From a virus, in the IMG/VR virus record IMGVR_UViG_3300029286_000020, positions 27,549-91,548 of that record: a DNA stretch of 64,000 nt; one strand, given 5' to 3'. Shown here piece by piece: positions 1 through 64,000 of this stretch. The first letter of the stretch is position 1. Each line of letters begins with the position of its first letter. Under the pieces are notes generated by a model, which was given only the letters and a program-made list of their open reading frames with translations, did no database searches and was not told the DNA's origin. The position numbers were made by a program, and so were the translations under genes.

Positions 1-563
1 GGCGTGTCCTGCACGTCGAAGTATTCGAAGGAGATGTCCAGCTCCATCACCGAGATGTCGCTTGACGATGCGTCGAGGTCACCAGCGACCTTCGCGCGGA
101 TCGGGAACGCCTCGTACAGGTTGTACGTCCGTGACGCCTGAGCGTCAGCACCCGTCGCCGCCGAGTAGGGCATGCCGGGCCCTGTGCTCGCGCTGGTGAT
201 GGGAACCGGACGGGTCAGCACCGATCGGTTGAAGTGCTTGATGATGACCGTCGTGCGGTACTCACCAGAGCCTTCGACGACCACGCGGAGCCAGTTCCAG
301 AAGTTCGAGTTCGACTGAGCGACACCCTTCTGCAAGGTGACGTCGCTGACAGTCGTGTTGCCCGGATACTTCTGGGGGTAGTTGAAGTGTCCTTCCCGGT
401 ACTCCACCGCCTCCGTCGTCGCCTCAGGTGTCGTGCAGCTCATGAAGCCTGCAGGAACGCCTGTCGGGAAGACATCGGGACGCAGCGTGTCCGGAAGTTC
501 ACCGGACGTCGTCACGTGGAACCGCATCGAGTGCAGGAAGTCAGTTGATGCCGGACGAGCCAT
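1..563 (-). CDS. Tail tube protein (T4 gp19-like), 3' end runs off the window
   Basis: Manual translation from ATG 563: MARPASTDFLHSMRFHV...GFMSCTTPEATTEAVEYREG...KYPGNTTVSDVTLQKG...FWNW...YNLYEAFPI...LDASSSDISVMELDISFEYF. This is the typical contractile tube signature; lies downstream of the sheath; SD AAGGAG. Confidence 0.9.
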   Translation of the reverse strand, partial: MARPASTDFLHSMRFHVTTSGELPDTLRPDVFPTGVPAGFMSCTTPEATTEAVEYREGHFNYPQKYPGNTTVSDVTLQKGVAQSNSNFWNWLRVVVEGSGEYRTTVIIKHFNRSVLTRPVPITSASTGPGMPYSAATGADAQASRTYNLYEAFPIRAKVAGDLDASSSDISVMELDISFEYFDVQDT

Positions 564-580
564 GTCATGCTCCTTGGGGA

Positions 581-610
581 GATAGGGTTCCGAAGACGCC
601 GAACCCTATC
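581..610. other. Intergenic inverted repeat (GATAGGGTTC-N10-GAACCCTATC)
   Basis: Perfect 10-bp stem between the 208-aa gene and the tube gene. Confidence 0.6.
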
Positions 611-1235
611 AGGCTTCGCGACGGGCGGTGATGACGATCTCGCCAACCGTCGAACGGTCCCGGCGGATGAACAGACCAACGATCGCGCCGGGGGTCAAGA
701 CCACCGAAGCATTGGGGCCGATCATGCGAGCCGCACCAAGGACGTCGGCAGGGACAGTCGCTGCGAGGGTACCGCCACCAGCCGCTGCCGAGCGCACCGC
801 GAGGGTTGAAGCACCGGGGCCAGCCACCGAGATGAGAGCCATCGCGTCGAGGATGCGGATTTTGTAGGGCAGCGTGTTGACCGCGTAGATGGTCACGTCG
901 TCGAGCGTGCCGGAGGCACCACCCGAGGCGAACGCCTTGCGGAAGATGACCGGAGCGGAGTCGATCGCTGCAGCAGCAACCGGAGCAACTGCCAGCGCGC
1001 TCACCGAGCCGGGAGCGATAGGCGAGGGAAGCGGGATGGAGGCCAACTCATCCGCCGTGTAGGCGATGGATGCGGTCAGGATTCCGTCAGCGACTGCAGC
1101 TTGCAGGCCCGCCATCGACGAGATTTCCGCAGGCGACCGGCTGACGACGAGGGTCTGCGCTGCGGCGATGTCGACGTAGACATCGTTGAGGAAGAAGGCC
1201 GACGCCGAGATGTTCGTGATCGAGAGGGAAGCCAT
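609..1235 (-). CDS. Putative virion structural protein (Ala/Val-rich, beta-rich)
   Basis: 208-aa ORF with SD AGGAG, located between the sheath and tube genes. Confidence 0.6.
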   Translation of the reverse strand: MASLSITNISASAFFLNDVYVDIAAAQTLVVSRSPAEISSMAGLQAAVADGILTASIAYTADELASIPLPSPIAPGSVSALAVAPVAAAAIDSAPVIFRKAFASGGASGTLDDVTIYAVNTLPYKIRILDAMALISVAGPGASTLAVRSAAAGGGTLAATVPADVLGAARMIGPNASVVLTPGAIVGLFIRRDRSTVGEIVITARREA

Positions 1236-1275
1236 GTGAGTTCTCCTGCAAGCTGGGGGAAGAGTACGAGGGTTC

Positions 1276-1314
1276 AGAGAGAAACACCAACGGGACCATA
1301 TGGACCCGTTGGTG
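1276..1314 (-). terminator. Intrinsic-terminator-like hairpin after the sheath gene; its loop region carries the GGACCATATGGACC motif
   Basis: CACCAACGGG/CCCGTTGGTG stem followed on the minus strand by TTTCTCTCT. Confidence 0.65.
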
Positions 1315-1319
1315 GAAAG

Positions 1320-4172
1320 TCAGGAATTGAGGGACTTCTGCTGGAAGCGCATTCGCACGAACTCAGCAGGCTTGTTCGGGGCTGCACCAATGTCGATGAT
1401 GACTTGACCCGCTTCGATGGTGGCCGGGGTGTTGTTCGAGGAGTCGCAGACGACGAAGTACGCCTGTGACGGGTTCACACCCGCGAAGTAGCCTTGCGAG
1501 AACAAGTTGCCCATATAGGACTCCAGCTGCGCCGTGATGCGCGTCCAGAGGCCGGGACCATTGTTCTCGAAGACGATCCACCACGTAGCGTTGAAGACCG
1601 ACTTCTCCAAGAACATGAACAGCCGACGAGCGTTGATGTAGCGCCAGTCAGGTACGTTCGAGATGGTGCGGACGCCCCACACCGCGAGCCCAGTCTGCGT
1701 CGACGAGATCAACGGGTTGACCTTGTTCGGGTAGAGGAGGTCACGGTCTTCCTGCGTCGGAGACGTTTCCAGACCCACGAGGTAAGTCAAGGCGCCGTCC
1801 ACGGTGCCGCCGGGGCTCTTCCCGACGTTCCGGTTGTTGTCCGTGCGGGCGTAGACACCCGCGATGTGCCCGAGGGCAGGCATCAGCGTGGGCCGGTTGT
1901 TCATCAGGGGATTGGAGACCCGGACCCACGGCCAGTAGAGCGCCGCGTAGTCCGAGGACCGTGCGAGGCTGAACCGGAACCAATCGACTGCCCTCTGGGC
2001 CGTCAGCCCGGCAGGCGGGGTGAGGATGATGAAGCGGTCACCACCCTGCGGCATCAGCGCGCGGCCAGCGGCGTAGTCGAGCTGATCCTGCGAGATGATC
2101 ACGTTCCCGGCGAAGTCGACGATCGTGATCTGCAGCAGCTCCTCGACCTTGTTGAAGGCGTACATGCCCTTGTAGGTCGCAGCCAGCGCCGTGGCGTCGG
2201 TAAACTGCGACCGACCCCAGTTCGTTGAGTCGAACGTGCCTTCCTCACCCGGCAGGTAGTTCTTCGAGCTGTCGCCGAGGATCTCGGAGTGAACCGTCTC
2301 GGCCACCTTGTCGGCAAAGGTCGCGACGACGAGCGTGGCTCCCTTGATGTTGTTCAGGGTGGTGAACTCGACCGCGCCGGTCTCGTAGTCGATGGTGTTG
2401 ACCGCCGAAGTCAGGACTGACCCCACCAGATTGCCGTCACCGTCGTCCGTGATGACGCGCGCCGTGCCGCCCGTGTCGGTGTAGGCGATCGACACCGTCC
2501 GAGGCGCGATGGGTCCACCGAGCGAGGTCGAGAAGACTCGGTTGGGAGCCAGCGCGTTTCCGCCACCGAGAGCCAGCGTGTGCGGGACCGCATTCAGCTG
2601 GTAGGGCGGGATGTCACCGGCAGGCTCGTTGATCCGGATGAAATCGGACAACTCGTTCACGACGTCGGCAAAGTAGACAGGCGAGGTTGGGTCGTTGAAG
2701 ACCATCTCCTCGTACTGCTCGACGACGTTGAAGGACGACGTCGGCGTATTGCGCAGCAGCACCAGCATGTCGAAGCGGGTGTAGACGCCGGTCGAGGCAT
2801 CAAAGAAGTTTGGCGATCCAGCGATCTGGACCTGCAGGTTGTTTCCCCACGTCCCAACAGAGATCGGGTCAACCGACCACGCGTTGAGCGTGTAGTCCGA
2901 GAGGAGAGGGCTCTTGTTGCAGGGGATGAAGCCCGTGAGGTCGAGCGCGAACGCACCTGAGGAGTAGTCCACGGACCCGGGGGTCGCGACATCGCCGAGC
3001 CACAGACCTGCTGCCGAGGCGACGATCGGGGCGACTGAGAAGCCAGCAGCGGCGACGCTCTCCGAGAGCACAGGGGTCGGAGCGACGGACGAGTTCGGCA
3101 CCAGTTTGATCTGGGTCAACGATCCAGCCACGGCTTCGGCCTTGAGCAGAAGCAGGGGGGCGTTGTTGATGGCAGCGATTGTCGCGGCCTGAATCGTTGC
3201 CGTGGAGTCCGCGAGGGTGAACGGGATGGGGAGACCCGTTGAGGCGCCGTTCGAGTCGTACTCGAACGTGACCGGCGGGTTGACGCCATCATCGATAATG
3301 AAAGCGTCGGTGTCGATGAGGGAGGCGCCTGCAACAATCGAGATGGCTGCGAAGCCATCGACTGCCGTGCGGGTCGCAGTCGTCGGAGTGAAGTCCGCCG
3401 TGACGAGGGCACCGTTGTCTGCGAGCACTGGAACGAACGTTCCGAAAGTGCGGAGCGAGAAGCGCCCCGAGCGCGAGTCGAGGATCACGATCGCGCCGTC
3501 CGTGCCGTCACCGACCGAGGCTTGGACGATCGAACCCGTCCCTGCAGGAATCAAGATGGCCTGCGCACCGGGGCCCGCGAGCGTGAAGTTGATGGTGACG
3601 GTACCGCGCACGACGGCGTCGAGGTTGTTCACCAGCGTGGGGAGGCCAGCGGGATTGATGCGACCATCGTAGCTCGCCTGAGCCGTCACCAGCGAGAGGT
3701 TGGCGGTGCTGTCGCGATTGCGCGTGTTCTGAGCGACCACAGGGGCGCCTGCCGAGCGCCAGTTGACGTTGATCGAGCCGGGTACGAGGGGAGAGGCCCC
3801 CGCAGCCGTCGGGAACGACCCGGTGAACGCCGTCGTGACGCCGTCGCCCGTTCCGATGCTGTCGTCGGTGAGGTCTGACTGGATCTTCGCATTGGCAGCC
3901 ACCGCGTTCGCGGGGGGAACACGCACGATGAAGGCACGACGGCCACCGTTGGCGAAGAACGCCGCGAGCGAGAGAGGCATGAGGCTCTGCGTGACCAGCC
4001 CACCGAAGATGCGGGAGTACTGCTCGAAGCTCTGCACGAGCACAGCCTCGTTGGCCGGACCACGCTCTGCGTATCCCACGGTGCCGAGGTTCGAGGTCGT
4101 CACACCGGGAATGATCTGCGCCGCCGTCGGGACTTCTTCGACGAAAACACCGGGCGAGAGAATGTCAGCCAT
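1320..4172 (-). CDS. Tail sheath protein (gp18-like) with inserted beta-sandwich domains
   Basis: N-terminal SPGVFVEE...GYAERGP...FFANGGRRAFIVRV; C-terminal YAALYWPW...GHIAGVYARTD...VWGVRT...YINARRL...VFENN...APNKPAEFV. Confidence 0.95.
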   Translation of the reverse strand: MADILSPGVFVEEVPTAAQIIPGVTTSNLGTVGYAERGPANEAVLVQSFEQYSRIFGGLVTQSLMPLSLAAFFANGGRRAFIVRVPPANAVAANAKIQSDLTDDSIGTGDGVTTAFTGSFPTAAGASPLVPGSINVNWRSAGAPVVAQNTRNRDSTANLSLVTAQASYDGRINPAGLPTLVNNLDAVVRGTVTINFTLAGPGAQAILIPAGTGSIVQASVGDGTDGAIVILDSRSGRFSLRTFGTFVPVLADNGALVTADFTPTTATRTAVDGFAAISIVAGASLIDTDAFIIDDGVNPPVTFEYDSNGASTGLPIPFTLADSTATIQAATIAAINNAPLLLLKAEAVAGSLTQIKLVPNSSVAPTPVLSESVAAAGFSVAPIVASAAGLWLGDVATPGSVDYSSGAFALDLTGFIPCNKSPLLSDYTLNAWSVDPISVGTWGNNLQVQIAGSPNFFDASTGVYTRFDMLVLLRNTPTSSFNVVEQYEEMVFNDPTSPVYFADVVNELSDFIRINEPAGDIPPYQLNAVPHTLALGGGNALAPNRVFSTSLGGPIAPRTVSIAYTDTGGTARVITDDGDGNLVGSVLTSAVNTIDYETGAVEFTTLNNIKGATLVVATFADKVAETVHSEILGDSSKNYLPGEEGTFDSTNWGRSQFTDATALAATYKGMYAFNKVEELLQITIVDFAGNVIISQDQLDYAAGRALMPQGGDRFIILTPPAGLTAQRAVDWFRFSLARSSDYAALYWPWVRVSNPLMNNRPTLMPALGHIAGVYARTDNNRNVGKSPGGTVDGALTYLVGLETSPTQEDRDLLYPNKVNPLISSTQTGLAVWGVRTISNVPDWRYINARRLFMFLEKSVFNATWWIVFENNGPGLWTRITAQLESYMGNLFSQGYFAGVNPSQAYFVVCDSSNNTPATIEAGQVIIDIGAAPNKPAEFVRMRFQQKSLNS

Positions 4173-4213
4173 GTCGTGCTCCTACAGGTGAACAATGTCG
4201 CGGAAAGGGAGAA

Positions 4214-4546
4214 TCACTTCTTTTCAGGCGACGGAAGGATGGGGTCTTCCTTGACCTTGGCCTCAGGCTTTGCCTCAGGCTTCGCTTCAGGCTTCGCTTC
4301 AGGCTTCGCGGGAGCGGGGGCCTTCTTGACAGCGACGGTCACACCGGACTTCGACTTCTTCGCCGCGATGAGGGGGATGGCGCGAACCTCAGGGATCAGC
4401 GCGCGCTGGTCGAGCAAGCTCTTCATGGAAGCCGACAGTTCCACATCATCGGAGAGCGAGGTCCATGCCTTCGGAGGGAAAACTGCAACCTTGCCCTCGA
4501 TGGTGGCCGAGATGGAACCGCGAGTCGTGTTGTAGAACTTGCTCAT
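4214..4546 (-). CDS. Hypothetical protein with KPEA repeats
   Basis: 110-aa ORF coupled to the upstream gene; SD GAGG. Confidence 0.65.
   Translation of the reverse strand: MSKFYNTTRGSISATIEGKVAVFPPKAWTSLSDDVELSASMKSLLDQRALIPEVRAIPLIAAKKSKSGVTVAVKKAPAPAKPEAKPEAKPEAKPEAKVKEDPILPSPEKK
4260..4308. repeat. 12-bp tandem repeat x4 encoding (A)KPE
   Basis: cctcaggctttg cctcaggcttcg cttcaggcttcg cttcaggcttcg. Confidence 0.85.
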
Positions 4547-5262
4547 GGATTCTTCCTCTGGAGGGAGAGTACTGGCGGTTGCGTTGCAGTGCGGGAAATT
4601 GTCGGGTCAGCAAGATCGTATTCTGCTTCGACCCTGATGGTCACGGCAAATTGGATCATGCGCTCCGAGATGCCTGCGACGTCATCCAAGTTGACAATAC
4701 CTTCGTTGAAAGCCTCGTAGGAACGAGGAACACCGAGGGAGTCCGTCACCCAGACCTGACCGTACACAGGCCAGATTTTCAGGATGTGCGTGAGCATCCG
4801 ATTCGCTGCGCTTCTGCCGGGTCCACCGCGCAGCGAGTTGTAAATGTTGACCGTGTAGGTGAGGTCGTAGGGCGTTGCCGCCTCTTGCATCGCCATACGG
4901 TCTGCCTGCGTGCGAGGACCGTTTTGAGTCTGAGCCGTGACGAACGTCGCTGTCTTGGCCGGGGCCCGGTACTTCTGCGTGAAAGGGTGCAGCCGCTGCT
5001 GAGACACCGAGATGTCGTCGCGCGTGACGACGAAGGCCGGGTACCGGAAGTTCGCGTAGAAGTCTTCCGGGTACATGAAGTAGACCGGGATCCCCGGGTC
5101 ACCCGGAGGGGGCTCGACTCCATCAATGGTGATGTAGAAGTGGCTGCCGTTGACTCGCCCACCCATCGACTCGATGAAGCCTTGGTCAAATGACCGGAGG
5201 TCAACATCGCCGTTTGGCAGGGCACCCGTAACCTGTTCGAGGAGAACAGACGGGTCTGTCAT
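4543..5262 (-). CDS. Putative tail terminator/completion protein (gp15-like)
   Basis: Position upstream of the sheath; YPAFVVTR...PYDLTYTVNIY...FAVTIRVEA pattern. Confidence 0.55.
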   Translation of the reverse strand: MTDPSVLLEQVTGALPNGDVDLRSFDQGFIESMGGRVNGSHFYITIDGVEPPPGDPGIPVYFMYPEDFYANFRYPAFVVTRDDISVSQQRLHPFTQKYRAPAKTATFVTAQTQNGPRTQADRMAMQEAATPYDLTYTVNIYNSLRGGPGRSAANRMLTHILKIWPVYGQVWVTDSLGVPRSYEAFNEGIVNLDDVAGISERMIQFAVTIRVEAEYDLADPTISRTATQPPVLSLQRKNP

Positions 5263-5267
5263 TGGGG

Positions 5268-5669
5268 TCAGGCGCTCTCGCCGAACTGAGCATCAGCAAT
5301 CGCCATGACCATGTCGCCGAACGCCATGATCTTCGCTTTGCCGATCCACTCAGCGGTGGAAACAAGATCGTCTTCCGGGGGGAGGAAGGGCAGAGAACCC
5401 TCCTCAGCGACAGCGTCTGCTGCGTCGAAGACGAAGTCGACAGCGCTCTCGGAGTCGAGGTCGTAGGCGTCCTCGATGCCAGCAGCGATGTCGAGCATGT
5501 AGTCGATGAGCACGTCGTTCACGTCGCTCACGTTCTCGGCGCCGCCAGTTCCAGCTTCACCTTCACCGTGCTCAGTGTCGATCTCACTCTCAGGACCCCA
5601 CGCCTCGCCTTCCATCTCCGCGAGTCGTTTGCGGATGCCTGCGAGCTTCTGGGAAACACTGATGGCCAT
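5268..5669 (-). CDS. Hypothetical acidic protein (possible head-internal protein)
   Basis: ATG 5669 with SD GGAGG; very Asp/Glu rich. Confidence 0.65.
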   Translation of the reverse strand: MAISVSQKLAGIRKRLAEMEGEAWGPESEIDTEHGEGEAGTGGAENVSDVNDVLIDYMLDIAAGIEDAYDLDSESAVDFVFDAADAVAEEGSLPFLPPEDDLVSTAEWIGKAKIMAFGDMVMAIADAQFGESA

Positions 5670-5704
5670 GGAGTCCTCCGTAGGGTCTGCTTGTTCTACT
5701 GCAG

Positions 5705-6499
5705 TCACCGAATTTTGTCTTGAAACTCTTCAAATGAGTCGATCTCCGTACCGGGAACCGCTGGGGATGACAAGTTCCTCCAAGACTTCCACCCGTCAAA
5801 GTCCCAGTCCAGCATCGCCCGTCCGACCACGTCGCTCTCAAACAAGGCAGCGACTCGCTGCTTGGTGGCAACGATGGCCGGGCGCCAGTGCGCGACACTC
5901 CGAGACCCTCCCAGCCCGTACTCCAGTCGAAGCGCGGTGTACGACAGGTCTGTTGTTGCTTTGAACTTTGTCGGGGGATCGACCTTCACCCCTTCGTCCT
6001 TGAACGCCTTGGACCAGTCAGGTCGGCTCTTCAGAAGCTTCTCGCGAACCCCCTCCACCTCTCGGGTTGAAACCTTCCGCTTCGTAACGGTCGCAATCGA
6101 CGTCGGAGGCTTGAAAGGAAGAGTGTCGGCGGTCCACGGTTGGTACTGCATCAGCAGCTTGACGACGGGATGAGGCTTCCGCTCGTTCTTTGGCTTGAAG
6201 TAGAGAACGTCCCGGGCGCCGTCGATCTCCTCGGCCTTGGTCGGCTCCGATGCCACTGCGAAGACCGGGTTGACGACGCCGGACTGCACAAGGCGCAGAG
6301 AGCTTCGGTACGCAGCGTAGTCTGCCCCTGTCGGGATGCGAGAGACCACCTCTTCGAGCATGATCTGCGCGGCGTTGTGGACGATGTAGCGTTGGATGGC
6401 TTCAGCTCGAAGCGTCAAGAAGCCCTGCTCGATCATCGCCAGCGTCATGCGGGTTCCCATGTCGGGACCGACGTTGATGTCGATGGACGGCTTCGGCAT
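5705..6499 (-). CDS. Hypothetical virion morphogenesis protein
   Basis: 264-aa ORF in the neck/tail cluster; LEYG...HWRP motif resembles HK97 gp10-like proteins. Confidence 0.55.
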   Translation of the reverse strand: MPKPSIDINVGPDMGTRMTLAMIEQGFLTLRAEAIQRYIVHNAAQIMLEEVVSRIPTGADYAAYRSSLRLVQSGVVNPVFAVASEPTKAEEIDGARDVLYFKPKNERKPHPVVKLLMQYQPWTADTLPFKPPTSIATVTKRKVSTREVEGVREKLLKSRPDWSKAFKDEGVKVDPPTKFKATTDLSYTALRLEYGLGGSRSVAHWRPAIVATKQRVAALFESDVVGRAMLDWDFDGWKSWRNLSSPAVPGTEIDSFEEFQDKIR

Positions 6500-6969
6500 C
6501 AGCCCTTCTCCGCGTCGATCTTCTCAAATTCAGCTTCAGTCTCAGCGATCCGCTCCCAAACAGTTTTCTTGCGGGGAGGGAAGAGTGTGGCGAGGGTCTT
6601 CTCGACTCCGCCACCTATGTTCACCAAGGCTTGAGCTTCTTGAGGGAGCTGCATGTTCGTCGGTTTGAGCGTTGGAAGCATGCGCTTGTGCTTCTCACAC
6701 ACCCCGAAACGGCGAGGTGACCCCGGCTTGGCGATGACTCCCGCAGGGGGTTCCCCGCAGATGAAGCACCACTGGTCGAAGGCCGTCATCGGGCCTGCGT
6801 ACTCGTGGAAGTCATCACCTGCGAGCGGCGACCCACACGGCGTGCGAGACGTACAGCGGTCCCCCGGGAGATTCAGGTCGCGGCCCTCCCAATACCGAGG
6901 ACAGGTGGCGCACACGGTCGACAACCCACCTTGGACCGCGAGGGCCACTCGCACACTGTGCTGCAGCAC
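6499..6969 (-). CDS. Cys-rich (Zn-finger-like) hypothetical protein
   Basis: CATC, CFIC, CEKH motifs; TGATG coupling with the downstream gene. Confidence 0.6.
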   Translation of the reverse strand: MLQHSVRVALAVQGGLSTVCATCPRYWEGRDLNLPGDRCTSRTPCGSPLAGDDFHEYAGPMTAFDQWCFICGEPPAGVIAKPGSPRRFGVCEKHKRMLPTLKPTNMQLPQEAQALVNIGGGVEKTLATLFPPRKKTVWERIAETEAEFEKIDAEKG

Positions 6970-6977
6970 GCGACCTC

Positions 6978-7235
6978 CTAGACCGCCGCCTTGGCGACCT
7001 TGAGGGCCTTCATCGCCTTCGAGGCGTTGAACATCTTCATGCCCTTCAGCAACGCGGCCTTGCTGGAGACGAGCTTCTTCAGCATGCCGATGAAGATCTC
7101 CTGATGACCCTCGTCACCGGGGTCCATGCCAGCAGCTTCCATCGCAAGCACAAGCTGCGGGATGAGGACTTTCGGGTCGGGCATGCGCTCGTTCTCTTCA
7201 CCGAGCAGCGCAAGCATCTTTGGCGTGACGGACAT
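6978..7235 (-). CDS. Small hypothetical protein
   Basis: MSVTPKMLALLGEE..., SD GAGG. Confidence 0.55.
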   Translation of the reverse strand: MSVTPKMLALLGEENERMPDPKVLIPQLVLAMEAAGMDPGDEGHQEIFIGMLKKLVSSKAALLKGMKMFNASKAMKALKVAKAAV

Positions 7236-7245
7236 GGGGACCTCT

Positions 7246-7833
7246 TCAGATGGAAGTGACAAGTTTTCGTTCGGGAGTCTGCTGCGTCGTGCGGCGGAGG
7301 GTACACTTGAACCCGACGAAGGAAGGGTTGTCAAACAGAGTACCGTCCTCTTGGACGTCGGTGATGGCGAAGTACAGGCCCGCCCCGGGGATGTTGAAGC
7401 CGTCCACCGCGAACTCGGTGTTGTAGTACGGCGTATCCCAAACACGGACAATGTCTGTTTCGCTTGGTGCGAGCATGTTCACACGTTCGCACTCGGACCG
7501 TGGCAGCCACAGCTCGCCGTCGAACTGAGACGACAGACCCTCCATCGCAACGCCAGTCGTCTTGGCAAGAGTGACGAAGGCTTTCAGCAGATAAGGCCCA
7601 AGCCAAGCGCGCTTCACCGGCTCGTTGTAGACCGGGTCCACAATCGACTGAGAGATGTTCTGCGTGTAGTAGGCGATCGACGTGCCGATGATGTTGACGT
7701 GCTCGCTCGTGATGCAGTCGAACAGCGCCCGCTCGCAGTCACCGAGGGCGAAAGTCTCGCAGTCGCCCATCGGACGCACCGGCATGGTCGGTTGAGGGCA
7801 GAGGTAGTCCGAGATCGATTTACACTTGCTCAC
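7246..7833 (-). CDS. Neck/head-closure protein (T4 gp14-like)
   Basis: EHVNIIGTSIAYY...DPVYNEP...PSETDIV pattern; follows the gp13-like gene. Confidence 0.65.
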   Translation of the reverse strand: MSKCKSISDYLCPQPTMPVRPMGDCETFALGDCERALFDCITSEHVNIIGTSIAYYTQNISQSIVDPVYNEPVKRAWLGPYLLKAFVTLAKTTGVAMEGLSSQFDGELWLPRSECERVNMLAPSETDIVRVWDTPYYNTEFAVDGFNIPGAGLYFAITDVQEDGTLFDNPSFVGFKCTLRRTTQQTPERKLVTSI

Positions 7834-7863
7834 AAGACCTCCCTCTGGACCATATGGACCCGA

Positions 7864-8700
7864 TCAGCCAACGATGAAACCAATCGGCATCGCGCTCTGG
7901 CCAATCTCTTCTTCGAGAATCTGCACCTCGCTCTCAGCCTCGCCGAGAAGCACGCCTCCGTCGAGGCCCGTCGAACCACCCGCTGTTGGGTACGAGTCGT
8001 ACTTTGACCGGATACGCCCAAGGTCGCGCTTCGCCATCGCCAGCGCGTAGCGACGAACAAGGTCAAAGTCCCGCTGCTTCAGGTCGGTGATGCAGAACGA
8101 ATTCGCCGTGTAGTAGACGAGCGCCTTGGGTGTCGTCGGAGACAGGCGTGTCGGCAGGATGTAGAGCTTCGTGTTCTCTTGCCGCCATTCCGGGTCCGCT
8201 CCGAGGACACGCTGGGCAGTCTGGGTGTACTGCTGGACCTGCAGCAAACTGGAGATGGGACCGCCGGTCTCTCCGCCTCCGCCGACTCCAATCCCGAACC
8301 CACCACCGTAGGCGAGAGGAACACCCAGATTCTCGTTGGGCCATGCCCATGCCCACGGAGAGGCGAGGGGGTTCATGTCGTAGTTGGAGAACGGGAAGAC
8401 CACGTCCGTGACGACGTCGACGTCGCTTGGGAGGCAGTACTCCACGATGCTTGGGATGAGCTGCAAGTCGTAGCTCTTGATGTACCCCTTCTTTGCCGCA
8501 AACCAACGCAGCGCCTGCCCGATGTCGTCCATCAGGTGCGCTTCAGTCAGCTCGATTTTGAGAAGGGGAGCACCGAGGCGCCGGAGAATCCACAGCGCCA
8601 TGTCGTCGGCGTCAACCTTCGTCGACGGCGAGATCCCACAGCTGCTGATGCTGATGCCGGTGCCACCGCCGCCGCCACATCCGCCACAGTCGTCAGCCAT
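7864..8700 (-). CDS. Neck/head-tail adaptor protein (T4 gp13-like)
   Basis: WILRRLGAPLLKIELT and VRRYALAMAKRDLGRIRSKY...GG..LDG signature of the gp13 family. Confidence 0.85.
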   Translation of the reverse strand: MADDCGGCGGGGGTGISISSCGISPSTKVDADDMALWILRRLGAPLLKIELTEAHLMDDIGQALRWFAAKKGYIKSYDLQLIPSIVEYCLPSDVDVVTDVVFPFSNYDMNPLASPWAWAWPNENLGVPLAYGGGFGIGVGGGGETGGPISSLLQVQQYTQTAQRVLGADPEWRQENTKLYILPTRLSPTTPKALVYYTANSFCITDLKQRDFDLVRRYALAMAKRDLGRIRSKYDSYPTAGGSTGLDGGVLLGEAESEVQILEEEIGQSAMPIGFIVG

Positions 8701-8717
8701 GAGGTCTCCTTCAGTGC

Positions 8718-9152
8718 CTATGCTTCAGGCGTGGGCTTCACCTTACGCGGTCGGCCTCCCTTGTTCTTCACGGGAGCGAGAGGCGCCGTCTCTACCATCG
8801 TATCGTTCAGCGATGGGTTTGCCGAATTGCTTTCGAGTTGAGTCGGGGCGGTCTCAACAGAAGCAGGCTCAGGTGGCATAGCATCGGCTGTGATGGGCGC
8901 TGGCTCATCGACCGGTACAGTCTCGCGAGCAGCGATGGCAAGAGCGTCGTGGATGACTTGGATGGCCGCAGCCGCCGGAACCGACTGGTAGACCGGCTTC
9001 ACTTCCACAGCCCCAATCTCGTGCAGCAGGTGCGGCGAGAAGTGCTGGTACTGGTCGCCTTCAAGGATGTCGACGTCGTGGACGCGACCGTGGCCGGGGA
9101 CGATGACGACAGGGAGGTGAGGGTTTTTCCTGAAACGGCGAATGGCTGTCAT
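8718..9152 (-). CDS. Hypothetical protein (C-terminal GRPRK AT-hook-like motif)
   Basis: ATG 9152 overlaps the upstream stop; KGGRPRK. Confidence 0.55.
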   Translation of the reverse strand: MTAIRRFRKNPHLPVVIVPGHGRVHDVDILEGDQYQHFSPHLLHEIGAVEVKPVYQSVPAAAAIQVIHDALAIAARETVPVDEPAPITADAMPPEPASVETAPTQLESNSANPSLNDTMVETAPLAPVKNKGGRPRKVKPTPEA

Positions 9153-9685
9153 GATTCCTCGTTGATGCTGCTTGCAACCGCCAGAAGCGAGTCGCGGAGG
9201 TCGGCGACACAAGCTTCCAGCAGGTCCAAGCGGGCGAAAGCCTCTTTGAGTCTCCGTGCCGTGTGGGATGGCGCAGCCCGGACTCTCAACTTGCGCGGAG
9301 GCGAGACGGGTTCGGGGATCGCCTCCGCCACTTCCGGCAGATCCTCCTCGTCCTCGTCCTCTTCGTCGTCCTCCTCGTCCTCCTCGTTTCGCTCAAAAGC
9401 AGATCTCAGCTCTGAGTACGACGGGGAGACAGCGCCCGTCGCCATCTCAGAGAGGGCTCGGATCTTCGCTTCGACGTCTTCATCCACCGGGACGATGGCT
9501 TCGTCTGGAGATGGCGGAGGCTCGGAAGCTGGAGAAAGAACTGGCGCAGGGTCGGATGGGAGTGAGAGCGTGGCGGTGCCTGCGACTTGTTCGGAAGTTA
9601 CCGGCAGCGTGACGGCAGGAGCAGGCCGAAAAACCGCCCCCAACGCGCCGAGTTCCGTCATCACGCTGTTCAGGCGACCTATCAT
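9149..9685 (-). CDS. Hypothetical low-complexity acidic/Pro-rich protein
   Basis: SD GAGGAG before ATG 9685; poly-D/E tract. Confidence 0.55.
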   Translation of the reverse strand: MIGRLNSVMTELGALGAVFRPAPAVTLPVTSEQVAGTATLSLPSDPAPVLSPASEPPPSPDEAIVPVDEDVEAKIRALSEMATGAVSPSYSELRSAFERNEEDEEDDEEDEDEEDLPEVAEAIPEPVSPPRKLRVRAAPSHTARRLKEAFARLDLLEACVADLRDSLLAVASSINEES

Positions 9686-9738
9686 AGTTTGCTCCTCTCG
9701 CACTCATCGCGTGAGGCGCACACAAAGTCAACACGCCC

Positions 9739-9771
9739 AAAGAAAAACGACCCCGTGAGGGGCCGTTCTTC
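9739..9771 (-). terminator. Intrinsic terminator
   Basis: Minus strand AACGGCCCC-TCAC-GGGGTCGTT followed by TTTCTTT. Confidence 0.75.
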
Positions 9772-9789
9772 CTAGTCCGAAAGCCTCGT

Positions 9790-10779
9790 TCAGAGGACTT
9801 CAGCGACCTTGAAGCGGTCGTACTTCCGGGCCAGCCGCGTCTCAGGGGTCGAGTCGGCGTAGAGGAGGCGAACGACATCGCGGAAGACGTTCCCTGTGAT
9901 GCGACTGCCGTGTGCTTCGCTGTGGCTCCCGTCTTTCCGCTCGTAGGGCATCGAATAGATTGAGTGGTGTGCGCGGAACACGTCGCGGATGATCCACGTC
10001 AAGAATGGAAGCGAACCGGAAGTGAGCTGCAAGGACGATCCGTCTGCCTCTGCGTGCCCGTCACCATCGAACACCCCTCGAATGTACGACCAGACAAAGG
10101 CACGGTCGAGCTGGGTCGGCGGCTGGATCGTCAAAGACTTCCGAGGCGTCACGTTGAAGTTCAGAGCCAAGGCTTCTACCCACCGGGGACACGTCACGTT
10201 CAGCCATGCGTAGATGCGCCCCGTGTTGTTCGGGCGAAGTGTGATCGGTTGGTCCAGCCTCGCGGCTATCTTGAAGCGCTCCAGCAGCTCCCGGTCGTCA
10301 GGGTGAATGCCAAAGGAAAGGGTGTCGTTCTCCTCGTGGACACAGCCATCAGCGGCAGCGAAGCCTGCCCAATAGGCAGAGACGTGATTCACCTCTGCGA
10401 AGAAGTCCCGGTCGAAGAACTTGTACTTCTGACCCCGGTCGCGCTGTGCAGTCACCACACGGCGTCTTCGGAGGTGAGTGAACACAGGCGTGTACGAAAC
10501 ACCGAGGGCGGCGGCGATCTCGTAGATGGTTCGTTTCTCGACGGTGAAAAGGCGCACAGCCTCATCCACGTCGAAAGTTGGTCGCTGAGCCTCTTGTGGA
10601 GAACGAGTTTTCCCGTGGGTGCGCAAAGTGCGGCTTACGATCCCTTGGGAGAGGTTGTATCTCGCCGCCAAATCGGTCTGAATCGATCCTGCAGCGTACT
10701 CCGCTAAAAGCGATGCGCGAATCTCTGGAGTCACGCGCCCATAGGGTTTGCGGTTCTTCGATCCCAGTGGTCGGCCCAT
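9790..10779 (-). mobile_element. Free-standing LAGLIDADG homing endonuclease with N-terminal HTH repeats
   Basis: Two motifs YWAGFAAADG and YIRGVFDGDG, PRKS, C-terminal LARKY; sits immediately 3' of the capsid gene. Confidence 0.85.
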
Positions 10780-10853
10780 AAACACCTCGGTCCGCCAACC
10801 CAAGAAGAGCTGGCGGACCAAGCGTAGCACACCTGATTAGAGGCGTAGTATTT

Positions 10854-12350
10854 CTACAAATTCGTGACGCGCATCTGGCCGTAGTATTCCGGGCGCAAGA
10901 GCTTCTTCGCGTAGCGGGTACGCATCGCCTTGCGGAGCGAGAAGTCGTTCGGGTCGAGGAAGGTCTGAGTGACCTGCAGGGGGATGTACGGAGCCCAGAC
11001 GTATCCGGCGTCGAGGAAGCTGCCGCCCTTGAGGCCGATCAGCATCTGGTCGCGCTGGAAGAAGGGGTCTTCGTAGACCATCCACTTGTTCTGCAAGGTG
11101 CCGACCTTGTAGATGCCGAACTGGCCCTGCGAGGACAGGGGGCGGGGCATGTCCATCGGGCCGTAGGGCGACTCAGCGCCCGAGACGTAGGCCGCGCGGA
11201 AGTCACCGTGCGTGGTGAGCTGCGCGAGCAGGGCGCTCACGTCGGGGCTCGTCACGATGAAGTTCGCGGGCGCACGCAGGGTCTTCTTGTGGATCTGGTT
11301 CGAGACGGTCGAGATGACCGTGAGCATCGAGCGCAGGTGGTCGAGTTCGCTGATGCCAGCCGGGGGCACGCGGTCGAACGAGCCGGTCGTCGACGTCGAG
11401 TTCTGGAAGAGGTCATCGATGATCTCGCGATCGATTTCGAGGGCCATTTCCTGAGCGACGGCGGAGACGATTTCCGTCTCAGCGTCGATGCCGTGGAAGG
11501 CGCGGAGGTCTTCAGCGGCTTCGCTGGACCACAGAGCCTTGAGGCGGCGAGGCTGGGCTTCGACCGGGGCCTTCTTCACGTCGAGCTTCATCGACGGGAT
11601 CTTGGTGTTCAGTTCGCCGTCGTAGACGTAGAACGCCTTGATCTGGTTGCCCAGACCGCACGCGACGGTGAACCGGAAGCCGGAGATGGCGCCGTTCGCG
11701 TAGTTGAGGGCACCCGAGAGCACGTTGCCAGTGAAGCCACCGGCACCGTCATCGGTCGCCTGCTGGACAACGGCACCCGTGATGACGTTGAACTCGCGGA
11801 CGATGGTGGCGAAGCCATTCGAGGCGTTCAGCGGACGAACCGGGTTGAACGACAGGGTGGACGAGAGCGGAGCGCCAGCGCCGCCGAAGTCAGCGCCGTT
11901 GCCGGTGCCGAGGATCTCGCCGTCGATCTTCTCGGACGTGTAGTTGCGGTCGAAGTCACGAGGGAAGACCTGACCGCGCTGGGTCGGGGCCTTGTTCGTG
12001 TCGTAGACGTAGTCGAGGAAGAACACGGCGCCGACCGAGGCCGTCATCGGCTGCACGGACACGATGTCGTGGGCGATGAGGTTCGGGAACACGCGACGGA
12101 GGACGGGGAAGATGAACTTCGTGAACGAGCCGACGTTCACGAGGCGAGTCTCTTCTTCGAGGCTCTGAAGGTGCTGCGACTCGTTCTCCATCAGCACGGC
12201 AGTGACGCCGAGGACGTAGCGGTCACGCTCCGTTCGGTCGGGCATGCCTTCCAGCAAGTCCTTCCACTTGCGAACGAGGGCACCGACGTAGGTCTTGTCG
12301 GCGATCGTGCGGGTCGAACCTTCGAGAACCATGTTGCGAGCTTCCATCAC
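10854..12350 (-). CDS. Major capsid protein (T4 gp23-like)
   Basis: FPVLRRVFPNLIAHDIVSVQPMT, RRLKALWSSEAAEDLRAFHGIDAE, EIDREII, ANFIVTSP, AGYVWAPYIPL, MRTRYA. Confidence 0.97.
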   Translation of the reverse strand: MMEARNMVLEGSTRTIADKTYVGALVRKWKDLLEGMPDRTERDRYVLGVTAVLMENESQHLQSLEEETRLVNVGSFTKFIFPVLRRVFPNLIAHDIVSVQPMTASVGAVFFLDYVYDTNKAPTQRGQVFPRDFDRNYTSEKIDGEILGTGNGADFGGAGAPLSSTLSFNPVRPLNASNGFATIVREFNVITGAVVQQATDDGAGGFTGNVLSGALNYANGAISGFRFTVACGLGNQIKAFYVYDGELNTKIPSMKLDVKKAPVEAQPRRLKALWSSEAAEDLRAFHGIDAETEIVSAVAQEMALEIDREIIDDLFQNSTSTTGSFDRVPPAGISELDHLRSMLTVISTVSNQIHKKTLRAPANFIVTSPDVSALLAQLTTHGDFRAAYVSGAESPYGPMDMPRPLSSQGQFGIYKVGTLQNKWMVYEDPFFQRDQMLIGLKGGSFLDAGYVWAPYIPLQVTQTFLDPNDFSLRKAMRTRYAKKLLRPEYYGQMRVTNL

Positions 12351-12411
12351 ACTCTCCTTCGGGGGTTGAGCGGCTACACCGCCACTCTACAGATTGAACT
12401 CTAGCTGAACT

Positions 12412-14076
12412 TCAGCCTTTGATACCAGCCAAAGCGCGAACTCGATCGAGGCTGATTCCAAGACCCTGCCAGTTTTGGCCTTCGGCCATGGTCCGGCGGG
12501 TCCGGGGAGCTTCGGTCTCTTCCGAGATTTCCGTCGGCGTGCGCTCGACGCCGCCGTTCATACGGCCACGGATGCGGGCGCGGACCGACTGGAGGTCGTC
12601 CTCGTCACGCTCAACTTCGCGCTCACTCTCCACGAGGGAGTCAACCGCTCGGCGAGAGGACGGACGGGTGCTCTCCACGAGGCCACGGAGCTTGGTCGCC
12701 TTCGGATGGCTGGCAAGACGCTCCTCCGCGTAGAGGCGTGTCTCCAGTTCCTTTGTCGAACGCTTGGCTTCGGCGAGGTCATCTTCCAGTTCCAAGCGAA
12801 GGGCCTTCTCTTCGGCCATCTTCTTTTCCATCGCAGCCAACTTGGACTCGACAGCGTCGCGCTGTTTCCGCTCGACCTTCCGAGCCTCTGCGACTTCCTT
12901 GGCCTTGGCTTCCTGCTCGACCTTCTTTGCCTCGGTCTTGCGGCTCATCTCATCCTTGACCTCGGTGACACGCTGCTTGAGCGCATCCGAACTCTCGAAG
13001 CTCTTGAGGTCGCCGACAAGGGTTCGGATGGAGTCGGCGTCGGGGTCGTTGGCAACCATCTTCTCAAGGTAGAAGCGGTAGCCGACTTCCTTGGCCATCT
13101 CAGCGAGAGCCGTGTTTTCCGACTCCAGATCCTTCAGCTTGAGGTCACGTTCCGCCAACTGCTTCTGCAGGTCGCGGATCTCGACGTCCTTGCCACGAAC
13201 GACCTCAGCGGCGTCTTCGGGGAGGAGGTACGGACGGAGGACACCACGCAGAGCTTCCAGCACGGCTTTGGCCTTGCCGATCTCCGGGTCTTCCATCATT
13301 TCCTTCCGCAGTTCATCGCGAACTGCGGCACGGACGGTCGAGAGGTTGTCGAGGATTGCCTTCGCGAAGTCGTCGCGGACATTGCGCGAACCGGAACCCT
13401 GCTTGGCGCCCATCTCACCTTCGATGCGTCGAGCAAACTCCTGAGCCTTCGCCGCATCGCCTTCGAGGGGTGCCTTCTTGGCAACCATCTCAGCCTCGAT
13501 GCGCCGAGCGAACTCAATCGCCTTCTCCTGTTCAGCATCAGCGTCGAACTCCACACCCTCGAACAGGGAGCGGCTTTCGCCCATCACTGGGTAGGCGTCT
13601 TGGTCAGCCGGGTCTGCGACGAAGTCGAAGGTGACCAGCTTGTAGTCATCCTGCACGATGTCGTTCCCGCTCTCGTTGGTCTTGACGCTGCCGAAGCCAC
13701 GGCTGGAAACGCCAACGGGGACGTTCGACTTGAGGAGCGCGAGAAGGTTCTTCCCTGCCTCGGTCGGCATGATCTCCGCCTCACCGATCACGAGCCCGTC
13801 CTTGACGGAGAGGTCCGTGATGATGTGCGAGACGCGGGACAGCTTGGTCTGGCCATCGCTGGGATGGTCGATCTCGCCCATGACCCTGCGTTCCTTGAGA
13901 GCCTTGCCGAGCCGCTTCAGCTCCTTCTCCCAAACACCCTTCGGGTAGACGCGCTTGTTCTCGGTGGCGATGCCGCATTTGGCAAACTCACCTCGAACTT
14001 TGACGCGGCCACCCTCGCCTCCCTCAGCAAGAGAGAGGCGCACAATGGAAACGTCGCTCAGAAGTGGCTTGGTCAT
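12412..14076 (-). CDS. Prohead protease (gp21-like) fused to a coiled-coil scaffold domain
   Basis: NKRVYP, GEIDHP, VSHII, GVSSRGFGS, TFDFVADPA, followed by about 380 aa of charged coiled coil. Confidence 0.9.
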   Translation of the reverse strand: MTKPLLSDVSIVRLSLAEGGEGGRVKVRGEFAKCGIATENKRVYPKGVWEKELKRLGKALKERRVMGEIDHPSDGQTKLSRVSHIITDLSVKDGLVIGEAEIMPTEAGKNLLALLKSNVPVGVSSRGFGSVKTNESGNDIVQDDYKLVTFDFVADPADQDAYPVMGESRSLFEGVEFDADAEQEKAIEFARRIEAEMVAKKAPLEGDAAKAQEFARRIEGEMGAKQGSGSRNVRDDFAKAILDNLSTVRAAVRDELRKEMMEDPEIGKAKAVLEALRGVLRPYLLPEDAAEVVRGKDVEIRDLQKQLAERDLKLKDLESENTALAEMAKEVGYRFYLEKMVANDPDADSIRTLVGDLKSFESSDALKQRVTEVKDEMSRKTEAKKVEQEAKAKEVAEARKVERKQRDAVESKLAAMEKKMAEEKALRLELEDDLAEAKRSTKELETRLYAEERLASHPKATKLRGLVESTRPSSRRAVDSLVESEREVERDEDDLQSVRARIRGRMNGGVERTPTEISEETEAPRTRRTMAEGQNWQGLGISLDRVRALAGIKG

Positions 14077-14279
14077 CAGTACCGTCTCCAGCGGAAGTTG
14101 CTTCGGAAAGGGGTCCGGGCCAGTTGGCCGGAGTCCTTCTTTTGCACCTTCCGTGCTTTGCGTCGAAAGGGGTTCAGGTCTCGTTTTTCAGCGCCGATCA
14201 GCTCACGTCTCCCGCTGGAGTACGAGGCACGACGATTCCGCCATGCCTCCTCCGTCGAGGACGAGTTCAGTCGTTTCCC
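14076..14279 (-). other. Putative -1 programmed ribosomal frameshift site (G_GGA_AAC at 14279-14273) and 65-aa basic extension
   Basis: Slippery heptamer one codon before the stop; the -1 frame stays open for 66 codons to TGA 14078-14076, which overlaps the protease ATG. Confidence 0.65.
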
Positions 14280-14944
14280 GAGGTCTCTTCGACCTCTTCT
14301 TCGTCTTCGTCTTCGTTGTTGTCCTCGTAGAGGTCAACGGCGTCGAGGATGGTCTCCATCCCCTCGGCAAAGGCAGCGGCGACGTCCTCAGCGGACTCTT
14401 CGAGCTTGCCTTCGCTCATCGCGGTGGCGATGTCGGCGAATGACTCAGCAATCTCGCTGAGTTCACCAACAAGGCTGGCGAACATGCGCTCGTCGCTGGC
14501 CTCGTACTCGTCGGCCTTCACCCACTCGGTGAAGATGCCAGCCAGCTTATCGGCGATGATGGCTGCGTTGGCGAACGACTTGAGGGTCTCGTTGGCGTCG
14601 ACAGCCTCTTGGCGCGTGCCCTTCTGGATCGCCTTGGCCGTGACCTTCGCCATGCGGCGCTGGCCCTTGGCGGACCGACGCATCTTGGCCTGCTTGCGAG
14701 CGGACTTCTTGCCGCTCGCCGAACGGCGCTGCTTCTTCGCGGCGAGGCGGTCAGCCATCGACGTCTTCTGCTGCTTGACCTTCTTGCCACCGCGCAGAGC
14801 GAACTTGATGCGGCCCGCCTCGTCGAGCACCTCTTCCTCTTCCTCCTTCGGAGCAACCGGAGCGGGGGTCGGAGCGGACTCACGGATGAGTCCGATCTTG
14901 CGGAAGTCTTCTTCAAGGGTGGTGACAACGATCTGGTTTCGCAT
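14267..14944 (-). CDS. Putative prohead core protein (basic segment plus acidic tail, gp68/gp67-like)
   Basis: Between portal and protease; Lys/Arg-rich middle, Glu/Asp tail, several L/I-x-E sites. Confidence 0.65.
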   Translation of the reverse strand: MRNQIVVTTLEEDFRKIGLIRESAPTPAPVAPKEEEEEVLDEAGRIKFALRGGKKVKQQKTSMADRLAAKKQRRSASGKKSARKQAKMRRSAKGQRRMAKVTAKAIQKGTRQEAVDANETLKSFANAAIIADKLAGIFTEWVKADEYEASDERMFASLVGELSEIAESFADIATAMSEGKLEESAEDVAAAFAEGMETILDAVDLYEDNNEDEDEEEVEETSGND

Positions 14945-14964
14945 CGGAACTTCTCCTCAAGGCG

Positions 14965-15885
14965 TCAAGTGAGACGCGCAACTGTTTTCGCCACGAAGGC
15001 ACCGGCAACCTCGAATGAGGTTACTTCGGAAGCGACAGAATCGAACACCTTGGCGATCCGGTCAACAGAACCGAACTCAGCCACAGCCTCAACCACGAAC
15101 TCTCGCACTTGAGTCACATCGGAAAGAAGGTCCGACGCGAACGCCTCCAGAGAGGTGATCGCCTCTTCCCCGCCTTCCTGAATCGCCTGCTCTCGGACGA
15201 GGCGGATGGCGTGCAGCGCCGATGTTGTGCTCGCTTCGACCGCCGACAGGCGGGAAAGGAGGTGCGCAACATCGTCTTGGACGAGCGCTTTGAAGGTGTC
15301 CATCTCAGCTTGTGCTGTGGACCCGTCGTAGAGTCGCCCGAACTTCGGCGCCATAGGCGCTGGAAGTTTGTCCTCACCGAGGAACTTCTGAACCTTGTCA
15401 GCACGTTCGCTCAAGGTGGTCTTCCACAGAAGACCTTCACGGCTCTCTGCAAAGGACTTCAGGATGTCCTCGTCCGTCACAGACGAAGCTTGATCGACCA
15501 ACGGAGCGAGCGCCACGATTTTTTCGTTGGCTTGGTCGACGAGCCCGCGCAAGAACAGGTCGGCTGCAGCGCGCGCTTCCTGTCGGATGAACCGATGCAG
15601 GTTCTTCTCAGTCACGACCGTGAGGTCAACGTCACTCGTCCCGGTGAAGTAGACCTCACCAGACTCGCTCAAAGCGTACTTGACCCGGACCAACTCAGCT
15701 TCGCCGACGAGGGCAACGATGAAGCTTGGGAAAACTCCAAGCAGCTGGGCCGACTGTCCTGCAAAGAGCTTGGAAGCTTCAGTGCGGAGGGCTGAAGTGA
15801 CCCGAGCAGTCGTGTCCTGAAAAGAACCTGCCAAAAGTTGGGCAAGTTCAATCGAAGGAACAAAAGGAAGGACGCTGCGGGTCAT
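14965..15885 (-). CDS. Hypothetical head-module protein
   Basis: 306-aa ORF between the portal and core genes. Confidence 0.7.
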   Translation of the reverse strand: MTRSVLPFVPSIELAQLLAGSFQDTTARVTSALRTEASKLFAGQSAQLLGVFPSFIVALVGEAELVRVKYALSESGEVYFTGTSDVDLTVVTEKNLHRFIRQEARAAADLFLRGLVDQANEKIVALAPLVDQASSVTDEDILKSFAESREGLLWKTTLSERADKVQKFLGEDKLPAPMAPKFGRLYDGSTAQAEMDTFKALVQDDVAHLLSRLSAVEASTTSALHAIRLVREQAIQEGGEEAITSLEAFASDLLSDVTQVREFVVEAVAEFGSVDRIAKVFDSVASEVTSFEVAGAFVAKTVARLT

Positions 15886-15980
15886 TTGGGCCTCACGCTA
15901 TCGGGGGACGGAAGGGGCGTCAAGGAACCGCGCGCTTCCGAAAGGAGTTTCAGGGCGGTTTTGCCCTGCGAGCGGAAACC

Positions 15981-17777
15981 TCAGCGCGCGCCTCGGGCGT
16001 TGAGATCTCGGAGCAGACCGCCAATTTCACGCAAGCGCAACTCCAAGCCTCGATCGGACTTCAGGATGGTGTCGAGCTTGGCGTCCATGCGTTTTGTGTC
16101 CTTCGGGTTGTAGCCCTCGGTCAACTCTCGGTCGGAGAAGCCGCTGTGCGTTGGGATCCCGCGACGACGGGCTGCGTCACGCGAGCTTGAGAGAGCCTTC
16201 ACCACCCGGTTCGGCTGGCGAGCCTCTGCTGGGGGACCATACGGGCCCTCTTCGGGGGGCGCTTCGCCCGGAGGAGCTTCCATCGGTGGAGGCGGGGGCA
16301 TGATGATGTTCTGTGCAGCGGCTTGATTTTCAGCGTCCTCGGCAGACTCCCCACTGCGCTGCTTCTTGATGGTGACGATCTCGTCTTCAGACAAACCGAA
16401 GACGTTCGAGAGAATCCACTGCAGCGAGACGAAGTCCCGCATGCGTGCCGCGAGGTCCGCTTTGGCCGTGCGAACTTCCATCTGAGCCAGCTCGAAAATG
16501 GCCGACGGCACCGTCATGTTGATGTCGTAGTCGACAGCGTAGGGGTCGAGGCCCAGCGCTGACAGATGGACGCGGGCGACCTTCCGGAGCCCGTTCTTCA
16601 GCTCCCGCTGGATGCGGAGGACGGTACGAGCAAAGCGGACATCCTCGCTGGACAGAACCGCCCGGGCCACACCGGATTCCTGCCCAAGGTACGCCTTCGG
16701 CACCTTGATGGCTGAAAACAGCTTGTCGCGGAAGTATTCGATGTCGTCCATCGCCTGCCACTGCGGGGCACCGAGAGTCTCGATGCGAGTGGAGTCCACG
16801 CCCTTCCGGGTAGGAACGAAGAAGTCCTCGTCCTGCGACAGCGCGTCGAACTTCAGGTTCAGTTTTCCAGTGCCCGGGTCAACAAACCGCTTCTTCCGGA
16901 AGTTCTGGCGGACACGATTCACGAAGGCGAGGGCTTCCTGCGGGGGCAGATCGCCGACATCGACGTAGAACGCAAAGCGCTCCGGGGCCCGCTGGAGGCG
17001 GTACACGAGGGCTGCGTCCTCCAGCAGCATGAGCCGCTTCCAGATCCAACGAGCAGCCTCCAAGGCGCTGTGGCCGTAGACCGAACGGCGCTCCTTCCCG
17101 CGCAAGCGAAAGTGGACCACCTCCCAGCTCTCAAACGCCGCCACCGGCTGATTCATCGGGTCCGAGCTTGTTGCCAAGTCGAACTTCGCAGACAGGGTTC
17201 GCTGGAAGTCGTTGTTGGTGAAGTCGAAGCGCCCCTTGAAGTCCTGCATGAAGCCGATCAGGTCACCCTTCGGGGTTTCAAGGCGGCGGACCGTCGGAGG
17301 AGGCAGATAGTTGATGCCTCTGACGCCGTCAGCGTTGACCAGAAGCTCCTCGTAGTCGTTCCCGTACTTGCACAAGGTTCGTGCAATTTCCCAGATCTCT
17401 TCGTCCATGCGAAGCGTTCGATTGAACAAGTCATCGAGGTTGCTTTGCAGAGTCTTGTCTGGAGAGGTGATCCAGATGGTTCGGTGGAGAACGGAGTCTG
17501 GCTGAGTCGCGTCGTCCGCGAGGATGTCGAGGGCAGTGGCGATCTCCCCGTAGTCGTCCATCTCCTCGTAGTCAGCGAACCGGAGGAGGAGGTCCGTGTC
17601 AAGGCGCAGGTAGTCCGTGAGGGCGTCGTAACCCACACCCGACATCAGGTCGATGGCTGTGGCGTCGCCACCGCCCAATTCGCCCGTCGCACCCTTGGCA
17701 AGCTGGATGTTCGCTTGGTCCTTGTCGCGGCTGAACGCAGCTGAAATTCGCTTGGCGACGTCGTCCGCGAATCCCAT
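15981..17777 (-). CDS. Portal protein (T4 gp20-like)
   Basis: YEEMD..GEIATALDI, VVHFRL, YGHSALE, LLEDAALVYRLQRAPERFAFYVDVGDLP, EDFFVP, DDIEYFRDKLFSAIKVPKAYL. Confidence 0.95.
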   Translation of the reverse strand: MGFADDVAKRISAAFSRDKDQANIQLAKGATGELGGGDATAIDLMSGVGYDALTDYLRLDTDLLLRFADYEEMDDYGEIATALDILADDATQPDSVLHRTIWITSPDKTLQSNLDDLFNRTLRMDEEIWEIARTLCKYGNDYEELLVNADGVRGINYLPPPTVRRLETPKGDLIGFMQDFKGRFDFTNNDFQRTLSAKFDLATSSDPMNQPVAAFESWEVVHFRLRGKERRSVYGHSALEAARWIWKRLMLLEDAALVYRLQRAPERFAFYVDVGDLPPQEALAFVNRVRQNFRKKRFVDPGTGKLNLKFDALSQDEDFFVPTRKGVDSTRIETLGAPQWQAMDDIEYFRDKLFSAIKVPKAYLGQESGVARAVLSSEDVRFARTVLRIQRELKNGLRKVARVHLSALGLDPYAVDYDINMTVPSAIFELAQMEVRTAKADLAARMRDFVSLQWILSNVFGLSEDEIVTIKKQRSGESAEDAENQAAAQNIIMPPPPPMEAPPGEAPPEEGPYGPPAEARQPNRVVKALSSSRDAARRRGIPTHSGFSDRELTEGYNPKDTKRMDAKLDTILKSDRGLELRLREIGGLLRDLNARGAR

Positions 17778-18127
17778 CAGCCTCTCCCTTTGAGTGTGGC
17801 TGCGAACGCACCTGCGAACTCAGCAGGGTTCTCCGCCAACGCTTTCGATACCTGCTTCGCAACCGAGTCCGCAAGGGAACTCATACGCCAGAAGTCGGCG
17901 GGACGCATTCCCTGTTGCTCAAGCATCTCGCAGAACCGCTCTGCAACAACCACAGCGACGTCGGTCAGCACGACAGATGGCGGAAAGTCCTCGGCCAGCT
18001 TCACAGCAGTCTCGCGCTGCTCCTTGGTTGCGCGCAGGAGGATAAGACCCTCATCACCTGCAGGGACCCACTCTTTGACAAGAAGAGTGTCCAATTCACG
18101 CCGCAGCTGGTCGACCTTGGTGCTCAT
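17777..18127 (-). CDS. Hypothetical protein
   Basis: MSTKVDQLRRELD..., SD GGAGG; coupled to terminase and portal. Confidence 0.6.
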   Translation of the reverse strand: MSTKVDQLRRELDTLLVKEWVPAGDEGLILLRATKEQRETAVKLAEDFPPSVVLTDVAVVVAERFCEMLEQQGMRPADFWRMSSLADSVAKQVSKALAENPAEFAGAFAATLKGRG

Positions 18128-20187
18128 CCGCGACCTCCTGTGCTGCTTCCTCGGAAGAAAGGCAACGGTTCCCAGCGTTCGGCGCCTGCGCCTGCATGTC
18201 CGCCTCCGACCTGTCCTTGGTACTGGTCCGTCATCCAAGAGTCTCCCCCTGTAGCGGATTGGCGAAGAATCGGAAGCGGGGTCGTGAGTTGCTGCTGCCC
18301 CAGCGTCCACAGCACACCGGCGAGGGCGTCCGCGCAGTCCTTGGAGCCTCGGACCGGGTGATCGATCTTCCGACGCCGGTAGTCCCGCTGCAGCTGCCGA
18401 AGCTCGGTCTGGAGGGTGGCGTGCTCGTACATGAACACCCGGTCCTCGTAGAACGCTGTTTTGAGGGCCTCGTAGGGTTCCGTGCTGGTGTCGACTGAGA
18501 CGATTTTGGCGTTGAAGCCCTTCTGATTGAGCTGCTGCACCAAGTCCGTCGACTGGTAGGAGTCCGTCGAGACAGACGTGATGGTGTAGCCGTGTTGTGC
18601 CAGCTCGTAGATGAGGCGCCGCACGTCGCCGAGGATGATTTCGTCTCCGGGCGGCGGAGTCACTCGAAGCATCAGGTCGACCACGAAGACGGGGGCCCGC
18701 TCCAGATGCTGCTCACCGTTCGGGCCCCGGCGGACCACATCTCGAAAACTACCGATGTGCGCCATGCAGAGGCCCAGCGCGTCGTGTCGCAGCCCGATGT
18801 CGATGTGAACGTGGCGCATCGCGTTGGGGTTGATGATGGGTCTCATCATGTCCGTCTGGCCGCGCATCGAAGGGTCCGGCGTGAGCCGGACGGCCTTCTC
18901 CCATACGAATTGACCGCCCTTCGACGGGTCGTACTCCGGCTTTGAGAAGAAGTGCCGGTCGGCACCGTATGTCTTCTTGTCCTGCTCGACGGCATCCACC
19001 AACTTCTCACGTCTTTGTATAAATGGACTGACGCTTACAACGCTGCACCCAGCTATATCTTTTATACTGCCCTCAAGATCGCGCTCGAAGTCAAGTTTGA
19101 AGTCCTCGGGGACACCGATGATGAGCGTTCCATCTGGGAGTGACGGACGGATGCGGTCCGCCTCGCCCGGATCGAGAATCTTTGATGGGATCGTCTCATT
19201 GCCGACGAGCACATGAAACTTGTCGACGGAGTAGTAGTCCTCGGGCTTGATCTCCCAGAGCGCGTAGTCGCGGACGAACAGGGTGGGGTCGTCGCGCGCT
19301 TCCTTCAGGCGGCGGCTGACGAAGTCTTCGTGGGTCGTCTTCGATGATGCAATGAAGAGGATGCCCGGGAGCTTCCCTGCCTTCTCAAAACGAGACTTCA
19401 TACGTCGCTTGAGCGAGGAGTAGATGAGGTCGGCGTGGTCGACGACGCCTGCTGCAGCAGAGTACTTCCCGCGCTTCGGCAAGAAGTTACCTTCGTCCAT
19501 GAAGGCGCTGATGACGTTGAGACCGAGAGCCGAGGTGTCAGTCGTGGCGCGAGGAGCCACCCACACGTTGTGAGGGAACCGCAACTCCTTCTTCGTCGCA
19601 GAGAAGGGGAAGTTCTGCATGAAGTACGGCGACGCCGTGATCTTCGTCTTGATGTTCTCGAACACGACCTTGGTCGCCAGTTCCTCATTCACCGAGAAGC
19701 AGGCGAGCGTGATGTTCGTGTCCTTGGCGAGGCCGAAAGTCTTGTGAGGGTCTTTGAGGCATGAGATTTCGTAGAGCACGCGCGCGATACCGATCGTGCA
19801 GACGAAGGTTTTTCCGATGCCGATTGCCCCGGTGATGATGCATTCGTTGTAGCCGCCTGAGAACAGGTCCACGAGGTCGTCGAGGAACTTCGGGTAGAGC
19901 GAGTCGCAGGTGTTCCCCAAGAAGTTCGGGTCTTTGATGAAGGTCCGCATGTCGACTGGCGGCGTCTTGTACTCAGCTGCCGACAGGGCGGCGAGCAGGT
20001 TCGGTTGAGCAGGCTGGAACTGCGTCGCTGCTGACCCGGTCGGGGTCGGGAGGTGGAAGTCCTGCAGGATAATGCGCAGGGCCTCGCGCTCCTCTGGGGT
20101 GAGCGTCGACATCTCCTTCTTCAGCGACTCGTCCAACTCCGAAGCTGTGCGGACGCTGACAGTTCGGCCTTCACGGGTTACAAGCAT
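18124..20187 (-). CDS. Terminase large subunit
   Basis: Walker A GAIGIGKT, Walker B AFMDE, nuclease HIDIG...D, DHP..GSKDCADA. Confidence 0.9.
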   Translation of the reverse strand: MLVTREGRTVSVRTASELDESLKKEMSTLTPEEREALRIILQDFHLPTPTGSAATQFQPAQPNLLAALSAAEYKTPPVDMRTFIKDPNFLGNTCDSLYPKFLDDLVDLFSGGYNECIITGAIGIGKTFVCTIGIARVLYEISCLKDPHKTFGLAKDTNITLACFSVNEELATKVVFENIKTKITASPYFMQNFPFSATKKELRFPHNVWVAPRATTDTSALGLNVISAFMDEGNFLPKRGKYSAAAGVVDHADLIYSSLKRRMKSRFEKAGKLPGILFIASSKTTHEDFVSRRLKEARDDPTLFVRDYALWEIKPEDYYSVDKFHVLVGNETIPSKILDPGEADRIRPSLPDGTLIIGVPEDFKLDFERDLEGSIKDIAGCSVVSVSPFIQRREKLVDAVEQDKKTYGADRHFFSKPEYDPSKGGQFVWEKAVRLTPDPSMRGQTDMMRPIINPNAMRHVHIDIGLRHDALGLCMAHIGSFRDVVRRGPNGEQHLERAPVFVVDLMLRVTPPPGDEIILGDVRRLIYELAQHGYTITSVSTDSYQSTDLVQQLNQKGFNAKIVSVDTSTEPYEALKTAFYEDRVFMYEHATLQTELRQLQRDYRRRKIDHPVRGSKDCADALAGVLWTLGQQQLTTPLPILRQSATGGDSWMTDQYQGQVGGGHAGAGAERWEPLPFFRGSSTGGRG

Positions 20188-20190
20188 CTT

Positions 20191-20949
20191 TCAGTCCTTC
20201 GACGTGTCGTTCATGTCGATGAGGTCACCGGAAGGATCATTGGACAGTTCGTCCATCTCCCCCGCGAATTCAGGGTTGCGATCGGACCGCTCCGCGATGG
20301 AAAGCAGCCGCTCGGCGATGGCGAGCACTTTGCGTCGAGACTCAGAACTGTCGAGCACCTTGACCACTCCGGGGTTGTCGGCGTAGCGGGTTGCGACGTC
20401 AGCCATGAGAGTCGCAGCGACACTCACAGTCCCAAGTTTTCGGTCGTTGATGCCGAGGTCCATCTTCAGTTGGGCCGCAGAGGCAAGGATCTCACGAGCG
20501 GTTCGGATTTCCTGTGTCATCGACGGCAGCAGCTTCTTGATGTTCTGCTCGGTCTTGAAGTCGATGGCGACCCGGTCCATCTGGATCTTGTAGAGACGGT
20601 GCATCTCCTCCAGTTCGTTGAGCCCGGCCTTCACCTCTGCAACCGACTTCTCAAACACGACGTTCAGAGGCCCCGCGCGCTGGGTCGCCGGGATGGACAT
20701 CCGGTACTCCGTGAGGAGGTTGACCAGCGAAGCCGGGGTCATGTTGGTCATCTCGTTGCGTTCGTCCTGCACCCACGCAGCCACAATCCGTCCCGAAACA
20801 CCCTCTTCCACCAGCTTCTTGTGCAGTTCCTTGAAGCACTTGAGGTTCCGCAACGACGCGAAGTTCGTCGATCGGCTCACGGGGCGGATTCGACCGCCCT
20901 TCTTCGGCAGAGCGCTCTTCGGCGCCGCGTCCTTCTTGGGTTCGCTCAT
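20191..20949 (-). CDS. Putative terminase small subunit
   Basis: Helical 252-aa ORF immediately upstream of TerL (positional inference). Confidence 0.5.
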   Translation of the reverse strand: MSEPKKDAAPKSALPKKGGRIRPVSRSTNFASLRNLKCFKELHKKLVEEGVSGRIVAAWVQDERNEMTNMTPASLVNLLTEYRMSIPATQRAGPLNVVFEKSVAEVKAGLNELEEMHRLYKIQMDRVAIDFKTEQNIKKLLPSMTQEIRTAREILASAAQLKMDLGINDRKLGTVSVAATLMADVATRYADNPGVVKVLDSSESRRKVLAIAERLLSIAERSDRNPEFAGEMDELSNDPSGDLIDMNDTSKD

Positions 20950-20999
20950 GCAAGTACCCTAACAGGATGGAAGGGCTGTCAACAACGGGGGAACTGGTT

Positions 21000-22838
21000 T
21001 CATTTGCTTCCCCAACTTTGGCCCCCGCCGACTTCCGCGCGCGTCGGGACGGACGGAAGCATTGGAGCGATGCCTTCGATCATGCCGTCGTGCAGCTCCT
21101 GCCGAACGTGAATTTCCAGTTCAGGATCCTCGTCGTGTTCGCAGACGATCTCGTCGTGGACCATATGGACCGGCGCGCACTTCGCCCCCTTACCGAGAAG
21201 GGGCGTTCGCCCTGCAAGCTTCTTCATACGGTCGTAGACGTTGCGGATGGCAACCTTGAGGCCGTCGGCCCCAGTGCCTTGGATGGGGCTGTTGTAGAAC
21301 TCGTTGTGTGCCTTCTCATCCTTGATGATGCGTCGACGACCCCAAGCCGTCCGGGTCTCGCGCTGACGCTTGCCTGAGTCCATCGCCAACCGATGCCACG
21401 AGTCGATCCCCGCGTATGCCTCGAAGAAGCGTCGGCGGAACGTGCGGGCTTGGTTCTCCGTGAACGACACCCCGTAGCCCTGCTTCGCGTACATCACAAG
21501 GCGAGCGGCCTGCATCCCGTAGATGAAGCCGAAGTTGACCGGCTTGGCTTGCTGGCGTTCGGCCTTCACGATCTCCGACTCAGGCTTGCCGGTCACGAGG
21601 GACGCCGTCGCGTAGTGAGCATCGCGGTCGTCTCGGAACACCTTGATGAGCACCGGATCCTTGGAGATCTCGGCAACAATCCGCATCTCGATGTTGCTCC
21701 AATCGCAGATGGCCAAGGTTCTACCGGGCTCGGCCCTGAAGCAGTCTCGAAAGGCACCCCCACGAGGTACTTGCTGGAGGTTCGGTCCTCGATTCGCGTA
21801 GCGCCCCGTGTCTGTGAAAGGGAAGTACGACGAGTGGATGCGACCCGACGTCGGGTGGATATTCTTCAGGTACTCCTCGCCGAACGCCTTCACCGACTGC
21901 GCATAACCTCGGTACTCGATGAACTCTTTGAGGATTGGCCAGCGGTCAGCCTCCATAGCCAGCGTCATCTCCTTCGTGTCCATCAAAGGGACTGTCTTCG
22001 TCAGCCCGGTCTCCGGGTCTTTCCACTTCTGCTTCACTCCCAGCATGTGGAAGGACCGAAGGATCTGGTCGGTAGAGTCGAGGTTGAAGCTGGCAGGACC
22101 GAAGAGGCCCAACTGGTTCGATGGGTTCGGGAGCTTGGAAAGCAAGCTTGCCCGCAGCCGCTCCAGCTGAACCCGGTCCGATGCTGTCCGCGTGAGCCAC
22201 ATATCTTTGTTGAGGAAGAACCCGTTCAGCTCCATGCACGCTTCGGGGAGAACCGCATTGAACTCCAGCTGTGCAATCTTCACCAGCCGCGCATCGACGA
22301 TCTTTTTCTTGAGGACGTCGCGGAGCCGGGGAAGCTTGTCGATGTCGTCTGCGGCGTAGTCAAGCTGTCGCTGTGTCAGCGTCCCGTCCCAATCGGAACC
22401 GCCGAGGTCTTCGACGGTCGCGGCTTCGCCCAGCTCGCGCTTGTAGAGGCTCCACAGGTCGTGCTTCAGCCCGGGGAGGCCCGCGTAGATGATGCTCGAC
22501 GCGCGCAGGGTGTCGAACAGCTTCCCGATCTCCAGATCGAAGTGCCAGAGCAGCCACTTCTGGTCGAACTTCATGTTCTGACCGACCGTGACGCCCTTGG
22601 TCCGCCTGAAGGCATCCAAAACGGGGCCGAGCGTCTTCGTCTTGTAGAGGTCAATAAGGTAGAGACCCTGTCCGGTGTTGACCGAGAACAGGCGTGGACG
22701 CCCTGTCAGGGGGTCGAAGCTACCCCCACCGCCGATCTTTGCGGTTTCCAGATCGAGCCCGATGACATCGGCACTCTCAATTTCACGAGCAATAGCGGCG
22801 AGCAAATGCTCATCAGTGACGACGGTGTACGGGCGCAA
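21000..22838 (-). CDS. polA: Family A DNA polymerase with 3'-5' exonuclease
   Basis: ExoI DLET, QNMKFD, YAADD; TGR...PNLQQ; motif A DWSNIEMR, motif B RQQAKPVNFGFIYG, motif C VHDE. Confidence 0.95.
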   Translation of the reverse strand: MRPYTVVTDEHLLAAIAREIESADVIGLDLETAKIGGGGSFDPLTGRPRLFSVNTGQGLYLIDLYKTKTLGPVLDAFRRTKGVTVGQNMKFDQKWLLWHFDLEIGKLFDTLRASSIIYAGLPGLKHDLWSLYKRELGEAATVEDLGGSDWDGTLTQRQLDYAADDIDKLPRLRDVLKKKIVDARLVKIAQLEFNAVLPEACMELNGFFLNKDMWLTRTASDRVQLERLRASLLSKLPNPSNQLGLFGPASFNLDSTDQILRSFHMLGVKQKWKDPETGLTKTVPLMDTKEMTLAMEADRWPILKEFIEYRGYAQSVKAFGEEYLKNIHPTSGRIHSSYFPFTDTGRYANRGPNLQQVPRGGAFRDCFRAEPGRTLAICDWSNIEMRIVAEISKDPVLIKVFRDDRDAHYATASLVTGKPESEIVKAERQQAKPVNFGFIYGMQAARLVMYAKQGYGVSFTENQARTFRRRFFEAYAGIDSWHRLAMDSGKRQRETRTAWGRRRIIKDEKAHNEFYNSPIQGTGADGLKVAIRNVYDRMKKLAGRTPLLGKGAKCAPVHMVHDEIVCEHDEDPELEIHVRQELHDGMIEGIAPMLPSVPTRAEVGGGQSWGSK

Positions 22839-22895
22839 GTTGTTCTCCCATGAAAGGGCACTGCGCGCTTCGTAACACAGATCTTCGACGGACCG

Positions 22896-24350
22896 TTAGC
22901 CCTGCTTTGACTCAGGGACAGCATCGATGCCCGGGTCTTCAGTTCCTTCACCCGGCTTGAACGTCGGAGCCGTCTTTGCCAGCTGTTCAGCCTCCCACTT
23001 GGTCGCTGCAGCGTAGAGTGCGAGCAGAGCCTCGGCGGTCATCGGCTTCTTCATCGACTCCTCCATCCAGTTCGGGTTGCCGACCGTGTCGTTCCCCGCC
23101 TGAGCAAACATCTGCTTCGGAGCAGTCGGATCCGTCACGTTAACAACAATCGCCGATGAGGCTTCAGGGGCCAGTTCAGCGAACGACGCAGGCAGCTTGA
23201 TGCGGGCGGCTGGGAAGATTTCCGGTTTCACGAAGCGTCCGAAGCGCACCCCTCGGTCTTCGGCCCTGATCCGGACCGCATCCAAGCCTGTCATATCGTC
23301 GGTGTCGCGAACATGGGCGAGGACGAGTTTGACGTCGTAGCCCTTCGATCGAGCCTCCTTGATGACACCCTTGTAGTAGGCCGTCGATGTGCCCACCCCG
23401 TCGAGCAGGAAGGGGTAGTACTCCCCGGGGCTATCAGGGTCTTCCGACATCGCGAGGTCAATGGCAGTGTCGTTGAGGTTCGATACCTCGCTGTGCGTGA
23501 TGATGGCACCGTTGCGGGCCTTCGTCGCCACCGCCGCTTGGTATTCCGGCAGCTTGGTGCGGTGCGCGTCCGCGTCGAGCACAGCCAGTTCGTCGGGGTT
23601 CTCCGCGAGGTAGCGCGCCAGCGTGCTCTTCCCGCTGGCTGGCATGCCCATCGTGATGACCGCTACAGGATTCCGCACGCGCTTCTTCCCTCGGAAGACG
23701 TCGTCCAGAATCGTTTTGTGCAGACGTTGGCGCTCTGAGGTCAGGACTCCGTCAGGCGTAGTGTGCGCCTTGAGCGTGTCCGTTGGCAGGTCTGGGTTGG
23801 CGTCGGTCCACTCCATCCCCGCACCGAGATGTAGCCACGATCCGTTCGGCTGTTTCTTGAACCAAGAGTCGCGCGACGCCCAGAAGTGAACCGTACCGAC
23901 CGGAGCTTCCTCCCCTCGGGCCTCGTCGAAGTCGAACACGACGGGGGTGACACTCTCGTTCTGGGCGCTTGGAGGCCCGTACTCCTGCGCGTAGGTCTCT
24001 GGCACCTCTGCGGCGTGCAACACAAGGTAGACGTCGCCCTGAGTTTTCAAAGAGGCCAGAGTCGCGTCGGAGAGACCGAACCGATCAGGGTGCTGTCGAA
24101 CCATGTCCACGGTGACTGGGGTGAATGTGAGCTGGTTTCCGTCGGCACTGATCGCCGTAACCACGCCGTCAGGATGCTTCTTCAGGTCCCGCATTGGGAT
24201 GTCGAAGTCAGTCTTCGGTGCTTCGTCAGATTGCCAGAAGTGCCAGACACTGAGCCCAGCCTCGGTTCCCCGGTCGGAGGCCCCGCTCAAAACAAGCCGA
24301 TCCAACCAGTCGCCAGACGTCAGCCAATAGGACGTGAAGTAGTCGAACAT
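22896..24350 (-). CDS. Zeta-toxin-like P-loop kinase with unknown N-terminal domain
   Basis: GMPASGKST, LDADAHRTKLPEY, HSE, LLDG, GYDV, R...R...GRFV motif series. Confidence 0.8.
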   Translation of the reverse strand: MFDYFTSYWLTSGDWLDRLVLSGASDRGTEAGLSVWHFWQSDEAPKTDFDIPMRDLKKHPDGVVTAISADGNQLTFTPVTVDMVRQHPDRFGLSDATLASLKTQGDVYLVLHAAEVPETYAQEYGPPSAQNESVTPVVFDFDEARGEEAPVGTVHFWASRDSWFKKQPNGSWLHLGAGMEWTDANPDLPTDTLKAHTTPDGVLTSERQRLHKTILDDVFRGKKRVRNPVAVITMGMPASGKSTLARYLAENPDELAVLDADAHRTKLPEYQAAVATKARNGAIITHSEVSNLNDTAIDLAMSEDPDSPGEYYPFLLDGVGTSTAYYKGVIKEARSKGYDVKLVLAHVRDTDDMTGLDAVRIRAEDRGVRFGRFVKPEIFPAARIKLPASFAELAPEASSAIVVNVTDPTAPKQMFAQAGNDTVGNPNWMEESMKKPMTAEALLALYAAATKWEAEQLAKTAPTFKPGEGTEDPGIDAVPESKQG

Positions 24351-27300
24351 CAGTAGCCCGCCGGTTTCAAGTGGTCCGTGTAGAAATCATCCGAGTGGAC
24401 CACAAGGTCTTCGACCGGCATGCCATTGAAGTCCGTCACACCGGCTGCCTTCAACCCAGCGATGACTTGATTCCGGGCGGTCGCCGACTGCGTTCGGATC
24501 TTGATGACCTTGTTCGGGCTGAAGCCGTGGCGAAACATCATCTCTGTCTTGCCCTGCGTACTGGAACTTTCGAGAGGTTGGCGATTGTCGAAGGGTGTCC
24601 CAGACGTCTTTCCGTAGTTGTCGCCGCTATGCGTAAACACGTCCAAGCGGTCCAGTTCACTCGGGTCAACAACCATCTGAATTTCACCCCACGCGAAGTC
24701 TTTGTTGTCCTCCAATCCGGGCTTGGTGAACAGGTAGTCCGCGCCGCCAGTATTGATGTCGGCGGACCCACTGGTCGTCCCTGACGTTGGGATGCCGAGC
24801 TGCAAGCGGTCACCGACTGCAATGGACCCGCTGAGAAGGTGTTTCACCACCTTGTCGACGCTGCCAAAGCCGTGACGGACGTACTTCATCTTCGGATTGG
24901 CTGCCAAAATCTTCTTCGACCTCCCGGGAAGCACCGGCACCACGCGTCCATTGAAGCCGACCTTCTCCAAGCGGATCGAGTTCAACTCCGCGTCCGTGTA
25001 GCCATTCTTCTTCAAGATGGCGCGCAGGTTTTCCGATGTCCGCCCCTTCTCAGGGAGAGAGTTGGACAGTTGAGGAGCGACGGCCCACAGCATGGAGGAG
25101 AGTTTCATGACGTCCAGATCGTCCTTCGACGGTGGAGTCATCACAGCCTTGCCAACTGCAGGGTTGGCCGTAATCAACAGCCCTTCGAGGGCGTCCTCCA
25201 CGGACTGCCCAGCTTTCGGATACACGTCCGCAACAACCATCCCAAGGAACGTGCGTTGTCCGTTTTCGCCTGTTCCCATAGACAGCTGACTGTCTCCGCT
25301 GGTCCACTTCCTCGTCTCAAACGTGCCGCCAGACAGTTTTCCACCGCTCTCGACCCAAGTGTCGGTCGCAGGGTCGTAAGACATCTTCGGGTAATCGAAC
25401 TCGCTCGCGGTCCCTCCGGTCATCTTATTCTGTGCCGCTTCACGCAGCTTGAAGGACACGCGGTAGAACGTCTTGCCCTTCGCGTCCTTGTGACGCTGCA
25501 CCATCATTGAGTTGTGCTCGACCATGTTGCCGTCGGCGATCATGACCTTTCCGAGCGACAGCTTGGCTTTCTCGATGTTCTTGATGAGAGCGACTGTCTC
25601 CTTCTGCTCGTCAAGCACAACGTTCTTGAGGACACCGGGCTTGGGCACCACCGTGCCTTTGCCCGATGGCGGAGGCGCCGCCGGAGGGAGGTCGACCAGA
25701 ACACTGATGTTCTTGCCAGACGCCTGCCCTTTGGCCAGTTCAGTCTTCGGCATCATGGCAATGACGAATTCGCCCTTCACCTTCAGGCTCAGCGGCGTCA
25801 AGCCGAGTTGCTTCAGGGACTCCTCAGCTTCAGATAGCGTCAGGTTCTTCAGCTTGACGATGACGTTCTCAGAGGCGCCGTCAGGGGCGCCGTCGGGGCC
25901 CTTCGGTGGCTTGGTCTTGTAGAAGTTGCCGTCTGGCCCGGTCGAGAAGAAGGTACTTCCCGACTTGACACTCCACATCTTGCCCTTCGGCGGATCCGAG
26001 TATCCCCACGGATTCGGCGGAGCGACCGGAGCGACCGGAGCCTGTGCGTTTGCAGGGCTGTAGAGGTCTACGCCGGAAGCACCGAGTTTTCCTGTCTTGG
26101 TCACGTCAACTTCGAGTTGAGGCTGGACGCCTGAGACAGGCGCTGCCGGGGGAGCCGCAGGTGCCGTGACACCCGTCCCGTCGTCCCAACCACCTGCAAA
26201 CGTGAAGGTGCCCTTCTTCTTCGTTCGCTTCGCGTAGAGCCCGCCGATGAACGACTCGAAGTCCTTGCGGATGTTCTGCTTGCGCGCGAGCGCAAGGTCG
26301 AGGAACTCCGCGACCTTCTTCGGGTCGTCTTTGAACTTGGCCTCGCTGGCAAACTTCGAGAGAAGTTGCGTGTAGTCACTGTCGCTGATGGCTTCGATGC
26401 GCTCGATCGCACCAGTCATCTCCTTCGGGTCGAAGGACATCGAGCCGTCAGCGAACGCCTTCCAGAACTTGTTGTAGTAGGGTTCGTTTTCGACTTTGTT
26501 CGGGTGGTAGTCGATTGCGAGCTTGTCACCGTCAGCCGATTCGGCGGTGCCGGGCAGCATGAACTTGAAGCCCTGCTCCTTGTCGACGGAAAGTAGTGCC
26601 CCGTCAGGACGACGAACAAAGTTTGCTGCGTGCGTATCGTGCTGCGACATCAACCAGTCGAGGGCGTGCTCCTCAGCAACGTCCTTCCGCTCACTGTCCG
26701 TCAGAAGCGAAGGGTTCGTCCCTGCAGCGCCGAGAGGCGTGGCACCTGCCATCCAAGGCTGGATCGAGGCGGGGATGCCTTTGTAGCCTTCGGGGACATT
26801 GCCCACAGGAATAGACTTCCCGGGCCGAACGACGCTGGAGACCTGAGAGAACATCTCCTGCGCTGCGATGCGGAAAGGCTCGATCTTCGCCTTGTTCTTC
26901 GACCGGGCCAACTTGACGAGGTACTTCCCGTCCGGACCTGCGAAGAAGAACTTCTCGCCCGCTCCTCCAATACCAGAGGCTGCACCCTCCGGTACGAGAG
27001 AGCTGATGGACGGTAGCTGGGGCGGTGACAGGATACTGCCCATCGGAGGAACCGAGATCCCCCCGAGGTCTTTCTTCTTCTTCTTCCCCGCCTTTGTGGC
27101 GAGAGAGACCTTACCAGCCTCGAACTCGAACGTGTCGGTCATGCCGATGTCGCCGCGTTCCTGAAACACGCCGGTGAGGAAGGCTTCCAAGTCCTTCCTC
27201 ACGTTCTTCTTGCGCTTGAGGATCTCGTCCTTGAGCACAGTCAGCTCTTTCGGAGAGCCACCCTTGGCACCGAGGTAGGGACCGAGGTTCGCGAGCCAAG

Positions 27301-29188
27301 CATCGTCAGAGATGTCCTCGATCTTCTCGATTGCAGGAAGCATGGCGCTGACCGGCAGGTCAACTTTCTTCTTCTTGAAGAGGTCGAACAGCGCTCCGTA
27401 AATCAGAGGTGATGGGTTCGGCTTGTACGTCGTGTCGAGGCTGTCTTTGCCGATGAACTTGAGAGCTTGATCCTTGTCAATCCCAACAACGTTGCCGTCA
27501 TTGGTGAGCATGAAGTTCGCAGCCTTCGCGTCGTGACTGGCAAGGGCCCAGTCAAGGACGCGCTCCTTCATCAGCCGCGCGAGTTGGTCGGGAGTCAACG
27601 TCGTCAGGTCAACCTTGCTGAGGTCGGTCTTGATGTTCGGGATCATCGGCTGAACGGATCCTGATCCAACACCGCTCACAGTTCCAACAGCAACAGGGAT
27701 GGCGCCTTCCGCGCCGAAAACCTTGGCAGCGATATTCGCGTAGGCAGCAGCGGCGAGCGCAGGAGCATTCGCGCCCGTTTTGAAGAGGAAGGTGTTTCCT
27801 GCTGCATCTTTGACGAACTGCTTTGGATGCGCTCCACCCAACGAAGCCTTTGCGTCACCGACGAGAGACAAGGTCGTCAGAGGCGGGATGGCAGGCAAGC
27901 CCAGACCTCCCGATGTGACGGGAGCGGTCTGGGTTGCGGTCGGTGTCGTTGTGGTGGGAGCAGGCGGGGCTGCCCGGGGAGTCTTAGGCCCCTTGAGGAT
28001 GACAACCACCCTGAACGCTTGTCCGACAAGGGCGGATGTGTCGGCAGCGTGAATGCCGTCGAGCCACCACTTCCCACCGATCTTCTCGAAGGTGAACCCT
28101 TTGGGGTTCTGAATCGTGACGCCTTCCTGCCCATTGTTCAGGTCCGCAAGGTTGAAGGTCACGAAACCGGGCGGGGCCGGAGAGGTGGCAGGAGGCGTCG
28201 GAAGAGAGATTGCGGCCACAGGGGCAGGGGTCGGAAGCGGGACCGGAGCTGCAGGAGCAGGAGCCGGTGTCAGCATTGGTGATGCAGCCATCGGCTTGAA
28301 CTTCACAACGTCGATGTCGTCGTCGTCTTCGTCCGACGTGACATTGACGAGACCAGCTTTCTTGGCTGAGGCAATCGCCTTGTTGACCGTCTTCGCGGCT
28401 TTCGCAAAGTCGTCTTCGGAGGCGTCGTCACCCCCGGCCAAGGCAACAGTCGCGTCAACGTCGTTGCCGTGCTTGTGCAGCGACTCCAGCGCCTTGAACT
28501 CCATTGATCCGGGCGCGAAGTTTAGGATCTTCGCCGCGTTTGCAACCTCAGGCGCAACCGGGTTCAACCCGGGAACAGCGAAGCCAAGCGCAGCGGCCTG
28601 CGCCTTCCAGTTTGCTCCGTAGACCTTCAGCAGCACCGAAGTGACCTGTGGGTTCTTCAGCAGCTTGAGGTCGGTCGTCGGGTCTTGACCGAATTGGACC
28701 GCGTGAAGGTAGGCGTCCAGCGGAACAGACGCTGTTCCGCCGAGCGCAGCCTGCACATCAGCCTTCGTGATCGCCTGTGGCGACACAGGGGCGGCAGGAC
28801 CGGGGCTGGGCTGAGGTACCGGCGCCGATGCAGGCTGCAGGTCGTGGAGGGGCTCCGCCGCGCTCGACTGGCCTTCCTTCGTCAGCACGTCCTTCAGGGT
28901 CTTGTTCAGATCCTTCAGGATGAGGTCGGTCGCCGCCTTGTAATGCTTCGGGATCTCCCCGATGACTGTGTTCGCCAGAGGCGTCCCCGGCTCCGGGTCT
29001 ACAAGGTCGTCGATGTACTTGAAGACATTCGCGTGCTTGATGTGGACGGGAACGAGGCCGAGGCTCTTGTTCCCGTCCTTGTGTTTGTACGCGTAGACGA
29101 ACTTCGGAGTGATCCGAAACGCAGAGGCTTCCGCCAGAGCTACGGCTTCAAGCAGCGACATCGCCTGCTTCGGACTGGAGTCGGTCAT
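24350..29188 (-). CDS. 1612-aa polyvalent protein: two HipA/PI3K-like kinase domains plus a C-terminal putative ADP-ribosyltransferase-like domain
   Basis: GGAHPK..FLFK...LDWALASHDAKAANF...IDKDQ and GGAGEK..YLVK...LDWLMSQHDTHAANF...VDKEQ; C-terminal RH...GGADYLF...TEMMF; Pro/Ala linkers. Confidence 0.7.
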   Translation of the reverse strand: MTDSSPKQAMSLLEAVALAEASAFRITPKFVYAYKHKDGNKSLGLVPVHIKHANVFKYIDDLVDPEPGTPLANTVIGEIPKHYKAATDLILKDLNKTLKDVLTKEGQSSAAEPLHDLQPASAPVPQPSPGPAAPVSPQAITKADVQAALGGTASVPLDAYLHAVQFGQDPTTDLKLLKNPQVTSVLLKVYGANWKAQAAALGFAVPGLNPVAPEVANAAKILNFAPGSMEFKALESLHKHGNDVDATVALAGGDDASEDDFAKAAKTVNKAIASAKKAGLVNVTSDEDDDDIDVVKFKPMAASPMLTPAPAPAAPVPLPTPAPVAAISLPTPPATSPAPPGFVTFNLADLNNGQEGVTIQNPKGFTFEKIGGKWWLDGIHAADTSALVGQAFRVVVILKGPKTPRAAPPAPTTTTPTATQTAPVTSGGLGLPAIPPLTTLSLVGDAKASLGGAHPKQFVKDAAGNTFLFKTGANAPALAAAAYANIAAKVFGAEGAIPVAVGTVSGVGSGSVQPMIPNIKTDLSKVDLTTLTPDQLARLMKERVLDWALASHDAKAANFMLTNDGNVVGIDKDQALKFIGKDSLDTTYKPNPSPLIYGALFDLFKKKKVDLPVSAMLPAIEKIEDISDDAWLANLGPYLGAKGGSPKELTVLKDEILKRKKNVRKDLEAFLTGVFQERGDIGMTDTFEFEAGKVSLATKAGKKKKKDLGGISVPPMGSILSPPQLPSISSLVPEGAASGIGGAGEKFFFAGPDGKYLVKLARSKNKAKIEPFRIAAQEMFSQVSSVVRPGKSIPVGNVPEGYKGIPASIQPWMAGATPLGAAGTNPSLLTDSERKDVAEEHALDWLMSQHDTHAANFVRRPDGALLSVDKEQGFKFMLPGTAESADGDKLAIDYHPNKVENEPYYNKFWKAFADGSMSFDPKEMTGAIERIEAISDSDYTQLLSKFASEAKFKDDPKKVAEFLDLALARKQNIRKDFESFIGGLYAKRTKKKGTFTFAGGWDDGTGVTAPAAPPAAPVSGVQPQLEVDVTKTGKLGASGVDLYSPANAQAPVAPVAPPNPWGYSDPPKGKMWSVKSGSTFFSTGPDGNFYKTKPPKGPDGAPDGASENVIVKLKNLTLSEAEESLKQLGLTPLSLKVKGEFVIAMMPKTELAKGQASGKNISVLVDLPPAAPPPSGKGTVVPKPGVLKNVVLDEQKETVALIKNIEKAKLSLGKVMIADGNMVEHNSMMVQRHKDAKGKTFYRVSFKLREAAQNKMTGGTASEFDYPKMSYDPATDTWVESGGKLSGGTFETRKWTSGDSQLSMGTGENGQRTFLGMVVADVYPKAGQSVEDALEGLLITANPAVGKAVMTPPSKDDLDVMKLSSMLWAVAPQLSNSLPEKGRTSENLRAILKKNGYTDAELNSIRLEKVGFNGRVVPVLPGRSKKILAANPKMKYVRHGFGSVDKVVKHLLSGSIAVGDRLQLGIPTSGTTSGSADINTGGADYLFTKPGLEDNKDFAWGEIQMVVDPSELDRLDVFTHSGDNYGKTSGTPFDNRQPLESSSTQGKTEMMFRHGFSPNKVIKIRTQSATARNQVIAGLKAAGVTDFNGMPVEDLVVHSDDFYTDHLKPAGY

Positions 29189-29229
29189 GCGAGCCTCAGG
29201 CGAACGTGGTGAACGGAACCGTATGGTCC

Positions 29230-29997
29230 TCAGGCCAGCTCAAAGCCACCAATCTCAGGGTCCTCTTCAACCGCAAGCGCGATCTCGATGCCCTTCGACT
29301 TGGCCTCGTACTTCTCCTTCGCACGGGCGCGGGCGATCAGCTCGACGGCGCGACGGTTGATGCCTTGCGTCCTGCCGAACAGTGGGTTGGCCGAGTCGCG
29401 AGCGTCGAAGCAGGCGTCGATGAGCGCCTTCTTCTCGGAGTCGGTCAGCTCACCATTCTCCAACCCAATCTTCTTCGCCGCATCGCGAAGGAGCTTCTGA
29501 GCGCGAGCCGACTTGTTCAGGAAGTCCTTCACCGATGGCCCAAGGCCCTTGGCCGTGAAGGCGATGCCATCAGCGATGTCCTTGTCGGTCATCGTCTTGA
29601 TGTCGACGCTGCTCGACTTCTTCCCGACGGAGGGCGTCACCTTGTAGAGATCCCACGCCAGCGCGAGGCTGTAGAACGCTTGACGGGCCTCGGCGAAGGG
29701 CCCGTAGATGCCGTCGACAGCGTGCTTCATCTTCAGGCAGGCGGATTCGGTGTCCATCGCGGCCCGCTTCGCGGCAATGCCGCCGTCCGCGATGGCTGCC
29801 TCTTCGGCAAACTTGGCCACCTTCGCCGCAGCCTCCTCCAAGTCGTCCCCGGACTTCACAGCTTCGCGGAAGCCATTCGCCGCCTTGAGAGCGTCCCCCG
29901 GGATGTCCGTGCTGGCTCCAGCGTCCTTGACTCCCTTGGACTTCGCAGCCTCAAGGATGGAGCGGGTCTGATCGGCGAGGCGCTTGAGGTCGGACAT
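29230..29997 (-). CDS. Hypothetical helical protein, possible head-internal protein
   Basis: SD AGGAG; N-terminus MSDLKRLADQTRSILEA resembles a prohead-protease-cleaved leader. Confidence 0.65.
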   Translation of the reverse strand: MSDLKRLADQTRSILEAAKSKGVKDAGASTDIPGDALKAANGFREAVKSGDDLEEAAAKVAKFAEEAAIADGGIAAKRAAMDTESACLKMKHAVDGIYGPFAEARQAFYSLALAWDLYKVTPSVGKKSSSVDIKTMTDKDIADGIAFTAKGLGPSVKDFLNKSARAQKLLRDAAKKIGLENGELTDSEKKALIDACFDARDSANPLFGRTQGINRRAVELIARARAKEKYEAKSKGIEIALAVEEDPEIGGFELA

Positions 29998-30053
29998 CGA
30001 AACTCCTGATGAGAGGTCGGGACGGGAGACCGTACCCCAACGCAGAAGTCCTC

Positions 30054-30863
30054 TCAAGAATCAAGGACCGCTTTGGCCGTATCTTTGGACTTGTCGAGCG
30101 CCTTCAGAGCCTGCTTCCCTGCCTCTTCAATGAGGGGCGCCAAGAAGTCGTTGACGTCTTCGTTGGCGTGCTTGCAGTAGGCAAGAACCTTGTCGAGGGC
30201 CTTCTTGGTGTTGCGATTCATTTGCACATAGATGTGCTCTTGCTTGCCGAACGAAAACACCATGAAAGAGAGGTTCACCGTGTCGCCGTGCTTGGCGAAG
30301 AGGTGCTGAAGGATGTTGGAGAGGTCTTCGACTGTCTTGGCTTCCTTGGCTTTGTCGTCGAACTCGTCCTGTAGCTCTTTCGGGAGCGACTTCTTCAGCC
30401 CGCGCTTCACATCGCCGACGATCTTCTGGAAGCCCTTTGTGTCAGCGTAGCCCATCAGCTGTTGGAGAGCGTCGGCGCCGTACTTCGTCGCCATTTCTCC
30501 GTAGAGCTTGGCGAACTTCTCTGGATCCAGTTTTCCCTTCAACACGTTCAATCGAACGGTGACGAACTTCTGAAGATCCTCGTCTTGCCACTTCGAGTCT
30601 GAAAGGACCGCACAAGGCAGTTCGTCGAGCCCAATGATCTTGGCTGCCTGCCAGCGATGCTCGCCACCGATGATGCGATAGGTGCCGTCGTCCATCGGCA
30701 CCACTTCGAGGGGATCTAGGAAGCCCACGTCGCGGATCTCGTCGACGAGACGCTGAAAGGTGATCTCGTCTTGACCCTGTGGGTTCCACGAGTTCGGGTG
30801 AATGAGGTCGATGGGGATGTGACGAAGTTCGATGCGACCGGGTTTGACGTCAGGATTGCTCAA
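30054..30863 (-). CDS. ParB/Srx N-terminal domain protein
   Basis: IPIDLIHPNSWNP...GFLDPLEV...YRIIGGEHRWQAA. Confidence 0.85.
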   Translation of the reverse strand: MSNPDVKPGRIELRHIPIDLIHPNSWNPQGQDEITFQRLVDEIRDVGFLDPLEVVPMDDGTYRIIGGEHRWQAAKIIGLDELPCAVLSDSKWQDEDLQKFVTVRLNVLKGKLDPEKFAKLYGEMATKYGADALQQLMGYADTKGFQKIVGDVKRGLKKSLPKELQDEFDDKAKEAKTVEDLSNILQHLFAKHGDTVNLSFMVFSFGKQEHIYVQMNRNTKKALDKVLAYCKHANEDVNDFLAPLIEEAGKQALKALDKSKDTAKAVLDS

Positions 30864-30872
30864 GGGGGCGTC

Positions 30873-31094
30873 CTATTGGATGACTTCGACGAGGGTAGCG
30901 CTCTTGGAAGCAACCACCTTCATCTCATTGGTGAACTGGTGAAAGAGCGTGTCGCGATCCGCGTCAGATGACGCGTCCAGAGCCTGCAACCAAGCCTCGT
31001 CGCCGAAGCGAGACCGCCACCGTTCGACAACCGAGGCGAGGAGGTTCAGTTCACCTGCGAGAAGTTCGGCGGTGATTGGCCACGGGTTGTTCAA
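30873..31094 (-). CDS. Small hypothetical protein
   Basis: 73-aa ORF filling the gap, coupled to the upstream gene. Confidence 0.45.
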   Translation of the reverse strand: MNNPWPITAELLAGELNLLASVVERWRSRFGDEAWLQALDASSDADRDTLFHQFTNEMKVVASKSATLVEVIQ

Positions 31095-32152
31095 TTGGAC
31101 TCCGGTTCGTCGGTTTGTGACTTGGCAGCTTTGGCAGCGGCAGCAAGGGCACCGAGGCCATACACCACCTCGTCGTCGTCGTCGACCACCACCAAGCGGA
31201 GGCCCACCGACTTCTCGATCTTGGAGAGGAAGCGGAGACGCTGCTCGATGGACGCACCACTCCAGTCCGCCCCCGAGAGAAAGTCGAGGCAGATGAGCGA
31301 GATGAGCGTGGAAGGCGCTTTGGTGTCGCGACCAACCAGATCCTGTGCGCGCTTGAGGGCAAGGTTCACCGTCTCAGCCTGCTCAGACTCCAACTGGAAG
31401 ACCTTGCTGACCCACTTCCGGTCCACGAACGCTTCGCTGGCGGTGTCCGCGTAGTCGCCGGTCGGGCGAGCTTTCGGTGCTGGAGGTACCGAGTGCGGAA
31501 TAAGTATTGCTTTACTGGGCTCTGCGCCCGGTATCTCAGGTGAGTTCTCGGTTGGAAGCATCCCCTCAGGAATCTCGTTGGAGGCCAAGACGGGGTCTGG
31601 CTGACGTGCGATGTCGGCTTGAATCTGGCGGGCCTGTTCCATCGCGACGGTGCGCTTGATGATCTCGACCAGTGTCGTGTAGTTCACCGTCTCTGCGCGG
31701 TCGATCCACTCGACCATGTTCGCCTTCGTGAGAACGCGGACCAGCTCTCGGGCCTTGGACCAACCCAAGCGGATGAATCGCTTCTTCAGTTCCGGGTTCT
31801 GTCCGAGTCCGTCCAGTTCCACTTCGACGCGGTAGAAAATGCGTACCAGACGCTGCGCCTTCTTGTAGTGAAGGGACAGCTCCTTCTCGGCAAATTCACC
31901 GATGTTGTTGTAGCCCCACTTTGCCAGCACGGAGCCGTTCTTTGGATCGCCGTCCACCGGGGCGTCGTAGATGCGGTAGAGAATCTCGCCGAGTTCGAGG
32001 TAGCCCGTCTCGACTTGCTCTGCGAGCACCCGGGCCCGGTGTCTGATGCGACCTGCCCACGACTTCGATCCCACGTCGACGTCGACTCGGTAGTTCTTGG
32101 GCTCCTCTTCAGGGTTCGGGATCAACGTCAGAGCGGCGGTTGGGTTCGTCAA
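31091..32152 (-). CDS. Putative DNA-binding protein (HTH-like N-terminal half)
   Basis: TTG start with SD GGAGG; ELGEIL...FAEKELSLHYKKAQRLVRI...LGWSKAREL. Confidence 0.55.
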   Translation of the reverse strand: MTNPTAALTLIPNPEEEPKNYRVDVDVGSKSWAGRIRHRARVLAEQVETGYLELGEILYRIYDAPVDGDPKNGSVLAKWGYNNIGEFAEKELSLHYKKAQRLVRIFYRVEVELDGLGQNPELKKRFIRLGWSKARELVRVLTKANMVEWIDRAETVNYTTLVEIIKRTVAMEQARQIQADIARQPDPVLASNEIPEGMLPTENSPEIPGAEPSKAILIPHSVPPAPKARPTGDYADTASEAFVDRKWVSKVFQLESEQAETVNLALKRAQDLVGRDTKAPSTLISLICLDFLSGADWSGASIEQRLRFLSKIEKSVGLRLVVVDDDDEVVYGLGALAAAAKAAKSQTDEPESN

Positions 32153-32480
32153 AGATTCCTCCACGGATTGGCTGCGGCGGGCCAAAGAAAGACAGCTCCC
32201 ATGCCCGTATCTCAGTCGCTCGTCCAACGGGAGAGTCGCGGTTCATCAGCTCGCCTTCGACGAGGACGTAACAGCCTTTCTCCAGTTTTCCGCGACACGC
32301 CTCAACGAGCCCGTCGATGTAGACGTTGATTTTGACGCAGACCGTCAAGCTTCCTCGGTTCGTGGGACGCTCGGACTCGATGAAGAACGTGCAGGCGTCC
32401 GCGCCTTGGACGTGGGTTTTGGAGAAGGTGATGCGATCAGTGACGTGTCCAGCAATGAAGACTCGGTTGAGGCCGCGCAT
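32109..32480 (-). CDS. ssb: Single-stranded DNA-binding protein (bacterial SSB-like OB fold)
   Basis: LNRVFIAGHV...LEKGCYVLVEGEL...TEIRA. Confidence 0.75.
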   Translation of the reverse strand: MRGLNRVFIAGHVTDRITFSKTHVQGADACTFFIESERPTNRGSLTVCVKINVYIDGLVEACRGKLEKGCYVLVEGELMNRDSPVGRATEIRAWELSFFGPPQPIRGGIFDEPNRRSDVDPEP

Positions 32481-33088
32481 TCAACCATCCTTCGCAGAAG
32501 CAAGACCTCCGCACTATCGCGGCAAGCGACTACAGCCGCAAGTGCGTCATAAGGGTGCTCAATCTGGCTGGCTGGGATACCAGATTTCGTCATCAAGCCG
32601 GTGGGCCCCACGAGGTCGGCACGGAAAAGAAGGTTCAGCGATGCCTGTACCTCCTCTTTGGATGCGGACTTATTCTGGCACATGGTCTTCTTGATCTCTT
32701 GCGGGGACGCCTGCGTCACAGGGATCCTCTTGAGCGCCGAGAAGGCCGCAATCACCCCCCAGCACATCGCCATCTTCGCCGCGACGGAGGAGCTTCGGGG
32801 GAAGGACATCGTCTCCGCGCAGATGATTTTGATGTCGTAGGACGACACCACAGAGTTCAGCCACGAGGCGATCTCTTTGGCACGCTCCAGATTGTCGTCG
32901 GAGGCTCGGACCTTCCGCTTTGCAGTCGCCTTTGAGGTGCGACACACAGTCATCTTCACCGGACGGTCGTCCTGTGGATTTGGTCCGACGGCGTAGACGC
33001 AGAGGCCGATCGACGCGAAGCCCGGGTCGATGCCCAGCACGTAGAGAGGCCGGAAAGAACCAAGCGGGGCGAGAGGAGACTCGTTCAT
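32345..33088 (-). CDS. ruvC: RuvC-like Holliday junction resolvase
   Basis: VLGIDPG, ICAE, SPQEIKK...ASKEEV, HPYDALA. Confidence 0.85.
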   Translation of the reverse strand: MNESPLAPLGSFRPLYVLGIDPGFASIGLCVYAVGPNPQDDRPVKMTVCRTSKATAKRKVRASDDNLERAKEIASWLNSVVSSYDIKIICAETMSFPRSSSVAAKMAMCWGVIAAFSALKRIPVTQASPQEIKKTMCQNKSASKEEVQASLNLLFRADLVGPTGLMTKSGIPASQIEHPYDALAAVVACRDSAEVLLLRRMVECAASTESSLLDTSLIASPSPKPTSKARTPARSSSSPSVPRTEEA

Positions 33089-33432
33089 CGTCGACTCGGT
33101 GGGATGCGAGCGGCGGTTCGCTCTGTGAGAATGACTACGCCAAGGACGTCGTCAGCGTCTTTGGACGAAAGGCGCCCATCGGTGAAAACAAAGCGTCTGT
33201 CTGAGTTTCGTTCAATTGAAGCGATGGTGGACGGTACGAGAGGGCTTTGAGATTTCCCCCATGCGCTCTCGTAGAGAACGCACGCGCCGCAGATGAACAG
33301 CGGCGACTGTCGACCAACAGTGATGCCCCACCGGGCTTGTGGCTTGTCGCACTTGGCGCAGTGGGCGCCCCACAGCTTCTGCGGAAGAGGGTTGACAAGG
33401 CTCAGAGATGCAAGTGGGTCGTCGCGCATCAC
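33085..33432 (-). CDS. Hypothetical Zn-finger protein
   Basis: CAKC...CGAC; ATGA overlaps at both ends. Confidence 0.55.
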   Translation of the reverse strand: MMRDDPLASLSLVNPLPQKLWGAHCAKCDKPQARWGITVGRQSPLFICGACVLYESAWGKSQSPLVPSTIASIERNSDRRFVFTDGRLSSKDADDVLGVVILTERTAARIPPSRR

Positions 33433-34268
33433 GGGCTACCGAAGCAGGCTTTGGAAACCGGGCACGCCTTAGCGCGAGCGCAGGAGTCGTTGCCGCAGAT
33501 GCGGTCGGGCAGGGTCTTCGATTCCATACCGGACCATACGGACCTGATGAGGTTGCGGACAAGGTCGATGGTGTCCTCGTCGCGGTCGATGTGATGCTCC
33601 ACGAGGCTGCCAAGCCCGCTCTCGGCCTTCTGCCAGTAGAGGATCTTCCCCCACTTGAACCCGGTGAACATCATGTAGATGTGGGTCTGCACCATGTGCG
33701 CGATCTGTGGCACCTGCTTGATCTCCCGTCCGCCGCGCTCCCCGATGCTTTTGATCTCAAGGATGCCCATGCCTTGGAGGCCGGGAAGCACAAGGAACCC
33801 GTCGCTGTGCCCCGTCAGTCGCAGCGCGTGGTCGACGAACTTGTGCTCGATGAATCGGAACGCTGCGCTTTCGCACTTCAGGCACACCTTCGGCATTGGC
33901 CGGGACCAGTCCTCCGGGCGTGTACCGTCGATGTATTCGCCGTATCGCTTCAAGCACCCCAAGCACTCCCACGTCCCGTAGAGCACGCCCGACTGGCCAA
34001 GCAGCTCGTTCTGAACAGCCCAATGGAGGGCGGTTCCGTGCAAGAAGGTCAGGTTGAGGCCGACGTCGACGGTGTCCCTCCGAACGATCTTGTTGAGAGT
34101 GCAGAGCACCTCTTCACGAGCGCAGAGCGATGGAATTCCAGACGCACGGAGGTAGCTGGCGACGGGATCGAGCGGTTGTTTCGGCTCATCCCGAACAAAA
34201 GTCTCAGAGATGATTCGGAGAAGCGACCCATGGCCGGTCTCTCCCCGCAGTACGTTGGCAAGGCTCAT
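33429..34268 (-). CDS. Cas4-like / PD-(D/E)XK exonuclease
   Basis: RAS...CARE, GTALH, GHSDG, LEIKS, QTHIYM, C-terminal Cys cluster. Confidence 0.8.
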   Translation of the reverse strand: MSLANVLRGETGHGSLLRIISETFVRDEPKQPLDPVASYLRASGIPSLCAREEVLCTLNKIVRRDTVDVGLNLTFLHGTALHWAVQNELLGQSGVLYGTWECLGCLKRYGEYIDGTRPEDWSRPMPKVCLKCESAAFRFIEHKFVDHALRLTGHSDGFLVLPGLQGMGILEIKSIGERGGREIKQVPQIAHMVQTHIYMMFTGFKWGKILYWQKAESGLGSLVEHHIDRDEDTIDLVRNLIRSVWSGMESKTLPDRICGNDSCARAKACPVSKACFGSP

Positions 34269-34287
34269 GTCCGGTGGAGTAACAGAC

Positions 34288-34728
34288 TCAGTCGACCGTT
34301 CCCCAGAGGACGTCCATCCAGTCGCGCCGTTTCCCAGCTTCGGATGCAGGGGACTTCCAGCGATGCCCGGACGGCTCGACAAAGGTCTCCTCGGTGTCGT
34401 TGCACTCGCAGTCGGCTCGATGCTCCTGTTTGACAGCGAGGAATAGGTGTCGGGCACGCCCGGGCTCGTGGTTGTCCTCCTCGGCCTCCTGCATTGAGAA
34501 CGACTTCCGCACGAACGCTATGTCTTTGTCGCTCACGACGGCGTTGAGACGAGATGCGCTGACGTGCCACGTTGGGGTGGTGGCTTCCTTGTCGATCGGG
34601 GACGTCATCAGGTCGACGGCGCTGATCACCAGCAGCCCACCGCACTTCCAAGCAGCGGACTTTTCCTCAAGAACCCCGGGGCTCTTTATAGGTTTCCACA
34701 TGGGAGAGGACGGATGTCTGGGGGTCAT
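34288..34728 (-). CDS. Hypothetical protein
   Basis: WHVSAS...EEDNHEPG.ARHLF; fills the gap between neighbours. Confidence 0.55.
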   Translation of the reverse strand: MTPRHPSSPMWKPIKSPGVLEEKSAAWKCGGLLVISAVDLMTSPIDKEATTPTWHVSASRLNAVVSDKDIAFVRKSFSMQEAEEDNHEPGRARHLFLAVKQEHRADCECNDTEETFVEPSGHRWKSPASEAGKRRDWMDVLWGTVD

Positions 34729-34737
34729 GGAGCCTCG

Positions 34738-35184
34738 TCAGTCGCCGGATGCGAGTTTTCTCATCCGCTCGAAAACATCAAGCGGGATGACGACGAGGTC
34801 AATAGGCTTTGAAGACGGACTGTGGTGCTTCTCGAAGGTGATGAACAGCGCTGGGTCTTGTCCAGCAGCGCGAGCGCCATCAACAACCTGCAGCCACCAT
34901 TCCCGTTTGATGGACATGGTCGCCGTCTCAGTACGCTTATGCTCGACCCAGAAGTCTCCGATCGTGAGGTCGCCTCGGAGGGTGATGGTTTCAGGTCTTT
35001 CGTCGCCGGTCTGGGCTCGGATGGCGTGCCTTGAAAGCCGCTTGGCTCCTGACTGCGGGAGGCGCTTGCCACCCAGCTTGTCGGCAAGCCGGGTCTCGTG
35101 CTTCTTTGATCGCTTGAAGCGGTCGTAGTTGGGGTCCAACCACTTTGGAAGCGCACGCTTCTCCGGGGGATCCTCCTCACTCAT
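34738..35184 (-). CDS. Hjc-like PD-(D/E)XK resolvase/endonuclease
   Basis: HETRLA...SGA...GD...VEHKRT. Confidence 0.7.
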   Translation of the reverse strand: MSEEDPPEKRALPKWLDPNYDRFKRSKKHETRLADKLGGKRLPQSGAKRLSRHAIRAQTGDERPETITLRGDLTIGDFWVEHKRTETATMSIKREWWLQVVDGARAAGQDPALFITFEKHHSPSSKPIDLVVIPLDVFERMRKLASGD

Positions 35185-35446
35185 CGATGCGCTCCCACGT
35201 GTGTTCACAAATTCTGCAGGTGCAGACGACCTTTATGGGGAAGGTCAGCCCTGCACCCTGCTCGACAGTCACAAACGACATGGCGCACTTGGGGCACTCG
35301 TCAACATCAGGGATGGGATCGACGGAATCGGACTGCAGCGCGGCGATGACAGCATCGGTGGCTTGACGGTCGATCGCAGGTGGAGTGAACACACTCCGAA
35401 GAAAGTCCTCCATCGGGTCGGCGCTTTCGACGCCGTCGTCCGTCAA
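35177..35446 (-). CDS. Small Zn-ribbon protein
   Basis: CPKC...CRICEHTW. Confidence 0.55.
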   Translation of the reverse strand: MTDDGVESADPMEDFLRSVFTPPAIDRQATDAVIAALQSDSVDPIPDVDECPKCAMSFVTVEQGAGLTFPIKVVCTCRICEHTWERIDE

Positions 35447-36690
35447 GTTCCCTGCTGAACCGACTTCAGCAGGACGTCCGTCACCATCCGCTTGAAGATC
35501 GGGTCCGCCACCAGTCGCTTCTCGATTTCCGACTTCTTGCCAAAAGACTCCCCGAGAATTTTCCATGACGTTCCTCCTCCCGAGACAAGCCCGAGTCGCT
35601 CCGCGTGATCGAGGATGAAGTCCTCGTAGTAGAAGTCGCCCAGAGACTTGCTCTCAGAGTCCGACAACATCATGCGGAAGTCGTAACCGACCTTCGCGGT
35701 GCTTGACTTCGACTTGTCGAGAGAGAAGCCAAAATCCGCGTAGAGGGGGCGTTCGCCAAGCTCGTCCATCTTGAACTTGCCGGTCTTCATCTTCATCTCG
35801 GTCCAAGACATGAACCCGGGAGCCAGTCCGCCCGGAGTGGTCTCAGGATTGCCAAACATGACACCGATCTTCATTCGGATCTGGTTGGTGAAGAACAGCG
35901 TGGGCCTCTTCCCGGTATCCGTCATGACCGAGTTGAGGGCAGCGGTGAACTTCCGTACACCCTTGCCGAGCACTCGCGCCTGCTGGCCCATCAGGTCCTT
36001 CTCGATGGCCTCTTCAATCTCCTTGGCAGGGGTGAGGAAGGCGATGGAGTCGATCGCCAAGATGTCACACTTGCCAGACCGCAGGAGAGCCTCGCCGATC
36101 GACAGTGTCTGTTCGGCGTATTCGGGCACGGAGATGAGCACTTTGTCGAGGTCGCAGAAGCGACTGGCCCAAGCGGCGTCCAGCGCACCTTCGACGTCGA
36201 TGTAAGCGATGACTGGCTCTCGGGGTCGCTTGCAGATGCATCGGTCCATATACATCCAGCACTCAGCGCACATCTTTTGAGCCTCTCCGAAGGTCGAGTA
36301 GAGGGCTGTGGTCTTGCAGGAGGACTTGTGGCCGATCAGCGTATGGACACCGCCTTGCGCCCATCCGCCCTCCAACGCAAAGTCGATCGGGAAGATGCCC
36401 GTCGGGATGCGACGAACCTTCCGGGCTTTGATCTCAGACCCTTGGATGAGAGATTTCTTCCCGTAGGTCTTCATCGTCGCCGCGATAATTTCCGACGACA
36501 GCAGAGCACCGAGCTGCGACCTTGAGTCGTAGCCGGGTTTGATGCGCGACGAGATGACGTCCGCCGTGGTCTCTGGAACAGCATCGTCAACAGCAGCGGA
36601 GATTGTCTCCGCAACAGACGTCGCATCTGCAGATGCAGTCTCGTCAGTGTCAACGTCTACGTCAGTAGGCTTCTTCTTCTTGGATGCCAT
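35443..36690 (-). CDS. recA: RecA/UvsX-like recombinase
   Basis: IPTG...GHKSSCKTT, YIDVEGALD, IDSIA, MGQQAR, FTNQIRMKIGVMFGNPETTPGG. Confidence 0.93.
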   Translation of the reverse strand: MASKKKKPTDVDVDTDETASADATSVAETISAAVDDAVPETTADVISSRIKPGYDSRSQLGALLSSEIIAATMKTYGKKSLIQGSEIKARKVRRIPTGIFPIDFALEGGWAQGGVHTLIGHKSSCKTTALYSTFGEAQKMCAECWMYMDRCICKRPREPVIAYIDVEGALDAAWASRFCDLDKVLISVPEYAEQTLSIGEALLRSGKCDILAIDSIAFLTPAKEIEEAIEKDLMGQQARVLGKGVRKFTAALNSVMTDTGKRPTLFFTNQIRMKIGVMFGNPETTPGGLAPGFMSWTEMKMKTGKFKMDELGERPLYADFGFSLDKSKSSTAKVGYDFRMMLSDSESKSLGDFYYEDFILDHAERLGLVSGGGTSWKILGESFGKKSEIEKRLVADPIFKRMVTDVLLKSVQQGT

Positions 36691-36701
36691 AGGGCCTCTT
36701 C

Positions 36702-37481
36702 TCAGAAAGGTGTGTTGGACTTGGTTCCGGATGCGATCTGGCGGATCGCTTTGACTTCGGTCTGGATGCGTTCCTCGGTCCACTTCTTCGCGAAAGAGAA
36801 GGCGCCGTCGGCCTCTTCGGGGTAGCAGGGGAGTGAGATGCGGACGTCGATGCGCGCGCTCTCGTAGTTGCCGATGTTCAGCGTCAGCCCGTAGCCGATC
36901 TCAACCATCGCTGGAGTGCTGACAAAGGTCCGGACCGCGATCTCCTCGTCCTTCGTCGCTGGGAGGCCGATCTTCCCGTACACCGTCGTCACGGTCGCCG
37001 TCGTCGGCTTCACCGTCTGCGGAATCGGGGCAGGAGCGGCAGCCGGAGCTGGAGGTGTTGCGGCAGGCACTCCGATAACGCCAGAGTCGGTGAGAGCGAC
37101 AGGCTCGGCGCGTGCTGCTTTGCCGGACGGGTAGACACGGATGCTTTCGCTCGGAGGTGCTTTCGTCTTGCGCGCTTCCGGCTTGAGCCGAGGACGGCCC
37201 GTAGGCGTCAGCAGAGGCACTCCGTTCTCGTACAGGTGCGTCTCGGGGGTCACGAGAACACCCTTGATGGTGACGGCATCACCGGCAGTGAGACTGGCGA
37301 CAGTGGTGATTGTGGTGGCGTCAGCCGGTGGTGGCGCTGCAGGGGCAGCGGACGCTTCTGGCTCAGAAGGAGCGGCGGTCTGCTGGATCAGCGCTTCGGC
37401 TGCTGCCACCTGCGCGTTGACTGCGGCAATGGCCGAGTCAACGGCTTGGTCGAGGGCAGAAGGAACGACGGTCGGCTGCAT
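36702..37481 (-). CDS. Hypothetical protein
   Basis: Ala/Pro-rich N-terminus; conserved-looking C-terminal GLTLNIGNYESARIDV. Confidence 0.65.
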   Translation of the reverse strand: MQPTVVPSALDQAVDSAIAAVNAQVAAAEALIQQTAAPSEPEASAAPAAPPPADATTITTVASLTAGDAVTIKGVLVTPETHLYENGVPLLTPTGRPRLKPEARKTKAPPSESIRVYPSGKAARAEPVALTDSGVIGVPAATPPAPAAAPAPIPQTVKPTTATVTTVYGKIGLPATKDEEIAVRTFVSTPAMVEIGYGLTLNIGNYESARIDVRISLPCYPEEADGAFSFAKKWTEERIQTEVKAIRQIASGTKSNTPF

Positions 37482-37535
37482 GTGGAACTCCCGGTGACTG
37501 CGTGCTTTTGTCGAAGTAACAGGGTTCCCGAGGGC

Positions 37536-38891
37536 TCACTCCCACCCTTTCGTTTTGTAGAGGCGATCTCGGTAGGTCGCCGACTTGACGCACAAGTTGA
37601 CCTTCGGGTCGATGATGTCCACCACGATGGGGTCTTTCTTCCCGTCGATGGGGCGAAGGATGCGACCCACCGCCTGCTCAACATCCGAAAACGGCGTGGT
37701 CAAGAAGATCGAATCGAGCATGGGGATGTCGAGCCCCTCTTCGGCAAACTGGCGAGTCGCGAAGATGACCTGCGCCTCTGCAGCCGTCTCCAGTTCCTCC
37801 TCCTTCATGCCGCCGACGTAGAAGCCGGTTGTCGGCACAGGTGTCGACTGCCCCGTCTTCCACAGCTGCTTGAACATCGCCTCCAGCGTGTCGAGGTGAT
37901 TGAGGCGTTCTGAGAGGACGATGGGCTTCCGGCCTGCGACCACTGCGAGGACGATCTGCTCGGCGATCATCTTGTTTCGCGCCGCGTTGCTGCACATGAA
38001 CTTGAGGAGGACGTTCTTCGAGATGACATCAGGATTGAGGGTCGGGGTCTGGATGAGCTTGAAGTCCGTCCACACGCGCCGCACCTTTGGCTTCATGCGC
38101 TGCTCGGCAGAGGTGAAGATCACCGGACCGATCTGCTTCAGGAAGACCTCTTCCGCCCCGTCCTTGCGGCGAGGGGTTGCGCTCACGCCCAAGCGCCAGC
38201 GGGCGCGGAACCGGGTGTGCGCGCGCGACCAAGACTCTGCCGCCGTCCGATGGCACTCGTCGGTGATGACCAGCCCCGGCCAGTCCCAGAAGTCCTCGCC
38301 GTAGTCACGGTCGCCCACCAAGCTGTGAACCATCGCGATGGCAACGGAGTAGCCCTTGAACTCACTTCGGTCCTGCTGAACGATCCCGATCTTCGCTCCG
38401 GGGAGAAACTGAGCGATGCGGTCGCGCCACTGATTCAGCAGAAACTCTTTGTGGACGATCACCAGAGTCGGGCAGTTCATTCGAGCCATCGCCGCGCACG
38501 CGAAGACAGTCTTCCCCCATCCGGTGGTCGCTCGGATGATGCCTCCACCGAAGCCGTTCCCAAAGGCAGCGGACATCTTGTCGATCGCCTCCTGCTGAGT
38601 CGGTCGAAGAGAACCGGCGAACGTGAAGGGGCCGTCCCACAAGTCTTGGCGACCCGTCGTCGTCATGTCGACGATCTCATGGTGTTCCTTACGGTTCTCC
38701 ATGAAGTAGGAACGGGGAATCCCAATGAAGTCGGGCTTCTCAACGTAGAGCGGGATAGGGGCAGGAGGTGGGCCCGGATACCCGGGGAAAGCGCGAGGAG
38801 TGACGGTGAGCGTGGCCTTGAGTGCGCTTCGCTGCATGTGTGTCAGCTCTGCCAACGGAATCCACGCGTGCGTGTCCACGACGATCTTCAT
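37536..38891 (-). CDS. SF2 DExH helicase (UvsW/XPB-like)
   Basis: LRPTQ, TGWGKT, DECH, SATP.R.DG, EGLDIP, QAVGRILR. Confidence 0.92.
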   Translation of the reverse strand: MKIVVDTHAWIPLAELTHMQRSALKATLTVTPRAFPGYPGPPPAPIPLYVEKPDFIGIPRSYFMENRKEHHEIVDMTTTGRQDLWDGPFTFAGSLRPTQQEAIDKMSAAFGNGFGGGIIRATTGWGKTVFACAAMARMNCPTLVIVHKEFLLNQWRDRIAQFLPGAKIGIVQQDRSEFKGYSVAIAMVHSLVGDRDYGEDFWDWPGLVITDECHRTAAESWSRAHTRFRARWRLGVSATPRRKDGAEEVFLKQIGPVIFTSAEQRMKPKVRRVWTDFKLIQTPTLNPDVISKNVLLKFMCSNAARNKMIAEQIVLAVVAGRKPIVLSERLNHLDTLEAMFKQLWKTGQSTPVPTTGFYVGGMKEEELETAAEAQVIFATRQFAEEGLDIPMLDSIFLTTPFSDVEQAVGRILRPIDGKKDPIVVDIIDPKVNLCVKSATYRDRLYKTKGWE

Positions 38892-39127
38892 TTTAGGCGC
38901 CCTGCCTGAAAGTTGTGCAACGCCCGCAAGGAATGCTGGGCAGATGAGGTCCGTGCATTGTGTAACTCGCACTCGCGACGGACAGTTGCGTACCAATCCA
39001 CTGGAGGAAGGTCGGTCGGTACGCGGGTCATCCACGAGATTGGGATGCGCAAGTAGCCCTCAGAAAACTGAACGAGGACATCCATCTTGTTCAGTCCGCG
39101 ATGGAGGCGGACAGCCAAAACACGCAT
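38888..39127 (-). CDS. Small hypothetical protein
   Basis: MRVLAVRLHRG...; stop overlaps the helicase ATG. Confidence 0.45.
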   Translation of the reverse strand: MRVLAVRLHRGLNKMDVLVQFSEGYLRIPISWMTRVPTDLPPVDWYATVRRECELHNARTSSAQHSLRALHNFQAGRLK

Positions 39128-39141
39128 GGCAGCACCCTGTG

Positions 39142-39179
39142 AAAAAGCCCGTGCGCAGCAGAAATTGCTGCACACGAGC
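39142..39179 (-). terminator. Intrinsic terminator
   Basis: GCTCGTGTGCAGCA-ATTTC-TGCTGCGCACGGGC-TTTTT on the minus strand. Confidence 0.8.
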
Positions 39180-39198
39180 CATGCTCAGACGCAGCGCG

Positions 39199-40005
39199 TC
39201 AGAACGGAATTTCGTCGTCGACAGCTGCTGTTGAACCCTTGCCACTGTCAAAGTCGCGGGTGTTCTCAGAGGCGTCAAAGCCTCCCAACAGATCCTTGAC
39301 CTCCTTCGGGGTCTTCGGGGCGTAGATCGCGTCGTAGCGGAAGGGGACAAGCTTCCGGACGATCTTCCCGTCGGCGCCCTTGCTGATGGCGAACACGCGC
39401 GAGAGCTTGGCAAACGCCTCTGCGCTCTCGTCAGCAGCGGTGTAGAGGTCGGCCAGCTTCTTTCCCTTGTAGGTCACGAGGTCAAACAGCTTCGTCATGT
39501 CGACGTCGCGCGTGTACTCGTAGTCGTCTCCGACTGCAGGACTCTTGTCGGTCTCGCGGGTGACCTTGTAGAGCCGCCCGATGAGCGACTTCCCGTCTTT
39601 CGCCAAGTCCTGCATCTTGCGGTCGAGCTTCTGCGAAGTCTTGAACTTCGCAGGCAGCACCTTGATCTCGTACTGGCGGACGGTGCCCTTTTTGTCGGTC
39701 CACTTCGAGGTGTCGACAATCGTCAGCATCGAGACGCGGTAGCGCGAGTCCTTTCCTGCAACTTGGCAGCAGGCAGGCTCGCCATCTTCGGTCACCGGCG
39801 CGAGGCAAGTGATCCAGTTCTTCCAGTTCCCGTTGAGCTTCAGGTTGTGCTCGTCAAAGGTGAACGGTGCGTCGTCAACAAAGACGAAGTCGCGAGAGTC
39901 CTTGGCAGGCATCCAGACCCGGTCCGGTTCCCACGTGAACATGTCGCTCTTGCCGCCGCCGCTGTCCTTCGAGAAACCTGTCGAGTACCAACTCTTTCCA
40001 GCCAT
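39199..40005 (-). CDS. Phage ssDNA-binding protein (gp32-like) with SSB-type tail
   Basis: His/Cys metal-site residues, aromatic beta strands, C-terminus DDEIPF; adjacent to primase. Confidence 0.65.
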   Translation of the reverse strand: MAGKSWYSTGFSKDSGGGKSDMFTWEPDRVWMPAKDSRDFVFVDDAPFTFDEHNLKLNGNWKNWITCLAPVTEDGEPACCQVAGKDSRYRVSMLTIVDTSKWTDKKGTVRQYEIKVLPAKFKTSQKLDRKMQDLAKDGKSLIGRLYKVTRETDKSPAVGDDYEYTRDVDMTKLFDLVTYKGKKLADLYTAADESAEAFAKLSRVFAISKGADGKIVRKLVPFRYDAIYAPKTPKEVKDLLGGFDASENTRDFDSGKGSTAAVDDEIPF

Positions 40006-40101
40006 TGTTTTTCCTTCGGCTTCCGTCTGGGAAGCACTTGCTGTTGTCCCTTGGTTGATGTGCTTGTCGGGACGTCCAAGCACCCAAGATGTAACAGGGT
40101 C

Positions 40102-41160
40102 TCAGTGAGTTCCAACGGCGTTCGGTGATCCAAGGGTCTCAGCCAACTCCAGAGCCGAGAGTTCGTCCGGGTCGCGGTTCATCGGGATCTTTGCGATGCG
40201 CGTGGGGATGCGCGTGAGCAGGACGTCCTTCATCCGGTCCGCTGCTTCAAGCCCGGGGGTGTCGCCGTCGGGGAGGATCACGATGTTCTTGAAGAAGCGA
40301 ACGAGCTTCTCGATCTGGATGCGGCTGACGTGCGTCCCCATGATGGCGACGCCTTGGTAGCCGTGCTGCCAGAGGTGGATCGCATCGAAGAATCCCTCGA
40401 CGATGACGCCGGTTCCCTCGCCGCCCTCCTTCAGTCGGACCTCTCCGTAGAGGTAGCGGTCGCGCTGGAAGCCGAAAGAATGCAAAAACTTTCGTTTGCT
40501 TTCCCCCTCAAGTGAACGACCTGAGATTCCAACAAGTCTTTTTTTGCAGTCGCGGATGGGGATGGCGATTCGACGGGCCGTGCGGTGCCAGCGGAACTCC
40601 CAATCAGCAATGGACTTCTCATCGAGCCCTCGGCCCTTGAGGTAGTCGAACGACTCGCCGTCAAGAGGGTCGAAGGCCAGCAAGTCATCCTCTGCCAAGA
40701 CAGTCTCCGGCACGTCGTAGGCGTAGCCAAGCGCAGCCTGTGCGGTCTTCGCGGAGAGCCGGATGCCGCCCACGTCCATCGGCCCGGTTGGGCGACGTTC
40801 GGCCCTCTCAAGCGCAGCCTTCAGGATGTCGGTTGACGACATCGAGTCACGGTCCTTCGCCAGAACCCACTGGAATATCTCCGAGAACGCAGCGGTGTCG
40901 TGGCCCCCGGTGGTCATCAGGGACCGCAGCCGGGTCAGCAACTCAAGGACGGAGCCCTTCGCGTTGCAGGTGAAGCAGCGGTAGTGGCTGGGCCCGTCGT
41001 CAATACGGATGCCGAAGGAGGAACTCTTGTCTTCGCGCGTCTTGTGCAGCTTCGTAAATGGAGCGAACGGGCATGACGCGTTCACCCATCCAGACATGTT
41101 CTGTCGGATGCGGTTGCACCCAATCTTATCCAAGAGGTAGGTGATGTCCTCGGCTTGCAT
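40102..41160 (-). CDS. DNA primase (Zn finger plus TOPRIM)
   Basis: CPF...H...CFTC; VEGFFDA; PDGDTPG; DPDEL. Confidence 0.9.
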   Translation of the reverse strand: MQAEDITYLLDKIGCNRIRQNMSGWVNASCPFAPFTKLHKTREDKSSSFGIRIDDGPSHYRCFTCNAKGSVLELLTRLRSLMTTGGHDTAAFSEIFQWVLAKDRDSMSSTDILKAALERAERRPTGPMDVGGIRLSAKTAQAALGYAYDVPETVLAEDDLLAFDPLDGESFDYLKGRGLDEKSIADWEFRWHRTARRIAIPIRDCKKRLVGISGRSLEGESKRKFLHSFGFQRDRYLYGEVRLKEGGEGTGVIVEGFFDAIHLWQHGYQGVAIMGTHVSRIQIEKLVRFFKNIVILPDGDTPGLEAADRMKDVLLTRIPTRIAKIPMNRDPDELSALELAETLGSPNAVGTH

Positions 41161-41180
41161 GCCACCCCCTGTAACACCGA

Positions 41181-41576
41181 TCAGGTGATGTCGATGACCG
41201 ACTTGTTGACGCGCTTTCGTTCTTCAACAAGCAGCTGAACGTAGAATTTGTCGAACCGCTTAGTTTTCGTGGCGCCGCCTGGCTCGCGGCGGTGAACGGA
41301 GTCCCGCTCACGCCCGTAGGAGGTGAGCGAGATGGCTTCTCGGCTGCTCGACTCAGAGACCATACGGTACTTCTTGAGCTGGGCGAGGGCGATGTCCATC
41401 GCGGCGTTGAACTTGGTCGGGTCGAAGTTGTCTGTGTTCGGTGACGACTTCACAGGAACCTTGTTCCTACTGTTTGCAGGGCGCGCGCGAGGCAAGTCCG
41501 CGCGCAAGAAAATGGCAAGAACCATGTGCTTGAAGAGGAAAGGGTAATCCGGAACCTTGAAGCCGTCTTCAGCCAC
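41181..41576 (-). CDS. Hypothetical basic protein
   Basis: 131-aa ORF with SD GGAGG between helicase and primase. Confidence 0.55.
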   Translation of the reverse strand: MAEDGFKVPDYPFLFKHMVLAIFLRADLPRARPANSRNKVPVKSSPNTDNFDPTKFNAAMDIALAQLKKYRMVSESSSREAISLTSYGRERDSVHRREPGGATKTKRFDKFYVQLLVEERKRVNKSVIDIT

Positions 41577-41585
41577 ACCAACCTC

Positions 41586-42887
41586 CTAGAACAGGTCGCC
41601 GATAGGGTCGTCAGCAGCCGCGTCAGGCCCGCTCGGAACGCCAGATGGGGCGAACGCGGGGGAACCGCCGAAGTTCGCCTTCGGAATCTCAGAGAAGTCC
41701 ATACGCTCGAAGTCCCAGTTGCACTCGATCTCCTCGCTCTCGCCCTCGCGCACCTTCAGCGGCTTGAAAGCCATGCGGCGGTTCTTCTTCATCTCCTCGG
41801 TCTGGATGAGGCCGAAGATGAGGTCAGCGTTCCAGCCTGCCACGTCCGTCATCGCGATGCTGTCCGCCTGCACCGTCTTGGCTTGGTTGACCTTCACCTC
41901 GCGGTTGAACTGCATGGTCGCAACCACCGCTGCCTTGCTGCGCTTGGCAATGCGTTTCAGCTCGTCGAAGACGTTGGCAGCTCGCTCGGTCCGGGTGAGC
42001 CCGTGGACCTTCAGCAGGTACGCGCCGTCGACGATCACGAGGTCCGGCTTCTCATCCATCACGATGCCTGCGAACGAGTCCATGCTGAAGTCGAAGTCGC
42101 CGCCGACGATGTTCAGGTTGGGGCTGTTCTCGATCGCTTTGATGCCGTCGCGGATGCGCTTCTCCGTGAACGAGTCGAGCTTGCCGCGTCTGAAGTCGCC
42201 GTAAGGGATCCTGAACTTCGTGGCGAGGTAGCGCATCGCCATCGTTTCCTTCGACATTTCTGTCGTCGCGATGAGCACCTTCTTGCCCTGATCCCATGCC
42301 GTCCCCGCGAGGAGGATCGCCGACCACGTCTTGCCGATACCCATGCGGGCCACGAACAGGACAAGGTCTTCCGGCCAGAGCCCCAGCGTCGAGTCGTTGA
42401 TGGTCGGCCACGGGGTCTGGATGCCGCGTTCGCCTCGCTTGATCTTCTCGTAGTACTCGATGACCTTCCCACCCAAGCCGGGGATGCTCTCAACGAGAGC
42501 CGTCCGGGTGTCGAGCTTGCGCATCTCGCGCAGCAGGTCTTCGACAGCAGCCTGACCCTTCGCAGGCTCCCCCAAGTCGAGGAGGTTGATGAGGTGCTTC
42601 ACCCCACCGTGCAGAGTGGTGTGCAGCTTCCGGTCGTAGGCAGCGTTGATCAGGTACGGGAGCGGATCGGTCGTCGGGGCAGGAACGAGCACCCCGGTCT
42701 CTCGCTCGACCAGCGAAGCCGACGGGACGTCGTCGTAGGTCTTGTAGAACGCTGTGGCGAAGTCGTAGACGACCTTGCCATCCCCTTCGAGGAGGTCAGC
42801 TCGGAAGCCCTTCTCAGCAAGAAGACGGATGCTCTGCTTGCCTCCAGCGAGGACTGCGGAGACTAGCGACAGGTCGAGATCGGCCAC
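41586..42887 (-). CDS. dnaB: DnaB-like replicative helicase
   Basis: ARMGIGKT, TEMS, IVDGAYL, QFNRE, ADL, KVREG. Confidence 0.92.
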   Translation of the reverse strand: MADLDLSLVSAVLAGGKQSIRLLAEKGFRADLLEGDGKVVYDFATAFYKTYDDVPSASLVERETGVLVPAPTTDPLPYLINAAYDRKLHTTLHGGVKHLINLLDLGEPAKGQAAVEDLLREMRKLDTRTALVESIPGLGGKVIEYYEKIKRGERGIQTPWPTINDSTLGLWPEDLVLFVARMGIGKTWSAILLAGTAWDQGKKVLIATTEMSKETMAMRYLATKFRIPYGDFRRGKLDSFTEKRIRDGIKAIENSPNLNIVGGDFDFSMDSFAGIVMDEKPDLVIVDGAYLLKVHGLTRTERAANVFDELKRIAKRSKAAVVATMQFNREVKVNQAKTVQADSIAMTDVAGWNADLIFGLIQTEEMKKNRRMAFKPLKVREGESEEIECNWDFERMDFSEIPKANFGGSPAFAPSGVPSGPDAAADDPIGDLF

Positions 42888-43514
42888 TCAGCCCCCAAGG
42901 TCTTTTCGGAGTTGCAACGACGCTTCATCTTGCCGCTCGGCTCCTTCACAGGAGACCGCGTGGAAGGTTCCGCGCATGGAATGAAGGATCGACGGGTAGT
43001 CGATTGAAAAGTCTTCTGGTCCGAGTCTGGTAGAGAGCACCGTGGTCTTCCCACGCGCAGACCGGCTTTTCAGTAGATGCTCCACGTCGCTGATGCCGAA
43101 CGTGAAGTTGCGAAAGTCGTCTGCTGCAAGGTCGTCGATGACGAGGATGTCGACCGTGCGTACACGAGACATGATGGACTCTGACGAGTCAAAGTCTTCG
43201 TTCTCTTTGAGGGACTGCCGAAGCTCTTTCACTGTCGTGTAGTAACCGACGTGGCCGTGTTCCCAACCGGCTTTGAGGATCACGATGCCACCGCAGGTCT
43301 TGCCCGATCCTGCGGGGCCAAAGATCCAGAAGCCCACCCCTCGGCGAAGCATCGAATGGATGTTGGCGACGTAGCGGTGAATCGGACGCTTCAGTTCCAG
43401 AGTCAGCTTCTGGTAGATCGAACCCCACAGGCGTTCAGGTACGTTCATGCGACGCAGGGCCCACTCGTCGCACACCATCAGCGGAGGCTGGGGAGGTGCC
43501 GGGGGAGCCATCAT
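42888..43514 (-). CDS. DnaC/IstB-like ATPase (helicase loader)
   Basis: GPAGSGKT, LVIDDL, R...KTTVLST; between initiator and DnaB. Confidence 0.8.
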   Translation of the reverse strand: MMAPPAPPQPPLMVCDEWALRRMNVPERLWGSIYQKLTLELKRPIHRYVANIHSMLRRGVGFWIFGPAGSGKTCGGIVILKAGWEHGHVGYYTTVKELRQSLKENEDFDSSESIMSRVRTVDILVIDDLAADDFRNFTFGISDVEHLLKSRSARGKTTVLSTRLGPEDFSIDYPSILHSMRGTFHAVSCEGAERQDEASLQLRKDLGG

Positions 43515-45559
43515 TTCTTGACACCCGCCTTCGTCGCCCGATGAGCCGCAAGCAGCTCGGGAGGAGGAACCGCAAACGGATCGTGTTTGACCGTCGCCAG
43601 CCACTCCGCGTACTCGGTTTTGTTCATCGGGGTTTTGATGAGGCGTCGCAGTTCAGCGAAGACCGAGGCGTGGCATGCGTAGAGCAGGCCGATGGTCGGG
43701 ACGCCGTCGCGGGTCTTCGTCAAAAGCGGACCGAACTTGTCCCAGTGGGTCACGAACCCTCGCACAAGGTGCTCCACCGTGGCCTCGTCACCACCGTAGC
43801 CTTCGAGTAGGTCCGTGATCAGCTTCCCCTCTTTGCGCGCAAGGAGCTTCCCACCTTCGCGCTTGAACCACGTGATCTGCGGCACGTCAGGGAAGGCCGC
43901 ACCCATCTCCTCGCGCCACGCCAGCTCGATGCGCTGCGCTGCGGGCTTCTGGCTTCGGTACGGGGCATCGCTGGTCAAGTTGGCCTTCTTGCGCTCCTTG
44001 GTCCGCTGCTTCTGAAATTTTGCCTCCACCGCAGCCCGGCTCCGCTGCTTGGCCTGCTCCACCACCGCCATCACCGCAGAGAGGTCAGGGGGGACAGCCG
44101 GAAGGGCCTCTCCAGCCCCGGGAACGGCCTCGGGAGCCGCGCTAGGGGTACCGGTAGGGGGTTGGGTCGGGTCTGAGGCTCTGGTGCGGTTTGGGAGCGT
44201 CACGCGGGGTTCCTCGTTTCGGGGTGGGTCCTCCGAGCCTGTAACCGAGGTTCCCAAGTTTTCCGCTGACAGCCGTGGACTCGGCTCGACGGGGGAAAGG
44301 GGGGCGAGCGGAACTGGGGGTTTGGGGGTCGGCTCCGGCTCCGGCTCCGGAAACGAGTTCAACAACGAGTTCGAGTTCAGCAGCGGAAACGAGTTGAGCG
44401 GCGAAGCTGAGAATCCTGAATCGAGACTGCGACCAAGGCAGACGAAGGCTGCCGAAGGTTCGCTGCCTGAACCGAAGGGAGAAAGGATCAAATACGAAGT
44501 ATTTGAGCCTTTCCCCGTAGGGGAAGGCATTCTATGTCCACTATGTATGTACGGATTTTCAGCCGTCGTAACTCCCTGAAAACTCGGCTGAAAGTCGATG
44601 TCGTACCCCGTTTCTGATGTTCTCTCAGGGGACATCTGATGTTCCCTGAGGGGACATCGCAACTCGGCGATGTCGCTTTCCGACCCTCGATAATTCAGGG
44701 ACTTAGCCGATGCGCTTTCGACGGTTTCGGTCTCTTTTCGCTCGCCGGGGACATCGAGCGCTTGCGGACATCTGATGTTACCGGAAAAATTCCAGACTGC
44801 TGCGTTTTCAAGGGGTTGCCGCAGATTGAGTTGGATACCGTCGGTCTTCCCGGGAACATCGCACGCTTCTGAGTCGGTCAGAGGCGGGTGGAACCAGAAC
44901 GGGACATCGAGCCTTTCAACGGGTGGGAGGACGCTCTTGGAGAGCGCGCGCTGAGGCTTCGACTGCTTGAGTTTGGGACCGGCTGTCGGCTTGAGGTGGA
45001 CGACCGGCATCACGTACCCGGTGGGGAGAGCCCCCGCCTTGTTCAAGACATCGGCTGCCGTCGCATGCTGGTTGGCCGGGGAAAGCTTGCGGTAGGACGT
45101 TCCCCAGCAAGCCTTGGCGTGGTCGTTGGCTTTCTCGTACCAGCTTTGCTGCACTGCGTCAGCGTAGACGGCTTCGGCCCATGTCGACCCTTGCGGGCGT
45201 CTGATGCCCAGCTCGTAGATTTTGTCACGCCCGGTTCGCCCTCCCATCACGATCCAGCCGAGGTTGGCCAGTTTTCGGAGCTGCTGGTTCACGCGGGGGC
45301 GCGAGACGCCTGAGACTTCCGCCAGCTGGGACTGGCTGACCTTGGCTGAGAGGAAGCCGAGCACGGTCCGCTCGCAAAGGTCGTCGGGACCATATGTTTC
45401 CTGTCGCCAGACGAAGGCACGTAGCGCGTCGTAGACGGCGAGCGTCTGCAGACCCAGCAGGGATGGTAGGTGAAGTCGATGGCGAAGGTGGAGGACTTGG
45501 TCGAAGCCGGTCGGAACTACTGCGCTGCTGGAAGTCTGTGCGCGCGCCTGCTTCGCCAT
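43511..45559 (-). CDS. Putative replication initiator (N-terminal winged HTH, long disordered middle)
   Basis: VSQSQLAEVSGVSRPRVNQQLRKLANLGWI HTH; gene order initiator-loader-DnaB-primase; internal iteron-like repeats. Confidence 0.65.
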   Translation of the reverse strand: MAKQARAQTSSSAVVPTGFDQVLHLRHRLHLPSLLGLQTLAVYDALRAFVWRQETYGPDDLCERTVLGFLSAKVSQSQLAEVSGVSRPRVNQQLRKLANLGWIVMGGRTGRDKIYELGIRRPQGSTWAEAVYADAVQQSWYEKANDHAKACWGTSYRKLSPANQHATAADVLNKAGALPTGYVMPVVHLKPTAGPKLKQSKPQRALSKSVLPPVERLDVPFWFHPPLTDSEACDVPGKTDGIQLNLRQPLENAAVWNFSGNIRCPQALDVPGERKETETVESASAKSLNYRGSESDIAELRCPLREHQMSPERTSETGYDIDFQPSFQGVTTAENPYIHSGHRMPSPTGKGSNTSYLILSPFGSGSEPSAAFVCLGRSLDSGFSASPLNSFPLLNSNSLLNSFPEPEPEPTPKPPVPLAPLSPVEPSPRLSAENLGTSVTGSEDPPRNEEPRVTLPNRTRASDPTQPPTGTPSAAPEAVPGAGEALPAVPPDLSAVMAVVEQAKQRSRAAVEAKFQKQRTKERKKANLTSDAPYRSQKPAAQRIELAWREEMGAAFPDVPQITWFKREGGKLLARKEGKLITDLLEGYGGDEATVEHLVRGFVTHWDKFGPLLTKTRDGVPTIGLLYACHASVFAELRRLIKTPMNKTEYAEWLATVKHDPFAVPPPELLAAHRATKAGVKK
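44597..44908. repeat. Iteron-like cluster (GGGACATC/GATGT half-sites), candidate replication origin
   Basis: Tandem 22-mers TGATGTTCTCTCAGGGGACATC (44615-44636) and TGATGTTCCCTGAGGGGACATC (44637-44658), plus half-sites near 44747, 44766, 44852 and 44901. Confidence 0.7.
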
Positions 45560-45656
45560 GAGTGCTCCAGAGTGATCCCGCTTCGGTCAGCGGGGGCCAA
45601 TTCCTGCCGGATGTCCCGAAGGCACGCAAACAGATTCGGCGTGCCTCGCTGTTGAC

Positions 45657-45687
45657 AAAAAACGGCGCCTCAAAGAGCGCCGCTTTT
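45657..45687 (-). terminator. Intrinsic terminator after the vWA gene
   Basis: CGGCGC-TCTTTGAG-GCGCCG-TTTTTT on the minus strand. Confidence 0.7.
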
Positions 45688-45710
45688 CTAAGAACTTGTG
45701 AGACGAATTC

Positions 45711-47861
45711 TCAACCACCTTTGAGGTGGTTGGCAACCGATGTCGAGACCAGATCCACCAGTGTTTTCGTCAGGGACTCGAAATTCTTGCCCTTCTTGAC
45801 ACGCCTCCATCGGCGCTTGTTGCCGAACATCTTGTGGCAAGCGGCGGTGTCGATGCCATCTCCGATCACGAGCGTTGTGGTCTCAACCTTCAGCTTCGAC
45901 GCGCGCGTCAGCTCTCGGTGAACGGCATCGTAGGCGGACTTACCATCAAGGGTGTCGTCGTGGTTTGGCTCTCCGTCGGTCAGTAGGATGAGGTGCTTCT
46001 TCTCGTACCCTGCGCTCAACCAGTTCAGCGCAATCCGGATCGCTGTCGCCATCGGCGTCGTTCCGATCGCAGGCATCTCGTGGCTATCAGCGACGTCGAT
46101 GTTTGGTGCGATGCGTGAGATGCACACCGACTTGTTTGACCCGTGGAAGCCCCATGAGTGCATCTCGACGTTCTGGATTTTCAAGGCTCCTCGCAAGATC
46201 CGAGCGGCGCGCTCAACTGCTACGGAGGGGTGCCCATCCATCGAGGAGGAGCGGTCGGTGAGGATCAGTACCTTGAACCCGCGCCCGGATATGTCGGTGC
46301 GGAACACCGGGCCGACTTGGCCAGACACTCTTTGCGCGATGAGGGCCTGCACATCGATCTCGACACCGTCGTCGGTAAGCGCCTTCGCATTCCGGTTCTT
46401 CACGCGGCGGAAGATGTCTTTCATGCGCGCCACCGTGCGGAGGTCATCAGGATTGAGGGCCTGCACTTTGTGTGTCGCGACGTCGATGTCTCTGAAGACC
46501 ACCCGGTCGCCCACGTTGCGCGTGCTCCAGTCGCGCTCCGAAGGATCAGCCACCTGTTCGAGGGCCTCTTGGATGGTGTCCATCACCTTGACCATGTCCT
46601 CCTCGGACTTGTCGAGGAAGGCATCGAGGGCGTCTTTGTTGGAGACGTCGGTCGCGTAGGCGTCTGCGACGAGCTTCCGTGCGTTGGTCGAGAAGCTGTT
46701 GTCCTTTACAGCAGAGGGTCTGTCGTTGTTGACCCGATCGAGGGCTGTCTGCATGGGTGACTTCGCTGCCTGACCGATCGCTCTTGCAGCGTCGAGGAGC
46801 TTCTTGAAGGCGTCAATCCGCTCTTCTGGAGTGGCGTCTACCTTGGGTGGTTCCCAATCCGCTCCTCCGCCTGCACCACTCCCGTCGCCGCTAGAAGCCG
46901 GGGACGAAGGTTGCGTCGAGGACTGTGCGGTGTCGTCAGGTTGAGCCCCCTTGCCACCGCCTTTGGCAGCGGCACCGGCGTCACCGTCACCAGCATCACC
47001 GTCGTCCCCATCAGGGGAGTCGTCTCCACCATCAGCGTCGTCTCCGGAGTCTTTCCCCATGTCGTCGAGGTCGGTCTTCATGGTCGACTTGCCTGCGTTG
47101 GGAGGCGGCGGGAGCTTCTTGGTGATGCGGATCATCTCAGAGACGATCTGGGTCATCAGCCACTTGCCAATCACGAACGTAGACCCGGGACCCTTGCGCT
47201 CAACCTTCTTCAGCGAAGCGACCATCGCAGGCTCGAAGCGGTCGAACACGCCGGAAGGGACCTTCGCGTTGTAGGCCACGCAGAGGAAGTAGCCGATGAT
47301 GTCGTCGTGGGCAGTCGCCTTCTTCTTCTGGACGATGGCGCGGCTGTGTTCTTCGAGGCGCTTGTAGCTGCCCGGGTAGAGCATGGCCCAGAGGCTGTTG
47401 ACGCGGTGGTCTTCGATGACGTTCAAGATCGTGGCGACCATGCCTGTCAGGTGGTTGCGGTCGGTGTCATTCATCACCGTGCCGAAGGCAGCGAGGGCTT
47501 TTGACACCTGCAGGACGTACTGCTCGCAGAAGGTCTTCTTCGCCTCGAAGTTCGACTTGAACAGGTTGTGCGAGATCTCGTGCTCGACAAATTCGTAGAA
47601 GTAGGGGTGGCTGACTGGTGCTCCGATGTTCACGCCGTCGGTGTACGCGAACTTCGCGTCGATCAGGTCCAACCTGCGCCCCAAGAGGCGGCTGAAGGTT
47701 GTCACCGTTTTCGTCGCAGCGACGAGTCGGTCCCGTAGGACGCTCTCCTCTGACTCCATCGCGAGCAGCTGCCCGTAGCGTTCAAGGCTGGCAAGGTCGT
47801 TGACCAGCGCAAGGTCGGAGGCGAGGGTGATGTGCTTTGTGTTGATTTGCTCAGTGGTCAT
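45711..47861 (-). CDS. vWA (MIDAS) domain protein with N-terminal HExxH region (CobT-like)
   Basis: AYTDG...HEISH...NVIEDHRV; acidic Gly linker; DRSSSM, GTTP, LLTDGEP. Confidence 0.85.
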   Translation of the reverse strand: MTTEQINTKHITLASDLALVNDLASLERYGQLLAMESEESVLRDRLVAATKTVTTFSRLLGRRLDLIDAKFAYTDGVNIGAPVSHPYFYEFVEHEISHNLFKSNFEAKKTFCEQYVLQVSKALAAFGTVMNDTDRNHLTGMVATILNVIEDHRVNSLWAMLYPGSYKRLEEHSRAIVQKKKATAHDDIIGYFLCVAYNAKVPSGVFDRFEPAMVASLKKVERKGPGSTFVIGKWLMTQIVSEMIRITKKLPPPPNAGKSTMKTDLDDMGKDSGDDADGGDDSPDGDDGDAGDGDAGAAAKGGGKGAQPDDTAQSSTQPSSPASSGDGSGAGGGADWEPPKVDATPEERIDAFKKLLDAARAIGQAAKSPMQTALDRVNNDRPSAVKDNSFSTNARKLVADAYATDVSNKDALDAFLDKSEEDMVKVMDTIQEALEQVADPSERDWSTRNVGDRVVFRDIDVATHKVQALNPDDLRTVARMKDIFRRVKNRNAKALTDDGVEIDVQALIAQRVSGQVGPVFRTDISGRGFKVLILTDRSSSMDGHPSVAVERAARILRGALKIQNVEMHSWGFHGSNKSVCISRIAPNIDVADSHEMPAIGTTPMATAIRIALNWLSAGYEKKHLILLTDGEPNHDDTLDGKSAYDAVHRELTRASKLKVETTTLVIGDGIDTAACHKMFGNKRRWRRVKKGKNFESLTKTLVDLVSTSVANHLKGG

Positions 47862-47863
47862 GT

Positions 47864-48706
47864 TCACACCTTCTCAGTCAGGGTGTAACCGAAGATCGAG
47901 GACACTCGCGCCTTGACCACCGTCTGGTCTTCACCCTCGAACTTGCCGAGGACGATCCGCAGCGCGCGCTCCATCCCGACCGTGGCGCTGTCTTCAAGGA
48001 CCTGAACGACGTCGCGGGGGCTGAGTGCGTACTCAAGGGCCTTCTGTCGGGTCTCCTGCGCAAGCAGCATTACCTTCTTCATGCTGACCGGGTCGACCTT
48101 GCCCGCGAAGTGCGCGGCGATGATCTTGGCCTCCTCCTCGGGCTGGGGGTAGCCCAGCGAGAGCATACGGAACCGGCTCTTGAGGTCTTCGTTCAGCGCG
48201 TAGACGCCACCGTAGGCCGATGTGTTCATCGTGCCGACCACCCAGAGCTTCGCGTCCTTCTTCAGCTCGAAGACCCTGTTGCACTCGGGCACCTCCATCC
48301 TGCGTCGGAAGTCGGCGATCGGGTTGAGCACCTTCTGCATCTGGGGTGAGAGCCCGTTGATCTCTTCGAGGACGAGGATGCAGGACCCGACCTCGTTGGC
48401 GACCTCAAACGCCGTCGTGATGGGGCCGAGGATGAAGGGTGTCTCGTTCCCCTTCAGGACGTACATGCCGAGGAGGTTGGCGCGGCGAACGTCCTCGCTG
48501 CAGTCGAAGGTGACGATCGGCGTCTTCGCCTTCGCTGCGTAGCTCTGGAAGGACATCGTCTTGCCGATGCCCTTGGGCCCGACGAGGATGAGGTTCGACC
48601 GGAAGGCGAGCCCATCGAAGAGTCCGTGGAGGCCCCAGACGTCGGCGTAGGGGAGGTTGTCACGCGCAGCGTAAGTCGTAGACGGGAGTCGTTCAACTGA
48701 GGTCAT
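47864..48706 (-). CDS. MoxR/CbbQ-type AAA+ ATPase
   Basis: GPKGIGKT, LVLEEIN, VGTMN...YGG...LNEDLKSRF, LSPRD. Confidence 0.88.
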   Translation of the reverse strand: MTSVERLPSTTYAARDNLPYADVWGLHGLFDGLAFRSNLILVGPKGIGKTMSFQSYAAKAKTPIVTFDCSEDVRRANLLGMYVLKGNETPFILGPITTAFEVANEVGSCILVLEEINGLSPQMQKVLNPIADFRRRMEVPECNRVFELKKDAKLWVVGTMNTSAYGGVYALNEDLKSRFRMLSLGYPQPEEEAKIIAAHFAGKVDPVSMKKVMLLAQETRQKALEYALSPRDVVQVLEDSATVGMERALRIVLGKFEGEDQTVVKARVSSIFGYTLTEKV

Positions 48707-48758
48707 GGTTTGCTCCTGACAGGGATGTAACTGGTGATGTGGTGTAGTGAACGGGAGA

Positions 48759-49292
48759 TCAGCGCCGCGATTTCTTCGCGGGGACCACCCCGGGAGGGAT
48801 GCTGCTTTCGAGCAGGCTTTCCAGCTCACCGGAGGGCTTGACCACAAGCGCCCACGTCACCTTGTAGAGGGCCTTCGCCTCTTCTTCGGTCAGCTGCCCG
48901 TTCTCGACGAGGAGCGCGACTTTGCTGGGGTTCGCGACGTGGACGGTGACCTTGTCGAAGGCTTGAGCGGTGGCGATCTTCTTCTTCTCCAGAAGTGCCA
49001 TCAGCTGCTTCTCATCAGGCGCCGATGCGACTCGCCGCTCTTTGATAACGGTGTGGTTTCCGACCGGGAGCCGGAACCCTCCCTTTTCAGTCGCCTCGCC
49101 TTTGTCAGCTTCAACAAGGAGGGACTCGCGGATGACTTCGCGTCGACCCTTCGAGACCTCTTCGATGAAGTGGATGGTGGCGTAGGCCTCGACTTGCTCT
49201 GCGAGCGAGAGTTCAGCCGTAGGCTTCTCGAACTCGCCGCGATGCGTGAGGACGTGGACGATGGCGGCGATGCTGGGTGTCTTGTCGGTCAT
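48759..49292 (-). CDS. Hypothetical protein
   Basis: SD GGAGG before ATG 49292. Confidence 0.65.
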   Translation of the reverse strand: MTDKTPSIAAIVHVLTHRGEFEKPTAELSLAEQVEAYATIHFIEEVSKGRREVIRESLLVEADKGEATEKGGFRLPVGNHTVIKERRVASAPDEKQLMALLEKKKIATAQAFDKVTVHVANPSKVALLVENGQLTEEEAKALYKVTWALVVKPSGELESLLESSIPPGVVPAKKSRR

Positions 49293-49441
49293 GTTGCCTC
49301 CGTGCGGGAGCCATCCCGCGTGCTGGAGGAGTAACACCGATTTTCACGGCTTCACCGCGCGATCCTGACGTCGTCACTCCAGAAAGGACGGTTTGAACCC
49401 CCATCCCGGCAAGCGAATGTTCGGCGCCCTACCGCGCCGTT

Positions 49442-49876
49442 TCAAACTCCCGAAAAGCCGCGCGCCCGGGGAGCAAAGAGAGGGCAGTCCGCTGCACCGG
49501 CAGACGAGAAGTAGCAAGGACGACCATGCTGATGGGACGAGGTGCAGACCATCGGTGGTCCGCCGTCTTGGCGAACCATGTGCGCGAAGTGCTGGCAGAC
49601 ATGGTTGGTGGGCTGACGAACCCCAATCTCAACGAGCTTGGGTGGAGGAGGAGGGGACGGCGGAGGAACTGGCCTGTCTGACAGATCGCGCTTGCGGTCG
49701 CTCACGTCGAGCTGGCGGAATGCTTCGTCCATCACAGCGGGAGAAGCCCGGAGGTCGCCTCGGAGCCGTCTGCGGGCCCACTCCGCCAGAGTGAGGTTCT
49801 CGTCTTTGGCAGCTTGCGTGAACTCGTCAAACTCGACGTTAGAGACCGGAACCGTGATTGCTTTCTTCTTTGTCAT
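49442..49876 (-). CDS. Ribbon-helix-helix-like DNA-binding protein
   Basis: KAITVPVSNVEFDEFTQAAKDENLTLAEWARRRL. Confidence 0.55.
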   Translation of the reverse strand: MTKKKAITVPVSNVEFDEFTQAAKDENLTLAEWARRRLRGDLRASPAVMDEAFRQLDVSDRKRDLSDRPVPPPSPPPPPKLVEIGVRQPTNHVCQHFAHMVRQDGGPPMVCTSSHQHGRPCYFSSAGAADCPLFAPRARGFSGV

Positions 49877-50094
49877 CCATCGTCCTTCAGAGATCCATCG
49901 CCAAGCGGTGGCAAGCCAACCTTGGCGCGCAGGTGGTTCTTGAGCACTTCGCACGAGTCGTAGTTGCTGCACTCTCCGCACCCCGACACCCCGCGCCGAT
50001 ATTGGCACTCAAGGATGTGTTGATCTTCAGCCTCCGTTTCCGGAGACTTTTTTTCTCGAAATTCGACCGTCGAGAGAATCTCACGGAACGCCAT
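49873..50094 (-). CDS. Small Cys-rich hypothetical protein
   Basis: C...CGEC...C; SD GGAGG. Confidence 0.55.
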   Translation of the reverse strand: MAFREILSTVEFREKKSPETEAEDQHILECQYRRGVSGCGECSNYDSCEVLKNHLRAKVGLPPLGDGSLKDDG

Positions 50095-50142
50095 GCTCTC
50101 CCTCCCGTAACAGGGTTGCGGAAAACTTGCTCAGAAGGGCAC

Positions 50143-50958
50143 CTACCCCCGCCAGCCGGGCTCAACCAAGTCGAGGTGATTCTCAAGGTCCTTCAGGCGT
50201 TCTCGGACCAGCTTCTGCTGCTCCAGCTGCGTCCGACTCACGCGTTCCCCCTTCAGATCCCACTCCTCGAACAGAGCGTAGGTGCGTGGCCAGTTGTGCT
50301 GAACGATTTTCGCAACCGCCTCGGCGTAGACGCGAATCTCCTGTTGTGCGTTTGGCGCCATCCGCAGCCCAAGGAAGTGCAGCCAGTTCCGCAGGTTCCC
50401 CTTCACACGCATGCGCGTGTAGCGAGCGACCGGCGTGTTCACACGAGCAACTTCGCGCACAAGACCAGATTCAAGAGCCCGTTCGTACCGATCGTAGACG
50501 TCCTGCTGCTCGTCTCGGAAGCCTGTCACGAGGCTGTCGGCCAGCAGAGGGTCGAGAGGCTCAAGCGCCGAGCCTTGCTTGTTCCCTTTGGACTGCTGGA
50601 CCATACGGTCCATCGGCGGGACGTAGTGCAGGTTCGGCATCTGCGCGTAGCGCGCGGAAAGCTCGTTGTAGGAGAGCGTCCTGTGCCGCATCCACTCCCG
50701 AGCAACGAAGATGGGGAGCTGCACTTCAACGAGCAGCTCGCACATCTCGAACGGCGTGTGGTGCCCCTCGCGGTAGAGGTAGGTCAGGAGCCCGTCGTCG
50801 CCTTTCGGGTGGTCAGGGTATGGATCCCACGAGACGAACCCGCCGCTCGTCGACATACGAGCAGCCTCGATGATGGACTCTTCAGCTCCCATCCAGTCAA
50901 TCAGTTGAACGTAGCCTGCATCGAGGACAGCGGTCCGGTCAGTTCTCTGCAAAGGCAC
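50143..50958 (-). CDS. thyX: Flavin-dependent thymidylate synthase
   Basis: AARMS, HHTPFE, PIFVAREWMRHRTLSYNELSARY, REVAR, NLRNWLHFLGLR, AQQEIR. Confidence 0.96.
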   Translation of the reverse strand: MPLQRTDRTAVLDAGYVQLIDWMGAEESIIEAARMSTSGGFVSWDPYPDHPKGDDGLLTYLYREGHHTPFEMCELLVEVQLPIFVAREWMRHRTLSYNELSARYAQMPNLHYVPPMDRMVQQSKGNKQGSALEPLDPLLADSLVTGFRDEQQDVYDRYERALESGLVREVARVNTPVARYTRMRVKGNLRNWLHFLGLRMAPNAQQEIRVYAEAVAKIVQHNWPRTYALFEEWDLKGERVSRTQLEQQKLVRERLKDLENHLDLVEPGWRG

Positions 50959-51018
50959 CTCTCAAAGCACCTGAGCATGACCGCTCTTGAGGAGCAAGGC
51001 TCTTCAAGAGGGCGTGTC

Positions 51019-51276
51019 TTATCGAGGTCCTGCCTTTGACGCCGTCACAGTCCCAGAGACCAAAGGCTTGCCCCTCGCTGCTGCGGAGAGCGAGGCGGCT
51101 TTGTCGAGGTTGACTGCCAGCGTGTTGAGGACGGCTCCCGCCGCTGCAAGCTTCGGAGGGATTTCGCGCCCCTCAAGCTGCCGATGTCGAATGTTGGTGT
51201 TGAAAAGGCTGGCCACCATCGACACCAACGGGACCAAAACCCCGGCGAGAGCAAAAATGTGTTCAAGATTTTCCAT
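51019..51276 (-). CDS. Small membrane protein (holin-like?)
   Basis: N-terminal hydrophobic helix, basic C-terminus; SD GGAGG. Confidence 0.45.
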   Translation of the reverse strand: MENLEHIFALAGVLVPLVSMVASLFNTNIRHRQLEGREIPPKLAAAGAVLNTLAVNLDKAASLSAAARGKPLVSGTVTASKAGPR

Positions 51277-51325
51277 GAAAGACCTCCCCCACGATGTTGT
51301 CACGGTGGGGGGAGGTTGACCACTT

Positions 51326-51631
51326 TCAGATGACTGTGGGGGTCTTCCCACGTTCCGAAAGGGTGATAGCGATGAAGTTGCGCTGCAACTTGATGCCCTT
51401 CAGAGTATCCGTGTACGGACCCTTTGCTTGGGCGAGGCGATCCTTCAGGTCGGTCACGACCTTGTCTTCCTCCAGAGCCTCCTCGGTGTCCGTCTCGTGG
51501 GAAGCAAGCCGTGTGAGGCGGTCCTCCAGCTCTTGCACAGAGCTGCTCAAGATAGCGTCGACGACGACGTCGGTCACCTTCTTGCGAAGCTTCTTCTCGA
51601 TCTTGACCTTGCGGGTGTCGGTGCTTGTCAT
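51326..51631 (-). CDS. Hypothetical coiled-coil protein
   Basis: SD AGGAG before ATG 51631. Confidence 0.6.
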   Translation of the reverse strand: MTSTDTRKVKIEKKLRKKVTDVVVDAILSSSVQELEDRLTRLASHETDTEEALEEDKVVTDLKDRLAQAKGPYTDTLKGIKLQRNFIAITLSERGKTPTVI

Positions 51632-51697
51632 GCGATCTCCTGTTGAGGCAGGAGTAACAGGCCGACAGAATTTTCGTCTCCCATCATGTGAACTACT

Positions 51698-51729
51698 CAA
51701 AAGAAAAGGGCCCCGTGAGGAGCCCTTTT
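51698..51729. terminator. Terminator hairpin, potentially bidirectional
   Basis: AAAAGAAAAGGGCCCC-GTGA-GGAGCCCTTTT. Confidence 0.75.
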
Positions 51730-51745
51730 GAGGAGGACATCACCT

Positions 51746-54073
51746 TCAGAGCGTGATGGGCTCGCCAACTTGAACAAGAACCTTCGGGTTCGCGCCACCA
51801 TCTGTGAGGATGCCCACACGCTGGACAACGTCGTTCGTTGCGCTCGGAGCCGTGAGCGTGATCTGTCCGGGCAGCAACGCTGACATGAACACACGCTTAC
51901 CGACGTCCGCCGCTGTCGGTGCTGCGTCGAACAGCGCTGCTGGAACCGACGCCACACCCGCGATCCGGATCGTCACCGCTGCCGTGGCAGACGCTGCAGC
52001 GACGGCAAACCCGACCGGACCCTGACGGGCCGTATCGTTCGAGTCGGCCTTCTGCACGTTCGGCGTGCTACCATTGTCAACGTAGCGAACCAAGTCGCCG
52101 AGCAGCAGGTTCTGTTGAGCCACCGAGGCCACGTCCACGAAGGAAAAGGAAGGCGCGGACCACGTCAGCGTTCCCGCGCCGTCGTTCGTCAAGACCGTAC
52201 TGGCTGCGCCAGCCGCCGTCGGCCACGTCGTCGCATTGCCGTTGGCGCTGATTTGCAGATTTCCCGCTGCCGTCAAGTTGACCACGCCCGACGTGATGGT
52301 CGAGAGCGTGAGGTTCGCGCTCGTGACCGAGACGTTGGAAGCAGCCACACCGTCGATGGAGAAGCCACCTGCCGAAGCGACCAAGTCGATAGCGTCGACA
52401 CCCGTACCAGCTGATTGGACGAGCACCTTCTGAGCGCCGCCGCCCGCTGCTGCAAGCGTGAGGCTCTGGGCCGAGCCCGTGACAGTGACGTTCGACGACG
52501 TCGCGCCATCGATCAAGAACGTCCCCGTCGAATCGATGGTGATGCCGCCCGTACCGGCGTCCACATCGATGCCGCCCGCCGCGTTGCTTGCCACGATCCG
52601 CACCGCGTCAGCCGCCGCCTCACCACCGTCGAGGATGAGCGACGCCGCCTGCGCGTCGAGCGTCAAGTCACCTGCCGTGGTCGCCAGCGTGGAGGCTGCG
52701 CCGCCCGTCAGGGACACCGTGCCCACAGTCACCGTGAGGCTGCCAACCAAGGCGAGCGTGTCCGTGCCGGAGTTGTAGGTCAGCTGGGTGTCGCCAGCGA
52801 TGGCGCTGCTCGTCGACCAGAACGCGACTTGGTTCGCGGTGCCTGAGCCCGTGACCATCGCAGGAGCGTTCTCGTAAGACCAAGCTGCGACGACATCGCT
52901 GTTGAGGCCACCGAAGGCAACGATCGAGAGGTAGCCAACGTCACCTGCCGCAAGTGAAGAAGGACCAGTGGCCTCAGACCCCAACCACGTCCAACCCGCA
53001 GGCCAATTGAGCGTGCGAGTCGTTCCATCACACTGGACTCGAACCGAGGCACCACGACCGTTCCCGAGCCCGGTCGTCGAGAAGGTTGCGTTGCCGTTGA
53101 GGGTGACCGAGTTGTAGATGGGCTTGATCGGGTCGGTGTCGATGGTGATCGCACCACCCGCCGCCAGAGGGTTGAACCGATCGAGGGTGAGGTTGTAGCT
53201 CTGGCCCAAGTCGTCTTGGAAGTAGGGCCGAGCGTCCGCTGCCGAGTTCGCCCACAGCTTGCCGAACGCCGTCGTTGGGAGGGTCGGCGCTGCACCCTCT
53301 CCGATGGAGATGACGCCTGAGACCGTCAGCTTCTCGTTGGTGCTGTTGGTGCCAATACCGAGCTGGGCGGCTCCGTCGTTGTAGAACAGCTGTGCAGCCA
53401 CGCCGCCAAAGACGCCGCCGTTGTTGTACTGGACCGCGCCGTCGGTGCCGCCCGGAGTGCTTGCAGCGTCGACATATGCCTTGGTCGCGGCGTCGTGCGG
53501 GAGCGTCGGGTCGGCCATGTTCCGCAGGCGCGAGTTCTCCGTCCGGATGTCGTAGACGCTGGTGTTGTCAACACCGGGCAGGGTCCACGCCGTCGCAGTC
53601 GTCAGCACCGTGGCAGTGTTCGATGCGATGACACGCGATTGACCGACACCCGTGCCTGCCGTGATCTGCACGACGTTGCCAGCGAAGGCGTTGACGCCGA
53701 AAGACGCACCGGAGTCGGTGAGAGTGCTCGCGCCGCCTGACGTTGCAGTTCCCGTAGCCGCCGACACACCGTCCATCACGATGTCGGAGACGATGGTCGA
53801 AACGAGCGTGACGGTGTCGGGGCCATCAACGCCAACGACACCGAAGGTCACGTCGCCTTGGAAGGTCGCATTCGTCTGGAAGGTCGTGCCGGGGACCGTC
53901 GAGATGCCGCCGTCCAGAGCCACCGGACCGGGGAACGAGGTCGTGATGCCGATGCCACCGATGGTGAGGGTTGCCCCCGCCGAAACGATCCCTGCACCGA
54001 CTTGGAGGATGTCAGTCGAGAGGATCCGGCGCTGTGTTCCGCCATCGATAACGAGAGCAGTTTGATTTGGCAT
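51746..54073 (-). CDS. Virion fibre/decoration protein (Gly/Thr/Ala-rich, multi-module)
   Basis: ADPT..HDAATKAYVD, GAVQYNNGGVFGG, LGIGT..EKLTVSG, VLTNDGAGTLTW fibre-type motifs. Confidence 0.7.
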   Translation of the reverse strand: MPNQTALVIDGGTQRRILSTDILQVGAGIVSAGATLTIGGIGITTSFPGPVALDGGISTVPGTTFQTNATFQGDVTFGVVGVDGPDTVTLVSTIVSDIVMDGVSAATGTATSGGASTLTDSGASFGVNAFAGNVVQITAGTGVGQSRVIASNTATVLTTATAWTLPGVDNTSVYDIRTENSRLRNMADPTLPHDAATKAYVDAASTPGGTDGAVQYNNGGVFGGVAAQLFYNDGAAQLGIGTNSTNEKLTVSGVISIGEGAAPTLPTTAFGKLWANSAADARPYFQDDLGQSYNLTLDRFNPLAAGGAITIDTDPIKPIYNSVTLNGNATFSTTGLGNGRGASVRVQCDGTTRTLNWPAGWTWLGSEATGPSSLAAGDVGYLSIVAFGGLNSDVVAAWSYENAPAMVTGSGTANQVAFWSTSSAIAGDTQLTYNSGTDTLALVGSLTVTVGTVSLTGGAASTLATTAGDLTLDAQAASLILDGGEAAADAVRIVASNAAGGIDVDAGTGGITIDSTGTFLIDGATSSNVTVTGSAQSLTLAAAGGGAQKVLVQSAGTGVDAIDLVASAGGFSIDGVAASNVSVTSANLTLSTITSGVVNLTAAGNLQISANGNATTWPTAAGAASTVLTNDGAGTLTWSAPSFSFVDVASVAQQNLLLGDLVRYVDNGSTPNVQKADSNDTARQGPVGFAVAAASATAAVTIRIAGVASVPAALFDAAPTAADVGKRVFMSALLPGQITLTAPSATNDVVQRVGILTDGGANPKVLVQVGEPITL

Positions 54074-54132
54074 GTGGAGGGCCTTCTTTCAGTCAAGTCT
54101 GGGAGGAGGGACTGTGGAGGGAACGGGCAGCG

Positions 54133-54414
54133 CTAGACGCGCTCGAAGCGGGGGTCTGCGTCGAGGATCAGCAGAGAAAGTTCATCGACAAAGTCGAAGG
54201 GAATCTGCTCGCCGATCGGGAACCCCGTCGGATTCTCCAAGATGGTCGGAACCCCGTCCATCTTTGGGACGCAGAGCTTCTTTGTCGGGCCGTAGCTCTC
54301 GACAAGAGCGGGACGAGACGGTTCACCGAGGTACTTGAAAAAAGCCACGTAGACTCCAAGGGTGAAGACACGCGCATCGTAGAGCAGTAGAAAGAAAACG
54401 CACACACCTTGCAT
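54133..54414 (-). CDS. Hypothetical protein
   Basis: 93-aa ORF, last of the minus-strand block. Confidence 0.4.
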   Translation of the reverse strand: MQGVCVFFLLLYDARVFTLGVYVAFFKYLGEPSRPALVESYGPTKKLCVPKMDGVPTILENPTGFPIGEQIPFDFVDELSLLILDADPRFERV

Positions 54415-54441
54415 GGTTGACAAAGCCGGGTGTGACGAGAT

Positions 54442-54675
54442 GTGAAAGGCAAAGTGACCTACCTGAAAGCAGTCTGTTCAACTTGCCTTGGTGTGGACTT
54501 CCTTCATCCACCTCCGCACGAGGATCGCGAATCAGTCGTATGCCCGGGCTGCACGCGAGTCATCCCCTTGAGACAGCCTGTCCGGGTGGAACGCCACTCC
54601 GCGACGCGAGGCATGTCTCCCCCAGAGTTGATCCCAACGCCCCGCCGAGAGCGGGATGGAGTTTTCCGTGGCTAA
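54442..54675 (+). CDS. Small Zn-ribbon protein
   Basis: CSTC...CPGC. Confidence 0.4.
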   Translation: MKGKVTYLKAVCSTCLGVDFLHPPPHEDRESVVCPGCTRVIPLRQPVRVERHSATRGMSPPELIPTPRRERDGVFRG

Positions 54676-55093
54676 GAAACCCGCACCCGCACTGGCAGCT
54701 ACCATCGCACCTACATCCTCCCCGCCGACTGGGCACACCCTGTTCGAGTATGTCGCCAAGGTGGTGCGGGTCCTCGATGGAGACACGGTCGAGGTCGACA
54801 TCCAGAAGGACGTGGGGTTCGGAATCCATATGGAGATCCGAAAGCAGGTGCGGATGCTCGGCATCAACGCGCCAGAATCGTCCGGGGCGACCGCGAAGGA
54901 GGGTCTGGCCAGCAAGGCCCTGCTCTCGACGCTCCTCGTCCCCGGAACGGCCATCCTGATGAAGACGGCGAAGCCAGACCCCAAGGACAAGTACGGTCGG
55001 TTCCTCGCCACCCTCTGGCTCGACGGGCTGAACCTGAACGAGCACATGGTCGTGGCCGGTGCCGCTGTCGCCTACGACGGCGGGAAGCGCTGA
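54656..55093 (+). CDS. Thermonuclease (SNase-like)
   Basis: VVRVLDGDT, VRMLGINAPE, DKYGRFLA, LNEHMV..GAA..YDGG. Confidence 0.92.
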   Translation: MEFSVAKKPAPALAATIAPTSSPPTGHTLFEYVAKVVRVLDGDTVEVDIQKDVGFGIHMEIRKQVRMLGINAPESSGATAKEGLASKALLSTLLVPGTAILMKTAKPDPKDKYGRFLATLWLDGLNLNEHMVVAGAAVAYDGGKR

Positions 55094-55117
55094 GGGTTCC
55101 GTGTTACAGGAGGGCGT

Positions 55118-55489
55118 ATGGTTGATGAAGACGAAGTCAGGCGTGTAGCGACCGAAAACATCGCCCTCCAAACAGAGGTCAGCCGCCTGAAATTCCTTGT
55201 CGACGGACTGACTTCCGAGATGGAAGCGCTGCGGACGCGTTCAGTTGAGTGGGAGCAGTTCTTCCACGAGCACAAGGCGTCGCGGGACGAAGGCTACGAA
55301 GCTGCGCGATCTCGGTACTGGCCCAAGGTCGAGGCTGCCAGAGCCGACACAGACCTGCTGAAGAAAGCCCTGCTGAAGCTCATCGAAGCTGCACGCGATG
55401 TTCCTCCGACAGCGGCGTTGGGGTCGATGATCGTCAACAGTGAGTTCTCTTTGACCCTTGTGGGCCGAGAAGCGCCTCCCCAGACCTGA
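55118..55489 (+). CDS. Hypothetical coiled-coil protein
   Basis: SD AGGAGG. Confidence 0.55.
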   Translation: MVDEDEVRRVATENIALQTEVSRLKFLVDGLTSEMEALRTRSVEWEQFFHEHKASRDEGYEAARSRYWPKVEAARADTDLLKKALLKLIEAARDVPPTAALGSMIVNSEFSLTLVGREAPPQT

Positions 55490-55499
55490 CGAGGACCAT

Positions 55500-55823
55500 A
55501 TGGACCTGAACGAGTACCAGAAGGCCGCTGCGCGCACTTCGTCCCGCCCCATCACCAAGCTCTCGATCGCCGTCAGTGCGATGGGCCTCGCCGGTGAAGC
55601 CGGAGAGGTCGTCGACTTGCTCAAGAAGGAGATCGGCCACGGGCACGACGCGGACCCTGAGAAGCTGTCGAAAGAGTTGGGCGACGTGCTCTGGTACCTG
55701 TCCGACCTCGCCACGCTGCACAACCTGTCGCTGGACGACATCGCGCAAGCGAACATCCTGAAGCTCCTGAAGCGGTACCCAGACGGGTTCAGTACCGAAG
55801 CCAGCCGGAACCGCACGGAATGA
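55500..55823 (+). CDS. MazG-like nucleotide pyrophosphohydrolase
   Basis: LNEYQ, GLAGEAGEVVD, KELGDVLWY, NILKL..RYP.GF. Confidence 0.92.
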   Translation: MDLNEYQKAAARTSSRPITKLSIAVSAMGLAGEAGEVVDLLKKEIGHGHDADPEKLSKELGDVLWYLSDLATLHNLSLDDIAQANILKLLKRYPDGFSTEASRNRTE

Positions 55824-56095
55824 ACGACACACAGTCCGCTCTGGAAGAGCTGCACGGTCGGGCAAAGTTGCTGCTCAAGCAGTCCAAGAAGGACCAGCTC
55901 TTTCGGCTCAAGCAAGCCGAGGCCAAGAAGCAGGCTGCCGCAGGGAGCTTGTTCATCGAGCTTGCGGAGGCGGTCTCAGACCCTGAAGACCAGAGAGACC
56001 ACCTCACAACTGCAGCGGCATGCTTTGCACGCGCGAAGCGGCTGTGCCGAGACGTGATCCGCCAGAAACCGGAGCCCGCATGTCCAATCGAGTGA
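55820..56095 (+). CDS. Hypothetical protein
   Basis: ATGA coupling with the MazG gene. Confidence 0.5.
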   Translation: MNDTQSALEELHGRAKLLLKQSKKDQLFRLKQAEAKKQAAAGSLFIELAEAVSDPEDQRDHLTTAAACFARAKRLCRDVIRQKPEPACPIE

Positions 56096-56153
56096 CATCG
56101 TTCGTCGTGACCATCGGATTGAAGATCAATATCGAGAACCCGGAGCCTCCAAA

Positions 56154-56954
56154 GTGACCAGACCTTCGTGGGACCAATACTTCATGAGCATCGCGCACAC
56201 TGTCGCCACGCGCTCACCGTGTGTGAAGCGACAGGTAGGTGCGGTGCTCGTCTCCGAGGATAAAGCGCTCCTCGCCACGGGCTACAATGGACCGCCTCGC
56301 GGTGCGCCTCACAGGGACGACAAGACCTGCGTTCGCATCGGCATCCCCAGCGGAACCCAAGCCGACGTCGTCTGCTGCGCACACGCGGAGAGCAACGCCA
56401 TCGCCCAAGCTGCCCGCCACGGCGTGCCTGTGAAGGGAAGCACCCTCTACGTCACCACGAGCCCTTGTGCGTGGTGCGCGAGAGGAATCATCAACGCAGG
56501 TGTGGTCCGAGTGGTGCGCGAAGGAGCGTACAACGACCCCATCGCCGCTGGCGTGTTCGCTGAGAGCGGTGTTCCGGTCGAGGAGCTTCCAGCCGTGCCG
56601 GTTTCGCCTGAGCTTCAGAAGCTTGCAGCCTGCATGAGTCTTCCAGCGGGTTCGGGAATGGCTGAGATCAGCGCCGATATTCAGCGCCTGCAGACCCGCA
56701 CCCGAGCGATCGACGAAGTCGAAGAGCGGGAGATCCTCGAACGGAACATCGACAGCATCAAGAGCAGCCTCGAAGAGATCGAACACCACACGAGCGACCT
56801 CGACGGCACGGTGTTCACAGTGCAATCCTCAAAAGGAGCCACGACCCGTGCTGCCATCACCCTGCGAGAGTCCAATCGCATCCGTGAAACGCTCGGAAAG
56901 ATCTGGGGCAACTCTGCTTGGTACAATAAGCCTGACACCGAGGATTCGGCGTGA
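56154..56954 (+). CDS. dCMP deaminase with C-terminal extension
   Basis: RPSWDQYFM, RSPC.KRQVGAV, TGYNG, HAESNAI, SPCAWC. Confidence 0.92.
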   Translation: MTRPSWDQYFMSIAHTVATRSPCVKRQVGAVLVSEDKALLATGYNGPPRGAPHRDDKTCVRIGIPSGTQADVVCCAHAESNAIAQAARHGVPVKGSTLYVTTSPCAWCARGIINAGVVRVVREGAYNDPIAAGVFAESGVPVEELPAVPVSPELQKLAACMSLPAGSGMAEISADIQRLQTRTRAIDEVEEREILERNIDSIKSSLEEIEHHTSDLDGTVFTVQSSKGATTRAAITLRESNRIRETLGKIWGNSAWYNKPDTEDSA

Positions 56955-58059
56955 CACCGAACGAAGTCCAACTCAAGGCTGCGCTCAAGCTCGCGCGCGA
57001 GTGGCTCATTGAGTTTGCTCCGGCAGGGCACGAGGATCGATGCCAGCGCCTTCGCGACACTGGGATTCCGGGATGCCGATGCACCTTCGACGTCTTCCAA
57101 GCAGACTTGAAGGTCATCGACGCGGCGTTCTTCGCCGTGAACCATGAAGAAGGGGAGCTACCATGACGACAACAGAAGACCGGAGCGCAGCGGCTTGCTT
57201 CTACCTGCGAAAGCACACTGGAGTAGTTCAAGACTGGATTGACAGTGACGTAGACGAAAACGACCGAGTGGACGAAGACATCAAGGCCCTCGCGGTCTTG
57301 CTGGCCGAAGTCCGGGCATCCGGGGCTGCGGCGGAGCGAAAACTACACCCGAAGCCCGAAGCTGCGGTCGTCACGCTCATCGAGACAATCGACGACCTGC
57401 ACAAGAAGCTAATCGTAGCACAGGAAGAGATCACCGCTCTGAAGCTCGTTCCAGTTACTTCCCAGCCATGACCAAGAAGCTCTACACCGTGAAGATTAGC
57501 TTTGAGTACGCCTGCTTTGCAGAGAGCGTGCAGGACGCTTTGCGCTTCAAAGAAGAGGCCCTCCACGACGACGGCGAACCATCAGCAATCGCGACTTTGG
57601 CGGTCACGGGCCCGGTCCCCTGTCGCCCTCGTCGTTTTGAGGAGTGCGGACGCCCTGAGAAGTGTGGTCTGTGCGGCTTGCTCGTCACACCCGACAGTCC
57701 GGTCGGGCTTCTTCCCGTTGCGTTGGATGAGGACGACGCTCGTATTGCACGGGCGCAGGTCGCTCATTGGGAGTGCATCGTGAACCCAAAGAACGCCGAT
57801 CTGCTGGAGAGACTGGAGGTCGAAATTGTCCTCGACTGAGGTCACCATCCTGCGCATGCAGATCGCCGACTGCCAGCGCGACTTTGACGAGTTGACGTTC
57901 GAGGTCGAGCGCCGTGATGCAGCACTGCGCGCCATAGCCGCTCATCTCAGCCTCGCCGACGACACGCCGATGCAGGTTCTCGTCGACACCGCCTTGAAGA
58001 TGATCGAGCTGGGCCTGCAGAAACACTTGGACGACCACTCGCTGCCCGACTCGGGCTGA
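56951..58059 (+). CDS. Run of four small coupled hypothetical ORFs (56951-57166, 57163-57471, 57468-57839, 57826-58059)
   Basis: Overlapping stops and starts, typical of phage accessory genes. Confidence 0.5.
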
Positions 58060-58262
58060 CGGAGCCTCTGTGACGTACCCCTACCCCTCAATGGCGACCG
58101 AACCACCCAGCTCCTCAACAAGCGCCTTCGGAGGGTGTTCTCGAACGACAAAGGGAGAGGCTGCCATCTCCCTCGTCATCGCTCTCAGCCGGGCCGGGGT
58201 CATCGCGGGGCTGGTCTTCGGGCACGTAGCCGGTCGTGAGGCCAGCTACGCTGCCGAACCGA

Positions 58263-59057
58263 CTATCCGAGCTGGCCTTTGATTTGTGCCTTCTTGATGG
58301 CTGCGCGCCCTTCAAGCAGCATCGCGCGGACTTCCTTCTCGCCCATGCCGAGGTTCAGGCCATCTGCTTTGGTGTCGAGCATGACGACCTTGGCCCAGTT
58401 GGCGTCTTCGATGTGCTCGCGGTCCTGCGCTGCCAGCATGTTGCTGATGGTGCCCTCTGCGCGATCGATCTTCGTGAAGGGCGGCTTGCGCGGCTTCGAC
58501 TCGTTGGGGCTGCGGACCTTGAGGCCCAACACAGGGACACCGTCGTTGGGATTGGCCCAGCCCTCATAGTCAAGCGCAAAGTTCATGCGGACGCCACCAT
58601 CCTCGTAGAGGTCGCCGTCGATCTCAGCCATGTCGAAGATCGGGAGACACATGCTCGCGAACAGCCGGATGGGAAGGTCGCCTGACGTCCAGACCTTCGA
58701 CTCCCCCTTCGTCCAGTTTGTTGTGACGATGTGCAGCTTCGAGTGACCGTCTTCGACCTTCGGGTGGAGGTGCTTCTTGAAGACCTTGAGCAGTCCGTCC
58801 TTCGTGTAGAGCCCCGCCTGACCTCCGAACGGAAACCAGTTTTTCGTGAGGAACGTGCTGGGAAGGAGGGTCAGCGCCAGCGACTCCAGTTCCGCGCTGG
58901 TCTTGAACTTCGCAGCAGCAGCAGCTGTGACCGCGCCACCTGACGCACCGACCATCTCGGGGAACGTGAACCCCAAGTCCAGCAGTTCGCAGACTGCGCC
59001 GATCTGAACCGGGTACCGCGTTCCAGAGCCAGACAGAACGAGCTTGAGACGCTTCAC
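58263..59057 (-). CDS. Patatin-like phospholipase
   Basis: LVLSGSG, GASGG (GxSxG), ASMCLP, YEDGG; GTG start with SD GGAGG. Confidence 0.88.
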   Translation of the reverse strand: MKRLKLVLSGSGTRYPVQIGAVCELLDLGFTFPEMVGASGGAVTAAAAAKFKTSAELESLALTLLPSTFLTKNWFPFGGQAGLYTKDGLLKVFKKHLHPKVEDGHSKLHIVTTNWTKGESKVWTSGDLPIRLFASMCLPIFDMAEIDGDLYEDGGVRMNFALDYEGWANPNDGVPVLGLKVRSPNESKPRKPPFTKIDRAEGTISNMLAAQDREHIEDANWAKVVMLDTKADGLNLGMGEKEVRAMLLEGRAAIKKAQIKGQLG

Positions 59058-59159
59058 TTGAACCTCCGTTGAAAGACACGGCACCTTACGTGCCCTTCTG
59101 AAAGTTGGCGAGAGGCTTTGGTTTTCGTGTTACGTCCGCCCGGAGTAGGGAACCCACGC

Positions 59160-60157
59160 ATGCTTGCTGTTTGGAATAACGTCGTCGAGTGGTGGTGCCT
59201 GCGGAAAACGACGCGGTGTGCGCGTTGCTCCTATGACGCGCCACGTCGCATCCTCAAGCGCGATGGTCGCTTTGTTGTCGACTGTATGGGTTGCGACATC
59301 TCTGGAAAGCCCGGAGACACCGAGGCCGTCGCGGTCCACAACTGGAACACGGACAACAGAGGTACATCGTGAGCGGTGGAAGCTGGGACTACGCCTACGG
59401 GCGCATCAACGACATCGTCGATGCTCTTCGCAATCAGACGACAACCGGAGGCCAGAAACTTGAACTCAACAACCACCAGATTGAGCAGCGCCAGAAGCTC
59501 TCCGACTTGATGGAGAAGGTCTCAGCCGCCTTGCGTGCGATCGAATGGGTCGACAGCTTCGACAGTAGCTACCCCCGAGACACCAAAGCCGTCGAAGAGG
59601 TGTTCGCAAGCCAAGGGCGCATCCCCAAGATAGAACTTCGGCATGACGACAAAGGTCTTCTGGACGAAGTGGTGGCCCGTGAAGCGACGCTTCACATGGA
59701 GGACATGGGTTCCTCGTGGTCGATCCTCATTGACGCGGGCGCCGATCATCTCAATCTGTCCATCGGAGGTCGCCTCAAAAGACCCCTTGTCATCGAACAG
59801 TCCGGATCTGTGATTTCCACTCACCCAAAACGCTAGCCACGAGACCTGCCCATGCCTGTTCAGAACGCTGTCATCGCCCACGCCCACGAAGCCATCGACA
59901 AGCTGGTGGCCCAGCTGCAAGCCGACGCCATCCAGCATAGTTTTCAGCTGGACGCCCTCCAGACTATGAACCGCGAACTCACCGCAACGAACGCAAAGCT
60001 GCTCGCAGCCAACGCCGAGCTGCATGAAGAGACGTCCCGGTTGCAAGCTGAGATCGAGGGCAAGGCGGCACTCCCTGATGCCTCGGTCAAGGCACCACGA
60101 AAGCTGAGAGCGCCCAAGGCGCCCCCAGCTCCCGTCGTTGACGCTGACCAGCCCTGA
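59160..60157 (+). CDS. Three small hypothetical ORFs (59160-59372 Zn-ribbon ending A..NWN, Lar-like; 59369-59836; 59852-60157 coiled coil)
   Basis: CARC...CMGC...AVHNWN; MSGGSWDY-type start; coupled genes. Confidence 0.5.
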
Positions 60158-60158
60158 G

Positions 60159-60368
60159 TCAGCGCGAGCGCAGGAGCTTGATCGCCGTCAGCACATCGTC
60201 GAGAGTGACGTGCGACGATCCCAGCAGGCTCTCGTCGCCGAGCCAGAAGTCAACCTCGACGTCCTTCGGCGACGTGGCTTCGAGGTTGACGGAGTCTTTG
60301 ATCTGACTGCCGCTGCTCAAGCGCTGGAAGGTGACGGTGAGATCGGGGTCAGTCTTTTCAGTGGCCAT
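60159..60368 (-). CDS. Small hypothetical protein
   Basis: MATEKTDPDL...; overlaps the upstream stop. Confidence 0.4.
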   Translation of the reverse strand: MATEKTDPDLTVTFQRLSSGSQIKDSVNLEATSPKDVEVDFWLGDESLLGSSHVTLDDVLTAIKLLRSR

Positions 60369-60744
60369 TGGAGACTCGTTTCTTGGTGGCGGTGGTACGG
60401 GCGAGCTTCTGCTCGGCGCCGAACATGACGCTCCAGATCTCGCCGTAGAGGTGAGCGCGGTCGTAGCCCTGCACCTTGCCAACCATCGACTTGAAGTTGT
60501 CGTAGGTGACATCCTCGGACATCAGTGCGGCGACCTTCGCCCACTGTCGCTTCCCGACGTAGATGCGATAGGGGTAGTCGGAGTGCTCCTCGACAACGAC
60601 GTCGGGCATCTCTGGGAAGTAGAGCTGGTGCAGGCTCTCAAAGTCAGCAAGGACGCGGGTCCGGACACACACCTCGCCGACGCCTCGACCTTGGGACTTC
60701 TTATCGACGACGCTGAAGAATCCTGCCCTTGAAAAAATCCACAA
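60358..60744 (-). CDS. Conserved-looking phage hypothetical protein
   Basis: MWIF..GFFSVV...VRTR...DYPYR...YDNFK. Confidence 0.65.
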   Translation of the reverse strand: MWIFSRAGFFSVVDKKSQGRGVGEVCVRTRVLADFESLHQLYFPEMPDVVVEEHSDYPYRIYVGKRQWAKVAALMSEDVTYDNFKSMVGKVQGYDRAHLYGEIWSVMFGAEQKLARTTATKKRVSNGH

Positions 60745-60765
60745 AATACACCTGATTTCTGCTGT

Positions 60766-61377
60766 TCACAGCTTCTTGGGTTTTCGTCCTCTACGCGACG
60801 GAGAAACAATCAGTGGTCCGCCGACATGCGCCCATCTTTCGTTGCGCTTGATGCCTTCTATGCATGAACGAGTAACACCGAACTCCGCAGCTATTTCAGC
60901 GATCGTCTTGGAAGATCCTCGGACCCGGCGAGCGGCGTCAGAAGTCAGCTTCGCACGCGGATTTCTTTCTCCTTGAGGAGTTCTCCCGTTGCGCCGGGCG
61001 TCAGCTGCGTTGTCTGTCTGCGATGCGTATCTCAGGTTCGCCAAGGCGTTGTTGTCGACGTTGTCGTCGTAGTGGCACACCACGCTGTGTGGAGGGCGTG
61101 GTCCGACGAAGGCGAGCATGACAAGATGCGCGAGGTGCAAGACTCGCTTCCCCAGCCTTCCGTTGTTGAGGCTGATAACCACGACGCGACGTTTGGTGAC
61201 GCCTACGAAGGCGTTTATCAGGCCCAGCTCTCTTGGAGACGCATCGAGATGGACAGAGCTACTCCCGTAGCCCTGTCGCTTGAAACTGAATACGCGCCCG
61301 AAGTCGGTGACGAAGTAGCCGTCCCAACCCGGAATAGGCTGCTGGTTCTCGCCCGGTTGCAGGTGATCGGTGTGCAT
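60766..61377 (-). mobile_element. NUMOD4-HNH homing endonuclease
   Basis: IPGWDGYFVTDFGRVFS, HLVMLAFVGPRP, CHYDDNVDNN..NLRY...N. Confidence 0.88.
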
Positions 61378-61535
61378 GTGGACCTCCGCCGACAGCCTAA
61401 TCACCACGCTGCGCGAGAGCCACATTTTCCTAGCCTGCTTTCTGCCTCTCGGCTGCACCGCAAACGTGCGGTAGACGAGATGTAACTCCTGTTTTGGAAG
61501 TTCCAGATCAGCTCATTTGAACTCAGAGGTCTGTC

Positions 61536-61763
61536 TTGCTTGAGTTGCGCGCGGTGGCTTTTCTGGACGGAGGCGAGGTTGCGTTTGTGGAAGAGGCTGA
61601 CGCAGACGCGTTTGGCCTCTATCTCGTCGAGGATGACGTGCTTGGATGGGTCGCTGACTTCTCGGACTACGGCTGGGCATTGAAGTTTTCTACGCTGTAC
61701 GCAGAGGAGACAAACATCGACCTGATTGACCGCGTGCGGGCCCTGATCTCCCAGCTGGTGTGA
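61536..61763 (+). CDS. Small acidic hypothetical protein
   Basis: SD GAGGT; 75 aa. Confidence 0.4.
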   Translation: MLELRAVAFLDGGEVAFVEEADADAFGLYLVEDDVLGWVADFSDYGWALKFSTLYAEETNIDLIDRVRALISQLV

Positions 61764-61901
61764 TCGCCGAAAGTGATCCGTCTGGACCATACGGTCCTCA
61801 AAATAGATCCCGGATCCGCCGGTTTTCATGGGGAAAATGTTTCGCTTATATGGCTTCGTGTAGCCGTATTTTTCGGTTACTTGGCGCACTGAACGCAAGC
61901 G

Positions 61902-61929
61902 TTGACTCCAATGCGGATCGCGCTATGCT
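61902..61929 (+). promoter_or_regulatory. Candidate sigma70-type promoter
   Basis: TTGACT-16 nt-TATGCT, downstream of an AT-rich tract and about 55 nt upstream of the sigma-like gene. Confidence 0.5.
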
Positions 61930-61983
61930 GGCCGAAGAAAGTCCGGGCGCCTGACGGATCAGGCCCACGAGACGGAGGCAGAC

Positions 61984-62631
61984 ATGACCAGCACCAAGTC
62001 CCGCGCCGAACACCAGACCGCCAAGTTCGGCGTCACCTACAACGACGCGATGAAGGAGGCGATGACGGTCGCGGCCCGAGCCGCCCGCCGCCACCACAAG
62101 TGGGTGAGTTGCGCAAGCGACAAGGACGACCTCCTCGCCGCTGCCTACGAGGGGATCCTCCTCGCTTGGCGCGCATGGCGCGGGCCCGAGGTGAGCGCAT
62201 GGAGCTACACCGCATGGATCTACGCGGAGCTGTACGCCCGCCGCGAGGCCAACCGCCGCAAGTCAGTGGTGAGCACGAGATCGGGGTCATACAACCAGCA
62301 CACTGGCCGACAGGCGGTTCGCGACGACTCCCTCCTGCAGCAGAACGAAGACGGCGCATGGGTCGACGCGGACCTCAAAGACGCCCGTCCCCTGCCTGCC
62401 CAGCAGGTCGAGATGATGGAGACCCTCCGCGTGATCGGAATCGCCCTCCGCGAAGCAATCCCTGCCTGCGCAGGGGAGCAAGTGGCTCTCGCCAACGACG
62501 TGATCACGCAGCGCATCCTGATCGATGTCGCCCAGAGCGCCGCAAGCATCGCCAGCAAGCACAAGGTGACCTCAGCGACGGTCTACAAGATCGAGACCGC
62601 GCTGCGCGGCGCACTGGCAGCCACTCTCTGA
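61984..62631 (+). CDS. RNA polymerase sigma-70-like factor (divergent)
   Basis: Region 2-like DKDDLLAAAYEGILLAW...WSYTAWIY; region 4-like HTH SAASIASKHKVTSATVYKIE; SD GGAGG. Confidence 0.7.
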   Translation: MTSTKSRAEHQTAKFGVTYNDAMKEAMTVAARAARRHHKWVSCASDKDDLLAAAYEGILLAWRAWRGPEVSAWSYTAWIYAELYARREANRRKSVVSTRSGSYNQHTGRQAVRDDSLLQQNEDGAWVDADLKDARPLPAQQVEMMETLRVIGIALREAIPACAGEQVALANDVITQRILIDVAQSAASIASKHKVTSATVYKIETALRGALAATL

Positions 62632-62715
62632 ACAACAGCGGGTCGGGTGAACAACCCGGATCCGAGTTACTCCACCAACAGAGCGGGACGGTTCCCGCCG
62701 ACAATAGGAGACGCC

Positions 62716-63000
62716 ATGAAGAGCAGCATCGTCCGCCGCACCGCCATCCAAGCCATCCTTGCTTCCCCGATCCACGGTGCCATCGCCGCCGTTCCCAGCC
62801 TCGACCTCAACCGCGAGGAGGACCAACGCCGCACGATGCGCGCAGCGGTCCATGTCGTCGCGGGCCTCCTGCTGGAGAAGGGCGCCAACCCCAACGATCT
62901 CGCCCAAGCCTGCCTTGAAGCCATCACGAAGGAGATGCAGAACCTGCAGGACCAACACGAGGGTGACGGCACCTTCATGCAGGCTGGCGCTGACGCCTGA
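62716..63000 (+). CDS. Hypothetical protein
   Basis: SD AGGAG before ATG 62716. Confidence 0.55.
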   Translation: MKSSIVRRTAIQAILASPIHGAIAAVPSLDLNREEDQRRTMRAAVHVVAGLLLEKGANPNDLAQACLEAITKEMQNLQDQHEGDGTFMQAGADA

Positions 63001-63016
63001 GCCGCGCCCACAAACG

Positions 63017-63050
63017 AAAGACCCCGGACCATACGGTGCCGGGGTCTTTT
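63017..63050. terminator. Bidirectional terminator between convergent genes; loop carries the GGACCATACGG motif
   Basis: AAAGACCCCGG-accatacggtg-CCGGGGTCTTTT. Confidence 0.8.
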
Positions 63051-63080
63051 CAATTCTGCTCGTAGCGAGTCCGAGAAAAC

Positions 63081-64000
63081 TCAGTCCCCGATGGGGGAAG
63101 GGACGACTGCTGCTGGGATGCCCGGGCAGAGGATCATCGTGACCTCCACCTTCGGGTCGCACTGACGGAGGCCCAGCGTGTCGTCGTAGGCGTAGCCATA
63201 GGCCGTGCTGTGGCAGGCCGCGTGGACCGCCTCCACATACTTGGTCTTCACGACCGGCCCACCGCTGCAATGAGCAGGGGAGATGGGCGGGGTCGGGCAG
63301 CAGTACGGGGCTGGTGCGTCCGCAGCCGGGGGCTGCTGGCCTTTGCCACCGAAGGTCGGGTACGTGAGCGCCGCGCACGGCGAGAAGCAGGCCCCGGCTT
63401 CGCCAGCGACCCGGAGGTCAACAGCCGAAAACTCGGGGTGCTGCTGCGCGAGACCCTGCGAGAGGTTCTCTGACGTCGGACACTGGTTCAGGTCAAGACC
63501 AGAGCAGTCCACGTCCATGCATCCGTTGGACTCAGTGGACGCTTCGATTCGGAACGGCATGGTGTAGCCGTCGACAGCGGACGCGTTCCAGAAGGTGTTG
63601 CCGACAGGACTGCCTTGCTGCGTGATTGCGCACTTCGTCTTGTCGGCAAGTGAACAACCCCACGTCGCTTCCAGTTTTGAGTCGACGGGAGGGGCGCAGC
63701 CATTGACCGGACAAGGAGGAGACGACTGCCCGACCTTGCAGTTGTTGCCGGTGTCGTCACAGCCGGTCTTCGGCCAGTAGCGCGTTGATGGAAGGCCAGC
63801 GTCTGGGATCGGGTACGTCGCGGTGTCGCCCTTGGCGAGCTTCGTCGTGTCTGGCGAGCCGGTGTGTCCCTGCTGTTGAATCCACACCGTGTCGGCGCAC
63901 TGGTTGAGGACTTTGAGTGAGCGCCCCACGAGAGGCGCTGGGCCCGCGTCAGGTGCTGTTGGGGATGGGGAAGGAGCCGGAGGCGCTGGGCACCCGGCGA
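63081..64000 (-). CDS. Thaumatin-domain (PR-5-like) probable lipoprotein, 5' end off the window
   Basis: NQC..TVW, YWPKTGC, SAVDGYTMP, CFSPC, YCC, AYGYAYDD. The frame is open to the window edge: (xTC)-A-G-C-PAPPAPSPSPTAPDAGP. Confidence 0.85.
   Translation of the reverse strand, partial: AGCPAPPAPSPSPTAPDAGPAPLVGRSLKVLNQCADTVWIQQQGHTGSPDTTKLAKGDTATYPIPDAGLPSTRYWPKTGCDDTGNNCKVGQSSPPCPVNGCAPPVDSKLEATWGCSLADKTKCAITQQGSPVGNTFWNASAVDGYTMPFRIEASTESNGCMDVDCSGLDLNQCPTSENLSQGLAQQHPEFSAVDLRVAGEAGACFSPCAALTYPTFGGKGQQPPAADAPAPYCCPTPPISPAHCSGGPVVKTKYVEAVHAACHSTAYGYAYDDTLGLRQCDPKVEVTMILCPGIPAAVVPSPIGD

Follow-up and report, generated by a model that had tools for sequence, protein, structure and literature searches.

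Recurrent 14-bp sites with lineage-specific versions in the genomes of an uncultured T4-like phage family

The window, i.e., the whole 64,000-nt stretch of DNA that was analysed, lies within a 91.5-kb contig (G0) of a T4-like phage, which carries a gp20-type portal and a large terminase. It contained ten exact copies of the word GGACCATAYGG, all at the positions originally predicted, including one on the minus strand at 29216-29229, and the two near copies predicted at 41357 and 45387 were also present. The full word, GGACCATAYGGnCC, is a near-palindrome of 14 bp with a density of approximately one site per 5 kb. The first site (GGACCATATGGACC, 1293-1306, plus strand) was intergenic, with a stop codon 13 nt before it and the next start 57 nt beyond, and formed the apex of a 30-nt hairpin (1285-1314; 30-nt MFE -20.2), behind which came a T-rich stretch on the minus (gene) strand; a 70%-identical relative (G1) carried a flipped copy with one mismatch. 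The same sequence at 7847-7860 (plus strand) occupied a gap of 30 bp, leaving 3 nt to the preceding stop and 13 nt to the following start, directly 5' of a Shine-Dalgarno sequence, and was kept in G1 as GGACCATACGGACC with diverged flanks. The minus-strand site (GGACCATACGGTTC, 29216-29229) abutted the stop of the upstream gene, with the start of a 1612-aa gene 27 nt further on, and a two-mismatch copy was the best-conserved part of that gap in G1. Another copy of GGACCATATGGACC (55493-55506, plus strand) was located at an uncertain gene boundary. The site at 61784-61797 (GGACCATACGGTCC, plus strand) lay between genes, 20 nt past a stop codon; a 677-bp segment with an HNH/NUMOD4 homing-endonuclease gene, missing in the sister strain, is 364 bp away. 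The last site (GGACCATACGGTGC, 63026-63039, plus strand) was situated between convergent genes at the apex of a terminator-like hairpin (approximately 63017-63048; 30-nt MFE -22.1) and was exactly inverted in the sister contig (G2, 90-99% identical). Both site-topped, terminator-like hairpins of the original prediction (1285-1314 and approximately 63017-63048) were real.

The remaining copies in the window were located within genes. These included GGACCATACGGGCC (16234-16247, plus strand) in the variable C-terminal tail of the portal (EGPYGPP), which was not conserved in G1; GGACCATATGGACC (21158-21171, plus strand) in motif C of PolA (APVHMVHD); GGACCATACGGACC (33531-33544, plus strand) in a Cas4-like exonuclease gene (IRSVWSGM), approximately 100 nt from its stop and exactly conserved in G1; and GGACCATACGGTCC (50598-50611, plus strand) in thyX (PMDRMVQQ). 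The peptide contexts had been predicted correctly and involved three different phases. The near copy AGACCATACGGTAC (41357-41370, plus strand) was found within a 131-aa ORF, where it partly fills a 17-kb interval between exact sites, and was not conserved in G1; the other, GGACCATATGTTTC (45387-45400, plus strand), began 159 nt into the gene of a 682-aa winged-HTH protein.

GGACCATAYGG was the most over-represented word of the genome and exceeded expectation more than 100-fold whichever background was used. The contig held 15 exact copies, against 0.01 expected from dinucleotide shuffles and 0.02-0.12 from Markov models of order 0-4 for the whole 91.5 kb (0.01-0.12 across backgrounds). Coding sequences contained 10 copies compared with 0.83 in synonymous shuffles, and 0 of 2000 shuffles reached 10. 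Chance or composition as the origin of the sites was ruled out by these shuffles, the Markov models, and the synonymous-codon shuffles. A scan of the whole collection for the 14-mer returned mostly single chance matches and yielded only the sister contig, and a near-identity search among cultured phages gave no match.

The synonymous shuffles also bear out the proposal that the DNA word, rather than an encoded peptide, is under selection, as do the same peptides encoded without the site in G1; the converse also occurs. The VHMVH of PolA in G1 is written in other codons and carries no site, and the capsid gene of G1, despite a third-position GC of 0.88, uses TAT GGT within ESPYGP. Between these 70%-identical genomes, the intergenic sites formed islands of conservation. 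In a logo of 50 sites from five contigs of the G0 clade, information was present only within the 14 positions and was nil in the flanks. The site is asymmetric in this logo, with a 4-bp centre flanked by inverted arms; one half, GGACCATA, is strict and the other, YGGnCC, is loose, suggesting that the reader has two unlike DNA-reading parts or is a dimer with a dominant half-site. Of 33 sites, only 36% had positions 3 and 12 paired, and pairing in the flanks was at the random level; sequence-specific recognition is therefore favoured over a hairpin. Most 14-mers of the G0 clade fold at only -1.6 to -3 kcal/mol, and the 16-mer of a site-rich relative (G8) folds at -9.6. Hairpin pairing has thus not been kept within the G0 clade, which indicates that the sequence itself is read rather than a structure. 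CRISPR-repeat mimics, nut/boxB-type RNA hairpins, and REP-like elements were set aside because the unit has only 14 bp and information-free flanks, its pairing is not kept, and some copies are intragenic.

Spacing and orientation were assessed on a 117-kb composite of the G0 contig and an overlapping near-identical contig, which held 23 sites with at most one mismatch. The regular spacing that had been claimed was not significant for the ten exact copies of the window alone (CV 0.64, P = 0.11), but it was recovered on the composite, where the sites were more even than chance (CV 0.41, P about 1e-5; exact sites only, CV 0.58, P = 0.007), and among 50,000 placements confined to gene junctions none was as even as observed. 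The median distance of a site to a gene boundary was 62 nt vs. 219 nt (P = 3e-4), with a maximum of 417 nt, and 14 of the 23 sites were within 70 nt of a boundary; placement regardless of context had been overstated. Several sites were located 3-27 nt ahead of the next start codon, and about nine or ten were intragenic, several of them in core genes. No orthologous gene recurrently adjoined a site across lineages, which rules out a conserved regulon. A site was present within 60 bp of three of the seven indels that distinguish G0 from the sister strain (chance probability, as a rough estimate, about 4e-4).

The plus-strand polarity originally described was found in the window (11 of 12) and was lost beyond it, the upstream 27.5 kb reading +, -, -, -, +. 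Over the composite, 17 sites were plus and 6 were minus (P = 0.035), and the ratio was about 19 to 7 over 135 kb; the mixed orientation in a further 17 kb leftward on the sister contig ruled out a two-domain, replichore-like polarity. Direction of transcription was not followed, with 13 sites opposite to the local gene strand and 10 the same. Nevertheless, 16 of 17 sites pointed the same way from 26 to 108 kb in contig coordinates, and it is conceivable, but very unlikely, that the sites mark strand-specific nicks, double-strand cleavage, or base modification, their asymmetry directing an enzyme to one strand. This block, the 4-bp centre between inverted arms, and the presence of HNH-like genes would agree with such a role. 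However, both orientations occur outside the block and one site is flipped from one strain to the other, 39 of 39 aligned members of the HNH-like family have L or M at the catalytic His position, the intact HNH/NUMOD4 gene is missing in the sister strain that retains the sites, and the window ORFs that were scanned revealed no methyltransferase. Fixed nicks occur in T5 and phiKMV-like phages, and the one-strand rule of those systems fails here.

Distant relatives contained their own versions of the word (e.g., CGWCCAYRTGGWCG, CGACCAWTGGTCG, and CGTCCATATGGACG), which were nearly all intergenic, often directly upstream of promoter-like words; the site centre was always a pyrimidine-purine step. 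Copies of the own version numbered 46 in the 179 kb of G8 (estimated completeness 88%), 10 in G6, 10 in G7 (80% complete), and 5 in G10, in addition to many portal-linked loci, and density across the family ranged from 0 to one site per 3 kb. In G8, 10 of the 46 sites were 4-25 nt upstream of a TTGACA/TTGACG box firing away from the site (about 2 expected), and 14 sites were within 60 nt of GGAAAACT (about 1.3 expected); in G6, the arrangement of the site relative to GGAAAACTCC was fixed. As a site-linked promoter in G0, GGAAAACT was rejected, its 27 copies being mostly intragenic and unrelated to the sites.

Promoter-early stem-loops (PeSLs) are known from T4-type phages (PMC4122927, PMC2839356), and the sites could be the stem-loops of similar cassettes (terminator plus promoter units), acting as RNA hairpins and as recombination points for module shuffling. 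The phage is T4-like, the repeated short palindromic units lie at gene junctions and near sister-strain indels (three of seven), two window sites top terminator-like hairpins, and the units of G8 and G6 are directly upstream of promoter-like words. In G8 the 16-mer forms a stable hairpin, and 10 of the 46 sites have a promoter-like box downstream; in the G0 clade the hairpin is not conserved and the flanks lack promoter information. Moreover, PeSL stems follow a loose consensus (PMC4122927), whereas the arms here are invariant within a genome; the intragenic copies, several of which are made by silent codon choice in core genes, and the sites 3-27 nt before a start codon, which leave no room for a promoter, also argue against this alternative, and we consider it unlikely.

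The ParB_N-domain protein encoded in the window (30054-30863, minus strand; Pfam PF02195 at 2e-12; phrog_26387) had been named as a candidate binder. Its GGEHR box is conserved, its Pfam match is confined to residues 12-86 with no HTH or DNA-binding domain match, and in the structure model only the N-domain is confident, pLDDT falling below 65 for most of the C-terminal two thirds. Lineages with different sites share 43-48% identity in this protein, and many alignment columns are invariant. Neither ParB_N nor any part of the surrounding replication module had a match in G8, the genome with the most sites, and the ParB-like gene is present in G9, whose incomplete contig has 0 sites in 60 kb. 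The ParB family and the sites therefore did not co-occur in G8 or in G9, both of which are incomplete contigs, and the proposed role was not supported. The other two named candidates fared no better: the "HTH neighbour" had no HTH match in Pfam or PHROGs, and for the 144-aa RHH-like ORF the sister strain alone had a counterpart, besides a match in G10 (50 residues, 32% identity).

On the IncP plasmid RK2, the OB operators of KorB occur approximately once per 5 kb, as do the sites of the phage. The KorB/OB system (PMC11790492) further resembles the array described here in that palindromes of 13-16 bp are scattered over a mobile genome, some being at promoters and others far from any, and in that the phage has a ParB-family gene. 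By analogy, the sites may load a phage CTP-dependent clamp of the ParB/KorB type that slides to cover the chromosome; KorB slides up to 1.5 kb from OB (PMC11790492), and a limited sliding range would favour even placement of 14-16-bp palindromes of parS/OB size. Set against this explanation, which appears quite unlikely, are the missing ParB_N match in the genome with the most sites, the similarity of the ParB-like protein across lineages with differing sites, its presence in site-free G9, and its restriction to an N-domain with a poor model beyond it. In addition, the G0-clade site is asymmetric, and no KorA-like partner is known for the phage.

The best current candidate for a reader, as judged from sequence comparison and structure prediction, is a 201-aa protein encoded on the minus strand at contig positions 25491-26096, some 1.45-2.06 kb before the window begins. 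It is predicted to join, within one chain, an inactive HNH zinc scaffold to two subsequent ribbon-helix-helix (RHH) units; the AlphaFold model (pLDDT 87) shows a beta-beta-alpha zinc unit and two beta-alpha-alpha units, and some homologues bear Pfam RHH_5. Foldseek gave weak matches to HNH nickases, McrA, TraY, and VirC2, and TraY and VirC2 are single-chain tandem RHH DNA binders. A site covers the start of the candidate's own gene and is at or just before the start in relatives down to 61% identity. The gene was present in all high-density genomes (G0, G1, G015, and G8). Given that it is also present in site-free G9 and was not found in site-bearing G7 (10 sites, 80% complete), the candidate is not clearly required for the sites, nor does it clearly suffice. 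The ATAY-centred clade and the remaining members have different residues in the beta-strands of this protein, and covariation with the site version was discarded because phylogeny confounds this difference.

None of the phage genes tested has a distribution that fully matches that of the sites, and the only 10 orthogroups common to the four site-bearing genomes are all structural or packaging genes. Together with the constant pyrimidine-purine step, this would suit a host protein (a nucleoid protein, global regulator, or topoisomerase) as the binder, with versions that track different hosts, which we rate as very improbable. Close relatives from the same sample series share a site version, a pattern that fits a host reader and a phage reader alike.

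The site is real, under selection at the level of DNA, biased to gene boundaries, evenly spaced, and present across the family in lineage-specific versions. That a protein binds it, which protein this may be, and what its binding would do are inferences. Our tentative preference, with somewhat less than even confidence, is that a DNA-binding protein with sequence specificity recognises the word, within a genome-wide operator or transcription-punctuation array. The protein, probably encoded by the phage, would occupy the chromosome roughly every 5 kb, chiefly at gene junctions, and the bound array would act like dispersed operator systems. Points against an operator array are that there is no cross-lineage regulon and that such an array does not itself predict even spacing. 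A broader proposal, possible but doubtful, is that this uncultured T4-like family keeps a self-specific address word with lineage versions, which in some clades forms an evenly spaced lattice of one site per 3-5 kb for a chromosome-wide process rather than gene-by-gene regulation. The copies would then be written even into capsid, polymerase, and helicase genes, and the process might be loading of a sliding or spreading protein, selective packaging of self as opposed to host DNA, or the release of supercoils. The reader of such a lattice might belong to a protein class new to such arrays, such as a dead-HNH/tandem-RHH or small-terminase-like protein.

The array raises the question of why a lytic phage needs evenly placed marks. 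The sites constrain codon choice in core genes and coincide with points of strain-to-strain rearrangement, and the family-wide series of versions, densities (0 to one per 3 kb), and silent-codon selection is well suited to a covariation-based search for the reader. Phage genome biology would gain a further layer if this reader proves to be a DNA-binding protein of a new kind, or if packaging or chromosome organisation is what the array serves.

Examples of dispersed operator arrays have come from a few temperate phages and plasmids. A literature search found none described in T4-like phages, and the site words themselves returned unrelated primers only. In phage P1 (C1 operators) and in phiC31 (CIRs, often beside terminators), one repressor reads about 15-20 genome-wide sites; unlike the present case, these phages are temperate and their repressors are known, and we know of no even spacing or intragenic copies in either system. 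Stoperator versions reportedly co-evolve with the repressor. Among the parts of the genome seen here there was no sign of lysogeny, and neither a stoperator-type HTH repressor nor an integrase was found among the ORFs scanned from this incomplete genome. The stoperators of Cluster A phages (L5 and TipsytheTRex; PMC9283540) differ in that they do not belong to a T4-like phage, in that the site here is near-palindromic, and in that their orientation follows transcription and is needed for function, as opposed to 13 opposite and 10 same here. On the other hand, they too are short asymmetric words with more than 20 copies genome-wide, mostly in short intergenic gaps, and the L5 stoperator is read by one phage protein that uses two unlike domains (PMC9283540).

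The 91,548-bp IMG/VR contig G0, estimated to be 54% complete, contained 15 exact copies of GGACCATAYGG, the core of the site GGACCATATGGACC, compared with 0.02-0.12 copies expected from Markov backgrounds of order 0 to 4. The ten copies reported for the window (bases 27549-91548 of the contig) in the original prediction were all recovered in place (nine plus-strand copies and a single minus-strand copy), as were the near copies at 41357 and 45387, and dinucleotide-preserving shuffles of the window gave 0.01 copies. The core and its sub-words were by far the most over-represented k-mers of the G0 genome, and GGACCATA was confined in the contig to the sites and one near copy. A sister-strain contig (G2, 62 kb), which matches the right third of G0 at 90-99% identity, added 25.8 kb beyond its end, and the resulting 117-kb composite harbored 23 sites that differed from the 11-mer at no more than one position. 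Neighbouring sites were 1.2 to 8.4 kb apart (mean 5.2 kb, CV 0.41). The predicted regular spacing was thus borne out on the composite (P ~1e-5 against uniform placement), but not for the ten exact window sites alone (P = 0.11). Exact sites only gave a CV of 0.58 (P = 0.007), and a CV of 0.41 was reached in 0 of 50,000 trials when placements on the composite were limited to gene junctions.

Nearly all genes between 2 and 83.6 kb of the contig lie on the minus strand, several of them confirmed through homology. Among the genes of the window are those encoding a zeta-toxin-like kinase domain protein that adjoins a 1612-aa giant protein (22896-29188), a patatin-like phospholipase (58263-59084), and a thaumatin-family protein (63081-63929). 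The median distance from a site to a gene boundary was 62 nt, compared with 219 nt for random positions (P = 3e-4); 14 of the 23 sites were located within 70 nt of a boundary (P = 5e-5), and no distance exceeded 417 nt, where a maximum of ~1490 nt was expected (P = 9e-4). Typically, a site immediately followed a stop codon, 13-60 nt upstream of the next start. The copies in terminator loops, which had been predicted, were confirmed: window sites 1293 and 63026 each occupy the apex of a long terminator-like hairpin. A start codon is overlapped at contig 18004, and probably also at contig 26066. This bias can mean that the sites function at gene junctions, or that they merely settle where they are least harmful.

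The peptide contexts described for the intragenic copies were correct, with three codon phases in use, and the claim that selection acts on the DNA rather than on a peptide was upheld. Ten sites were observed in coding sequence, compared with 0.83 after synonymous codon shuffling within genes, and none of 2000 shuffles reached ten. The syntenic relative G1 (50 kb, 68-78% nucleotide identity) also carried 10 sites. The region common to both contigs contains nine G0 sites, of which three were exactly kept in G1 (contig 26066, contig 35395, and window 33531), two were present with mismatches, one of those flipped, and four were lost. The capsid peptide ESPYGP is encoded with TAT GGT in G1, which makes a site, and with TAC GGC in G0, whereas other codons are used by G1 for the PolA peptide VHMVH, so that no site occurs there. 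A G1-specific site in the helicase P-loop was created through amino-acid changes. These comparisons and shuffles indicate that the word is under selection at the nucleic-acid level, and that site positions turn over while site density is maintained.

When 50 sites from five G0-clade contigs were combined in a logo, the information was restricted to 14 positions, with none in the flanks. Positions 1-8 (GGACCATA) and 10-11 (GG) were nearly invariant, but were fixed by the search itself; position 9 was C or T, position 12 could be any base (T in 48%), and C occupied positions 13 and 14 in 78% and 92% of sites, respectively. Based on this position-wise information, the site is a near-palindrome with one strict and one loose half. 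Hairpin formation is not the conserved property in the G0 clade, because most 14-mers fold with only -1.6 to -3 kcal/mol, positions 3 and 12 were paired in only 36% of 33 sites, and the flanking bases paired at random level, except in four or five sites.

The polarity of the sites was weak. The predicted single orientation was present in the window (11 of 12), but orientations were mixed outside it (+,-,-,-,+ in the upstream 27.5 kb of the contig), and the composite contained 17 plus and 6 minus sites (P = 0.035). A sister contig that extends 17 kb further left added mixed orientations, and 13 sites were opposite to the local gene strand and 10 the same. Within the minus-strand gene block, the six intragenic sites all point the same way, which accounts for much of the apparent polarity of the window. 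The site at window 63026 (hairpin 63017-63048) was the exact reverse complement in G2 (L209) within an unchanged stem; therefore, orientation can flip while the site is retained.

G0 and G2 differ by seven indels, three of which have a site no more than 60 bp away. One of the three, a 125-bp insertion in G2, adjoins the inverted site at window 63026; another, a 200-bp insertion, carries a near copy; and the third, a 982-bp helicase P-loop intein (G2 51984-52966, L210), contains an exact site. This intein, which starts with CLHPDTPVL after GWGK of the Walker A motif, is missing from G0 (window 37536-39035), and the helicase site of G1 starts a few bases downstream of its insertion point. A free-standing HNH_3/NUMOD4/HTH homing-endonuclease gene (window 60766-61458, minus strand) lies within a 677-bp segment found in G0 and not in G2. 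PeSL cassettes of T4-type phages are stem-loop and promoter units that occur near indels (PMC4122927). The sites of the G0 clade share this proximity to indels, but depart from the PeSL definition in both hairpin and promoter, and are unlikely to be PeSL-like RNA or recombination cassettes.

The portal protein of G0 is of the T4 gp20 type, with ~38% identity at most to the nearest cultured relatives, and many relatives were found in IMG/VR. The G0 word was absent from distant relatives (52-56% portal identity), each of which instead had a palindrome of its own, built in the same way and likewise over-represented: CGWCCAYRTGGWCG in G8 (46 copies, 179 kb), CGACCAWTGGTCG in G6 (10 copies, 185 kb), and CGTCCATATGGACG in both G7 (10 copies, 168 kb) and G10 (5 copies, 126 kb). 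In G10 (L243-L249), a quite different palindrome around ACAATTGT was also repeated 6 times in 126 kb. Versions of the GG...CC or CG...CG type occurred at the portal and HNH-RHH gene loci of ~40 further lineages, with GTCGATCGAC instead in one (L269/L271; IMGVR_UViG_3300032053_000185 and a relative), 3-4 times in 20 kb. A clade at 61% identity (G015) carried GGACCATACGGTCC roughly every 2.6 kb. The sites of distant relatives were almost all intergenic, and those of G8 were not regularly spaced (CV 0.83). A TTGACA/TTGACG box, firing away from the site, was located 4-25 nt downstream of 10 of the 46 G8 sites, and GGAAAACT within 60 nt of 14, each association being about five to ten times chance. 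The latter 8-mer was ~14-fold enriched in G0, mostly in intragenic copies. The words GGAAAACTCC and CTTGACAA, strongly over-represented and mostly intergenic in G8, G6, and G7 (L215-L242), probably represent two classes of promoter in this phage family. The simplest history starts from a sparse, ancestral intergenic palindrome next to promoters, which then, in the G0/G015 clade, lost its symmetry, increased in density, took on a more even spacing, and came to be tolerated within genes.

None of the three binders originally proposed was supported. Only a ParB_N domain was recognised in the ParB-like protein (window 30054-30863), and its structure model was unreliable past this domain. Loading sites of the ParB/KorB type are quite improbable, since the expected co-occurrence of motif and gene failed in both directions: the gene was not detected in G8 (46 sites), and was present in G9 with no sites in 60 kb. 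Moreover, the protein is well conserved among lineages whose sites differ. The neighbouring protein had no recognisable HTH, and the 144-aa RHH-like ORF was found in the sister strain only, besides a weak 50-residue match in G10. G8 (L225-L233) has the structural and packaging genes in common with G0, but no homologue of PolA, the ParB-like protein, Cas4-like exonuclease, RecA-like protein, primase, or DnaB-like helicase (window 21000-42900) was detected in it, which looks like a swap of the entire replication module within the family.

The leading candidate for the reader is a dead-HNH/tandem-RHH protein of 201 aa (HNH-RHH; contig 25491-26096, minus strand; L005:926-1531), encoded a short distance upstream of the window. 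This conserved phage family is encoded in the tail module, and the homologues found were all unnamed proteins, the majority of them on metagenome and viral contigs. In its confident model (pLDDT 87), an HNH-type zinc scaffold precedes two beta-alpha-alpha units in one chain, and there were weak fold matches to HNH nickases, McrA, TraY, and VirC2. TraY and VirC2 are single-chain double-RHH DNA binders. The protein is probably not a nuclease because L or M replaces the catalytic His throughout the family. Marks for nicking or modification are an unlikely reading of the sites. Relatives with identities as low as 61% have a site at, or a short way ahead of, the start codon of the HNH-RHH gene, and many other lineages have one ~1 kb downstream, at the end of its two-gene unit. 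The gene was present in all high-density genomes and in the site-free G9, and was not found in G7 (168 kb, 10 sites). Only ten orthogroups, all structural or packaging, were common to the four site-bearing genomes. One of them is a 252-aa protein, encoded upstream of TerL, that has small-terminase and HTH families among its nearest Atlas clusters and is a lead only. Reading of the sites by a host protein is rather remote.

The best-supported reading is that a sequence-specific protein would bind the site, in an array that spans the genome and is centred on gene junctions. A literature search for the site words found nothing relevant, and the closest described systems to the G0 array are stoperators, KorB/OB, and PeSLs.

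Follow-up and report, generated by a model that had tools for sequence, protein, structure and literature searches.

A giant phage protein with two kinase-like domains and a DarT-like ADP-ribosyltransferase domain: a candidate head-packaged effector

Head-packaged ADP-ribosyltransferases (ARTs) and polyvalent proteins are an established concept (PMC5512222, PMC9503650). In the T4 phage, the prohead protease gp21 cuts the N-terminal propeptides off gp23, Alt, and the internal proteins, and gp21-related proteases cleave after Glu (PMC5694885); capsid targeting sequences have been reviewed (PMC3012670). Fusion to a MuF domain is the accepted signature of head-packaged effectors (PMC9503650), and the MuF polymorphic toxins of temperate phages have been described (PMC5576092).

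The uncultured phage analysed here, from a window of 64,000 nucleotides, resembles T4 in its capsid, which is of the Gp23 type, and in its S77 protease. Its predicted giant protein resembles Alt in its N-terminal leader ending in L-x-E, its ART domain, and its presumed injection with the DNA. However, Alt is an R-S-E-type enzyme of the Alt/VIP2 family (PMC9503650) that modifies RNA polymerase, whereas the giant carries a predicted DarT-like ART within 1612 aa, together with two kinase-like domains, and has a dedicated partner gene. Like the polyvalent proteins and MuF toxins of phages (PMC5512222, PMC5576092), the giant combines multiple effector domains in a single large protein. Its distant homologues are genuinely fused to Phage_Mu_F, their genes being followed immediately by a small gene, and proteins of this kind are known to carry zeta-like and RelA/SpoT-type domains as cargo. 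Instead of a MuF domain, the giant has a protease-site leader. The ARTs described by Iyer et al. 2017 (PMC5512222) belong to the Tox-ART-HYD2 clade (H, Y, D) and do not resemble DarT, and their kinase clade is devoid of the C-terminal lobe, whereas the kinases of the giant retain a helical C-lobe. Kinases are unmentioned by Jamet et al. 2017 (PMC5576092).

A megablast of the region against a phage collection gave no matches, and the tblastn search with the giant protein found only mycobacteriophages, in the kinase domain only. Their matching proteins, McProf gp54 and Onyinye gp16, are annotated as "minor capsid and ADP-ribosyltransferase fusion protein". In these, a kinase-like domain homologous to that of the giant (identity about 29-32%, lowest E 1e-18) is flanked by VG15, a head-protein domain, on one side and by the C-terminal ART on the other. 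Their genes adjoin those for portal and terminase and are followed by a small gene. Unlike in the giant, the ART of these proteins is of the exoenzyme type (Pfam ADPrib_exo_Tox), and the genes downstream of it did not match the partner domain described below.

Gene order and domain layout of the locus

The ATG of the giant gene is preceded by GAGG, 6 nt upstream. Its stop codon and the start of the gene for the zeta-kinase protein have one base in common within TGATG, in agreement with the overlap reported in the original prediction, and the downstream protein is translationally coupled to the giant. The giant gene sits outside the head module, between a ParB-like nuclease and DNA polymerase, and the block continues in the same direction into pol, TerL, portal, the protease, and the major capsid protein (MCP; Pfam Gp23, E 1.3e-72), which adjoins the S77 protease. 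The position beside the replication genes is conserved. In the leader-type lineage, the giant gene belongs to the syntenic core of large genomes (about 125-185 kb) that encode heads like those of T4 and replication machinery of their own.

Table 1. Features of the giant-protein locus and of the prohead protease (positions in the window).
Feature	Coordinates	Strand	Remarks
Prohead protease, T4 gp21 type	12412..14076	-	Pfam Peptidase_S77 E 3.6e-17; PHROG 207
Zeta-kinase ORF	22896-24350	-	484 aa
Zeta-toxin-like P-loop kinase domain, aa 222-407	23130..23687	-	Pfam Zeta_toxin E 1.7e-17
Partner domain of the zeta-kinase ORF, aa ~20-130	23961..24293	-	homologous to small protein immediately after ART gene in relatives
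Giant ORF	24350-29188	-	1612 aa
Putative DarT-like ART domain, aa 1422-1605	24374..24925	-	VIA-align, Foldseek, conservation
Beta-rich domain and small helical domain, aa 1190-1421	24926..25621	-	always ahead of ART; confident model
Conserved middle region, aa 1060-1165	25694..26011	-	weak PASTA-like match
Kinase-like domain 2 (d2 type), aa 720-1000	26189..27031	-	AF2 and structural matches; catalytic loop H-D-x-H-x-x-N
Kinase-like domain 1 (d1 type), aa 447-690	27119..27850	-	paralogue of domain 2; catalytic loop H-D-x-K-x-x-N
N-terminal conserved region, aa 21-300	28289..29128	-	conserved in closer homologues only
Giant leader, aa 1-20	29129..29188	-	candidate sites for the prohead protease: LLE↓A, LAE↓A
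255-aa protein, leader ending I-L-E↓A (aa 14-17)	29230..29997	-	candidate second head-internal protein

The giant also contains long Pro/Ala-rich linkers and several domains without an assigned fold. Its N-terminal conserved region gave no Pfam matches and no ESM Atlas leads. The middle region, which is kept in many homologues, matched Pfam PASTA at an E of 0.034, short of the cut-off. The beta-rich and small helical domains preceding the ART, co-conserved with it in 84 loci, had weak matches only (Z about 4), namely chaperone/YbjN-like and HTH-like chains.

Kinase-like domains and the ART domain

The two kinase-like domains align with each other at 31% identity over 162 aa (BLASTP E 4e-22). 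The beta3 Lys, the HDxxxxN loop, and (I/V)DK(D/E)Q are invariant or nearly so in alignments of 16, 68, 77, and 152 sequences. Domain 2, to which 1266 cluster representatives match at E <= 1e-3, was modelled by AlphaFold (AF2) with a pLDDT of 95.9, and the top Foldseek matches of this model were all kinases, HipT being the first. The VIA-align comparison gave PI4KIIalpha (Z 14.9), CtkA (14.4), actin-fragmin kinase (12.5), PI3K/mTOR (about 11), and HipT (10.8). The tandem of HipA/PI3-PI4-kinase-like domains originally proposed is borne out.

With PI4K type II alpha, H. pylori CtkA, actin-fragmin kinase, HipA, and HipT, the giant shares the bilobal fold (Z 10.8-14.9), the beta3 Lys, the D-x-x-x-x-N catalytic loop, and the metal-binding Asp. 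However, the identity is about 10-13%, d1 and d2 stand in tandem, and the giant has signature motifs of its own (LDW...SQHD, VDKEQ, and RKxxxRxDFExF); unlike HipA and HipT, it has no HipB/HipS partner at its locus. The Pfam models HipA_C, PI3_PI4_kinase, and DarT did not match the giant protein, and the first two gave sub-threshold matches in a few relatives only. Both kinases appear to be atypical, falling on the PI4K-II/CtkA/HipA side within the kinase superfamily, and look active. An alignment of 77 d1-type sequences shows conservation of the beta3 Lys, the HD..N loop, and GIDKEQ, so that domain 1 is not an obvious pseudokinase. The systematic difference between D-x-K in d1 and D-x-H in d2, of which the d2 form D-x-H-x-x-N recalls the DRHxxN loop of PI3K/PI4K, suggests that the two domains may have two substrates.

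The C-terminal model (pLDDT 92.6) was compared by VIA-align with 48,161 chains. Only four PDB representatives scored a Z of at least 8, all of them DarT (11.7, 11.7, 10.1, and 9.3), followed by Tpt1 (Z 7.5) and then other ARTs; the best match covers 147-154 residues at an rmsd of 3.4-4.0. Foldseek also ranked DarT1 best (E 1.1e-3). In spite of this likeness, the identity to DarT is about 10%, and the Pfam DarT model found sub-threshold matches in 3 of 41 ART homologues. Six residues are invariant in the 41 homologues (R1461, D1477, R1514, D1516, D1523, and E1549), which gives the domain, as in DarT, an invariant Glu and invariant Arg/Asp in the NAD-loop region. E1549, the Glu of TEMMF, was assigned as catalytic by conservation and secondary structure rather than by residue-level superposition. 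Position 1489 is Lys in the giant and Arg in 32/41 homologues. The model places this domain in the ART fold, with DarT nearest, on the PARP/DarT (H-Y-E-related) side. Of the H-Y-E arrangement originally read from the sequence, the ART fold and the Glu (41/41) stood, whereas the proposed His (H1439, 8/41) and Tyr (Y1485, 3/41) did not.

In contrast to DarTG systems, this ART is phage-borne, is embedded in a giant protein, and has no DarG macrodomain or NADAR neighbour. As it is specifically DarT-like, nucleic acid is plausible as a target; considering its closest fold relatives and the neighbouring modules of nucleic-acid-binding type, the target is most likely host nucleic acid or a nucleic-acid-bound protein.

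A partner domain with an exchangeable tail

Of 2973 six-frame ORFs, 49 matched a profile of the partner domain. Every match lies on the coding strand, and 48 of them begin 6-210 nt past the stop of the ART gene, MuF-type loci included. The N-terminal ~130 residues of the zeta protein belong to a newly recognised conserved family that accompanies the ART gene and is specific to this ART module, a candidate immunity protein and/or adaptor. In relatives, the domain occurs alone or with Zeta or RelA/SpoT domains; the slot behind it holds Zeta_toxin in five relatives and RelA_SpoT in one. The zeta domain is an accessory, swappable tail outside the core module.

The expected zeta-like P-loop kinase was recovered by Pfam above the cut-off and by phmmer (1gvn_B, E 1.3e-5; PezT, E 5e-4); its Walker A and DxD motifs align with those of both toxins. 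Unlike in the epsilon-zeta systems of UDP-GlcNAc kinases, the domain is fused behind an ART-partner domain, and the locus has no epsilon/PezA-like antitoxin. The earlier statement that no antitoxin is adjacent holds for HipB and epsilon but needs revising in view of the partner family, found behind the ART gene at 49 loci. There are also zeta-like kinases that phosphorylate nucleotides other than UDP-GlcNAc, e.g., NAD.

Leaders, MuF fusions, and the delivery of the giant

The gp21-site-like leaders noticed originally are conserved in homologues, both those of the giant (LLEA and LAEA) and that of the 255-aa protein (ILEA). In about 23 of 30 leader-type giant homologues, L-x-E-A stands directly before a conserved block (EASAFRITP and variants); among background ORFs, 14% have the loose motif and 3.9% have LxEA. 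A few homologues lack L-x-E-A, though the calls of start codons are uncertain. The 255-aa protein, which had no Pfam, PHROG, or PADLOC match, has homologues in nine related loci, all with a leader of 15-20 aa ending in L-x-E-A/T/Q immediately before the conserved body. In both families, L-x-E-A at residues ~15-40 is kept across highly divergent N-termini. Similar sites are present at the N-termini of the MCP and of the S77 protease itself (LAE↓G), the presumed enzyme for cutting the leaders; the zeta protein has no L-x-E-type leader motif.

Peptidase_S77 was found in 5/5 leader-type genomes and in 0/5 MuF-type genomes, four of which are at least 93% complete. In the MuF-type genomes, one of them recorded as a provirus, the kinase and ART module is fused to Phage_Mu_F. 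From three independent comparative lines, namely the conserved leaders, the co-occurrence of S77 with the leader type, and the MuF fusions in phages devoid of S77, we infer that the giant is probably, if by a modest measure, a head-packaged and injected multi-effector. Against packaging, its gene lies outside the head module, and a cargo of 170 kDa is large for a capsid-targeting leader, although T4 Alt has 76 kDa. L-x-E-A could also be a structural motif that is never cleaved.

The same enzymes might act only inside the producing cell, as T4 ModA/ModB and the T7 gp0.7 kinase do, as an unpackaged take-over or counter-defence protein whose leader has no capsid-targeting role. We consider this unlikely, though worth weighing: the gene does lie among replication genes, and chance alone puts a loose leader motif into 14% of ORFs, but the leader is kept while the N-termini diverge, and it co-varies with the S77 protease, its place being taken by MuF fusions, the accepted head-packaging signature (PMC9503650), where the protease is missing.

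Somewhat less probable still is a toxin-immunity cassette serving competition or exclusion (superinfection exclusion, abortive infection, or killing between phages or between bacteria, as with MuF polymorphic toxins), with the ART and zeta domains as toxins and the partner domain as the immunity protein of the carrier. Such a cassette fits the 49 loci where a small cognate gene comes immediately after a toxin gene, often overlapping it. It also fits the swappable Zeta and RelA_SpoT tails, which resemble polymorphic toxin tips, and the provirus record. A syntenic core gene in T4-like-headed genomes of this size is, however, atypical for temperate elements, and the cassette is compatible with capsid delivery, so that it overlaps the packaged effector. 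We find it very improbable that the giant serves mainly in structure or replication, for instance as part of the head core or ejection conduit or as a DNA-associated factor acting with ParB and polymerase, and that its enzyme-like domains are inactive or regulatory. Its linkers, unassigned domains, and conserved location would suit such a role, but the kinase catalytic residues and the Glu/Arg/Asp set of the ART vary little or not at all among deeply diverged sequences, which argues for enzymatic selection.

As a head-packaged effector, the giant would be incorporated into the prohead core, trimmed by the T4 gp21-type protease behind its N-terminal L-x-E, and injected together with the DNA, delivering three enzymes, two atypical kinases and a DarT-like ART. 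The ART would modify host nucleic acid or a nucleic-acid-bound protein, thereby shutting down the host or disarming a defence. In the producing cell, the partner domain may inhibit the ART and remain bound to it, which could bring an extra toxin domain into the capsid, here the zeta-like kinase and in a relative a RelA/SpoT-type pyrophosphokinase. The giant is a variation on the known polyvalent and MuF-toxin theme, built from families that have no Pfam model.

Genomic context of the giant gene

The source viral contig in IMG/VR is 91.5 kb long, with a completeness estimate of 54% and a G+C content of ~60%. The giant gene belongs to a minus-strand run that starts, in the order of transcription, with genes for helicases, primase, recombinase, exonuclease and resolvase. 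After a ParB-like nuclease come the 255-aa protein, the 1612-aa giant protein, the 484-aa zeta protein and a family-A DNA polymerase, and the run ends downstream of the polymerase with the large terminase, portal, protease and major capsid protein. The ORFs, as well as the one-base TGATG overlap of the giant and zeta genes, agreed with the original prediction. The capsid protein of the window matches Pfam Gp23 (E 1.3e-72) and its protease matches Peptidase_S77, the family of T4 gp21 (E 3.6e-17). No close cultured phage was found, as megablast against phages gave no match, and no record exceeds about 35-38% identity to the capsid protein.

Two further ORFs are located between the portal and the protease and contain several L-x-E-type sites (e.g., LDEA at residue 40); they are likely head-core or scaffold proteins. 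The protease ORF comprises 554 aa compared with a catalytic domain of roughly 200 residues, and its C-terminal part contains many (L/V/M)-x-E-(A/G/S) sites. Its length and these sites suggest a protease-scaffold fusion that would itself be cut up.

Coordinates of the features considered in the window and in relatives' loci
Feature	Locus	Position (strand)	Remark
S77 protease ORF	window	12412-14076 (-)	T4 gp21-type prohead protease
ORF between portal and protease	window	14267-14944 (-)	likely head-core or scaffold protein
ORF between portal and protease	window	14965-15885 (-)	likely head-core or scaffold protein
Zeta protein	window	22896-24350 (-)	partner domain at its N-terminus
Giant protein	window	24350-29188 (-)	two predicted kinase domains, C-terminal ART
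Kinase domain d2	window	26189-27031	aa 720-1000 of the giant protein
Kinase domain d1	window	27119-27850	aa 447-690 of the giant protein
255-aa protein	window	29230-29997 (-)	just upstream of the giant gene
Stand-alone partner	L027	8832-9263	close relative
Partner fused to RelA_SpoT	L038	8591-9784	IMGVR_UViG_3300033153_002993

Two kinase-like domains and a DarT-like ART in one polypeptide

Searches of the giant protein against Pfam, PHROGs and PADLOC, and of its N-terminal region in the ESM Atlas, gave nothing decisive. Its two kinase-like stretches had been described as homologous, and BLASTP indeed aligned them as paralogues (E 4e-22, 31% identity over 162 residues). The motifs by which they had been recognised (the Gly-rich loop, beta3 Lys, HDxxxxN and (I/V)D) turned out to be the most conserved columns of the family: K, HDxxxxN and (V/I)DKEQ are invariant or at least 90% conserved in the A1/A2 alignments and in the 77 d1-type and 152 d2-type sequences. 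Both copies in the window retain the ATP-binding Lys, the D-x-x-x-x-N loop and the metal-binding Asp.

The d2 domain was modelled by AlphaFold2 from a 68-sequence alignment (pLDDT 95.9). The Foldseek search with this model returned kinases exclusively, with the HipA-family toxin HipT at the top, in line with the HipA/PI3-PI4-kinase-like pattern originally predicted. Using VIA-align, the model was matched to PI4K type II alpha (Z 14.9, 231 aa, rmsd 3.8), H. pylori CtkA (Z 14.4), actin-fragmin kinase (Z 12.5), PI3K/mTOR/ATM (Z about 11) and HipT (Z 10.8); Z was at least 5 in 995 of the 1000 re-aligned chains, and the matches listed were kinases throughout. The model has a bilobal kinase fold on the PI3K/PI4K-CtkA-HipA side of the superfamily.

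At the sequence level, neither Pfam HipA_C nor PI3_PI4_kinase matched the giant protein, and a few relatives gave values below the Pfam cut-off (E 0.002-0.01 and 0.003-0.036, respectively). PDB sequences examined with phmmer and two domain profiles contained no match for the kinase domains, and a word-index search with d2 alone gave nothing decisive, a weak result because it was limited to proteins of 154-492 aa. In the exhaustive search, 1266 representatives of 50% identity clusters were collected at E <= 1e-3, most of them proteins of 1000-7700 residues; this large family has no Pfam model.

At least 65 of the 167 collected proteins carry two or more kinase copies, which fall into two distinct, separately conserved types, H-D-x-K-x-x-N in d1 and H-D-x-H-x-x-N in d2. 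Both d1 and d2 are ancient types. Two residues after the loop Asp, d1 has Lys, as Ser/Thr protein kinases do, whereas d2 has His, as in PI3K/PI4K. The d1 type is also devoid of the Q-E pair of the helix following beta3. Even so, a pseudokinase reading of d1 is not supported, as 77 orthologous copies conserve its catalytic Lys, D..N and Asp.

DarT is a bacterial toxin that halts phages via ADP-ribosylation of their DNA. For the comparison of the C-terminal region with known folds, residues 1190-1612 were modelled from a 41-sequence alignment (pLDDT 92.6) and compared by VIA-align with 48,161 PDB representative chains. Only four chains reached Z >= 8, and all of them are DarT (7omu 11.7, 8baq 11.7, 7omv 10.1 and 7yk3 9.3); the matches span model residues 233-416, corresponding to protein residues 1422-1605. 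They were followed by tRNA 2'-phosphotransferase (Z 7.5) and then by 7dn9 (a Salmonella effector in complex with NAD and ARF1), CopC and OspC3 (Z 5.6-6.6), with classical ART toxins ranking below CopC/OspC3. In Foldseek, DarT1 was at the top (E 1.1e-3, target TM-score 0.57). Pfam DarT (PF14487) had no match in the giant protein or in the six-frame genome search at E <= 10; sub-threshold matches were present in 3 of the 41 ART homologues (E >= 0.003). Since both structural comparisons place DarT first and weak Pfam DarT matches occur in homologues, the C-terminal ART was called correctly.

The H...Y...E arrangement by which this ART had been recognised was borne out only in its Glu. E1549 is conserved in 41/41 sequences, whereas H1439 is kept in 8/41 and Y1485 in 3/41, which rules out a canonical H-Y-E triad at these positions. 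The invariant set of the family consists of R1461, D1477, R1514, D1516, D1523 and E1549, the last one, the candidate catalytic Glu, located at the beginning of a strand after a long loop and assigned from conservation and secondary structure. E152, R52 and D54 are among the residues needed in DarT, and DarT1 itself departs from H-Y-E: the Ser that stands in for its Tyr is dispensable, and the enzyme relies on Glu, Arg and Asp residues (PMC11543638). Homologues of the C-terminal module were gathered by local tblastn on the relatives' loci; searching with a back-translated pattern of it gave nothing decisive.

In BFVD, DarT-like folds with weak to moderate scores were seen in uncharacterised proteins of Bacillus phage SP-15 and of giant eukaryotic viruses, namely Tupanvirus, Pithovirus, Klosneuvirus, an iridovirus (422L) and a granulovirus (ORF30/32). 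A baculovirus/iridovirus family (ORF28) has been tied to DarT (PMC9503650).

The small partner following the ART gene

The zeta-like kinase encoded behind the giant gene was confirmed: residues 222-407 match Pfam Zeta_toxin with 64 bits against a cut-off of 22.3 bits, and its GMPASGKS (Walker A) and LDADAHR (Asp motif) align with zeta toxin and PezT. No antitoxin of the epsilon/PezA type was found upstream of the zeta gene, where the giant gene lies. The earlier statement that no obvious HipB- or epsilon-like antitoxin is adjacent holds insofar as Pfam, PHROGs and PADLOC gave no antitoxin-family match for the neighbours; it needs revising in that an immunity- or adaptor-like partner is present, the antitoxin position after the ART gene being taken by a different small partner family. 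A macrodomain (DarG) or NADAR identity of the partner was rejected, as no Pfam match was obtained in aa 1-205 of the zeta protein or in the stand-alone 143-aa partner of a close relative.

Directly behind the giant gene, and often overlapping its stop, nearly all loci have a gene for a protein of 120-160 residues; these proteins share homology with residues ~25-125 of the window zeta protein. A profile built from them picked out 49 of 2973 six-frame ORFs. Every one of the 49 is on the coding strand, and 48 begin 6-210 nt past the stop of the ART gene, MuF-type loci included. Meanwhile, the small genes behind exoenzyme-type ARTs in mycobacteriophages gave no match to the profile. As the partner sits after DarT-like ART genes and is unmatched behind exoenzyme-type ones, it tracks the DarT-like module and not the kinase. 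The ESM Atlas search with the partner domain gave nothing decisive.

In most loci, the partner ends without a C-terminal addition. It carries a Zeta_toxin domain in five relatives as well as in the window, and in one relative (L038) the zeta kinase is replaced by a RelA_SpoT domain (Pfam E 1.4e-18), which indicates that the tail is exchangeable between two nucleotide-directed toxin families. In the close relative with the stand-alone partner, which has no toxin tail, the polymerase gene follows directly, which marks the window's zeta domain as an add-on. The zeta gene was rejected as the core partner because it is found in a minority of loci only, and the idea that zeta domains are fused into giant proteins elsewhere was rejected with 0 such fusions among the 167 collected homologues. 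The order of ParB, giant gene and polymerase is kept across the lineage whose giant proteins begin with a leader, and the 255-aa protein and the zeta domain each occur in only part of it.

The giant gene and its partner are arranged like a toxin and its cognate immunity gene, and the partner with its tails is equally arranged like a carrier domain whose toxin tips can be exchanged. One protein could fill both roles provided that it remains attached to the ART.

Presumed capsid address and proposed function

The N-termini of the giant family vary widely in sequence and length. Nevertheless, the L-x-E-A leader, originally likened to T4 gp21 cleavage sites, is found at about residue 15-40 in nearly all giant homologues, immediately ahead of the first conserved block, and is kept even where the N-terminal domain is unrelated. 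The family of the 255-aa protein behaves in the same way. In both, an (L/I)-x-E leader with a small residue is conserved in relatives, as expected of T4-type substrates. As a background, 14% of the other ORFs of these loci have the loose motif, and 3.9% have L-x-E-A, within their first 48 residues; the capsid protein and the protease of the window have similar N-terminal sites. In T4, gp21 strips N-terminal propeptides from gp23, Alt and internal proteins, and gp21-related proteases all cut after Glu, often at several sites per propeptide (PMC5694885; PMC3012670).

Distant homologues of ~1120 residues consist of Phage_Mu_F, the kinase, a Rho_N-like motif and then the same C-terminal ART module. 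Phage_Mu_F was detected in 7/7 of those tested (four above the Pfam cut-off) and in protein P0036, and had no Pfam match in the giant protein. The S77 protease is present in 5/5 leader-type genomes versus 0/5 MuF-type ones, four of the latter being at least 93% complete. The cargo is thus the same in both types, and what differs, along with the head-maturation system, is the presumed address to the capsid. The MuF fusion is an accepted mark of head-packaged effectors (PMC9503650).

The kinase and the ART module are separated by the Rho_N-like (SAP/HeH-type) motif in six of the seven MuF-type proteins tested (loci L053, L060, L077, L082, L085, L087 and L092), which hints at nucleic-acid binding.

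Homologues of the kinase domain also form part of mycobacteriophage proteins whose annotation reads minor capsid and ART fusion; these are encoded right after the portal gene in McProf (gp54) and just before the terminase gene in Onyinye (gp16). In both proteins, the kinase homologue is unannotated and located between the head-protein domain and an exoenzyme-type ART. These two phages are the most tractable cultured systems for studying the kinase.

The identity of the domains, their conservation, synteny and co-occurrence are shown; packaging, cleavage and injection, as well as the substrates and what the partner does, we infer as follows. The giant and 255-aa proteins would enter the prohead core via their leaders, be trimmed by the S77 protease after L-x-E and exit the capsid together with the DNA. 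Once in the new cell, the DarT-like ART and the two kinases, which differ in catalytic-loop chemistry, would modify host targets. The ART probably targets nucleic acid, as suggested by its closest folds and by the helical or Rho_N-type modules that flank it. In the cell that makes the proteins, the partner would silence the ART, and it might also bring the zeta kinase into the capsid.

The location of the giant gene next to replication genes counts against packaging, and the protein could be an intracellular take-over enzyme that is never packaged; the conserved leaders, found together with the S77 protease, and the MuF fusions of the distant homologues are what packaging would explain. Given the immunity-like position of the partner, the genes could also be a toxin-immunity cassette that serves exclusion or competition; here the same gene has the layout of a carrier as well. 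A mainly structural or replicative role is a further rival, to be set beside the catalytic residues retained in both kinase copies and the invariant Arg, Asp and Glu residues of the ART.

Beyond the packaging route, there is a joint reading to which we give only a slim chance: a DarT-like ART, one or two dedicated atypical kinases and a small partner would form a three-part injected weapon, widespread in uncultured phages yet undescribed. The ART would ADP-ribosylate host nucleic acid, a defence toxin thus being turned to phage offence, and the kinases may switch it on only where ATP is available, or may share its target. The partner would be both the immunity in the producing cell and a docking adaptor, bringing interchangeable nucleotide-kinase toxins (zeta or RelA/SpoT) that have no targeting signal of their own into the capsid.

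The concepts of head-packaged ARTs (T4 Alt), of polyvalent proteins and of MuF polymorphic toxins are established (PMC5512222, PMC5576092, PMC9503650). Like polyvalent proteins, the giant protein unites two kinases and an ART in one phage polypeptide. However, the polyvalent-protein kinase clade described in 2017 has no C-lobe, whereas the family studied here keeps it, and the ART reported there is of the Tox-ART-HYD2 type instead of DarT-like. In place of the MuF domain of MuF toxins, the giant protein has a protease-site leader, and, in contrast to the polyvalent and MuF theme, a partner family with Zeta or RelA/SpoT tails is dedicated to its ART. A literature search of incomplete coverage found no paper describing this combination or a DarT- or PI4K-like packaged phage effector.

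The presence of a DarT-like enzyme in apparent phage-delivered cargo suggests that phages use DarT chemistry against their hosts. As the kinase recurs with ARTs of two different families, a functional kinase-ART coupling, so far unstudied, is pointed to. The exchange of leader for MuF domain is a clean natural experiment on the capsid addressing of phage cargo, and the partner, whose zeta or RelA/SpoT tails can be exchanged, suggests that toxins may be packaged by a piggy-back route.
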